From: a virus
Length of the DNA stretch: 32,373 bases
Direction: 5' to 3' (one strand)
Virus record (IMG/VR): IMGVR_UViG_3300025480_000181
Both the position numbers and the translations under genes were made by a program. This document shows, piece by piece, positions 1-32,373 of this stretch. The notes under the pieces were generated by a model. The model searched no databases, was not told the DNA's origin, and saw nothing but the letters and a program-made list of their open reading frames with translations. Each line of letters begins with the position of its first letter. Position 1 is the stretch's first letter.

Positions 1-101
1 CTTTTACCTTTCCTCCCGGCCGATATGGAATCGGTCGGCTTGTCGAGGTAAACGCCGGCGCGCCGAAATCAGCTCTCGGCCGATTAAACAGGCGTTAGTA
101 G

Positions 102-148
102 TTAAGTATCCCCTACGGCGGTAGGGGTCATCGGGGAGGAACCCCCGA
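102..148 (+). promoter_or_regulatory. Putative TATA box (TTAAGTA) followed by two tandem hairpins
   Basis: TTAAGTA at 102-108. CCCCTAC-ggcg-GTAGGGG at 110-127. TCGGGG-aggaac-CCCCGA at 131-148. All upstream of ATG 169. Confidence 0.45.
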
Positions 149-168
149 AAGAAGGAGCAAAAAGAACT

Positions 169-1026
169 ATGGCGGACTTGAGTCAGTTGGGAAACTTGGC
201 CGGAGCGGGGCTCATCCTCGTGGTGGGCGTCCTGTTCCTAGCCTTCGCGGCGGCGGCCTTTTATTTCGGCCGCGGTCGAGGAGCGAAGGCCGCGGGCTGG
301 ATGGCGATTATCGGTGTACTCATCATCGTGGTCGTCGCTATCCCGGTCGCGCTGTTGGCTACGCCGAGTTCGAGTGTCGCCCCGCCCCCGGTCGCCGGGT
401 CGGCGGTTAGCGTTCTCGAGAACTCGGGAATCGGTCTCGCGACGGGCGTGACGTGGAACGCGCAGACGAACATCCTCTCGGTCGACATCGGCTACAACTA
501 CACCGCGAAGGAGTACGTCATCGCGTCGGCGAACACGACCCCGACGGGAGGGTCTCCGACGTTCAACAAGGCGTACGTCATCCTGCCGCTGAACCTGATT
601 CGGACGGACGCGCTGAACTCGACCTACGCCTTCCCGCTACAGGTAACGAGCGTTCCGACGTTTACGACCCTGACGGCCCCCACGACCGTCTACTCGTTCG
701 TCGGGTACACGGCCGCGACGGGAACGACTACGAGCGCTTGGCAGATGAAGTGGTCGGCGGGAACGACCGCCGGGCAGTACTCTACCGTGGTCGCTCCGAC
801 CGTGACGACGAACGTTCTTCCGGGCTCGTTGGCGGTTACCGCCTTCTCGAGCGCGAAGACCGTTCTCCAGATTTCGCTCGCGGGCGGGAACTCGACGGCT
901 GCCCTGGCCCCGTGGAACGCCGGTATCACCACGTTCCAGACGTTCAACATGCCCGTAACCATCGGGCAGGGAACGCCGGCGCTCGTAACGGTTCAGTTCA
1001 TCTGGACCGGCTACGCGAACAACTAG
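169..1026 (+). CDS. Membrane-anchored Thr/Ser-rich surface or structural protein
   Basis: Two N-terminal hydrophobic helices, then a Thr/Ala/Val-rich domain with several N-x-S/T sequons. Purine-rich leader. Confidence 0.8.
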   Translation: MADLSQLGNLAGAGLILVVGVLFLAFAAAAFYFGRGRGAKAAGWMAIIGVLIIVVVAIPVALLATPSSSVAPPPVAGSAVSVLENSGIGLATGVTWNAQTNILSVDIGYNYTAKEYVIASANTTPTGGSPTFNKAYVILPLNLIRTDALNSTYAFPLQVTSVPTFTTLTAPTTVYSFVGYTAATGTTTSAWQMKWSAGTTAGQYSTVVAPTVTTNVLPGSLAVTAFSSAKTVLQISLAGGNSTAALAPWNAGITTFQTFNMPVTIGQGTPALVTVQFIWTGYANN

Positions 1027-1101
1027 GCGGGTCGGAGCGAGAACCCGGTAAGAAGGAAACTCTCGGAGGACCAAAGACCTTCGGACGGACGGAGAGCGAC
1101 C

Positions 1102-1440
1102 ATGCGGACGGGGGCGGCGACTCGAAGTAGCGTACGCCCCCGTCCGAACCCCTTCCTGCCTTCCTATTCCTCTTCTCTACGAGCGAACCCGCGAGGCGTC
1201 TCGCCCGCGCTTATCGGGCTCGTAATCCTATCCGTAGCGGTAGTCGTCGCGTTCACCTTCCTCGGCCTCGTTGTCGCCTCGATATCCTTCCCTCTCGTCT
1301 TCGAGGGCGTTCTCATCCTCGTAGTCGGCCTTACCCTCGGCTTCCTCGTCCGCGGGGCGCTAGCGCTCTACGCGGGTATCGCCTTCGTTATTATCGGGGC
1401 GGTCGTTATCGTCCTATCCGTCGTAGGAGTGATATCGTAG
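1102..1440 (+). CDS. Small 3-TM protein with prepilin-like (class III) leader
   Basis: LRANPRG|VSPALIG followed by three hydrophobic segments. Confidence 0.7.
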   Translation: MRTGAATRSSVRPRPNPFLPSYSSSLRANPRGVSPALIGLVILSVAVVVAFTFLGLVVASISFPLVFEGVLILVVGLTLGFLVRGALALYAGIAFVIIGAVVIVLSVVGVIS

Positions 1441-1692
1441 ATGCCGAAGACGAAGGCGACTATCGAAGAGGTCCGCCAAGCCGTTAAGGAGCATCCCGGA
1501 GAACCGCGCGAGTTCTACGTCGGCTACCTATCGAGCCGCCATACGTACGCGTCGATTCGGGAAGCCATCCGGCGGGCGGTAGCCGACGGGGACGTCGAGG
1601 TCAAGAAGACCGGGCCCCGCCGGAACAACCGCCGCCTCTACCCGAACCTACCGGAGGACCGCGGCGTTCGCTACCCGTGGCAGAAGGAGTAA
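1441..1692 (+). CDS. Small basic protein, possible winged-helix DNA-binding protein
   Basis: Helix-helix-helix then DVEVKK..RRLYP wing-like strands. TAG|ATG coupled to upstream gene. Confidence 0.55.
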   Translation: MPKTKATIEEVRQAVKEHPGEPREFYVGYLSSRHTYASIREAIRRAVADGDVEVKKTGPRRNNRRLYPNLPEDRGVRYPWQKE

Positions 1693-1697
1693 AGAAG

Positions 1698-2027
1698 ATG
1701 TCGAGGGACTACCAGCTCTGGCTCGCGACGGACGGGGAGATTCGGGTCGACGTCGAGATGCCTACGCCCGCCCGACGGGGACGGAAGGGCGGAACGATGT
1801 GGCTCCCGAGCGCGGAGAACTTTACTCACGAGGAGGCCGAGGAGGTCCTCACGATGATTGCGAACCGTAGCCGGTTCAATAACCGGACGATGTACCTTAA
1901 CGGCGGGGACGCTCTCGGGAGCGGGCCGTGGTCGTCCGTCCGGGAACACGAGCTTCTTACGAAGTTCGAGGCCGACGTTCGGGCGGTCGGAGAGCGGGTT
2001 AAGGAACGGACGAACAAGCGCGAGTAG
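1698..2027 (+). CDS. Hypothetical protein (cassette)
   Basis: Start reassigned to ATG 1698 after GAAGGAGTAA. Ends KRE*. Confidence 0.75.
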   Translation: MSRDYQLWLATDGEIRVDVEMPTPARRGRKGGTMWLPSAENFTHEEAEEVLTMIANRSRFNNRTMYLNGGDALGSGPWSSVREHELLTKFEADVRAVGERVKERTNKRE

Positions 2028-2046
2028 AGGAAAAGGAGAAAGGAAG

Positions 2047-2310
2047 ATGGCGGGGAAGAAGTGGGCGAAACACGTACACATGAAGCGCGGCGGTCTCCAT
2101 GGTTGGTGCGAGCACTGCCCGGCGCGGGTCCGTCACGCGGCCCTGCGGACCGGGGCCCGGGAGGACGGAGCGGCCGTAATCTGGATGCGACTGAACTACC
2201 TCGCGAACGTCGCGAACCGGGAGAACAACTTCCGGCTCCACGAAGTCGCGCGGACCGACCAGCGTTGGGTCGCGGCGAACCTCGAGCATAAGGACCTTCG
2301 GCGGGAGTAG
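2047..2310 (+). CDS. Hypothetical basic protein with CxxC (cassette)
   Basis: ATG 2047 after a purine tract. Ends RRE*. Confidence 0.75.
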   Translation: MAGKKWAKHVHMKRGGLHGWCEHCPARVRHAALRTGAREDGAAVIWMRLNYLANVANRENNFRLHEVARTDQRWVAANLEHKDLRRE

Positions 2311-2314
2311 ACCG

Positions 2315-2533
2315 ATGCCTCGTCTCTCCGAATCCCGTCGGGGCGTTAGCGCGGGCGGGGCGGTCCTCGGGACTATCGTCCTGATTATCGGCATCCTCGG
2401 ACTCCTCCTGACGACCTCGAGTTCGTTCTTCGGGATGTCCGTCGACCTCGGGGCGGTCTGGAGTAACGTAATCGCGTGGGGCTTCCTCGTCGTCGGGCTC
2501 TTCGTAGCCGTCGTCTGCTGGTGGAGGCTCTAG
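2315..2533 (+). CDS. 2-TM hairpin protein with prepilin-like leader
   Basis: SRRG|VSAGGAVLG then two hydrophobic helices. Confidence 0.75.
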   Translation: MPRLSESRRGVSAGGAVLGTIVLIIGILGLLLTTSSSFFGMSVDLGAVWSNVIAWGFLVVGLFVAVVCWWRL

Positions 2534-2535
2534 CG

Positions 2536-2904
2536 ATGCCCGGCCCGTACCGCGAGGAGAAGACCTACGTCGGGCCGTACTACCGGGACGGTACTCGAGT
2601 ACCGGGACACCCGTCCCACGCGCTCGTCGGGACGCCGGTCTTCCTCGTCCTCTTCCGTAAGAAGGACGTCCGCGTCTCGGGCGGGACGCGGGCGAACCCT
2701 CGGAATAAGCTCTACAAGTGGCACCTGAAGGGCCGCTTCCGAACCGAGAAGGCCGCGGAGAACGAGCGGCGCCGGTTAATGGCCGAGGGTTACCACGCTA
2801 TCGTCGAGGAGGTCGGAGGCCGGGCGAAGATGCCCTCGCTCCACGAACTCCTGACCGACGCGAACCGCGAGGACCGATTCCAGCGGCAGATGCGGAGGGA
2901 GTAG
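2536..2904 (+). CDS. Hypothetical basic protein (cassette)
   Basis: ATG 2536 after TAGCG. Ends RRE*. Confidence 0.75.
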   Translation: MPGPYREEKTYVGPYYRDGTRVPGHPSHALVGTPVFLVLFRKKDVRVSGGTRANPRNKLYKWHLKGRFRTEKAAENERRRLMAEGYHAIVEEVGGRAKMPSLHELLTDANREDRFQRQMRRE

Positions 2905-3390
2905 ATGCCGAAGAAGGGCTACCCGCGCTATCCCGGACGAAGGCTCCGGTCGTCGGAGTTCGAAGGGGTCGTCGTAGTCCCTCGCTGGTCCTCCGCTTCG
3001 TACGGGGACCTATGGAATCTCGGGAATCGAATCTCGGGCGGCTTCGGGTTCTGGAGGTCGAGCGAACTCTTTAACCACCCGCACCCCGAGGTCATGGTAA
3101 AGGCGTGGTTCGACGCCCTTCGGGAGAAGGGGTATTCGCCGGAGGACGCGGTCCTCTACGGCGACTGGTCGGACGGCCGGCATATCGCCGACAACCTTAC
3201 ACCGACGACTACCTACGCCGAGTTTAAGGCGATGGTAAAGCGGAACGCTCGGTCGGTCGAAGAGGTCCATAAGGAGAACGCGAGCTACCGCGAGAACCCG
3301 GAGGTTAAGCGGGAAATCGAGATTTACCTCGGCCCGTACCATACCGAGGAGTACACCGATTTCCAGCGCCGTGCGATGATGTCGGAGTAA
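2905..3390 (+). CDS. Hypothetical protein, paralogue of 19086..19523
   Basis: Junction start. Shared LG..SGGFG.W and GDW..GRH..D motifs. Confidence 0.8.
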   Translation: MPKKGYPRYPGRRLRSSEFEGVVVVPRWSSASYGDLWNLGNRISGGFGFWRSSELFNHPHPEVMVKAWFDALREKGYSPEDAVLYGDWSDGRHIADNLTPTTTYAEFKAMVKRNARSVEEVHKENASYRENPEVKREIEIYLGPYHTEEYTDFQRRAMMSE

Positions 3391-3394
3391 GAAG

Positions 3395-3604
3395 ATGGCG
3401 ACTACCTACTTAGTCCTCGTAACCGACCGTCGCGCGTACTCGGCCTATAAGGTCTACCGCGCGGGGATTCGTACGCGGAAGGAAGCTATCGCTATCGCGA
3501 AGCGGTACGCGAAGCGGCGGCACGACCAGACGAAGGTTACCCGCCTCCCCGGATACGTTACCGTCTGGGAATCCTACCGCCCCGACTTCGTTCGGAGGGA
3601 GTAG
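3395..3604 (+). CDS. Hypothetical microprotein (cassette)
   Basis: Bounded by junction motifs. Ends RRE*. Confidence 0.75.
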   Translation: MATTYLVLVTDRRAYSAYKVYRAGIRTRKEAIAIAKRYAKRRHDQTKVTRLPGYVTVWESYRPDFVRRE

Positions 3605-3847
3605 ATGGTCGAACAGGTCAAGATGACGATTATCTGCGACGGGGCGACCGATGCCGTTCAGCGTGCTATGGCCGAGGCGATGTATGGCGCGGCGGCTCAG
3701 GTCTGGCGGGCGTGGCACCATAACTCGAAGGAACCCGACCTCGGCCTCGACCTGATGGTCGCGACTGACGAAGCAGGGAACGACCTCCTTCATCCCGGGT
3801 ATAAGGTCGACCAGTCTCGCCTCGACCGGACCGTTCGGAGGGAGTAG
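3605..3847 (+). CDS. Hypothetical microprotein (cassette)
   Basis: Exact junction on both sides. Confidence 0.8.
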   Translation: MVEQVKMTIICDGATDAVQRAMAEAMYGAAAQVWRAWHHNSKEPDLGLDLMVATDEAGNDLLHPGYKVDQSRLDRTVRRE

Positions 3848-4219
3848 ATGCCGCTAAAGTACCCCGAGTCCGAGTACGGCGAGTACTACAACGCCGAAGG
3901 TAAGCGGGTTCGCTACCCCTCGCGATTGTTCAAGAACGACCGGGCATCCGACGTCAATCGAGCTACCGATGGCGCTCTCGGGCGGACGCCGACCGGAGTC
4001 CTCCGGACGATTCGGGACGAAATACGGCGTACCTATTTGTTCGTGCGCGATACGTACGGCGTGCAGGCACCGGACTATAACGGACCCGACGCGGTCCAGT
4101 ACTTCGGCCGACCCCATTCGCCGGAGTTCGTTCGGAGCCAGAAGATAGAATCCGCGGCTATCAATCGGATTACCGCGGAGCTACGAAAGCGCGAAGGTTC
4201 GGCCGCCCGGAGGGAGTAG
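3848..4219 (+). CDS. Hypothetical protein (cassette)
   Basis: Exact junction on both sides. Confidence 0.8.
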   Translation: MPLKYPESEYGEYYNAEGKRVRYPSRLFKNDRASDVNRATDGALGRTPTGVLRTIRDEIRRTYLFVRDTYGVQAPDYNGPDAVQYFGRPHSPEFVRSQKIESAAINRITAELRKREGSAARRE

Positions 4220-4393
4220 ATGCATCCGCTCGCTATCGGTCTCGGAATCCTCCTCTTCCTCGCGGGTATCGCGCTTCTCTTCCTCGGCGCGGTCGCGGCT
4301 ATCTTTACGATAGGGGGCTTCTTCGCTATCGGCGTCGGCGGCTGGCTCGTCATCGGCGGCGGGGTCCTCATCCTCGCGGGGGTCTTCCTATGA
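4220..4393 (+). CDS. 57-aa 2-TM membrane protein (absent from ORF track)
   Basis: Translated by hand: MHPLAIGLGILLFLAGIALLFLGAVAAIFTIGGFFAIGVGGWLVIGGGVLILAGVFL*. Starts at a junction ATG; ATGA overlap with the next gene. Confidence 0.8.
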   Translation: MHPLAIGLGILLFLAGIALLFLGAVAAIFTIGGFFAIGVGGWLVIGGGVLILAGVFL

Positions 4394-4605
4394 AGGAGAG
4401 TCTCGTCCTCAAGCGAATCGACGATAAGATAGACGAGGCGGTTAAGGCGGCGCAGGACCCGCGGGCCGATTCGATGACCCGCTACGGCCGGCAGATGTTC
4501 GCGAACGGCCTACGCCTCGCTCGCGATATGATTGCTACGGACGATGACCTAGCCTTCCCCGCCCTTACGCCCCGAGAGATGGCTCGACGGGCTCGGAGGG
4601 AGTAG
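4390..4605 (+). CDS. Hypothetical helical microprotein (cassette)
   Basis: ATGA overlap. Ends RRE*. Confidence 0.75.
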   Translation: MKESLVLKRIDDKIDEAVKAAQDPRADSMTRYGRQMFANGLRLARDMIATDDDLAFPALTPREMARRARRE

Positions 4606-4848
4606 ATGGTCGAACGCGAATCCCGTTACGGATTCCTCCGTCACTACGCGCAGGGTTGGGTCCTCGATAGCGTCTACGATACCGAGACGGAGGCCCGGAA
4701 GGTTGCCGAGAAGGAGACGGAGTCTCCCCCGGACGCTGAGGGCGTTCTTCTCGTTAAGCTCCTCGGCTCCGTCTCGAAGGGAAGGTACCGCTCCTACGAC
4801 CCGTTCCCGGAGGGGAACTTTACGATGACGCCGGTTCGGAGGGAGTGA
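4606..4848 (+). CDS. Hypothetical microprotein, paralogue of 19524..19742
   Basis: YDTETEARKVAE...LLVKLLG. Ends RRE*. Confidence 0.8.
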   Translation: MVERESRYGFLRHYAQGWVLDSVYDTETEARKVAEKETESPPDAEGVLLVKLLGSVSKGRYRSYDPFPEGNFTMTPVRRE

Positions 4849-4886
4849 CTTTCCGCTACTAAGGAGAATGAAGGAGGAAAAGGAAA

Positions 4887-5177
4887 ATGTGGAACGAAGA
4901 GCGTAGACTAAGGGCGAACGAACGAGCCGTCGCGGGGGTAGCCGGGCACCCGGTTATCGTCGGGTTAATCTTTGCGGTAATCGCGCTCGTACTCCTCGCG
5001 ATTCTGGACCCCGCCGCGGTCGTCGTCTCGTTCGCGGCGATTCTGGTCATCTTCGGGGCGTTCCTCTTCGGAGCAACGGCCCGAATCGGTCATCTCTGGG
5101 GAGCGCTCGCCGGTGTCCTTCTCCTACTGGTAGGGGTTGTCCTACTTGTAGTCGGATGGACTCTCGGTATCCCGTAG
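4887..5177 (+). CDS. Small 3-TM protein with prepilin-like leader
   Basis: LRANERA|VAG then three hydrophobic helices. Purine-tract leader. Confidence 0.8.
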   Translation: MWNEERRLRANERAVAGVAGHPVIVGLIFAVIALVLLAILDPAAVVVSFAAILVIFGAFLFGATARIGHLWGALAGVLLLLVGVVLLVVGWTLGIP

Positions 5178-5187
5178 GAGTAGGACG

Positions 5188-5466
5188 ATGCCGAAGTTCT
5201 TCGAGTGGCCCCGGAACCTACGAGGCGACGAACGGGGGATAGACAAGATTCTCGGGTGGATACTCGGCATCGCCGTTATCCTCCTCCTCGTCATCGTCCT
5301 CGTCGATATCCAGTACCTCGCGGCTATCGTCGCTATCCTCCTCGGGGCGGTCATCCTCTACGTCGGGAAGGGGAACGTGATTACTAGCGTCATCGGCGGT
5401 ATCGTGGCGGTCGTCGGCGTGGTTCTACTCTTCATGGTCGCGGTCGGAGGGAGTCTGCATCTCTAG
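5188..5466 (+). CDS. Small 3-TM protein with prepilin-like leader
   Basis: LRGDERG|IDK then three hydrophobic helices. Confidence 0.8.
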   Translation: MPKFFEWPRNLRGDERGIDKILGWILGIAVILLLVIVLVDIQYLAAIVAILLGAVILYVGKGNVITSVIGGIVAVVGVVLLFMVAVGGSLHL

Positions 5467-5485
5467 GCAGGGGAGGGTATAGGTC

Positions 5486-5947
5486 GTGGCGCACGCTTGG
5501 GTCTGGGCAGTAGTCTCGCTCGGGGTAATTATTGCCGTCGCCTCCTTCGCCCCGCTCCCCGGGTACTACGACGTCCAAGTGAGCGTTACGGCCGGCGAGC
5601 TAGCCCTAATCTTTACGACCGTCTTCTGGATACAGAGCGTTAACTCGCACGTTACGGGTCAGTCGACTATCCTCGACTGGGGCGGTCTACTCGGGATAGG
5701 GCCCCCGGCGCTAACGGCTACGTTCACGATGACCGTCTGCCTCGGGTCCTCTCATTGTACCTCGAAGTCGGAGAACCAATGGTTCCCGAGCATCCCGATA
5801 ATCAACGGGGGCTCCCTTACGGCGACGACGAACTTCGAACTCGGGTATATCCCCGCGGGGAACTACCCGATTTCCGTTACGCTGACCCAGAGCGGCTCGT
5901 CCGTCGCGACTGGCTCGGGGAGCATCTGCGTCGGGGGAGGATGCTGA
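5486..5947 (+). CDS. Secreted/membrane-anchored beta-rich protein
   Basis: GTG start, N-terminal hydrophobic segment, Ig-like C-terminal strands (GNYPISVTL), Cys pairs. Confidence 0.7.
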   Translation: MAHAWVWAVVSLGVIIAVASFAPLPGYYDVQVSVTAGELALIFTTVFWIQSVNSHVTGQSTILDWGGLLGIGPPALTATFTMTVCLGSSHCTSKSENQWFPSIPIINGGSLTATTNFELGYIPAGNYPISVTLTQSGSSVATGSGSICVGGGC

Positions 5948-6399
5948 TGCCGACCGTCTGGCTCGACGAGAACGGCCATACGATTCCCTACGACCCGTTC
6001 GTCGACCATCCGATGTGCCCCTGCGGAGCGATACCGACTCGCCTCGTCGAGGTCGACGAGAACGGGAAGCTCGTCGCGGGCGACCCGAACGACCGTTGGG
6101 TCCTCGGGACCGGCGAGGCGCGCCGAGGGAAGACCGTACGGGCCCGCTACGACCTCTACGGCCACCCGACCATCGGGGAGCACCAGTACGACCGCCTAAC
6201 GAAGGCCCTCGTACGGAAGGGAACGGTCGGGGTCGTTACCGGAGCGGCGTGGGCCGGGGAGCCCGGACCCGGCGAGCCTATTCGGGTCGGCGTCCGCTGG
6301 AACCCGCGGCTCGTCGGGACCTACAAGTTCACCGAGGGGAAAGGTCGCCAGCCCCTCGAGGTAATCGAGGAAGACGCCTCGGCGATTCGGAGGGAGTAG
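5947..6399 (+). CDS. Hypothetical protein (cassette)
   Basis: TGATG overlap start at 5947 (5941 possible). Ends RRE*. Confidence 0.75.
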   Translation: MPTVWLDENGHTIPYDPFVDHPMCPCGAIPTRLVEVDENGKLVAGDPNDRWVLGTGEARRGKTVRARYDLYGHPTIGEHQYDRLTKALVRKGTVGVVTGAAWAGEPGPGEPIRVGVRWNPRLVGTYKFTEGKGRQPLEVIEEDASAIRRE

Positions 6400-6798
6400 A
6401 TGGGGTGGACGTGCTTTACGCCCGAGCGGGGGGCGCGGACGGAGGAGCTACTTCGTAGCGAACTCGGCGGCGAGGGCGGCTACGAAATCCTCGGTATCGC
6501 CGTTCGGAAGGCGGAGTTCTACGACGTCGGCGTCCGTTCTTCGGTCGCCTACCTCGCCGTCCGGAGCAAGAACTACCCGACGCCGTCGGCGCTCGTCGTC
6601 CTCGTTACCCGGAAGAACGGCGCGTTCTGCTACAAGGATATGTCGGAGGATATGGGTCCGAACGAGGACCATTGCCCCGAGAGTATCCTCCGCCTCCTCG
6701 GCCCGATTACCGGCGACGAGATGGGCTACGCCCGAGCTTGGCGGGAGCGGGCGTGGGCGAACCTCGGGAAGGCCCCGCCGGAACTACGGAGGGAGTAA
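6400..6798 (+). CDS. DUF6927-like protein of mobile elements
   Basis: MGW start and FCYKDMSEDMGP..D.CP.SIL.LL.P....A.AWR.R, resembling the plasmid/phage family I recall as DUF6927. Not database-checked. Confidence 0.6.
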   Translation: MGWTCFTPERGARTEELLRSELGGEGGYEILGIAVRKAEFYDVGVRSSVAYLAVRSKNYPTPSALVVLVTRKNGAFCYKDMSEDMGPNEDHCPESILRLLGPITGDEMGYARAWRERAWANLGKAPPELRRE

Positions 6799-6800
6799 GA

Positions 6801-7052
6801 ATGGACCCACGCTGGATAGCCTCGACCGCGATTCTGCTGACCGGGCTCGGGATGCTCCTCGTCGGGCACTTCTATGGGGTATCGGAATACCTCGTCTTCG
6901 GGGTTATCGTCCTCGTCCTCGGTATCGTGCTCTCGGCGGCGTTCGCAGGGCTTACCGACTGGCGGGCGTTAATCATCCTGACCTTCGGACTCCTCATCTT
7001 CTTTACGCTCGCCGACGTCTACAACCTCTTCGGTCTATCGGGGTGGGTCTGA
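6801..7052 (+). CDS. Small 3-TM membrane protein
   Basis: ATG 6801 after GGAGGGAGTAAGA. Three hydrophobic helices. Confidence 0.8.
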   Translation: MDPRWIASTAILLTGLGMLLVGHFYGVSEYLVFGVIVLVLGIVLSAAFAGLTDWRALIILTFGLLIFFTLADVYNLFGLSGWV

Positions 7053-7082
7053 GGCTCAACGGAATAGGAAGGAGAAAGGAAC

Positions 7083-8807
7083 ATGAAGCAGATACTAGCG
7101 TTCGTGATAGGGGTAGCTCTCTTGGTCGACGTCTCTCTCTTCGTCGGCCTCGGGTTCGGTTTCGGAGCCCTCTCCGTGACCGGCTCGAACAATCTACAGA
7201 CCTGTAACTCGTCGGACCAGTACTGCTGGACGATGAGCCCGGGTTGGGCCTCCCCCGATAAGCAGCAGGGAATCCAAATCAATATCGAGTCGAGCGTCCA
7301 GCAGGGAGCGAATCCGATTACGACGATGCTCTCGGGGGACCAGAGTACCTCGGTCAGCTTCGGTATGTACGCGCAACTTTCTCCGTACGACGCCTGCCCT
7401 CGGTCGGGCGCTTGGCAGGGCGGTTACGAAGCGTGGTGGGTTATCGTCTGGCCCCAGTCCGTCTCGGGGTCTATCGACGGGACGCAGTTCACGGGCTCGA
7501 CCTGGTCGGGGCAGAACCTCGCCCAGAACGATAGTATCTCGGCGGGCCTCGCGGACCTAGTCGGTTGCCAAGCCGGTACGGGATACAACGATAACGGACC
7601 GACCGGGAACCTCTATACGCATACGGTAACGCTTACCGGGCTCTACCCCGTCATGACGATGAATCTCTACTTCGGTACGTACGGACAGTGGTGCGATAAG
7701 TACGCGGGTTCCGTTACGAACCAATGCTACGGTCTCTCGCAGGCGATTACCGAAACCTACGGGGCCGGAACGGGGAATAACGGAGGCTGGAACGCCGAAG
7801 CCTCGGCCTCGTTCGTCTGGCAGTCCGCGCAGGCTTCCTTCCAGTTCGTCGACCCGCAGAACAACTATAACGGCGGGACGCTAACCGCGATTTTCTATAC
7901 CGCCTATAACGGGGCGAACGGCTACAAGTTCTCTATCGATACCCCGTCGGAACGGCCGAACGGCGGCCAGCTCGATACGAACTTCGCGAATAACCCGATG
8001 ACGATTCCGAACTTCTGTACTACGGGATGCGAGTACAAGTGGGCTATCCCGAAGACCCTCGATACGAACCTCTCGGGGCACGACGTCCAATGGGACCTTT
8101 GGTCCGGAGTCCTCTCGGCCTCGACGGTAGCGGAGCAGATAACGCAGTTCACCGTTATCAATCCACTCTACGCTCCGACGACCCCCGTCGTTACCTATAC
8201 GAGTAGCGGAGCGGGCATCTACCCGGCGGTCGGCGATACGGTTACCCTGACCGTCTACTCGAACGCCTCGCAGGACTCGGGGATGGTCCAGAGCATCGAC
8301 GTCGAGGTCTACTACCTCTCCCCGGGGCAGGGCGTATCGTCCGCGCCTTCGTGCGGTTCGGCTCCGGCTTGGGTGACGCCCTGCCCGAACGGGCAAATCC
8401 TCGTCGTAACGCACGACGGAAAGAACGCGGTCGGGACGTACACCTTTAAGGTAAACCCGCCCATCGGAGATACGGCTATCGCGGTCGCGGCGGTATCCGC
8501 CTCGAATATCTCCCCGTCGCTCTTCGGCTACCAACTTATCAGCATTAAGGCTTCCGACTGCGCGCCGGGCGCTACCTGCGACCCGCTTCAGTCGGGGGTA
8601 ACGACTTGGGAGATTATCGGGCCGATACTCCTGATGGGGGCTTTCATCCTAGGGGCGGTCCTCCTCGTCCTACTCGTTCCGATACCGCCGTGGGTCCGCT
8701 TCGCGCTACCTATCGCGGTCGTAGCCATACTGATACTCCTCTATGCCCTCGGCTGGATAACGGGGCTCTTCGTACCCGGCGGAGCCTTTAACTCGGCGGT
8801 GGCTTAG
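7083..8807 (+). CDS. Large Cys-containing surface glycoprotein, possible virion spike/adhesin
   Basis: N-terminal signal/TM, ~470-aa Ser/Thr/Gly/aromatic ectodomain with 12 Cys, two C-terminal TMs. Confidence 0.8.
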   Translation: MKQILAFVIGVALLVDVSLFVGLGFGFGALSVTGSNNLQTCNSSDQYCWTMSPGWASPDKQQGIQINIESSVQQGANPITTMLSGDQSTSVSFGMYAQLSPYDACPRSGAWQGGYEAWWVIVWPQSVSGSIDGTQFTGSTWSGQNLAQNDSISAGLADLVGCQAGTGYNDNGPTGNLYTHTVTLTGLYPVMTMNLYFGTYGQWCDKYAGSVTNQCYGLSQAITETYGAGTGNNGGWNAEASASFVWQSAQASFQFVDPQNNYNGGTLTAIFYTAYNGANGYKFSIDTPSERPNGGQLDTNFANNPMTIPNFCTTGCEYKWAIPKTLDTNLSGHDVQWDLWSGVLSASTVAEQITQFTVINPLYAPTTPVVTYTSSGAGIYPAVGDTVTLTVYSNASQDSGMVQSIDVEVYYLSPGQGVSSAPSCGSAPAWVTPCPNGQILVVTHDGKNAVGTYTFKVNPPIGDTAIAVAAVSASNISPSLFGYQLISIKASDCAPGATCDPLQSGVTTWEIIGPILLMGAFILGAVLLVLLVPIPPWVRFALPIAVVAILILLYALGWITGLFVPGGAFNSAVA

Positions 8808-8823
8808 GGGAGGAGAAAAGAAA

Positions 8824-10035
8824 ATGAGCGCACAGGTCGGCGGAGTACTAACGGCGGTCGGAGCTATCGGGCTCGTTATCGGGATTCTCGGAGCGTTCGG
8901 TATCGTTCCCGGTCTCGCGGTAACCTGCGTCTCGAACTGCGGTACCGGGATTACTCCCTCGTTCTCGGTATCCCAGAACGGGTATGCGATTTACCTGAAC
9001 GATACGTCCCACTGGGCGAACTCGGCCGATAGGAACGGCTACCTGACGTTAAGCGTCAATTGGGGCGATAGTACGCCGGCCTCGGCCTTTACGCCCCCGA
9101 ATAACCAGCTCCCTATCTCGCACATGTTCGAGCACGTCTACGTCGCGGCCGGGACCTATACGGTAGCAGAGACTATCGCGCACGAACAATGCGCCGGCGG
9201 GCGGGGCGGCGTCCACTGCAAGACGACCGATATCGTCGCGCAGGGTCAGTTCGCCATCTCGGGCATCGGGGGGCAGAACAAGTACGTCCCGGGCTTTACC
9301 TATACGACTGCGACGGGGAACGTCGTTAACGTTAAGGATACCTCGACGACCTACGGCTCCCCGACCCTGACCTCGATTAAGTTCGTCTGGGGCGACGGGT
9401 CTACGAACAGCCCGACGGCGCTCGGGTTCTCCCTCTCGCATACCTACGCCGCCGCCGGGAACTATACCGCTACGGAGACGATATCGTGGACCTACGTCGG
9501 CGAGCCCTTCTCGGCGCCGTTCTCGACTACGATACCGGTAGGCTGCTCCAGTTGTACGAACGTAGTGACCGTTAACGTAGACTTTTCGACGAGCTTCGTA
9601 AACTACACGCTGGCGGTAAAGGATACCTCGACGACCGTCGGCTCTCCGACGGTTACGGGTCTAGCGCTCGCTTGGGGCGACGGCCAGACGGGTTCGGCGA
9701 AGGCGCTCGGGGCTAACTTTACCCATACCTACTCGACGTACGGGAACTACTCGCTTACCGAGACCGTATCGTGGACCTACTCGGGGAACTCGTACTCGGC
9801 GACCTCGAACGCTACGGTATCGCTCCCCTGCTTCGGGACTTGCGGAACGAAGACGAACACGACGACGAACTCGACCTTCTCGTTCAACCTCGTAACGGGA
9901 GTCCTTATCGTCGGGTTCGGAACGCTCGCCCTCCTCGGGTTCCTCGTAATGCGGTTCCCGGTCTACGGAACGGTCATCATCCTCGTCATGTTCGCGCTCG
10001 GCGGGGCCATCGGCTACGTAGTCGGGGGTCTCTAG
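8824..10035 (+). CDS. Membrane-anchored protein with three PKD repeats
   Basis: Three W-G-D-[GS]...H-x-Y...G-x-Y-[TS]-x-x-E-T motifs. N-terminal TM, two C-terminal TMs. Confidence 0.85.
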   Translation: MSAQVGGVLTAVGAIGLVIGILGAFGIVPGLAVTCVSNCGTGITPSFSVSQNGYAIYLNDTSHWANSADRNGYLTLSVNWGDSTPASAFTPPNNQLPISHMFEHVYVAAGTYTVAETIAHEQCAGGRGGVHCKTTDIVAQGQFAISGIGGQNKYVPGFTYTTATGNVVNVKDTSTTYGSPTLTSIKFVWGDGSTNSPTALGFSLSHTYAAAGNYTATETISWTYVGEPFSAPFSTTIPVGCSSCTNVVTVNVDFSTSFVNYTLAVKDTSTTVGSPTVTGLALAWGDGQTGSAKALGANFTHTYSTYGNYSLTETVSWTYSGNSYSATSNATVSLPCFGTCGTKTNTTTNSTFSFNLVTGVLIVGFGTLALLGFLVMRFPVYGTVIILVMFALGGAIGYVVGGL

Positions 10036-10064
10036 GGACGCTCTAAGGGAAAGGAGGAAAGAAG

Positions 10065-11063
10065 ATGAATCAGTGGTCGGGAATCCTAGCGGTAATCGGG
10101 GTCGTCGGGCTCCTCGTCGGAATCTTCGGGGCTATCGGGACGATTCCCGGCCTCGCAGTAACCTGCCCGACGACCGCTATCGTAGGGGGTAGCACGGCGT
10201 TACCCCGCTGCGGCGGTACTCCCGAGATTACGGCGTACCTTACGGTCGCCCCGGGAACGACCGGCGCGAACGTTACCATCTCGGGGGCCTACTACCCCTC
10301 GGGGATGACGCAACCCGTCGTCTCGTTAAGTATCGATAGCGCGTCGGTCGCGCTCACCGCGACTACGAAGGTAAACTCGGTAGACGCCTATACGAATGGG
10401 CCCGCGTTCTACACGCTCTCACCGGGGAACCATACCGCAAAGGCGACCGCTACGTCTTCGTATCTCGGAACGAAGTACTCGGCTACGAGCGAGTCTATCG
10501 CGTTCATCGTCGGGTCGAACTCGCGGTGCCAGATAAACTGCAATACGACGAAGTGGTCGATTACCCCCGCGTTCAAGTATACCTCGACCTCGGCCGGGGT
10601 CCTTACGGTAATCGATACCTCTACAGTAAGCGGCGTTACCGGGGTCACGTTCGCTTGGACCTTCGGGGACGGCAGTACCGGCTCGGGTTCGAATGCGACC
10701 CATACCTACGCCGCGAGCGGGGGCTATACGGTAACGGATAAGGTTACCGGAACGACGTACCTCGGGGTAGCTACGGCGAGCGCAAGCCACGTCGTGAACA
10801 TTACGGTAGGGACGACGACTCCGAACAATCAGACCTGCGGAACCCCGACGACGCCGATATGCGTCTCGACGGGTCCTCCTCCGCCAGCTCCGTCGGTTGA
10901 GCCGTTTAACGCCGCGACGGGCCTGCTGATTATCGGCTTCGGCGGGCTCTTCGTAGCGGCGATTATCCCGGGGAACCCGGAATGGCGGGCTATCCTCGCT
11001 ATCGTCGCGCTCGTCGTCGGCTTCGGGGCAGGGTACTTCGTCGGAGGACTCGGCCCGCTCTAG
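10065..11063 (+). CDS. Membrane-anchored PKD-domain protein, paralogue of 8824..10035
   Basis: FAWTFGDGSTGSGSNATHTYAASGGYTV. Shares N-terminal PGLAVTC and C-terminal FN..TG.LI.GFG with 8824..10035. Confidence 0.85.
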   Translation: MNQWSGILAVIGVVGLLVGIFGAIGTIPGLAVTCPTTAIVGGSTALPRCGGTPEITAYLTVAPGTTGANVTISGAYYPSGMTQPVVSLSIDSASVALTATTKVNSVDAYTNGPAFYTLSPGNHTAKATATSSYLGTKYSATSESIAFIVGSNSRCQINCNTTKWSITPAFKYTSTSAGVLTVIDTSTVSGVTGVTFAWTFGDGSTGSGSNATHTYAASGGYTVTDKVTGTTYLGVATASASHVVNITVGTTTPNNQTCGTPTTPICVSTGPPPPAPSVEPFNAATGLLIIGFGGLFVAAIIPGNPEWRAILAIVALVVGFGAGYFVGGLGPL

Positions 11064-11121
11064 GGCGGCCTGAAGGAAAGGAGAAAGGGGAGGAACCCGA
11101 GCGGAGGGGGAGGGAGCGAAG

Positions 11122-11538
11122 ATGTTCACCCCGGAGGACGCCTACGGGAAAGGCCCATACGAAATCTGGTACCTACCTCGGTACCGCCCGACGGGGCCCG
11201 GCCACGACCTCTCCCACCCTGAGATGCGCGCGGCGTTCGGGACGAACTCGAAGTACTTCCGTGAGAACCCTATTACCGTCGAGGAGGTCGAGCATACCTA
11301 CGCCCGGATGGGCTCGATAGCCGCGACCGGCCTCGAGGACGTCTGGGCGAAGATGCAGGGCGAGAACTGGGGGCGGGGCGAGGAGTCGAACGCCTTCCTC
11401 CGGAAGGTCGGTACGGGCCATACCTCGATGATGATGGGCGACGTTATCCAGCACGGAGGGAAGTGGTTCATCGCCGACGAGGTCGGCTTTACCGAGATTG
11501 ACCGAGCCCCCTCGGGCCGCGGCCTACGGAGGGAGTAG
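11122..11538 (+). CDS. YodL-like domain protein
   Basis: LEDVWAKMQ...GHTSMMMGDVI..GGKWFIADEVGFTEI matches the YodL pattern LE.IF..FN...HS.SV.DV....G......D..GF. Confidence 0.65.
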   Translation: MFTPEDAYGKGPYEIWYLPRYRPTGPGHDLSHPEMRAAFGTNSKYFRENPITVEEVEHTYARMGSIAATGLEDVWAKMQGENWGRGEESNAFLRKVGTGHTSMMMGDVIQHGGKWFIADEVGFTEIDRAPSGRGLRRE

Positions 11539-11934
11539 ATGCCGCGGTCGAAGCGCCCGAAGTTCGAGCGCGCGGTCGATATCAATAACGGGTCGACTTG
11601 GATGGTTTGGGATAAGGGACCGTGGGGCGTAGACGTCGTAGACGGGACGCACTTCGCGGCGCAGGTCTTCTCCGAGGAAGGATATACCTCGGAGGAAGGA
11701 GACGAAGATACGGAGACCGAGGTCTTCCCGCGCACCCTCGGAGGATTGAAAGAGGCCGAGGACTTCCTAAGCAACAACGGGGGCCCGGACGATATTCACC
11801 TCGTCGATGTCGAGAAGGGCGTCGGCCGTCCCGAGGACCTTCGATACTACCGCGAGGACCGGCTAAAGGACGAGCGGCTATGGTCCGAGCGGATAGAGAA
11901 GGACCGGAAGCACGCCGACGTAAGGAGGGAGTAG
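11539..11934 (+). CDS. Hypothetical acidic protein (cassette)
   Basis: Exact junction on both sides. Confidence 0.8.
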   Translation: MPRSKRPKFERAVDINNGSTWMVWDKGPWGVDVVDGTHFAAQVFSEEGYTSEEGDEDTETEVFPRTLGGLKEAEDFLSNNGGPDDIHLVDVEKGVGRPEDLRYYREDRLKDERLWSERIEKDRKHADVRRE

Positions 11935-12396
11935 ATGCAGCCTATCTCGGAAGAGGACCGTCAGAGGCTAGCGATGGAAGACGCCGAGTCGGAGTCGACC
12001 GAGAACCTCGAGGCGGCGGCGACGGTTTACGACCGGCTTAAGCGAGAGAGTACCGGGACCCCGGCCCCTCGGCCCCGCCCCTCTCGCGCGGAAATCGTAA
12101 AGGTCCTCAACCGCCGCCTTCGGGAAGTCGGTCTAACGAATCTCTCGGCGCACGGCGCTCGCGGAACGGCGTGGGGCTGGATAGAGGTATCGCCGAAGCA
12201 TCGCGAGGGCGAGTCGTTCCGATACTTTACCCCGGAGGAGAGCGAGAAGCTCGGGAGAATCTACGGGCGAGCCCCGGGACTAACGAACGTCCTCTCGGAC
12301 GAGATAGACGATTGGGCGCTTAAGCTCGGGCTCCTCGCGCCCGAGGATTACCACGAGAGCCCGTGGCGGACGCTCGTACGGGAGAACCGAGACTAA
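11935..12396 (+). CDS. Hypothetical protein (cassette)
   Basis: Junction start. TAATG overlap at end. Confidence 0.75.
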   Translation: MQPISEEDRQRLAMEDAESESTENLEAAATVYDRLKRESTGTPAPRPRPSRAEIVKVLNRRLREVGLTNLSAHGARGTAWGWIEVSPKHREGESFRYFTPEESEKLGRIYGRAPGLTNVLSDEIDDWALKLGLLAPEDYHESPWRTLVRENRD

Positions 12397-12614
12397 TGAA
12401 GCGGTACGTAGTCCAACTCGAGACCATCTACGGCGACCGGGTCGTTGCTCTCGAAGGGAACGGGCCGAGGATTAGCGGTCGGGTCGAGGGTCATTCGACT
12501 GTCGCCGCGGCCTCTAAGGAGGCCGTTAAGCGAAGGCCCGCTCGCGTCTGGGACCGGAAGCTCCGCCGTCCGGTTACGTGGGCGAACGGCCGGACCCGGA
12601 TACGGAGGGAGTAG
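12396..12614 (+). CDS. Hypothetical microprotein (cassette)
   Basis: TAATG overlap start. Ends RRE*. Confidence 0.75.
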   Translation: MKRYVVQLETIYGDRVVALEGNGPRISGRVEGHSTVAAASKEAVKRRPARVWDRKLRRPVTWANGRTRIRRE

Positions 12615-13148
12615 ATGCCGTACGATGAGGACGAGCTAAACGAGATTCGCGAGAACGACGACCGCTCGTTCAAGCGGGAGGTCCGGCATGTCGAGGCCGA
12701 GGCCGCGTCGGAAGACCCCGCGCGTATCCGTACCTTCGACCGGCAGAAGGGAATCGTCGGCGACCTAAACCGGGCACTCAAGCGGGCGAAGCTCTACCCG
12801 ACGAAGAAGGAGTTCGAGCTTGGCTACTGGGCGGTTCAGAGCGGAGAGGAGGGAGGCTGGTCGACCGAGCCCCGCCCCGGGAACTCTAGGATAGTTCTCT
12901 GGCATCGGCTACCGAACGGTTGGGGCGACCCCCGCCGTCCTACGAGCGGCGGACTCTTCGGGGTCGCGACGCAGGACCTGGGCGGCTACCCGGTCGACGA
13001 AGAGAGCGCCTACCGGCTCATCCTGATTATCGACGGGCTCCGAGGGACGAGGAAGGAACGACTCGAACAGCTCGGGAACATTACGCTAGCTATCGGCTAC
13101 GCTCGGAACGAGGCGCTCGAAGCGGAAGACCGCCTACGGAGGAAGTAA
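12615..13148 (+). CDS. Hypothetical protein (cassette)
   Basis: Junction start. Ends RRK* (GGAGGAAGTAA). Confidence 0.78.
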   Translation: MPYDEDELNEIRENDDRSFKREVRHVEAEAASEDPARIRTFDRQKGIVGDLNRALKRAKLYPTKKEFELGYWAVQSGEEGGWSTEPRPGNSRIVLWHRLPNGWGDPRRPTSGGLFGVATQDLGGYPVDEESAYRLILIIDGLRGTRKERLEQLGNITLAIGYARNEALEAEDRLRRK

Positions 13149-13150
13149 CG

Positions 13151-13393
13151 ATGCCTCGGATGACGGCGCAGGAAGCCGCGACGAGCAACGTTAAGTGCGT
13201 TAACTGCGGCCACGCCGGGAAGTACCACGCGCAAGAGTCCCTCTACGGAGGACTACGCGGGAAGTGGCGCCAATGCCGTCACCGAGTTCCGAAGCGCCTC
13301 GCGCGCGTCGGGGTAGACGAGTGCGGTTGTACCGACTTCGAGCCGCCGATGACTAAGGGAGACCTCTTCCGGGCCCGGGTCAGGAGGGAGTAG
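13151..13393 (+). CDS. Cys/His-rich Zn-finger microprotein (cassette)
   Basis: CVNCGH..H..C..CGC. Ends RRE*. Confidence 0.75.
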   Translation: MPRMTAQEAATSNVKCVNCGHAGKYHAQESLYGGLRGKWRQCRHRVPKRLARVGVDECGCTDFEPPMTKGDLFRARVRRE

Positions 13394-13753
13394 ATGGGTT
13401 GGGAACTGCGGTACGACCGCGGAAAGGGATTCCGGTTCTTCTCGACGATTACGATGAGCTATATCTCCGGCTGGCTCAAGACGCCCGATAACGTAGGTCG
13501 GTTCGCCTACGAGACCGGGCTCGAGCACGCGCGGCGGCACCTCGCTACGGCCCCGAACGCCGGGGTCGTTAGGACTTCGACCGGCGGTCTCGGTCTCGGC
13601 TATTGGGGTCTCGGTTCCCCGCGTTCCGACCTCGACCGTACGCCCGAGGACTACGGTCGCTACCTCGCCCGCTATTGGTCGGCCGAGGCGAAGAAGGAAC
13701 TCAAGCGGGTCGGGAAGTATCCCGACCTGACTACCTACGGATGGAGGGAGTAG
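13394..13753 (+). CDS. Hypothetical protein (cassette)
   Basis: Exact junction on both sides. Ends WRE*. Confidence 0.8.
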   Translation: MGWELRYDRGKGFRFFSTITMSYISGWLKTPDNVGRFAYETGLEHARRHLATAPNAGVVRTSTGGLGLGYWGLGSPRSDLDRTPEDYGRYLARYWSAEAKKELKRVGKYPDLTTYGWRE

Positions 13754-13757
13754 ATGG

Positions 13758-13925
13758 ATGCCGACCCCTCGGTTCGTTCTGCTCGCAGTCGGGGTTATCC
13801 TCGACGTCTTCGGGTTCCTCCTCCTCTTTACGGCGTACCTCTCCGTACCGGTTCCCCAATGGGAGGTCGGAGCGGCGCTCCTCGCTATCGGGATAGTCCT
13901 CGATATCGCGGGGGTCTTAGCGTAG
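13758..13925 (+). CDS. 55-aa 2-TM membrane protein (absent from ORF track)
   Basis: Translated by hand: MPTPRFVLLAVGVILDVFGFLLLFTAYLSVPVPQWEVGAALLAIGIVLDIAGVLA*. Codon style matches the other membrane genes, unlike the overlapping 13754 frame. Confidence 0.7.
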   Translation: MPTPRFVLLAVGVILDVFGFLLLFTAYLSVPVPQWEVGAALLAIGIVLDIAGVLA

Positions 13926-13939
13926 GGGAGGAGACGTAG

Positions 13940-14281
13940 ATGCCGAGCGATAAGGTCGTAATCGAAATCGACGGGAAGGCGCTTATCGCCGCCCCCGACG
14001 GTCCGGTGTTTATCCGCGAGCGGGCGATACAAGAGATTCGCCTAACGAAGCGGTACGACGAGGAGGAGATGAAGTTCGTCGAGAAGGACTCGACCTTTAC
14101 CGCCTCCTGCGAGAACGCCTACCTAAAGGTCCGCGATGCGTGCTCGGGCCGAGAGTGGCACGAGGCGAAGGTCACCGATAAGGGGAAGACCCCGAGCCAC
14201 GCGCCGTACCGCTGGAGCGTCGCGATTCACTACGAGCGGCCGGGGACCCGTGGGATGTTCAACCGGCTAATGAAGGAGTAA
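13940..14281 (+). CDS. Hypothetical protein (cassette)
   Basis: TAG|ATG start. Ends MKE* (GAAGGAGTAA). Confidence 0.75.
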   Translation: MPSDKVVIEIDGKALIAAPDGPVFIRERAIQEIRLTKRYDEEEMKFVEKDSTFTASCENAYLKVRDACSGREWHEAKVTDKGKTPSHAPYRWSVAIHYERPGTRGMFNRLMKE

Positions 14282-14283
14282 CG

Positions 14284-14556
14284 ATGACGTACGTAGTTCA
14301 CGAAGAGTACCTCGCCCCGAACCCTCTCGGCCCGGGGGCCGACGCCGGGGGAGGAATCCCGAGGGGATACTTCCTCCTCTCGCGCGAGAAGTACTACGAG
14401 GACCACTCGGCCGCGATTCGTTCCGCGAAGCGGCGGGTACGGAATCCGAAGACCGAGCGGGTAACGATTACGCTCGTACCGAACCGGTCGGACCAACCGA
14501 GCCAGACGCTCTGGGCGTGGGAACGGAAGCGGACCTCGCCTATCGGGAGGGAGTAG
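14284..14556 (+). CDS. Hypothetical microprotein (cassette)
   Basis: Ends GRE* with exact motif. Confidence 0.75.
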   Translation: MTYVVHEEYLAPNPLGPGADAGGGIPRGYFLLSREKYYEDHSAAIRSAKRRVRNPKTERVTITLVPNRSDQPSQTLWAWERKRTSPIGRE

Positions 14557-14558
14557 CG

Positions 14559-14813
14559 ATGCCGCGACAGCCGTACCGGATGCGAAAGGCGGTCGAGAAG
14601 TTTACCCGGCCGAACCGGTACGACCCTTCTCTCCAGATGCCGATGGAGCGCCTCGAGTGCGGTCACGTAATCGCCGACCGGGACGTCCTCTATGGGAACG
14701 AGAAGTCCGTACAGGTCGGTATGGTCTTCCGGGCGGTTAGCGGCGAGAAGCCGCTCCGCCGATGCTACCAGTGCGGTCGGGAGGCCGAGACTTCGGTCGT
14801 CGGGAGGGAGTAA
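14559..14813 (+). CDS. Zn-ribbon-like microprotein (cassette)
   Basis: LECGH...RCYQC. Motif on both sides. Confidence 0.75.
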   Translation: MPRQPYRMRKAVEKFTRPNRYDPSLQMPMERLECGHVIADRDVLYGNEKSVQVGMVFRAVSGEKPLRRCYQCGREAETSVVGRE

Positions 14814-14817
14814 GAAA

Positions 14818-15096
14818 ATGACGTCGGTCGAATGGGTCTACTTTAAGAACAAGCCGGGGAACGCGGTCGAGATTACGGCGGAGATGGGGACCGTCTCGAT
14901 AGTTCGCTACGAGCATGGTATCGCCGAGGCTCCCTCGTGGAGGCTCGACGTAAACCCCGGAGGAGCCCGCGAGATTGGCCGCCTCCTTATCGAGGCGGCC
15001 GAGATGACGGGCTACGGGCAGACCGAGGAGCAGAAGGAACGGCACGAGGCCCGTCGAAAGCACCAGCAGCGAGCTTTCGAGGGACGGAGGGAGTAG
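14818..15096 (+). CDS. Hypothetical microprotein (cassette)
   Basis: ATG 14818 after motif. Ends RRE*. Confidence 0.78.
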   Translation: MTSVEWVYFKNKPGNAVEITAEMGTVSIVRYEHGIAEAPSWRLDVNPGGAREIGRLLIEAAEMTGYGQTEEQKERHEARRKHQQRAFEGRRE

Positions 15097-15324
15097 ATGG
15101 TCTTCGACCGGGTCGTCTCGGTAAAGCCTATCGAGCAGTATCGGAAGGAACTCCTCGACCTCTTTAAGGTCGAGGAAATCTTCGAGGTACGCCTCGGGGA
15201 GTATCACTCGACGAGCGAGACGATTCTTCAGCTTACCGGCGACGCGGCCCGTCAGCTCGCCGTACGCCTCGTAGCGAGGACGAACCCGGTCGAGAAGCGA
15301 CGAGACCTTTCGCGGAGGGAGTAG
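15097..15324 (+). CDS. Hypothetical microprotein (cassette)
   Basis: Exact junction on both sides. Confidence 0.78.
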   Translation: MVFDRVVSVKPIEQYRKELLDLFKVEEIFEVRLGEYHSTSETILQLTGDAARQLAVRLVARTNPVEKRRDLSRRE

Positions 15325-15326
15325 CA

Positions 15327-15554
15327 ATGGTCTCCGGTAGCCTCTACGTTCGGCGTAGCGAGGTCGTCGAGGCTCGCTTCCCGGACGACGAGCTATTCGT
15401 CTGGGTCCGGACCGCGATTGGGCAGGAGGTCGCTCTCCATATCCACGAGGACGCGCTCTCCTATATCTTCGAGAAGGCCGGACGGAACGGTCGCGATAAC
15501 GTTCGTAAGGCGCTCGAGCGCGCCGAGGGCGCGGTCGCCCCGAGGAGGGAGTAG
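15327..15554 (+). CDS. Hypothetical microprotein (cassette)
   Basis: Exact junction on both sides. Confidence 0.78.
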   Translation: MVSGSLYVRRSEVVEARFPDDELFVWVRTAIGQEVALHIHEDALSYIFEKAGRNGRDNVRKALERAEGAVAPRRE

Positions 15555-15803
15555 ATGACCGGTAGGCTCGTTTACGCCGTAGTCGTCCGGGGTACCGAAC
15601 GTTCCGAGAGCCCGTCTATCTTCGGGGTCTACTCGCATAGCTATCCCGCGGAGCAGGCCGCGGCGGAGCGGAACCGGCATGCGAGCAGCGGAATCGTTCA
15701 CGACGTCTTCGGTTATCGTCTCGTTAGCCCGAAGGTCGACTACCGGGGAACGAACGCCCGGGACGCCCGGGACGCGGCCGAGTTCGCGCTACGGGCGGAG
15801 TAG
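15555..15803 (+). CDS. Hypothetical microprotein (cassette)
   Basis: Junction start. Ends RAE*. Confidence 0.75.
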   Translation: MTGRLVYAVVVRGTERSESPSIFGVYSHSYPAEQAAAERNRHASSGIVHDVFGYRLVSPKVDYRGTNARDARDAAEFALRAE

Positions 15804-15814
15804 GGGGGAGAACG

Positions 15815-16051
15815 ATGCCCGAGGACTACCACGAAACCGCCGCCGAGGAGAAGCTAACCACGCCTCCGCCCCCTCCGGCGAAGCCGAAGGAGAAGTCCCT
15901 CGGCGACCAAATCTGGTCCGATATCCTCGGCTTCGGGAAGAGGGCCGGGTCGTACGCGAAGGACCGGTCGAAGAAGGCGAGCTACCATGCGAAGCGGACG
16001 GCGGGTAAGGTCGACGCGGAACTACGTCGTCGAAAGTTACTGGAGGAGTAA
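15815..16051 (+). CDS. Pro/Lys-rich microprotein
   Basis: TPPPPPAKPK. Ends LEE* (GGAGGAGTAA). Confidence 0.7.
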   Translation: MPEDYHETAAEEKLTTPPPPPAKPKEKSLGDQIWSDILGFGKRAGSYAKDRSKKASYHAKRTAGKVDAELRRRKLLEE

Positions 16052-16053
16052 CG

Positions 16054-16236
16054 ATGCCCGAAGAGTACCCCCTCCGCGTTAAGCTCGAGTGTCGGAAGTG
16101 CGGGCGCGAGGTTCACGTCGACGGACGATACGTCCGTCACCAGGGCGGCGCGGTCTCCTTCATAGTCCATAACACGGATAAGCCGTGCTACCTCTGTACC
16201 TCGGACGAGCGGGCGGACGCCGCTCGGAGGGAGTAG
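16054..16236 (+). CDS. Zn-ribbon microprotein (cassette)
   Basis: CRKC...CYLC. Ends RRE*. Confidence 0.78.
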   Translation: MPEEYPLRVKLECRKCGREVHVDGRYVRHQGGAVSFIVHNTDKPCYLCTSDERADAARRE

Positions 16237-16518
16237 ATGGTCGACCCGAGCGTCCTCCGGAAGGCCGAGAAGCGTCTCTCGGAAGAGACGCGCTATACCT
16301 TCTATCTCGGCCCGATACGCCGGAACCGGGTCGAGGTCGAGGTCTACGACCCGTCGTACCCGGACGCCGGTCGACGGGCCATCTTCTCCGTCCCCCTCTC
16401 GAAGCACGCCGGTCTTAAGGAGGTCGTCCGTCGCGTAAGCGCGGGGTTCGACCGTTACGGTTCTCTCCCTCCGGTTTATCGGGAGCCGAGCGCTCTCGGG
16501 GAGGCGGGGGAGGGATAA
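16237..16518 (+). CDS. Hypothetical protein (cassette)
   Basis: Junction start. Confidence 0.72.
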   Translation: MVDPSVLRKAEKRLSEETRYTFYLGPIRRNRVEVEVYDPSYPDAGRRAIFSVPLSKHAGLKEVVRRVSAGFDRYGSLPPVYREPSALGEAGEG

Positions 16519-16530
16519 GGAAAGAAGAAA

Positions 16531-17217
16531 ATGTCGGCAAAAGTATGGGTCGGAATCGGAGCCGCTATCGCCATCGTCGTACTGCTCTTCCTGACGATTT
16601 GCGCGCAGGGCGCGCCGTCGGCACCGACGGCCTCGACGGGAGCTACGCTAAACCCGTCGACGGCGCAGTCGGTTCAGGTCACCCTGAAGACGCAGTTCTA
16701 CTCGTTAGTCGCGCCGAATACGATTTACCAGATAGGCGCGAAGTTCATCTACTCGGTCGTCGAGACCGGCGGGGGCGGGAATCCGGTAATCCTCGCTACG
16801 AACCTTACCGCCTCGGCGACGTCTATCTCCGTCGGGTCGAATAACCTCTATACGATGATAGGGGCGTTCACGGTAACGACCGTCGCGGTCTGCTCGTCCC
16901 CGCTGACCTGCGGGACGGCGCCGGAGAACCTGACGATTACCGCGACGGCGGACGTCTCAACGTACCTCGCCTTCTGGACGAGCCCTACGTCGACTATCGT
17001 ATTCTCGAACGTCGCTACCTATACGAACGTTCCGGCGGTCGTCGCGCCGAACCCGAGTTCGTACTACCTCGAACTCTACCTCCCGATAACCGGGATTTTC
17101 TTCGTCGGGCTCCTAGCGTTTACGATAATGCGTCCGAACGACTACTCGGTCGTCTTGACCTTTATCGCGGGTATCGCTATCCCGGTCGAGTTCATCCTCT
17201 GGGCGTACGTGCTCTAA
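16531..17217 (+). CDS. Membrane-anchored surface protein
   Basis: N-terminal TM, Thr-rich beta domain with a Cys pair, two C-terminal TMs. Purine leader. Confidence 0.8.
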   Translation: MSAKVWVGIGAAIAIVVLLFLTICAQGAPSAPTASTGATLNPSTAQSVQVTLKTQFYSLVAPNTIYQIGAKFIYSVVETGGGGNPVILATNLTASATSISVGSNNLYTMIGAFTVTTVAVCSSPLTCGTAPENLTITATADVSTYLAFWTSPTSTIVFSNVATYTNVPAVVAPNPSSYYLELYLPITGIFFVGLLAFTIMRPNDYSVVLTFIAGIAIPVEFILWAYVL

Positions 17218-17247
17218 GGGAGTAACCGAGAGAAGAAGGGGAAGAAA

Positions 17248-18195
17248 ATGAAGCGGAAGGGGAGCTACGCGACGCTCGTTCTCGTCGCGCTCGTCGCCGT
17301 AGTCTTCGGTCTTAGCGCCGTACACGCCGCACCGACCGCGAACCTGACCGGGTCGAGCGGACTCCAGCCGGACGCCGTCCCGCCGGCACCGACGGGCCTT
17401 ACCGCGACGGCGACGAACGCTACGGTTATCCATCTCGCTTGGACGAACCCGGTCGGGGCGCTAACCGATAACGAGTACTACGAGTTCGCAGCCGCCGCCT
17501 GTTCTGGCGGCCATAGTACCGTCGATATCGGTTCCGTCGTAACCTCCGCGAACGTCGGCTCGCTCTCTTCGGCGACCTCGTACGGCTTCGAGGTCCTCGC
17601 TAAGAATGCGACCGGCTTCTCGGCTCCGAGTACCTGCCACTCCGGGATGACCTACCCCGACGTTCCGACGAGCCTCGTAGCGAACGTCGCTAGCGATACC
17701 GAAATCGACCTGACGTGGACGAACCCGTCGGGGACGCTTACGGATACCTTCGTAAACGTCTACGTCGCGTCTACCTGTACCGGGAGCCCAACGACGCTCG
17801 ATATGGCCGGGGTCGTAACGGCCTACGCGGATATCGACCTCGCGCAGACGACGACGTATAGCTATACCATTGCCGCCGCGGATACGACCGGGACGGGTGC
17901 GGCCTCGGCCTGCGTTTCGGCGACTACGCAAGCTACCCCGGGCGGCGGTCCGCCCGGCGGCGGTAGTCCGCCCGGCGGAAGCGGTAACTCTACGAACGCT
18001 ACGGGTACCCCGAACTACCCGACGAACGGACCCGCGCTAGCGTTCCCCGCGTTTACCCCGGCGGGCCTTCTCGTACAGAACTTCCTCGGTATCGTATCGC
18101 TTATCGGCGGCGCGGTCCTCTTCGCGTTCCGTCGGTTTATCCTCGGGCCGACCTTCCTCGGAATCGGGCTCGTCCTCCTCTTCGTCGTCTTCTGA
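17248..18195 (+). CDS. Membrane-anchored protein with two fibronectin type III repeats
   Basis: Signal peptide. P.AP..L.A....I.L.WTNP...Y.F.V.A twice. GGGPPGGGSPPGG linker, two C-terminal TMs. Confidence 0.85.
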   Translation: MKRKGSYATLVLVALVAVVFGLSAVHAAPTANLTGSSGLQPDAVPPAPTGLTATATNATVIHLAWTNPVGALTDNEYYEFAAAACSGGHSTVDIGSVVTSANVGSLSSATSYGFEVLAKNATGFSAPSTCHSGMTYPDVPTSLVANVASDTEIDLTWTNPSGTLTDTFVNVYVASTCTGSPTTLDMAGVVTAYADIDLAQTTTYSYTIAAADTTGTGAASACVSATTQATPGGGPPGGGSPPGGSGNSTNATGTPNYPTNGPALAFPAFTPAGLLVQNFLGIVSLIGGAVLFAFRRFILGPTFLGIGLVLLFVVF

Positions 18196-18203
18196 GGAAG
18201 AGG

Positions 18204-18212
18204 TTACATATA
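18204..18212 (+). promoter_or_regulatory. Possible archaeal TATA box upstream of the second cassette block
   Basis: AT-rich TTACATATA in a 40-nt intergenic gap, followed by GGAGGAGG and ATG 18236. Confidence 0.4.
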
Positions 18213-18235
18213 CTAGGGAGGAGGTTCAACGAACG

Positions 18236-18565
18236 ATGACGCGGGGTGAGAGGGACGAGCGGGCGTTCACCCACTTTCTCGAGGATGAGATAGCGGGCGA
18301 GATTCGCCGGTGGGCGCAGCGGACGTTCCGCGGTCGCTTCATCGTTCGACTACGGGGAAGCCCGGGCGACGAGTTCGAGGACGCCGTCTGGCGCGTTACG
18401 ATTAGCGACGGGGCGAAGCGGCGCTTTACCTATGAGTGGGAAGCGAATACGAAGTCGTGGGGGAACGACGCGCTCGAGACGACGACGGTCCCCGAGGCGA
18501 CCCTCGCCGAGATTATCGAGGAGCACGGCTGGACGCGAAAGCCTTCGGTTCGATGGAGGGAGTAG
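18236..18565 (+). CDS. Hypothetical protein (cassette)
   Basis: GGAGGAGG upstream. Ends WRE*. Confidence 0.78.
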   Translation: MTRGERDERAFTHFLEDEIAGEIRRWAQRTFRGRFIVRLRGSPGDEFEDAVWRVTISDGAKRRFTYEWEANTKSWGNDALETTTVPEATLAEIIEEHGWTRKPSVRWRE

Positions 18566-18569
18566 GAAG

Positions 18570-19085
18570 ATGGCGCATAAGCTAGCAATCGGGAAGGGGA
18601 ACACGACGGTGATGACTTGGCCCGAGTTCCGCGAGTTCCTTCGGGGGAAGATAATCTACCACCACCAAGTGAACTGGGTCGAGGAGTGGACGAGTCTCGA
18701 CCGCGAAGCGACGGAGGCCCAGTACTTCCCGTACAACGGGTTCCTGCTACGGAAGGCGGACGCCCTCGGCCGTTACCCCTACGCGGGCTACGGCGAGAAG
18801 ACCCTCGGGACGACCGTTAAGCGAACGGGGAAGGGCTACTGGGACTCCGACTACTGGAAGGTTACCTACAACGACGGACGCAACGACTATACCGGCGCGA
18901 AGACCGGGCGAAAGCCGAAGTACTACGTTACCTTCCATAAGGGTCGTGAGGACGTTCTCTGTAACCGGTGCGGCCGGGAGATTACCGGCCGCGACGTTCA
19001 GCTCGGGAGCTACGTAAACTCGGGCGGCCAAATCTGCGGCGACTGCCGGAACGACGAGCGCGAGAAGAGCCTCCGGAGAGAGTAG
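18570..19085 (+). CDS. Hypothetical protein with C-terminal Zn finger (cassette)
   Basis: CNRC...CGDC. Ends RRE*. Confidence 0.78.
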   Translation: MAHKLAIGKGNTTVMTWPEFREFLRGKIIYHHQVNWVEEWTSLDREATEAQYFPYNGFLLRKADALGRYPYAGYGEKTLGTTVKRTGKGYWDSDYWKVTYNDGRNDYTGAKTGRKPKYYVTFHKGREDVLCNRCGREITGRDVQLGSYVNSGGQICGDCRNDEREKSLRRE

Positions 19086-19523
19086 ATGAAGTCCGTAACG
19101 ATGGCGAGAGCGAACGAAGTCTGGGCCCTCGGGAAGGAACTCTCGGGCGGCTTCGGCCTCTGGGGGACTATCGACCAGCTAACGTCCCTCGACGGCTTTA
19201 CCGAGTGGAAGCGTCTCGCGGTCGTAGAGGGCTGGATTAACGGGGCGAGGTCGCTCGGCTTTACCGATACCGATGCGGCGGCGCTCGGGGACTGGCGGAT
19301 AGGCCGGCACTTCGTCGATACGGCTTCCTTCTGGAACCTCGACCCGCCCGAGGTCGTTCGGAAGAAGGCGCAGAAGGCCGCGGTCGATGCGATTAGCTAC
19401 GCCGTAAAGGACGAGGGTGGTATCGCGGAGGTCAAGCGACAGCTCGTTCTGAACTATACGAACTACTACCCCGTTAGCTACGCGAACCGACTAGGGCGTA
19501 CCCCGTCGGTTAGGAGGGAGTAG
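19086..19523 (+). CDS. Hypothetical protein, paralogue of 2905..3390
   Basis: WALGKELSGGFGLW and GDWRIGRHFVD. Ends RRE*. Confidence 0.8.
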   Translation: MKSVTMARANEVWALGKELSGGFGLWGTIDQLTSLDGFTEWKRLAVVEGWINGARSLGFTDTDAAALGDWRIGRHFVDTASFWNLDPPEVVRKKAQKAAVDAISYAVKDEGGIAEVKRQLVLNYTNYYPVSYANRLGRTPSVRRE

Positions 19524-19742
19524 ATGCCGTTCTATCCGGTCGGTCGGAAGGCGAAGGGCGAACTCCCGATGTACGCTGTTCTTCGGAGCTATAACGAAGG
19601 GACCGCGATAGAACGATACTTCGATACCGAGCGGGCGGCGAAGGACTGGGCCGAGAGCCATCTTCTTCCGACCGACGAGATGCTCCTCGTCGTTAAGCTA
19701 CTCGGCTACGCGAGGCCCGTTACGGCCCCGAGGAGGGAGTAG
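19524..19742 (+). CDS. Hypothetical microprotein, paralogue of 4606..4848
   Basis: FDTERAAKDWAE...LVVKLLG. Ends RRE*. Confidence 0.8.
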   Translation: MPFYPVGRKAKGELPMYAVLRSYNEGTAIERYFDTERAAKDWAESHLLPTDEMLLVVKLLGYARPVTAPRRE

Positions 19743-19745
19743 AAG

Positions 19746-20090
19746 ATGACGAGCGACGAGAAGCGGATGAGCCCCGAGGACGGCGGCGAGGTAGCGGAGT
19801 TCATTCGGAACGTCGACGAGGGGAGCTACGAGTGCCTCTGCGGGAATCACGTTAAGCTGAACGAGCGCTCGTTCCGCGGCTATCCCCACGAGGGCGGCCT
19901 CTCCGATAAGAACGGGAAGCGCTGGTGGGTCTGGGCGACCTGCCCGCGATGCAACTACCAGATGAGCTGGCGGAGCCTCCCGTACCGTCTCCGCCTAGAG
20001 CCGATGCCCGAGGGCTGGAAGCCCGGGGCGCCGGGATGGGAGCCGGGGTGGCAGGCTCGCCGCGTCAGCGGCTTTCTTAGGAAGGAGTAA
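19746..20090 (+). CDS. Zn-ribbon protein (cassette)
   Basis: ECLCG...TCPRC. Ends RKE*. Confidence 0.78.
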   Translation: MTSDEKRMSPEDGGEVAEFIRNVDEGSYECLCGNHVKLNERSFRGYPHEGGLSDKNGKRWWVWATCPRCNYQMSWRSLPYRLRLEPMPEGWKPGAPGWEPGWQARRVSGFLRKE

Positions 20091-20092
20091 CG

Positions 20093-20578
20093 ATGTCCGA
20101 CCCCGACGAGGACTACGATATCGACGAGGAGATGCGTCACGAGGCCCTTGTCGAGGCCGCGCACGACGCGCGCGAGGAGGAGCGGCGCGCGAAGTGCCCT
20201 GATTGCGGGCAGAGCCACGAAGGGCTCGACCCCGATACGATTCGGAACCTCCACGCCGCGGCGACGAACTGGTATAGCGACTCGAACCGGCCGGGGTCGA
20301 GGGTCCTAACGAACGTCGAGCACGGCGGTATCCACGGAGAGAAGCCGGACCCCCGTTGGGCCGCCGCGATGGACCATCTCGGGAAGCTCGTCAAGACCTA
20401 CTTCTTCGATAAGTACCACGAGGTCTACCTCGAGAAGTACGAGAACGGCGCTATCGTTTACTACGTCCCGACCGGCTGGTGGTACTACTATCCGAAGGAC
20501 ATGATGGACGACGCCTTCGACTTCGCCCGCTCCCGGGGAACCCATTCGAGGGCGCTCAACCGTATCTTCGGAGACTAG
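20093..20578 (+). CDS. Hypothetical protein (cassette)
   Basis: CPDC..H. Followed by an intergenic copy of the motif. Confidence 0.78.
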   Translation: MSDPDEDYDIDEEMRHEALVEAAHDAREEERRAKCPDCGQSHEGLDPDTIRNLHAAATNWYSDSNRPGSRVLTNVEHGGIHGEKPDPRWAAAMDHLGKLVKTYFFDKYHEVYLEKYENGAIVYYVPTGWWYYYPKDMMDDAFDFARSRGTHSRALNRIFGD

Positions 20579-20589
20579 GGAGGGAGTAG

Positions 20590-20880
20590 ATGACGAAGCG
20601 CTCGGTCGAGGCCGCGGAGAGGAGAATCCGGAAAGAGGTAGTCGGCTGGCTCCGCGCTACGTACGTCAAGAAGTCGCTCCGCGCCGAGGTGAACGTAGAC
20701 GAGGATACGCTCGACGATGGTCCGTACTTCTGGGCCTATATCTACGACGGGAAGAAGCTCGTCGCCGAAGGCTCGGGATGGTTCGAGCAGCAGACCGACC
20801 CGTTCGACGAGATGGAATCGGACCTGAACGAGAAAGGCTACCGTCGTATTCCTCTACGGAACCTGATACGGGAGGACTAG
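20590..20880 (+). CDS. Hypothetical protein (cassette)
   Basis: Motif start. Ends RED* TAG|ATG. Confidence 0.78.
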   Translation: MTKRSVEAAERRIRKEVVGWLRATYVKKSLRAEVNVDEDTLDDGPYFWAYIYDGKKLVAEGSGWFEQQTDPFDEMESDLNEKGYRRIPLRNLIRED

Positions 20881-21492
20881 ATGCCCGACGACCTCTTCCG
20901 GGAATCGAACGACCCACCCGACCCGCACCGGAAGCCGTCGATGAACGAGTCGGACGCGGACTTTATCTACCGGACGGGGAGGAAGTTCTGGCTCGACCCC
21001 GATGGGACGAACCGTTGGGATATCGTCGAGCAGAACGGCGAGCCGCTCGTCGAGGACCTCGGCGCCCCGGTCGGGGAGTGCCAAGCCTGCGGCCATGCTA
21101 TCGAGTTCAAGTTCTACGTTCGGCACCCGACCCGGGGCGTCTCGTACGTCGGCTCCGAGTGTATCAATAAGGTCCGGATGACCTTCGACCTCGTCCGGCG
21201 GGCGAGGATGGACCGGGCGCTCTATAAGGCGAAGCGGATGCAGGAGCGGAAGGCCCTCGATAAGAAGATAGAGCTTCTCGAGGCCGCCGCCTCGGACCCG
21301 CCGGTACGGGTCGCCTACTGGGACTATCTCGGCCGGAGCCGGAACCTCTCGGAGAGCCTTCGCTGGTACGCGCAGGTCCTACGGGATAGCCGGAAGCGCC
21401 GGCCGATGTTCGAGAACGCCCTTCGCGCTCCGCTCGAGAAGTACGGGCACCCCGAGGTCTTTCCCCGGCGAAGGGAGAAGCCGCTTATATGA
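20881..21492 (+). CDS. Zn-finger protein (cassette)
   Basis: CQACGHAI...YVGSEC motif. Confidence 0.78.
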   Translation: MPDDLFRESNDPPDPHRKPSMNESDADFIYRTGRKFWLDPDGTNRWDIVEQNGEPLVEDLGAPVGECQACGHAIEFKFYVRHPTRGVSYVGSECINKVRMTFDLVRRARMDRALYKAKRMQERKALDKKIELLEAAASDPPVRVAYWDYLGRSRNLSESLRWYAQVLRDSRKRRPMFENALRAPLEKYGHPEVFPRRREKPLI

Positions 21493-21680
21493 GCCGTCTC
21501 GCCGAGCCTCCCGAACCTCCGCGCGAAACGCTACGGGGTCGCCTCTACCGATGCGAGCGATGCGGCTACGACCGGCGATTCTACCTCTCGCCGCCTATCG
21601 GCGAGCAACGGAGATGCCCGAAGTGCCGGCGCTACTCGCTCGAGCCGGTACGGGACGAGCGGGTCCTACGGAGGGAGTAA
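21489..21680 (+). CDS. Zn-ribbon microprotein (cassette)
   Basis: CERC...CPKC. ATGA overlap. Ends RRE*. Confidence 0.78.
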   Translation: MSRLAEPPEPPRETLRGRLYRCERCGYDRRFYLSPPIGEQRRCPKCRRYSLEPVRDERVLRRE

Positions 21681-21901
21681 TGCCCCGTCCTAACCCCCTT
21701 GACGAGCGGGAGGCCCGAATCCAGCGTGCCCACGACGCCTACCAGAAGGCCCGGGGAATCGCTGCCGCGGACCCGACCCCCGCGAACCTTACCGAGGAGA
21801 ACCGCCTCCATAAGGAGTACGTAACGCTTCTCTACGAGGAAGAGCCTTCTCCTAGACGGGAGCAGACCATCGAGGATTTCGCTTCGATACGGAGGGAGTA
21901 G
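21680..21901 (+). CDS. Hypothetical helical microprotein (cassette)
   Basis: TAATG overlap start. Ends RRE*. Confidence 0.75.
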   Translation: MPRPNPLDEREARIQRAHDAYQKARGIAAADPTPANLTEENRLHKEYVTLLYEEEPSPRREQTIEDFASIRRE

Positions 21902-23056
21902 ATGCCGAAGGTAATCGTAGTGCTCGCAATCGCGGCGACCGTCGTCATAGCGGCCTTCTCCGCGGCGACTACGATAGCGTACGGTTCCCTCGGCGCGCGG
22001 GGCGGGCTGTCGGTAGACGATACGAATAACTCGACCCTTCCCTCGCAGGACTTCCTCGGTACCCCGACGGTGAACGTAACGACCGTTCCTATGCTCTACG
22101 ACGACTCCGCGAGCTGGTTCTCGAACGGCTGCTCGTACAACGGGTCCGTACCGTATACGGTCCCGTTCCCCTCGAACGACCCGAACGCGACCCCCGGTAC
22201 CCAGATGGCCGTAGTAAACGCGCTCGGGCCAGGCTACGGTTGCGGGACGGGCTGGTTCGCCGAGGTCTGGAACTTTACGGCGAACGCGACCCTCGTCGCG
22301 GAGAACGATTGGTTTAACGTTACGACGAACTGGACCCTCTCGAATACCTCGGGAGAAGTCGTAGGGGTTAACTCGGTCTCCGTGACCGTTAGCTCGGAGA
22401 CCCTCTCGACGAACGGGACCTTCTCGCTCTACGTCGAGTTCCCGGGGAACCCGGTATCGCTCGGAACGACGAACGTTACGGTCGAGGCGGCGCCGCCGGT
22501 CTCGGTTCCCGCTACCTTCGGAGGGAACGGACGGGACGCGCGAGGAACCTTCCCTCCGGCGAACGTATCGCAGAACTTCGTTGCCGACCCGGCCCTCGAG
22601 CCCCAACTCGTCGGGGAGCAGTCGACGATATACTCCGACGCGGTAGCGGCGCCGGATGGTTGCTCGAATAGCGTCGCGAATAGTACTCCCGGCGTCCTAA
22701 CCGGTATCCCATTCCCCGAGCCCGGCGGGAACTACGAGCAGGCGCTCTTCGCGAACGCCGGCGAGGTCTCGGCCTGCTCCGGCGGCGACTACGGGATGCT
22801 CTTTACCTTCCTCGTCTCGACGCCGCTCTCGGCGGAGAACGATTGGTTCAACGTTACGACGACTTGGGTGACCCCGGGCGGGGCGACCGTTACCGGGTTT
22901 AGCGACTCCCTCGTAAGCGTCGTCCCGGGGAATCTCCCGGGCGGGTCGGAGAACGCGCTCCTCCTCGTCTACGTCGACTACGGGGCGGGAACCCCGACCG
23001 TCCTATCGTGCTCGATTACGGTACAAGCGACCTCGCAGGTGGTCGTCGTAGGGTAG
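21902..23056 (+). CDS. Secreted glycoprotein with two internal repeats
   Basis: Signal/TM. AENDWFNVTT occurs twice (31-bp DNA repeat, one mismatch, 22298-22328 and 22832-22862). Many N-x-T/S sequons. Confidence 0.85.
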   Translation: MPKVIVVLAIAATVVIAAFSAATTIAYGSLGARGGLSVDDTNNSTLPSQDFLGTPTVNVTTVPMLYDDSASWFSNGCSYNGSVPYTVPFPSNDPNATPGTQMAVVNALGPGYGCGTGWFAEVWNFTANATLVAENDWFNVTTNWTLSNTSGEVVGVNSVSVTVSSETLSTNGTFSLYVEFPGNPVSLGTTNVTVEAAPPVSVPATFGGNGRDARGTFPPANVSQNFVADPALEPQLVGEQSTIYSDAVAAPDGCSNSVANSTPGVLTGIPFPEPGGNYEQALFANAGEVSACSGGDYGMLFTFLVSTPLSAENDWFNVTTTWVTPGGATVTGFSDSLVSVVPGNLPGGSENALLLVYVDYGAGTPTVLSCSITVQATSQVVVVG

Positions 23057-23067
23057 GAGAGAGTAGA

Positions 23068-23499
23068 ATGATTTTCGGACGACGACCCTCGGGGGCTACG
23101 GACGCGGAACTAATCTCGGCTTATATCGAGAGCCGAGTCGAGGAGAACCACTTCGAGTCGGAACTCGAGCACGAGCGTATCGAGAACGGGCCGGAGGCCG
23201 AGCATTGGTCCTTCGAATGGCGGGAGAACTACCGTACCCGTATCGAAGGAATCGAAGAACGTCTCGGGGCGGTCCGCGAGCGGATGGCCGATATTATCGA
23301 TGACCTCCGCGCTCGTAAGTACCGGCTTAACTTCGAGTATGAGGACGACCCGCTTACCGGGGCGCCTATCAATAAGGACCGTACCCATCTCTATACTATC
23401 CAGAAGGGACGACGGCGGTCCGACTTAATCGCGATAGAGTCGGTCGCGCGACGCCGTTTCCCGCCTACGGAGACGGGGCTAATACAGTGGAGGGAGTAG
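23068..23499 (+). CDS. Hypothetical acidic/coiled protein (cassette)
   Basis: ATG 23068 after GGAGAGAGTAGA. Ends WRE*. Confidence 0.78.
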   Translation: MIFGRRPSGATDAELISAYIESRVEENHFESELEHERIENGPEAEHWSFEWRENYRTRIEGIEERLGAVRERMADIIDDLRARKYRLNFEYEDDPLTGAPINKDRTHLYTIQKGRRRSDLIAIESVARRRFPPTETGLIQWRE

Positions 23500-23501
23500 C
23501 G

Positions 23502-23966
23502 ATGACGATAGCCGACGAGAAGCCGTACGCCTCGGACCTAAAGGAGATGGAGCGCGTCTGGGACGAATACGTCCGGAAGGAACTCGGCCGCGACTATCGG
23601 GGCGAGGTCCGCGACGGGGAGAATCCAAAGCGACGAGCCTCCATCGACCGTATCGATATCATCGACGGGGGGCCCGGGGGCCGCTACGACGTAACGCTCG
23701 TCGTCGTCCGGGTCGCCCGCCGGCACGGCGACCTCGAGACGCGGGACGGGGTCGTTTGGAAGCGGCGGTATGACGTTCTCGATAAGATGCTCGTCCGGGA
23801 CGCCGCGATACAGGAGAACCGTTCGATATCTGAATGGGAGCGGAACCGCCGGTCGGAGGACCTCTGGCGGAATACCCTGACCTACGATATTCAGGACTCG
23901 ATTCGCGAGGGTGGGTTCCCGAGCCTTCGGAGGATTCGAAGCGAGTACGCGTTCCCGAGGGAGTAG
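23502..23966 (+). CDS. Hypothetical protein (cassette)
   Basis: Motif on both sides. Ends PRE*. Confidence 0.78.
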   Translation: MTIADEKPYASDLKEMERVWDEYVRKELGRDYRGEVRDGENPKRRASIDRIDIIDGGPGGRYDVTLVVVRVARRHGDLETRDGVVWKRRYDVLDKMLVRDAAIQENRSISEWERNRRSEDLWRNTLTYDIQDSIREGGFPSLRRIRSEYAFPRE

Positions 23967-24221
23967 ATGCCGCGAAAGCCCCCCGAGTTCCTCGAGGAAG
24001 GATGCCCTGCCTGTACCTACCATTTTCTCTATAAGGGAACGGCGGATGGCTCGGGCTCAGGCGCGGGGGCGATTATCGCAATCGCGGCAGTCGCCATCGG
24101 TGCTACCGTTGCCGCCGGTCTTCTGGCCAATCGAAAGGTCCCGTGCCCTCGGTGCAAGAACCCTATTCGGCGAGGCATAGCCCAATGTCCCTATTGCTAC
24201 AGCTCGATCACATGGTCGTGA
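23967..24221 (+). CDS. TM plus Zn-ribbon microprotein, last junction-started ORF
   Basis: CPAC, hydrophobic helix, CPRC...CPYC. First GATC of the window at 24206. Confidence 0.65.
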   Translation: MPRKPPEFLEEGCPACTYHFLYKGTADGSGSGAGAIIAIAAVAIGATVAAGLLANRKVPCPRCKNPIRRGIAQCPYCYSSITWS

Positions 24222-24234
24222 ACGGCGGAAAGGA

Positions 24235-25164
24235 ATGGACTGGATAGAGAATCTGGCTGTTGTTGCCTACATTTTTGTCATAGTTTTTGGCGTCATTTAC
24301 ACCATCGCTCTAATCGCTCTGCTTTTCAAGATGATGGCCAAAGAACGAGGCTCATCGAAGAAGACGCCCAAGACAGAGTTGTCCCTCGGCGAACAGATTT
24401 CCGAAGGAAAAGTACGGCCGTACTGTTATGTGAATGGCCCGGAGGTCAAGGCAGTGTACGCTCGATGCATCGGCCCGGTTCCCGAGGAGCGGCATGTCAA
24501 GACGGCTTCGACCACTCAATCGAAGCTCGAAGTGGGAGGCCCAGTGGCGAAGGGCAGCGGACAGAAGGAGGATTCAGAGAAGAACGCGTTGGACTTCTCG
24601 GCTCCTTTGGACGATGTGCTGGCCCAGGAGCTGATGGAAGAACTGGTCAGGCAGGACCACGTTGCCTTCGACTTGGAAGCTAGCCGACCCGACCAGGACC
24701 GATTGAACGCACTCATGGAAGCAACCGGCCGACTGGCCGGGATTGGAGCTTCGGAGATACTCGACGGCGCGAAGGTAGAGAAGCTCAAGGCCAAACTCAC
24801 GGCCGGCCAAGCAACATCAAAAGATGAGAAAATCAAGGAAGTGGAACGTGCGTGCCAGAAGGCGTTCGTCGGGTTGAGGGGAGAGTTCGTGGTCGGAATG
24901 GAGGTGGGCCCGATTCCCACGGGCGGTGGGACGCCATCTATCGAAGCAAGAGCGAACGTCCTCCGTTTGGAGCTGCCAAGCAGCGTGGTAATCTCGGCCC
25001 CGTTCGATATGACAATGATGAAACCTCACATGATCTCTTTGCTGACACCATCGCGGAAGGTTTCCAACGTGATGGTGTTCGGATCGATTCTAGATTGGAA
25101 CAAAGACCAAGCGATTCTTACCGTGACGCCATTGGTGATTGCGCCGAACTGGCCACTGACCTAA
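24235..25164 (+). CDS. Hypothetical protein with N-terminal TM
   Basis: 309-aa ORF with an N-terminal hydrophobic helix. Mixed codon usage; contains GATC. Confidence 0.75.
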   Translation: MDWIENLAVVAYIFVIVFGVIYTIALIALLFKMMAKERGSSKKTPKTELSLGEQISEGKVRPYCYVNGPEVKAVYARCIGPVPEERHVKTASTTQSKLEVGGPVAKGSGQKEDSEKNALDFSAPLDDVLAQELMEELVRQDHVAFDLEASRPDQDRLNALMEATGRLAGIGASEILDGAKVEKLKAKLTAGQATSKDEKIKEVERACQKAFVGLRGEFVVGMEVGPIPTGGGTPSIEARANVLRLELPSSVVISAPFDMTMMKPHMISLLTPSRKVSNVMVFGSILDWNKDQAILTVTPLVIAPNWPLT

Positions 25165-25298
25165 CTGTACTCGACTGAACTCAGCGCCCTAGCGGTGGAG
25201 ACTCCGTACTCCTCTGGTCTTCCTGGCCGTCAAGATTAGGTTGTAACGGGTCGGGACCTACTCTATTTCGGCCGGCGGGTATTGGGGGCGACGAATCG

Positions 25299-25973
25299 AT
25301 GACCGACACGCCCAAGCTCTTTGTGCTGACAGGTGTGCCCGGGTCCGGAAAGACCTCGGCTGCAAATCGAATTGCCTTCGCTCCCGCAGAAGACTGGAAC
25401 CTATTGCACGCGGACGATTTCATCGGACCCACTTTCGCAAAATATCCCCCACTACAAGACGCTCGGTCGGGATTTGTGACTACAATGCCGACGAACTCAT
25501 TCTCCACGGTCTCTGGCTCAAGCTACGTGACGGAGACGGGGGCCACCACGACGGTGGCAACTCACTGGGCCAGTATTCGCCAGTTTCACACGATTTTCGT
25601 TGGTGAATCGGCCGGCTGGTATATGTCTCAGGGCCGGAATATTTTCGTGGAAGGCCACATCAAGGATCAGGTGGAACTGGACAATCTGTTGGAAGCAATC
25701 CCGAACCGCTACGACGGCCCTTTCGACCAAAAGGTCGTCAGGCTTGAAGGAGATGTGGATAAAATCGTCCGGTACCTTGTAGACTCCCAGCACCGTAGGC
25801 ATCAATGTCCAGGGCCGAACCGAGAGGCTTGTCTGCGTCGCTGGATTACCGAGTGGGGGATTGAAACCTGTATCGCAGATCAGACGGTCAATATCAATGG
25901 GAAGACCCCCCAGAAAGTCGCCCAAGACGTCGCGGCCGCGTTCGGGTTCCTATCAGTCGATTCCCGGGTGTAA
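25299..25973 (+). CDS. P-loop small-molecule kinase-like NTPase
   Basis: LTGVPGSGKT Walker A, LLHADDF, IFVEG: nucleoside/gluconate kinase-type layout. Confidence 0.75.
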   Translation: MTDTPKLFVLTGVPGSGKTSAANRIAFAPAEDWNLLHADDFIGPTFAKYPPLQDARSGFVTTMPTNSFSTVSGSSYVTETGATTTVATHWASIRQFHTIFVGESAGWYMSQGRNIFVEGHIKDQVELDNLLEAIPNRYDGPFDQKVVRLEGDVDKIVRYLVDSQHRRHQCPGPNREACLRRWITEWGIETCIADQTVNINGKTPQKVAQDVAAAFGFLSVDSRV

Positions 25974-26140
25974 CGGGTCGAGGCTTCGGCCCCCTCGGGA
26001 GGGGGGTGTTTCATTTCTCGCAGGGATACCCCTCCCCCCTCTCCCCTTATATCGGATGAAACCCTCCTTTCATTGCACGACAGTGGAGGAACGGCACCCA
26101 TGAGCGCTCGGCCTAAGCACCCGAGTCTCGACCATTCTTC

Positions 26141-26707
26141 ATGGGAATGAGTGAAACCCGTCAGACCACGGCTGAATCGAGCCCCAACCTGCTAAGGGAC
26201 ATCGTAGTGTACATTGGCCGTCGGGTGAGCCTGAACGGAACCAGGGTTCAGAAACTCCTCTATCTGGTCGAGGCCGAGTACGCCGATCGGAACGGAGCTC
26301 GCCTGATGGACTATGAGTTCTACCACAATCGGTTCGGAATGAACTCCAAGACCTTGGAGGATCGGGTCCTCGCCATGAAGGAAGAGAAAGGCGGACCCCT
26401 CTTCATTACCTTCCAGAAGACCGATGTGGGCATGGGCCTCCGAATTAAGGTTAAGGACGACGTACCCCAGCCCACTCTACCTGCCGAAGTCAAGGCGGCC
26501 TGTGATTTCGTTATCCGCGAATACGGGTCGATGCCCTTGACTTCGCTAATGCATGCCGCCAAGCGAACCCTTCCGTTTTACGGAACGGAGGATGGCGACA
26601 AGGTCGATTGGTCGAGCGTGAAAAAGGTCGACCAGTGTAACCACAAGCTTTCGGAGAATGGTCGACGTATTCTGCAGAGGGCTTTATCGGCCGGAGAGGG
26701 TTCGTAG
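26141..26707 (+). CDS. Panacea (SocA/DUF4065)-domain antitoxin
   Basis: RVQKLLYLVEAEY..RNG..L.DYEFYHNRFG matches the QKLLY...GP Panacea signature region. Start may be 26147. Confidence 0.75.
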   Translation: MGMSETRQTTAESSPNLLRDIVVYIGRRVSLNGTRVQKLLYLVEAEYADRNGARLMDYEFYHNRFGMNSKTLEDRVLAMKEEKGGPLFITFQKTDVGMGLRIKVKDDVPQPTLPAEVKAACDFVIREYGSMPLTSLMHAAKRTLPFYGTEDGDKVDWSSVKKVDQCNHKLSENGRRILQRALSAGEGS

Positions 26708-26730
26708 TCCTGAACACTCCGGTAGCCCCC

Positions 26731-27012
26731 GTGCGCGTCATCAGCTTGAGCGACCCTCCATACAAACGACGGCCCAACAAGGAGTTCGACGCCCAACTAC
26801 TGCCAGATGGGTCCCCGGCTGAGCGGTTACTGAAGAACTGTATGGATAGGATTCTGAGGGCACCCAAATCCTTCGGGAATGTCTCGGTGGAACCGAAAGG
26901 TACGCGGCATTGCCACCTGGGAAAGAGTGGGATTCTGTGGTGGAAAGTCCACGAGGCGACTAAAGAGGTCGAGTTTTTGTCCTGGGGTGATTGGGACGAT
27001 TACTTCGGTTAA
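26731..27012 (+). CDS. RelE/ParE-superfamily toxin-like protein
   Basis: 93 aa, directly downstream of the antitoxin. RHCHLG...LWWKVHE....VEFLSWGDWDDYF resembles the RelE C-terminal pattern. Confidence 0.55.
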   Translation: MRVISLSDPPYKRRPNKEFDAQLLPDGSPAERLLKNCMDRILRAPKSFGNVSVEPKGTRHCHLGKSGILWWKVHEATKEVEFLSWGDWDDYFG

Positions 27013-27063
27013 GGTGCCAGAACCTATCGATCTTGACTGGCGGCCTTATCGTCACGTTGCTCC

Positions 27064-27939
27064 GTGGTGCACCCCGTGAGTGGCTCCGTCAGGCGCCGAC
27101 CAGGAGTTCGCGCGACGGCTGTATTGGGCTCGGCCTGGGTCGATGAGGTCCGCGAGACAATACCCACCGTTTCCGAACAGATTGAGGCGGGGCTGGCCGA
27201 GATACGTCGGCAGGGGTTCAACGAAGAACTGGCCCGATCCGAGTTCGGAAGGTGGTTAGTCGCCTCCCATCACGAGGTCGAGCGAATATACCGGGCCGCA
27301 GAGGATGCGGCCTTGAGCATGCTCGTCGATAAGTGGGTCGCGAGTGCGACTCCACCCACCCCCACGGAGAACTTCCAAGAATGGCTTCGGTCGTTTCTGT
27401 CCCGAGCGGCGCGGGATTTTACCGCCTTCGAGTTTCGAGCGGGTCAGGCGAGAAAGTCTCGCGCTGGGTCGGTCTGGGAGAGGCTGGGGGGCTTCTTTCT
27501 TGAATGGAATGGCATTCACTCCGAGAAGCCCACAGGAAAGGCCGCACGGAAGCTACGCCAGATTGACAAAGTGGTCCCATCGGTGCTCGTCGCACTCACT
27601 ACCCCCGACCGGGCCATTCGACTTAGCTTCAAGACAGAAGCCAGGGAAAAGTGGCGGGTCCTAATCGATGAGGGCAGGCGCGGATACGTGTACTTGGTTA
27701 CTCTCGGCGACGACATCACGCCCGACCGGCTGGAAGAAATGGCTGATACCCGTCTGGTCGCCTTCGTTCCCAAGAGCGTCAAAGAGGGAAGATCGGAATT
27801 CAGAGACAACCCGTCTATCCGTGTGCTTGACGAGCTGGTCGCCGAAGTGCGGCGATACGATTCTGCCGGGCCTCCTCCGACACCACCGCAGCAAATCCCC
27901 ACCGGGGTCCGCCCCGCTCGGGTTCGAAAGCTCGATTAG
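27064..27939 (+). CDS. Type II restriction endonuclease, EcoRII-C/SsoII/PspGI-like
   Basis: RKSRAG..WE, IDKVVP, SFKTEAREKWR.LIDE, YLVTL, L.EM....V.FVP parallel the EcoRII-C motifs RKSRAG, PD, KTT.KDRWRQ..E. Start uncertain. Confidence 0.8.
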   Translation: MVHPVSGSVRRRPGVRATAVLGSAWVDEVRETIPTVSEQIEAGLAEIRRQGFNEELARSEFGRWLVASHHEVERIYRAAEDAALSMLVDKWVASATPPTPTENFQEWLRSFLSRAARDFTAFEFRAGQARKSRAGSVWERLGGFFLEWNGIHSEKPTGKAARKLRQIDKVVPSVLVALTTPDRAIRLSFKTEAREKWRVLIDEGRRGYVYLVTLGDDITPDRLEEMADTRLVAFVPKSVKEGRSEFRDNPSIRVLDELVAEVRRYDSAGPPPTPPQQIPTGVRPARVRKLD

Positions 27940-29234
27940 TTTCTGGGCCGATTGAATATCAGAACGTACTCGTTCGCCATCGTCTCCCCAAGCTGCCCCG
28001 GAATGTTGCTCGGGGAGTTTCGGAGCGGCATGACCTTGTTAGGAATGCCTCGGACGATCGTCTCCTCGTGGACCAAGCCGCATTCATGCTCGAACAATTC
28101 AGACAGGATCACGTCGGTTTCGAGGCGGACCCCCTTGACGGTTCGATTGCCCACAACGACGCATGCCCTCCCGCCCGGAGCGAGTTTGCCAGCGACCCAT
28201 CGAAAAGCCCCGCAGAGGTCCACATAGAACGATAGGACGTCTCGCGCACGCGCCGGGTCCTTCGCCCGAATATCGGTAAGGTGACGGTCCAAGGTTGGAG
28301 AGTCGGGTCGGGGGGTCAGCTCTGCTGCGGGTCGGCCTCCCAAGGATTCCCGGTCGGTTCGGTTCACGGTGGCCCTGTCGTAGCCAAGCCAACTGAGGGA
28401 GAGGCTGGAGTACTGGCCGTACGCGACTGTTGTCCGGCTGTCTCCATAAGGGGGAGAGGTAACGATTAGGTCGTAGGTCCCGTTCGGGAGAGCCGCCGGG
28501 TCGCGCGTGTCGCCCAGTACGACGTTTGCCGTTGGGACTCCTTTCGGAAGACGGGACACAAAGTCACCCATCTTCTCCCGGTTGTGAACGACAACACTTG
28601 CGAATGAGCCGAGCACGGACGGACGCCAATCCTTGCGCTTTTCCTCCGGCATCCGATAGGTCTTGTACTCGTCCTTCCGAGTCCACGACACGAACCGAGC
28701 GGTTTCGGCAAAGCATGCCTCAAAGAACCGGCGCAGTTCCTCGGATTCGGTGGCGAGAATCGCCGCGCGCAGACGTGAGAGTTCGGCGACAGATCGGGCG
28801 GAGTACCAGAAACTGAGGTTCTGGATATCCACGTTCGCAGGTGCGGATGTGATCTCGTCGTACCGTCTCAATATGGCCTGATGCTCGACCCGGATGGCGC
28901 GGTCGGTCAGCGGCGTAGTTTTGGCTCGGGCGAGGAGCACCGCCAGCGGATTCAGATCAACGCCGACGGCGGTCATGCCGTGAAGCATTCCCTCTACGAG
29001 TGCCGAGCCGGACCCGCAGAACGGGTCCAAGAGTCGCCCTCCGTTCTTAATGGGGGAGTACTCGTCTATCAGCCTTCTGACGACAGGGGCAACCATCATC
29101 GCCGGATAGCGATAGATTCCGTGAGTGGCGTACTTGGTGTCCTCACCCCGGAAGTCCCACGAAGGGTCGGCCCGACGAAGCCGACGAGGGTCGGATTCAA
29201 GCGAGGCCGGGGCACGCGCGAGCGACTGTGCCAC
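27936..29234 (-). CDS. N4-cytosine DNA methyltransferase (alpha motif order; M.MvaI/M.PspGI-like)
   Basis: THGIYRYPAMM, DPFCGSGS (motif I) before DLIVTSPPY (motif IV). Convergent with and overlapping the endonuclease gene. Confidence 0.85.
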   Translation of the reverse strand: MAQSLARAPASLESDPRRLRRADPSWDFRGEDTKYATHGIYRYPAMMVAPVVRRLIDEYSPIKNGGRLLDPFCGSGSALVEGMLHGMTAVGVDLNPLAVLLARAKTTPLTDRAIRVEHQAILRRYDEITSAPANVDIQNLSFWYSARSVAELSRLRAAILATESEELRRFFEACFAETARFVSWTRKDEYKTYRMPEEKRKDWRPSVLGSFASVVVHNREKMGDFVSRLPKGVPTANVVLGDTRDPAALPNGTYDLIVTSPPYGDSRTTVAYGQYSSLSLSWLGYDRATVNRTDRESLGGRPAAELTPRPDSPTLDRHLTDIRAKDPARARDVLSFYVDLCGAFRWVAGKLAPGGRACVVVGNRTVKGVRLETDVILSELFEHECGLVHEETIVRGIPNKVMPLRNSPSNIPGQLGETMANEYVLIFNRPRN

Positions 29235-29479
29235 TATCCTACCCCCACCCCTCCATTTCGAGTGGAGACTGGAGCAACCTTCTTGCGAGGGGTATCGGGC
29301 GGGATAGGGTAGACCCGTTTCATCTGACCCTCTATCGCGATTCGGACCTTTCCGTCGGCTTCGAGTTGGCCGATGTACCGGCCGACAGTCTGTCGGCTGT
29401 GATTCAGTTCTCTTGCGATCTTCTCGGACCAGGTTCCTTCGGGATGTAGTTGGACGTAGTCGAGGATTTCCTTCTCCAT
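29234..29479 (-). CDS. Winged-helix transcriptional regulator coupled to the methyltransferase
   Basis: ILDYVQLHPEG..SEKIARELNHSRQTVGRYIGQLEADGKV. TAGTG overlap with the MTase start. Start reassigned to ATG 29479. Confidence 0.8.
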   Translation of the reverse strand: MEKEILDYVQLHPEGTWSEKIARELNHSRQTVGRYIGQLEADGKVRIAIEGQMKRVYPIPPDTPRKKVAPVSTRNGGVGVG

Positions 29480-29584
29480 CGTGCGGTTTCCCATCCGTCT
29501 CGGTTCGTCCGTAGCCATTCGTGGAATGGTTCGGGCGCCCCGATTGGATTATCCTATCGGCGCAACTGAAGCGAATGACCGTTA

Positions 29585-29618
29585 TAACGATATGCCTGTC
29601 GGATTAACGGATATGCCT
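29585..29618. promoter_or_regulatory. Direct repeat TAACG(G)ATATGCCT x2, putative operator
   Basis: GATATGCCT at 29589-29597 and 29610-29618 (21-bp spacing), next to palindromic GTTATAAC at 29581-29588. Confidence 0.45.
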
Positions 29619-29681
29619 AAAGGGGTAGGGGCATGGAAGTGGGCAGAGGACTGTGATGAACTCCGAACGTCGGGGTCGTAC

Positions 29682-29909
29682 TCAGCCGCGCTTGGAAGAT
29701 TTTGACAGCCGTCCCTTCGACGTTTCAGAGCGGACGGAGACCTTCCCCGTTCGCGGCTCCACCGACCATATGAGAGAGGTTCCTTCCCTCGCACCTAGGA
29801 TCGCCGCCACCACTTGCGGGATCGTGGCGTGTACCGACGAGGACCCGGGCTGCGTCCGTATCACCCGGGACGAATACTCACCGACCGAGGACTCCGGTTT
29901 CTCCGACAT
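29682..29909 (-). CDS. AbrB/MazE/SpoVT-like DNA-binding protein
   Basis: SVHATIPQVVAAILGAREGTSLIWSV matches the swapped-hairpin pattern S...TIP..VA..LG...G..L.W. Confidence 0.7.
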   Translation of the reverse strand: MSEKPESSVGEYSSRVIRTQPGSSSVHATIPQVVAAILGAREGTSLIWSVEPRTGKVSVRSETSKGRLSKSSKRG

Positions 29910-30042
29910 GCCTACTACGGCAGTAGGTGGCCGCCTATATCAACTTGCTCTAAACGTTGGGGTGCAGATTGGCCAAAGTCTTAAGTATGGGAGGGCCTCT
30001 ACTATTAGACAAGGCATTAGACAACGCCTGAGGAGAAAGAGG

Positions 30043-31284
30043 ATGACGGAAGCGGCAGAACGAATGAGCGAGGCCGACTGGTGGCGCTCGCACTCTTGGA
30101 CAGACCAGAGAACGCCGGCGCTCGCCATCGTCGCGAGGGGAGACCAAATCCGGACGCTCGACCCAGCGACCTACTCCGTGCGATCACAGAGCCATCCCGA
30201 GGAGGCGCACACCGTCTCGCAGGAAGGTGGCCGGTGGTCGTGTGACTGTGCCTTCTTCTCGTCGGCCCGGATGACGTGCATTCACATTCTCGCGGTGCGA
30301 TTCAGGAATGGACTCCAGGAGAACGCGCCGACCCATAGCGTGCCTGCGGTGGTCTGCGAGTCCTGTCGGTCAACGGATGTAATCCGCAAGGGTGTGCGCC
30401 GAAACAAGAGCGGCGATGTGATGCTCTACCTCTGTTCGACGTGCGGTCGCCGGTTCGCCGGGCGCGAGGGCTTCCACAACCGCCGGGCCGACCCGGAGAA
30501 GATTGCCCTGGCCCTCGACCTCTACTTCCGCGGCATGAGCGTGCGAAAGATTCAGGAGCATTTCCGGCAGGTCCACCAACTCAAGGTTAGCCACGTCACC
30601 GTCTACCGCTGGGTCGCGCACTTCGGGAAGATCGCAGCCGAATGGATGGACGCTCAGGGGGCCCGGACCTCGGACCGCTGGCACGTCGACGAGACGGTGG
30701 TCGGAGTGAATGGAATTAACAAGTATCTCTGGAATGTTTTGGATCATGAAACGCGGTTCCTCCTGGCCACCCATGTCAGCCGGGGCCGGAACCTCAAGGA
30801 TACCCGCGCCCCGCTTCACAAGGCCAAGGAGGCGACTCCCGACCGCCCGGTGGATGTCCTGACCGATGGGATGCAGACCTACCCCGAGGCCGTCAGTAAG
30901 GAACTCGGCCGGAGGGCCACTCCGTTCGACGACCCGAGGCTCGTCCGCAGAGGGTGGTTCAGCCCGCACCGGAGGGTTCCGAGCATCCGGGCCAAAGAGT
31001 CAAACAACCGCATCGAGCGGTTCCACGGCACGGAGAAGGAGCGGGTCAAGGTCATGCGAGGGTTCGACAACGACGGAGGAACGTCGGCGCTCATGGAGGG
31101 TTTCCGGGCGCACTACAATTTGGTCAAGGATCACCAAACGCTGGGAATGACGCCCGGCGAAGCGGCAGGAATTCCGACGGGCGATGGGTTCCGTTGGATG
31201 ACGGTTCTCAGGGAAGCGACGAAGACCGGAAAGACGCGAAATGTAACACCGGTCGAGGAGAATTCAGAAGACCCGAAATCGTAA
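30043..31284 (+). CDS. IS6-family DDE transposase with N-terminal SWIM finger and Zn ribbon
   Basis: SWIM CDC...CIH; CESC...CSTC; HTH (GMSVRKI...SHVTVYRWV); WHVDET, LTDG, NNRIERFH catalytic motifs. ATG 30043 follows AGGAGAAAGAGG. Confidence 0.88.
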   Translation: MTEAAERMSEADWWRSHSWTDQRTPALAIVARGDQIRTLDPATYSVRSQSHPEEAHTVSQEGGRWSCDCAFFSSARMTCIHILAVRFRNGLQENAPTHSVPAVVCESCRSTDVIRKGVRRNKSGDVMLYLCSTCGRRFAGREGFHNRRADPEKIALALDLYFRGMSVRKIQEHFRQVHQLKVSHVTVYRWVAHFGKIAAEWMDAQGARTSDRWHVDETVVGVNGINKYLWNVLDHETRFLLATHVSRGRNLKDTRAPLHKAKEATPDRPVDVLTDGMQTYPEAVSKELGRRATPFDDPRLVRRGWFSPHRRVPSIRAKESNNRIERFHGTEKERVKVMRGFDNDGGTSALMEGFRAHYNLVKDHQTLGMTPGEAAGIPTGDGFRWMTVLREATKTGKTRNVTPVEENSEDPKS

Positions 31285-31379
31285 CAGTTCCGCTCTACGC
31301 AAACGTTTATGTACGATTCTCCAAACTGCTTGTCCAGAGCGTATGACGCTCGTCCGACAAACGTAGCGGAGATAGAACG

Positions 31380-32373
31380 ATGAAGTCCATTATCCAGGAA
31401 GCGATCGCGAAACACCAGGAAAACCAGGCCCTGGTCGAAGAGAAGAAGCCGACCGCGCCCGCCTATGCCAGCCAGGACGACGCTGAGCTGACGAAGCTGG
31501 CGGAGACCCTCAAGGTCAACATCCGGATCGTCGGATGCGGTGGTGGCGGCTCGAACACGATCAACCGCTGCGTCGAGGAAGGCATCCAGGGCGCCGAGAT
31601 GTGCGCCATCAACACGGATGCGAAACACCTGCTCAGCATCCACTCGGGACGCAAGATCCTCATCGGCCGCCGGACCACGAAGGGCCTCGGTGCCGGCGCT
31701 CGACCCGAGATCGGGGAAGAGGCGGCGCGCGAGAACGAGGAAGAGCTGCGCGCGTTCGTGACCGGCGCGCACATCGTCTTCATCACCGCGGGCATGGGCG
31801 GCGGGACCGGGACCGGTTCCGCGCACCTGGTCGCTCGGCTCGCGAAAGAAGCGGGCGCGCTCACGATGGGCGTCATCACCCTCCCGTTCGCCGGCGAGGG
31901 AGCCGCGCGCATGGAGCAGGCCCGCGACGGGCTGGAGCGCCTGCGCCGCGTCTGCGACACCACCATCGTCATCCAGAACGACAAGCTCCTCGAGCTCGTC
32001 CCTCGGATGCCCCTCGACTCCGCGTTCAAGCTCGCGGATGCGGTCCTGATGACCGCAATCAAGGGCATCACCGAGATCGTGACGAAGCCCGGCCTCGTGA
32101 ACCTCGACTACGCCGACATCCTGACGGTCATGAAGGACGGCGGCGTCGCGCTCATCGGGCTCGGCGAGAGCGAGAGCGCGACCGACCGGGTCACCGAAGC
32201 GGTCACCGAGGCGCTCACCTCTCCCCTGCTCGGCTCGGTGGAGCTCAAGGACGCGACCGGCGCCCTCGTGCGCGTGATCGGCGGTCCGACCATGACGGTC
32301 AGCGAGGCCGAGAAGGCCGCGGCGCTGGTCGGCGGGAAGATCTCGAAGCGCGCTCGGATCATCTGGGGCTGCT
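31380..32373 (+). CDS. ftsZ: Cell division protein FtsZ (archaeal type), 3' truncated by window end
   Basis: Translated by hand: IVGCGGGGSNTINR, AINTDAKHL, GLGAGARPEIG, AGMGGGTGTG, NDKL, VNLDYAD. Missing from the ORF track because no stop lies in the window. Confidence 0.97.
   Translation, partial: MKSIIQEAIAKHQENQALVEEKKPTAPAYASQDDAELTKLAETLKVNIRIVGCGGGGSNTINRCVEEGIQGAEMCAINTDAKHLLSIHSGRKILIGRRTTKGLGAGARPEIGEEAARENEEELRAFVTGAHIVFITAGMGGGTGTGSAHLVARLAKEAGALTMGVITLPFAGEGAARMEQARDGLERLRRVCDTTIVIQNDKLLELVPRMPLDSAFKLADAVLMTAIKGITEIVTKPGLVNLDYADILTVMKDGGVALIGLGESESATDRVTEAVTEALTSPLLGSVELKDATGALVRVIGGPTMTVSEAEKAAALVGGKISKRARIIWGC

Follow-up and report, generated by a model that had tools for sequence, protein, structure and literature searches.

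Loss of GATC from an integrative mobile element joined to a Thermoplasmata chromosome

The stretch of DNA analyzed here (32,373 nt from the virus record IMGVR_UViG_3300025480_000181; as a whole called the window) raises a simple question: why is the tetranucleotide GATC missing from most of its length and common in the remainder?

Absence of GATC and the codons involved

An exact scan yields 0 GATC in positions 1-24205, the first one at 24206, and 31 in 24206-32373 (9 of them within ftsZ). This bears out the first-pass annotation, in which the absence had been noted together with more than 20 sites in the last 8 kb, many in ftsZ. For 1-24205 the expected number is 82.5 from base composition, 160 under a first-order model, 119 under a maximal-order Markov model and 94.6 at a naive 1/256; with 0 against 119, the observed count is nowhere near expectation. 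GATC is the only 4-mer missing from this region. Shuffling of synonymous codons (47 + strand genes with 21.2 kb of coding sequence, 200 shuffles) gives 101.3 ± 7.3 GATC, with a minimum of 79 among the 200 shuffles, against 0 observed. Another shuffle expectation (220) was set aside: it is about twice the Markov and first-order figures, and we suspect double counting of the palindrome, once per strand.

Could the absence follow from base composition, codon usage or mutation bias as a mere by-product, or be an artefact of assembly? The dinucleotide usage of the element that covers this region is indeed highly unusual (CA/TG 0.33 and TA 1.37 over its whole length). Nonetheless, none of GA, AT and TC falls below expectation in the GATC-free region, the deficit persists under both Markov and codon-preserving nulls (101-119 expected), and many samples independently gave an assembly of this sequence, exact element proteins recurring in 130-170 blocks of the collection. 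These nulls and independent assemblies, together with contig matches across the junction described below, rule out a compositional artefact as well as an assembly chimera, and the probability left for a by-product is virtually nil.

Codon choice closes all three reading-frame routes to GATC. After a G-ending codon, Ile is encoded by ATT (56) or ATA (42) and never by ATC (0), against 180 ATC, 11 ATT and 6 ATA in other contexts; the earlier remark that Ile turns to ATT/ATA in this position despite the dominance of ATC is exact in these counts. Asp codons preceding C are GAC in 88 cases and GAT in none (against 80 GAT in other contexts), and TCN never directly follows any xGA codon. The loss of GATC is purely synonymous, and since composition and codon usage fail to explain it, selection at the nucleotide level is required.

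The integrated element, its junction and its flank

The GATC-free region coincides with one end of a mobile element. The features of the window that matter here are as follows (two further genes are given in the next section):

1..24052, + strand: right-hand end of an integrated mobile element of ~97 kb, 99.97-100% identical to the free-element contigs L222/L223
23967..24221, + strand: chimeric 84-aa ORF, an element gene (161 aa) fused to a chromosomal gene
24036..24052, no strand: element-chromosome junction (attR crossover zone), from contig matches on both sides
24053..32373, no strand: host chromosome (Thermoplasmata), 99.94-100% identical to element-free chromosome contigs
24206..24209, no strand: first GATC of the window (exact scan), within the chromosome-derived portion of the chimeric ORF
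26141..26707, + strand: SocA/Panacea-domain protein (antitoxin-like) in the host flank (Pfam PF13274, E 1.4e-5)
29653..31284, + strand: DDE (IS240-type) transposase-like gene upstream of ftsZ (Pfam PF13610, E 1.5e-22)
31380..32372, + strand: ftsZ, truncated at its 3' end by the limit of the window (Pfam Tubulin and FtsZ_C)

The match between free-element contigs and the window ends at 24052, and that of the empty-site contigs L239/L240 (of the five such contigs, L239-L243) begins at 24036, which places the junction 154 nt before the first GATC. The view that GATC sharply marks the element boundary therefore holds, and a compositional break at ~24000 coincides with the switch. The junction is the right-hand one of this copy and is shared with an independent contig (L224); element and chromosome show only a short, imperfect microhomology there (CGGAT..TC, compared by eye). 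The chimeric ORF starts with ~28 codons of the 161-aa gene of the element, which in L222 continues into a different 161-aa product. The rest of the chimeric ORF belongs to a small chromosomal gene, intact as an ORF in L239, whose product combines a transmembrane segment with a zinc ribbon. With an integrase, an empty site and an independently seen junction, this is an integrated mobile element with a tyrosine integrase.

The matching host contigs are 200-750 kb long, carry PolD and lack the element. The host flank (24053..32373) holds 31 GATC against 47.7 Markov-expected, a density close to that of host DNA; chromosomal sequence of host relatives (117 kb) has 719 against 776 expected, with a longest GATC-free gap of ~1.2 kb. 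Its ftsZ is 99.5% identical at the nucleotide level to a Thermoplasmata MAG contig (DATEQS010000048.1). The closest host relative by this gene (genome G001, ftsZ 99.5% identical) lacks the element; it also lacks the transposase-like gene upstream of ftsZ, which is present in some other relatives (L002, L009 and L036). Variable inserts within element variants have 34 GATC against 38 expected (L212), 8 against 7 (L210) and 9 against 17 (L220). The depletion is confined to the element backbone, host DNA and recent cargo being normal.

The whole element is a composite of 97,174 bp from contigs joined through identical overlaps, and one contig of this same length has both ends within ~125 nt of the same map point, indicating a circular map. 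It contains 2 GATC against 436 expected. The annotation was thus right about the GATC-free block but too modest about its scale, as the window holds only a quarter of the element. Within 1..24052, ~50 genes follow one another closely on the + strand; hardly any of them belongs to a known family, and their products include membrane-anchored PKD/fn3 glycoproteins. Overall there are roughly 150 genes, most of them again without a known family; a family-B DNA polymerase, RecT, a SNF2 helicase and the tyrosine integrase (a 350-aa Phage_integrase protein encoded outside the window) are recognizable. The element also encodes a 305-aa methylase.

Among ~95 element proteins, searches of Pfam, PHROGs and PADLOC found no capsid, terminase, portal or restriction enzyme. 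The hallmarks of a tailed archaeal virus (Caudoviricetes) were not recognized: neither Pfam nor PHROGs gave a match to a major capsid protein, portal or large terminase. For a 532-aa protein the ESM Atlas offers a weak lead to Zot/HerA-type ATPases. Few relatives were found: pattern scans of viral_contigs and genome_contigs for a 574-aa protein and tblastn against phage records gave no match, and a 14-nt gene-junction motif used as a probe of viral_contigs returned single chance matches only. No relative of the element PolB was found in viral_contigs, and a PolB scan of metagenome_contigs gave one identical copy only. The sole diverged relative found is a PolB of 50% identity on a 2.9-kb contig with a normal GATC count (23 against 26.5), so the loss is not family-wide.

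It might be argued that the element itself encodes a GATC-specific nuclease that degrades host DNA, being immune through loss of its own sites. Such an enzyme could hide among the genes without a known family, but no restriction enzyme model in PADLOC or Pfam matched 33 of the larger element proteins, the element integrates and persists in a GATC-rich chromosome, and the other depleted palindromes (see below) would be left unaccounted for. We regard this option as extremely unlikely.

Other avoided sites and candidate restriction systems

GATC is not the only site affected. Over the whole element we observe 15 CCWGG (against 118 expected), 1 GAGCTC (42), 3 AGGCCT (23), 0 AAGCTT (15), 19 AATT (82) and 141 CTAG (230). 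Host DNA shows 319 CCWGG (313), 161 GAGCTC (157) and 47 AATT (38), although it is also low in CTAG (40 against 88.5) and AGGCCT (16 against 30). In 1..24052 the odds are 0.38 for CA/TG and 1.34 for TA at a GC content of 0.626; in the element CA/TG is halved and the gain in TA matches this one-for-one, an extreme shift.

Candidate enzymes are encoded in the host order. In G001, the closest host relative, a methylase reaches 299 bits on TIGR00571 'dam' (cut-off 115), with DpnM as best PDB match (2dpm, E 4.5e-73) and E. coli Dam next; given the full-length alignment above threshold, it qualifies as a Dam-family (D12-class) member, with GATC as its putative site. The alignment retains the positions equivalent to K9, N120, L122, R124, P134 and Y138 of E. 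coli Dam, which we take to be the GATC-reading residues from Dam-DNA structures. The methylase gene overlaps by 4 nt a second gene, whose 440-aa product gives a full-length match to PADLOC REase_II (E 3.8e-24); in the G001-type pair the methylase occupies L227:1441-2340 and the candidate endonuclease L227:122-1444. The pair resembles DpnII/Dam-type systems in its methylase, which aligns along its entire length with DpnM and E. coli Dam; unlike in them, the candidate endonuclease is a DUF6996/6997/7226 protein and not of the DpnII family (PF04556). It has no PDB sequence match, and DUF6997 is not mentioned in the literature searched.

Of 149 genomes of the order, at least five have the two genes side by side and a sixth has them fused, and DpnII-type enzymes adjoin Dam in two further genomes. 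Any Dam-family match occurs in 28 of the 149, a strong one in ~14 and DpnII in 2. Pairs of a Dam/DpnM-like methylase and a putative type II endonuclease are hence present in the host order, as judged from these matches. The first-pass annotation had proposed long-term selection against a GATC-directed nuclease or methylation system in the usual hosts, and had suggested a look for such genes. The selection stands, whereas the nuclease would be represented by these candidate pairs: we infer that they may cut GATC and act as the selective agent.

A second pair lies in the window itself, beside the integration site:

27064..27939, + strand: predicted type II restriction endonuclease of the EcoRII-C/Ecl18kI kind (CCNGG/CCWGG class), host-encoded (Pfam PF09019, E 1e-8, above cut-off)
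27936..29234, - strand: putative cognate N4/N6 DNA methyltransferase (Pfam PF01555; PADLOC MTase_II PDLC03322, E 3e-110)

The endonuclease product also matches Ecl18kI (E 1.7e-4) and EcoRII (E 0.0099) in the PDB and PADLOC REase_II (E 4e-4), and the two genes are convergent with a 4-nt overlap. The putative EcoRII-like pair is consistent with the depletion of CCWGG in the element.

An alternative is that methylated GATC is avoided: Dam-positive hosts would mark the element, after which methyl-dependent nucleases (type IV, Mrr/DpnI-like) in recipients would cut it. Site loss would remove the risks of both marking and cutting, the patchy distribution of the Dam family (28/149) means that the element would pass in turn through hosts that mark it and hosts that do not, and there is a precedent in Mrr of Hfx. 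volcanii, which restricts Dam-methylated DNA and has been discussed for GATC-free haloviruses (PMC7230728). On the other hand, the Dam-family genes examined are not solitary but adjoin type II endonuclease genes, and the joint depletion of several unrelated palindromes better fits classical restriction. In our judgement this alternative is unlikely.

Pressure on GATC could also be non-classical, such as a phosphorothioation-based (Dnd/Pbe-type) defence. A passage of PMC7230728 cites a GATC-modifying system of this type in some archaea, and the cargo insert of one element variant encodes a DndC-like protein (PADLOC DndC, E 4.9e-52). This gene is located in cargo of normal GATC density and not in the host, and we consider this option very unlikely.

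Restriction avoidance and its relation to known systems

Overall, the explanation that we hold to be probable is long-term restriction avoidance by an integrative virus or plasmid of uncultured peat/soil Thermoplasmata, with GATC targeted by restriction systems in its host range. The element would move between many host strains, and over a long history every backbone GATC that can be removed synonymously would have been lost, provided that restriction systems targeting GATC were common enough in that range. The same process may have thinned CCWGG, GAGCTC, AGGCCT, AAGCTT and AATT. Flanking chromosome and recent cargo, which lack this history, keep a normal GATC count, which is why it jumps at the junction. 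Given strong Dam-family matches in only ~14 of 149 genomes and DpnII in 2, the purge may need a more pervasive or an additional GATC-directed pressure; moreover, an integrated copy of the element would in any case be shielded by the methylation of a Dam-positive host. A bolder reading, which we think rather unlikely, is that the purge reports a biochemically uncharacterised family of GATC-cutting endonucleases (DUF6996/6997/7226, adjoining a DpnM-like methylase or fused to one), which would be a major obstacle to the exchange of genes among peat Thermoplasmata. In this reading the CA/TG-to-TA signature may reflect a separate pressure at the dinucleotide level, either mutational or due to a defence, such as CpA-directed cytosine deamination or recognition.

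The closest parallel in kind is formed by the HF1-group haloarchaeal myoviruses (HF1, HF2, HRTV-5/7/8, Serpecor1 and Hardycor2), which have no GATC and no CTAG at all, a loss ascribed to restriction by their hosts (PMC7230728, PMC2194725, PMC6286503). In both cases an archaeal mobile genome that carries DNA replication genes of its own is (almost) free of GATC and has other palindromes thinned, and in both the purge is weaker in proviral or acquired DNA (PMC7230728). However, the HF1 group are tailed viruses of halophiles without CTAG, whereas our element belongs to non-halophilic peat/soil Thermoplasmata, is only mildly low in CTAG (0.61), has no recognizable capsid, portal or terminase, is integrative with a circular map, and avoids CCWGG, GAGCTC, AGGCCT and AAGCTT as its other sites.

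In prokaryotic viruses and plasmids generally (Rusinov et al. 2018, PMC6286503; halovirus BJ1, PMC2194725), palindromic restriction-modification sites also fall below Markov expectation in the mobile genome only. Such avoidance is typically partial, in contrast to the near-total and wholly synonymous loss over 97 kb seen here. Borgs (PMC11208441) are likewise large archaeal elements from wetland-type samples with many family-less genes, but they are linear, several hundred kb long and associated with Methanoperedens, against ~97 kb, a circular map, a tyrosine integrase and Thermoplasmata for this element. Restriction-site avoidance as such is well established; what we see is most likely a new host group and an extreme form.

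This ~97-kb replicon, not described before, is found widely across peatland metagenomes. Lack of GATC together with the depletion of CA/TG provides a sequence-only marker of its backbone, which splits old backbone from recent cargo and host DNA to within ~150 nt. The finding singles out a specific candidate methylase/endonuclease pair and points to the defence systems that influence the exchange of genes in an uncultured order of archaea.

GATC and dinucleotide usage in the window

By exact scan, positions 1-24205 contain not one GATC, the sole tetramer absent there, against 82.5 occurrences expected from base composition, 160 under a first-order model and 119 under a maximal-order Markov model. 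Lower-order composition as the cause of the deficit is ruled out by these expectations together with a synonymous-codon shuffle: in 47 plus-strand genes (delimited by length and third-position GC), 200 shuffles with the proteins preserved give 101.3 ± 7.3 sites (minimum 79), whereas none is observed. From the first GATC at 24206 to the window end we count 31, nine of them inside ftsZ. The first-pass annotation had described this absence, the onset at 24206 with more than 20 sites following (many in ftsZ), and isoleucine as ATT or ATA after G-ending codons with ATC dominant elsewhere; it is right in each detail open to checking.

Codon choice shuts all three reading frames able to yield GATC. 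After a G-ending codon isoleucine is ATT (56) or ATA (42) and never ATC, against 180 ATC, 11 ATT and 6 ATA in other contexts. Asp preceding C is GAC in all 88 cases, whereas GAT is used 80 times elsewhere, and none of the 177 xGA codons stands directly before one of the 332 TCN codons.

Composition across 1-24000 is uniform and peculiar (GC 0.63), changing over ~100 nt near 24000. The CA/TG odds are 0.38 here and 0.33 in the 97,174-bp composite of the whole element, and the TA odds 1.34 and 1.37, against 0.66 and 0.57 in the host. Arithmetic from the dinucleotide counts puts the loss of CA+TG versus host composition at ~32 per kb, equal to the gain of TA (~32 per kb). The depletion is reached synonymously: GTA is favored over GTG (123:34 in element genes, 6:68 in host genes), CTA over CTG (71:51 against 9:62), and at codon junctions T before A (odds 2.12 against 0.51 in the host) over C before A (0.22 against 0.84). 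This shift could reflect either selection against the dinucleotide or a C-to-T bias in CpA context.

Element-chromosome junction and host flank

Two free-form contigs (L222 and L223) agree with the window up to 24052 and then run into other GATC-free element genes, whereas chromosome contigs of 200-750 kb, with PolD and the window's flank and no element, agree from 24036 on. The junction, which from the window is the right one only, therefore lies at 24036-24052; the microhomology there is short and imperfect, nothing more. The first GATC is 154 nt into the chromosome, so that its onset does mark the element boundary, as had been proposed. An 84-aa ORF (23967-24221) fuses the start of an element gene to the end of a chromosomal one. 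The same junction is found, up to 24239, in L224, a contig from a separate assembly. Two chromosome contigs end at 24099 and 24180, breaks expected of a sample with both occupied and empty sites.

In some strains a 2.4-kb island (L224:12135-14561 and, in another contig, L247:3174-5597) adjoins the same chromosomal small ORF, and in a 175-kb contig it lies between chromosome and element. The island holds two small ORFs besides genes for a 205-aa protein and a partial tyrosine integrase of 202 aa, and points to imprecise excision or to another integrated remnant.

Genes of the host flank:
SocA/Panacea protein
EcoRII-C-type (EcoRII-C/Ecl18kI-like) endonuclease
its methylase, convergent with the endonuclease
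29653-31284, DDE (IS240-type) transposase-like gene, immediately upstream of ftsZ
ftsZ

The ftsZ gene is 99.5% identical in nucleotides to a contig of G001, the closest host-relative genome, which is without the element; on this basis the host belongs among the uncultured peat/soil Thermoplasmata. The transposase-like gene is kept in place in relatives (90% identity in L002, ~78% in L009, L021 and L036) and is absent from G001 and L003-L005.

The whole element

In the metagenome collection, 139 blocks contain exact copies of the 574-aa product of window 7083-8807, and the contigs that carry them are 50-200 kb long. By walking outward from the window through exact-protein look-ups we obtained a closed gene order:

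SNF2 helicase
RecT
AAA (clamp-loader-like) ATPase
DUF1643 protein
305-aa N6/N4 methylase
875-aa family-B DNA polymerase
ABC-type ATPase
HTH and TFIIB-like proteins
350-aa tyrosine integrase
532-aa ATPase
the window's 24 kb
TatC
proteins of 2474, 1093 and 1097 aa
glycosyltransferases, then SNF2 helicase again

Both ends of a 97,174-bp contig fall within ~125 nt of one point on this map, and several further element contigs measure 98-102 kb. The composite, joined via identical overlaps, has 2 GATC against 435.6 expected. These two backbone sites (L209:3889 and L209:10177) are kept in every variant read, one within 3 kb where no gene is called (L209:1412-4623), the other within a 198-aa gene adjoining the integrase.

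The element may be either a virus or a plasmid: among its proteins none could be recognised as a capsid, portal or terminase protein, and the sole lead for the 532-aa ATPase, from ESM-Atlas, is to Zot/HerA-type ATPases. The three very large proteins adjoining TatC (L246:10809-18233, L248:3433-10004) match no Pfam family; the gene of the 2474-aa protein contains internal nucleotide repeats, and the product is 2090 aa in another variant.

In the window, the element genes are all on the plus strand and densely packed, and hardly any could be placed in a family of Pfam or PHROGs. Those that could encode glycoprotein-like products, anchored in the membrane, with PKD and fn3 domains. One 14-nt sequence at gene junctions, GGAGGGAGTAGATG, recurs between 2894 and 23969 in 17 exact copies and 3 with one mismatch; it unites a TAG stop, the ATG of the following gene and a GGAGG that resembles a Shine-Dalgarno sequence. 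Many products have a C-terminal RRE, and whole small genes between junctions of this type are present or absent among element variants (e.g. L203 versus L202). ARAGORN calls a 90-nt tRNA-Gly(TCC) at 21553-21642 on the minus strand, within a plus-strand element ORF; possibly this is a false positive.

Extent and probable cause of the GATC deficit

The deficit is confined to the element backbone. In 117 kb of host DNA GATC is counted 719 times (776 expected), and variable inserts in element variants show normal density: 34 against 38 expected in L212 (2600-7200), 8 against 7 in L210 and 9 against 17 in L220. The 4.6-kb L212 cargo may be a defence module: it encodes a DndC-like PAPS reductase (PADLOC DndC, E 4.9e-52) along with DUF429, an HSDR_N-like protein and a HATPase_c protein that weakly matches a restriction enzyme. 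The trait is lineage-specific, since GATC is at normal density on a 2.9-kb contig with a PolB relative (50% identity).

The element is also poor in other palindromes of the restriction-site type, most of which are not depleted in the host. CCWGG occurs 15 times in the composite (118 expected) and 5 times in window 1-24000 (36 expected); for GAGCTC, AGGCCT, AAGCTT and AATT the composite counts are 1, 3, 0 and 19 against 42, 23, 15 and 82. In host DNA CCWGG, GAGCTC and AATT are at expectation, and AGGCCT (16 against 30) and AAGCTT (8 against 13) are somewhat low.

Judged by similarity, candidate systems with matching sites exist in the host lineage, besides the endonuclease and methylase of the flank. 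G001 has a Dam-family methylase (299 bits on TIGR00571) whose closest match among solved structures is DpnM (E 4.5e-73), from the GATC-specific DpnII system, overlapping by 4 nt a 440-aa gene with a full-length match to a PADLOC type II endonuclease model. Among 149 genomes searched, at least five have this methylase/endonuclease-like pair side by side and a sixth has it as a fusion, and DpnII-family enzymes adjoin Dam in two more; across the order, Dam-linked systems are seen in no more than roughly one genome in ten. In G051, a genome of the host order, a Dam-family methylase and a DUF6997 endonuclease-like domain share one 832-aa open frame (C2:356589-358166).

Given the backbone-only deficit, the thinning of other palindromes, these putative host-lineage systems and the halovirus precedent, the absence of GATC probably reflects long-term restriction avoidance. 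This supports the earlier proposal of selection against a GATC-directed system in the usual hosts, for which the DpnM-like genes would be candidates. Methyl-dependent restriction and a phosphorothioation-type system are minor alternatives as the source of the pressure, as is loss of GATC through an element-borne nuclease; 33 of the larger element proteins gave no match to restriction enzyme models. The GATC observation is real and extreme, and its interpretation as restriction avoidance is supported. In the HF1 group and other haloviruses GATC is likewise wholly absent, as already documented and explained in the same way. The phenomenon is accordingly of a known kind; what is novel is the host group, together with a new and widespread element.

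Follow-up and report, generated by a model that had tools for sequence, protein, structure and literature searches.

The closest analogue of the gene array described here is the shuffling mediated by promoter-early stem-loops (PeSLs) in T4-type phages (Arbiol et al. 2010, PMC2839356; Comeau et al. 2014, PMC4122927). PeSLs and the array have in common a short regulatory repeat ahead of small nonessential ORFans (in the array, at 26/55 junctions), a hyperplastic region between core genes, and close relatives that differ by indels with breakpoints in the repeat while an expression signal is kept for each gene. The array shows three such indels at or next to junctions, all of them presence/absence differences with no replacements. 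However, PeSLs are transcriptional signals of ~50–80 nt that combine a sigma-70-like promoter with a terminator hairpin, whereas the array motif spans 11–14 nt, lacks promoter and hairpin, would act in translation, and belongs to an archaeal host; TATA-like elements, oligo-T, and hairpins are absent at its junctions. Mini-circles and gene replacement have also been shown for PeSLs, while the array is known from contigs and by presence/absence. In the haloarchaeal virus HGTV-1, a similar motif, a TATA box with an inverted repeat, precedes ORFs (PMC3950731).

Translational coupling has been described for genes that overlap or abut, with a Shine-Dalgarno (SD) sequence lying intragenically (Huber et al. 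2019, PMC6728339; PMC10666635), and experiments in Haloferax and Escherichia coli found termination-reinitiation efficient across gaps of −4 to +12 nt (PMC10666635, PMC6728339). The array resembles such pairs in that the SD falls within the final codons of the preceding gene and stop and start are a few nucleotides apart, and some archaea use the SD for reinitiation but not for first genes. Coupled pairs in prokaryotes usually have gaps of −4 and −1 nt and variable sequence, whereas in the array a 0-nt TAG/ATG arrangement dominates and one near-invariant 14-mer stands at ~20–40 unrelated gene pairs. Like integrons, the array is unidirectional and made of small, mostly promoterless, unrelated genes without assigned function, with gene-precise presence/absence. 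Unlike integrons, it has no attC-like imperfect palindromes (R''-L''...L'-R') and no IntI-type integrase with attI and Pc promoter at its head, its crossover sequences are heterogeneous, and no capture is seen among 11 contigs. Lambdoid phages and mycobacteriophages show mosaic joints concentrated at the edges of genes, and crossing over at short shared sequences has been proposed there. Such boundary sequences are few in number and show weak conservation, whereas the array holds one exact 14-mer 17 times in 21 kb.

The window, i.e., the whole 32,373-nt stretch that was analyzed, consists of an element (1–24052) joined to host chromosome (24051–32373). Its main features are as follows.

1..24052, + strand: part of an 80–110 kb mobile element, matching L123–L130 and L137–L139 at 99.4–100% up to 24052
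2894..23502, + strand: motif-bearing array, from first to last full GGAGGGAG junction (motif count, gene chain)
2905..4848, + strand: g07 and g13, paralogues of g45–g46 (19086–19742; protein comparison)
7083..11063, + strand: core genes g20 (574 aa, Cys-rich, membrane-anchored) and g21 and g22 (PKD-domain), conserved in distant relatives
16531..18195, + strand: core genes g41 (228 aa) and g42 (315 aa, fn3)
24051..24239, unstranded: 189-nt stretch identical in host chromosome (L131 9817–10005) and element form L130
24240..32373, unstranded: host chromosome with EcoRII-C-like nuclease, DNA methylase, IS6-family transposase, start of FtsZ, and genes without assignment (Pfam)

The element part holds ~57 closely packed genes in one unidirectional block, and known families are almost wholly absent from the element. 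The element is integrative, 80–110 kb in length, belongs to an uncultured peat archaeon (probably Thermoplasmatota), and may be an archaeal virus or plasmid of a type not yet described. The 189-nt stretch is a likely attachment region, at which element gives way to host; in L130 it is followed by a tyrosine integrase. The remaining host portion is 100% identical to L131 and L136, on contigs of 245–753 kb. Inspection of the left part of the element for a recombinase had been proposed, and a tyrosine integrase (PF00589; L144 253–1305) lies there, 11.6 kb left of the array and on the opposite strand. Family searches found no recombinase inside the array or adjoining its head, and an inverted-repeat scan of 1–24221 found no recurrent palindromes at junctions, in agreement with the earlier judgment that this is not a classical integron. 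Across the 24 kb there are no runs of ≥5 T and no AT-rich TATA-like stretches in intergenic gaps. Searches of the element turned up no nuclease or RNA-binding family.

Enrichment of the motif at gene boundaries, first claimed by a sequence-only reading of the window, is real. The + strand carries 29 copies of GGAGGGAG between 2894 and 23496, against a shuffle expectation of 3.25 and a shuffle maximum of 7; the window total is 30, with a single copy on the − strand. Within the window, GGAGGGAGTAG occurs 22 times and the exact 14-mer GGAGGGAGTAGATG 17 times, and at ≤2 mismatches the 14-mer has 21 matches vs. 0.29 expected. The same reading placed the motif only at gene boundaries, which is nearly but not strictly true, since one + strand copy lies within g27 (12848) and the − strand copy is at 16465. 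Most repeated 14-mer occurrences in the element (163/227) are junction copies. The exact 14-mers found by motif scan, and one further feature of them, are listed here.

11528..11541, + strand: exact 14-mer at junction g23/g24, left crossover point of a 2401-nt indel
+ strand, starts of the other 16 exact 14-mers: 2894, 3594, 3837, 4209, 4595, 6389, 11924, 12604, 13383, 13743, 15086, 15544, 16226, 19513, 20579, 21891
20579..20592, + strand: perfect 14-mer entirely past the g48 stop (TAG 20576–20578), upstream of g49

Along the chain of 56 + strand genes, the full 8-mer lies ≤24 nt upstream of the start at 26/55 junctions, and 28 further junctions have GGAGG, GGAG, or GAGG. At least GGAG or GAGG is present within 24 nt upstream of 54/56 starts, in the terminal part of the preceding gene as in coupled pairs, with GGAGG located 6 nt before ATG in the consensus. 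Spacing is tight: gaps fall between −4 and +12 nt at 44/55 junctions and between −4 and +10 nt at 41/55 (co-directional coupled pairs span about −8 to +10 nt). The gap is 0 nt at 21/55 junctions, and in all 21 of these TAG directly abuts ATG. Upstream proteins end in RRE, WRE, GRE, or PRE along the gene chain, as had been claimed, and the proposal that the motif serves at the nucleotide level as stop, ribosome-binding site, and start is supported. The conserved block runs from −11 to +3 relative to ATG with sharp edges and background level outside, and its 11–14 positions are about equally conserved, the GAG spacer codon included. The motif also precedes starts where it falls outside the upstream gene, at g23 (58-nt gap) and g49 (11-nt gap); because its TAG at 20579–20592 is unused as a stop, the motif is kept as a nucleotide unit. 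It consists of purines only, T excepted, is incapable of self-folding, and has no dyad symmetry or flanking inverted repeats. Accessibility is not unusual (unpaired probability 0.42 at the motif vs. 0.40 at random sites), and the junction shows no Rfam match and no conserved RNA structure.

Genes between the junctions are mostly unrelated. Some 45–50 small genes lack a Pfam family or wider homologues (ORFans) and look coding, with GC3 of 0.78 as in core genes and GC1 > GC2 in 47/48; protein lengths across the array span 57 to 384 aa. The original gene list needs amending at 1693–2310, where gene calls on L123 indicate that there are probably two genes (1698–2027 and 2047–2310). Gene starts are often ATGCCG or ATGGTCGA. 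Relatedness is detectable in only 3 of about 1500 protein pairs. Paralogues are 27–40% identical while their junctions are exact, which argues that the motif is maintained, not merely inherited. Whereas g45 and g46 are adjacent, g07 and g13 are separated by five small genes (g08–g12), an arrangement that fits an older event matching the same junction pattern. The core genes g20–g22 have purine tracts as upstream leaders, not the junction motif, and in relatives the g41 homologue lies directly upstream of the g20 homologue.

The host uses the SD core but not the long motif. A count over 29.6 kb of host DNA found no copy of the 11-mer, contrary to what equal frequency at host operon junctions would predict. 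Host first genes have no SD and are apparently leaderless, while GGAGGG lies upstream in 2/4 overlapping gene pairs, and one operon junction, an ordinary ATGA overlap, has the full 8-mer, then 3 nt, then ATG, which is the spacing of the array. Pairing of GGAGGGAG past GGAGG is impossible with the canonical archaeal anti-SD, which may not be that of the host. Relatives at 41–63% protein identity have neither the motif nor the small genes and show ordinary ATGA-type overlaps; core genes are common to L001/L002, but small genes are not. The left part of the element likewise has tightly packed genes with ATGA overlaps and no motif. Since the left part and the relatives express packed genes without it, the motif is not required in this host.

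Natural variants differ by blocks of whole genes. Among 11 near-identical contigs from different samples, copies are separated by ~10 SNPs, yet show three kilobase-scale indels of 7–8 whole genes.

11539..13939, + strand: block g24–g30 (7 genes, 2401 nt), absent from L124/L128
11104..13920, + strand: block g23–g30 (8 genes, about 2817 nt), absent from L125
14284..16053, + strand: block g32–g38 (7 genes, 1770 nt), absent from L124/L128 and independently from L126

The 2401-nt crossover lies within GTAGATGCCG, 10 nt common to 11535–11544 and 13936–13945, and pairs a consensus copy with a variant copy. The 1770-nt crossover lies in a variant junction, (G/A)AGGAGTAACGATG, at 14271–14286 and 16041–16056 (13–16 nt). 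The two flanks in L125 meet at AGCG, with 4 nt of identity, a short way 5′ of two SD regions that resemble each other. Crossover at the motif, as envisaged from the sequence, is therefore borne out inside a consensus copy for one event of three; one used a different junction variant, and one fell just upstream of the SD. None of the six breakpoints is more than ~20 nt from a start codon, and all remaining genes are intact, a placement with a chance probability of ~4e-8 for six breakpoints or ~2e-4 counting three events. Assembly recovered the deletion forms more than once (L124 type in 6 contigs, L126 type in 2), and the repeat lengths of 10–17 nt are far under assemblers' k. Because the 1770-nt deletion is present on two backgrounds (L124, L126) that differ at other markers, recurrence or exchange is suggested. 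The sequence-only proposal of a cassette system thus fares unevenly: near-identical copies do differ by entire gene blocks, whose breakpoints fall at or beside junctions, but among the 11 contigs there is no gene gain, swap, or reordering, and no inserted foreign cassette, circle, or cassette-specific recombinase was found. Across 241 million metagenome records, an 83–93-aa gene between two exact junctions turned up in no contig besides these.

We favor, with a probability of roughly 0.7, the reading that each junction is a stop, SD, and start signal for translational coupling and also a microhomology crossover point. The sequence xGG-AGG-GAG-TAG/ATG would combine the stop of gene n, a strong SD core, and the start of gene n+1, and ~50 small ORFan genes would be translated serially by termination-reinitiation from one very long transcript whose internal promoters and terminators are not recognizable. 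A hyperplastic, lineage-specific region of the element houses the array. A junction sequence of 14–23 nt recurs ~20–40 times in direct orientation and is the main repeat in the element, which suggests that junctions also serve as crossover points. A junction-to-junction crossover would remove whole genes and leave the others with stop, ribosome site, and start, and in principle the same crossover could add or swap whole genes. Observed are where the motif stands, its spacing and strand bias, use of its SD core by the host, and gene-precise indels; we infer that translation is coupled, that there is one transcript, and that recombination leads to gain besides loss. Several observations sit less easily with this reading, among them the limited anti-SD pairing and the dispensability of the motif described above. 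TAG stands in 21/21 zero-gap junctions and even where it is not a stop (g49), and since a plain SD with any stop would not need a conserved GAG/TAG, this counts against a signal for coupling only. The observed crossovers, moreover, bypassed the longest shared junction copies, and one had only 4 nt.

It is unlikely, on balance, that the motif is solely a translation signal with no role in recombination, other deletions being lost because they break the reinitiation chain. Coupling is strongly distance-dependent in the archaeon tested (PMC10666635), so that a frame-breaking deletion would silence the downstream core genes g41/g42. Under strict coupling, selection alone keeps gene-precise deletions, and breakpoint position is then no proof of a mechanistic hotspot; the event with 4 nt of identity suits this view. 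Set against it are the 10–16 nt that both sides share right at the point of crossover in 2/3 events and the 1770-nt deletion on both backgrounds. We consider it quite unlikely that the 11–14-mer is instead the site of an element-encoded factor, for instance one of the two tyrosine recombinases or another protein, for dedicated cassette exchange, integron-like in function, with genes captured, excised, and reshuffled. Uniform conservation of the whole 14-mer with sharp edges, a TAG kept where superfluous, gene-precise indels in a nearly clonal population, ~45 lineage-specific small ORFans missing from relatives that share core genes, and tyrosine recombinases to the left (L144 253–1305) and just right of the array (L130) would all agree with such a site. 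However, three events used three sequences, with no single defined site, a pattern that suggests microhomology and not site-specific cleavage. The motif also lacks symmetry, 0/11 contigs show gain, swap, or reordering, no further junction-flanked 83–93-aa gene appears in the 241 million metagenome records, and the L130 integrase sits beside the host-shared stretch, as integration of the entire element would predict.

Two further explanations have little to recommend them. A site for RNA processing or binding, at which cuts before each AUG yield leaderless mRNAs or an element-encoded protein regulates translation, would account for the 17 copies that abut ATG exactly, the seemingly leaderless host first genes, and conservation past the SD core; it is made very improbable by the ordinary accessibility and absence of conserved structure or Rfam match, by an element with no detected nuclease or RNA-binding family, and by the same 8-mer at an ordinary host ATGA overlap. 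Tandem amplification of one ancestral small gene and its leader, with coding parts diverged past recognition, is scarcely credible: two paralogous pairs (g07/g45 and g13/g46) and the recurrent gene starts speak for it, but so few protein pairs are related, lengths vary so widely, and conservation drops to background one base beyond the motif with no decay gradient, while divergent paralogues retain exact junctions. Beyond the coupling-and-crossover reading, a bolder version, unlikely in our view, would make the 14-mer a purpose-kept exchange module, the equivalent at the level of translation of phage PeSLs or integron attC sites. New genes would be captured, copied, traded among co-resident elements, and lost through it with expression always kept, and its uniformity would arise by ongoing junction-to-junction recombination (concerted evolution), perhaps aided by a factor that the element encodes for the purpose.

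A large share of the genes in viruses and plasmids are small and uncharacterized, and their gain and loss are poorly understood, especially in archaea. Here one short sequence plausibly has two roles, chaining the translation of ~50 genes and supplying correct punctuation after any copy-to-copy crossover, and gene-precise losses have been caught in wild populations otherwise a handful of bases apart. Should the motif also be a site of gain and exchange, the array would amount to a minimal archaeal cassette system that needs no recombinase and would offer a simple design rule for gene shuffling in synthetic operons. As to the element at large, it avoids GATC completely (zero sites in 1–24052), its cargo includes TatC and giant proteins, and it is abundant in peat metagenomes.

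The repeated junction of the small-gene array is best explained as an SD-stop-start signal for a putative translational coupling that is also the crossover point of gene-precise indels. The window has 30 copies of the 8-mer GGAGGGAG, 29 of them on the + strand (2894-23496) against 3.25 expected from shuffles, and the 11-mer GGAGGGAGTAG and the exact 14-mer GGAGGGAGTAGATG, which ends in the ATG of the next gene, have 22 and 17 copies, respectively. Our chain of 56 + strand genes spans 169-24221 and, save at 1693-2310 (probably two genes), matches genes called independently on near-identical public contigs; the full 8-mer stands directly upstream of the start at 26/55 of its junctions. The recurrent junction motif described in the sequence-only reading is real and strong. 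Its supposed restriction to gene boundaries holds for nearly all copies, the exceptions being one inside a gene (12848) and one on the - strand.

The motif is strand-specific, with a fixed spacing to the start. Stop and start abut with a 0-nt gap at 21 junctions, TAG preceding ATG in 21/21, and 9 further junctions have a 2-nt gap (GTAGCG-ATG or GTAACG-ATG). Conservation has sharp limits at -11..+3, outside which there are weak preferences at -14, -12, and the second codon (CCG or GTC). Most copies encode RRE followed by the stop, while others lie behind a separate stop (genes g49 and g54) or after a 58-nt spacer (g23). Junction copies have up to 23 nt in common and make up the majority of the element's repeated 14-mers, and a SNP (13143 A>G in L138/L139, two near-identical contigs) changes a variant junction to the consensus 8-mer. 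Within the element the motif is limited to ~23 kb: the 9.7 kb to the left of the array region contain no copies and have ATGA overlaps instead, and the 7.3 kb to the right contain one.

In published experiments, termination-reinitiation couples genes spaced -8 to +10 nt apart in archaea and bacteria, often with a contribution from an intragenic SD; coupling collapses by a gap of ~20 nt, and the commonest spacings are -4 and -1 (PMC6728339, PMC10666635). Compared with such pairs, the 0-nt TAG|ATG arrangement and the single fixed 14-mer are unusual. In a 29.6-kb sample of adjoining host DNA, first genes lack an SD, GGAGGG lies upstream in 2/4 overlapping gene pairs, and at one of these the complete 8-mer is followed by 3 nt and ATG. 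Equal frequency in the host, which the sequence-only reading had named as a point against it, is not found, the 11-mer being absent from the host sample. Neither oligo-T runs nor AT-rich promoter-like stretches occur in 24 kb, and Rfam has no match for the junction. Hairpins and SD-masking structures were considered for the junctions and rejected.

Large indels among near-identical copies of the element fall at or next to these junctions. Relative to the window, eleven contigs from different samples show ~10 SNPs, three small in-gene indels, and three large differences. L124/L128 are without exactly g24-g30 (2401 nt), the crossover lying within GTAGATGCCG, which is common to one consensus and one variant junction. 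Exactly g32-g38 (1770 nt) are missing from L124/L128 and, separately, from L126, with the crossover in two copies of the variant junction GAGGAGTAACGATG. L125 is without g23-g30, joined at AGCG just ahead of two similar SD regions. Gene calls show intact neighboring genes in every indel product. All six breakpoints lie near starts (within about 20 nt), which is far from chance, and ~5.8% of the array lies at most 12 nt from a start. The deletion forms were assembled several times and the repeats are much shorter than assembly k-mers, so the forms are not artefacts. Of the proposed shuffling of genes at junctions, the presence or absence of whole gene blocks is borne out; foreign insertion, swap, reordering, and circles were not found in the 11 contigs.

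If translation is strictly chained, selection alone would purge deletions that are not gene-precise. No defined cleavage site was found, and the three events used three different sequences. The even conservation over 14 positions, including a GAG codon, the use of TAG only, and the retention of TAG where it is not the stop, exceeds a plain SD requirement. A narrow optimum for reinitiation could account for this evenness, as could recognition by a factor or homogenization through junction-to-junction recombination. The array is not an integron, in agreement with the earlier view that it is not a classical one: there is no junction hairpin, and the crossover sequences differ from event to event. 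The closest system in function is modular shuffling mediated by promoter-early stem-loops (PeSLs) in T4-type phages (PMC2839356), and the PeSL-like promoter motif of the archaeal virus HGTV-1 (PMC3950731) is also close. In contrast to both, the signal here would act on translation; its setting is an integrative element of an archaeon that may be of an undescribed type.

The small ORFs are very probably real genes, since their codon-position composition equals that of conserved genes (GC3 = 0.78; GC1 > GC2 in 47/48). For g27, a search of 5.8 billion clusters gave no homologue beyond the 90% cluster that contains it; the g07 family comprises ~50 clusters. Origin of the array by tandem duplication of a single family was rejected. 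Genes g45 and g46 are adjacent, whereas their paralogues g07 and g13 are set apart by five genes, an older trace that fits the pattern of the indels. Homologues of g07 (52-59% identity) also occur in contigs of 34-40% GC (L147 1-1604, L148 1-2871, L149 1-2661), in other small-gene strings with their own, different repeated leaders, which take in the start and first codons; several genes, for example, open with ATGGTAGAT after a common SD-bearing stretch. These contigs thus have the same architecture with a different local junction, and a cassette that brings its own junction along is not supported.

The small in-gene indels are a 26-nt insertion in g38 (15972; L125, L138), which shifts the reading frame and lengthens the called gene from 78 to 97 aa, an 18-nt deletion in g49 (20709; L125), and a net 9-nt deletion in g10 (4039-4058; L126). 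ARAGORN calls a 90-nt tRNA-Gly(TCC) at 21553-21642 (-), opposite g51/g52, which is probably a false positive because Rfam finds no tRNA there at the gathering threshold.

Distant relatives have the conserved framework without the array. The window, the contigs L001 and L002, and a 98-kb JGI contig (3300035696, the relative at 63% identity) share homologues of g01, g04, g16, g41, g20, g21/g22, and g42, the relatives of g20 having 41-63% identity. After this core the relatives carry a small gene, TatC, and a giant protein; they have neither the ~45 small genes nor the motif, and their gene joints are ordinary 4-nt and 1-nt overlaps. Given these absences and the confinement of the motif, the array is a lineage-specific hyperplastic expansion between conserved genes.

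Conserved synteny and leaders of core genes
Window 7083-8807; L001 (distant relative) 6139-17878; L128 (near-identical contig) 16724-21155: conserved synteny
Window 8808-8823; 10036-10064; 16519-16530; 17218-17247: purine tracts before core genes, rich in GGA/GAA

The synteny of the 574-aa Cys-rich protein (g20), PKD proteins, small gene, TatC, and giant protein (2200-3960 aa) is kept in all relatives and suggests that an archaeal element of unknown type bears a surface apparatus exported through Tat. The Cys-rich protein has membrane helices at its N- and C-terminus, and its AlphaFold model has a pLDDT of 48, a confidence too low for fold comparison. The conserved surface-protein genes are preceded by pure purine tracts without the junction motif, which look like a second leader type, for core genes. 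Wider searches gave no matches in a phage GenBank collection (by DNA or by the 574-aa protein) or in IMG/VR (by protein or by motif pair). A 15-mer scan of genome contigs gave at least 120 chance matches, each single, scattered over unrelated bacteria, and a search of metagenome contigs for two junctions 235-265 nt apart gave only an unrelated 51-nt tandem repeat (contigs of 44-46% GC).

The window joins an element (1-24052) to a host chromosome (24051-32373). The former matches 55-110 kb contigs from many peat/bog metagenomes (L123-L130, L137-L139) at 99.4-100% identity, and the latter is 100% identical to chromosome-sized contigs (L131-L136, up to 753 kb) that lack any element sequence at that site. 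DNA polymerase D, FtsZ, and PurP-type proteins encoded on these contigs identify the host as an archaeon; the Atlas clusters closest to its PolD belong to Thermoplasmatota, which may serve as a lead and is not a placement. A 189-nt stretch is identical in host and element (window 24051-24239 = L131 9817-10005, also in L130); L136 ends within it, and L128/L129 have a different 335 nt at this point. In L130 (12150-14434) it is followed by a 205-aa ORF and a 202-aa tyrosine integrase. The left part of the element, where a recombinase had been thought worth seeking, encodes a 350-aa integrase 11.6 kb left of the window start. Together, the host-identical stretch and the integrases indicate that the element is integrative, and the junction in the window may reflect either a copy truly integrated in the host or a join made in assembly through the 189-nt repeat. 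Past 24052 the free form continues with further small genes, TatC, and a protein of >2474 aa. Among ~80 element proteins, Pfam and PHROGs gave PKD, fn3, TatC, two tyrosine integrases, and otherwise weak matches only.

No GATC occurs in at least 41 kb of element sequence (window 1-24052; L144, its left part, 1-11600; L129 12152-19418), whereas the 29.6 kb of adjoining host DNA contain ~159 sites (318 over both strands), a difference suggesting that the element strongly avoids a restriction or methylation system specific for GATC. L125 diverges completely from the other element contigs left of L123 position 567 (1-566 in both L125 and L123), a point ~2.35 kb before the window start. The divergent sequence of L125 contains GATC and could reflect a second boundary, a rearrangement, or a chimera. 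Beside the element, a host island (27064-31284) encodes an EcoRII-C-like nuclease, a 432-aa DNA methylase, an HTH protein, and an IS6-family transposase, and the called lengths of transposase and methylase differ among host contigs.
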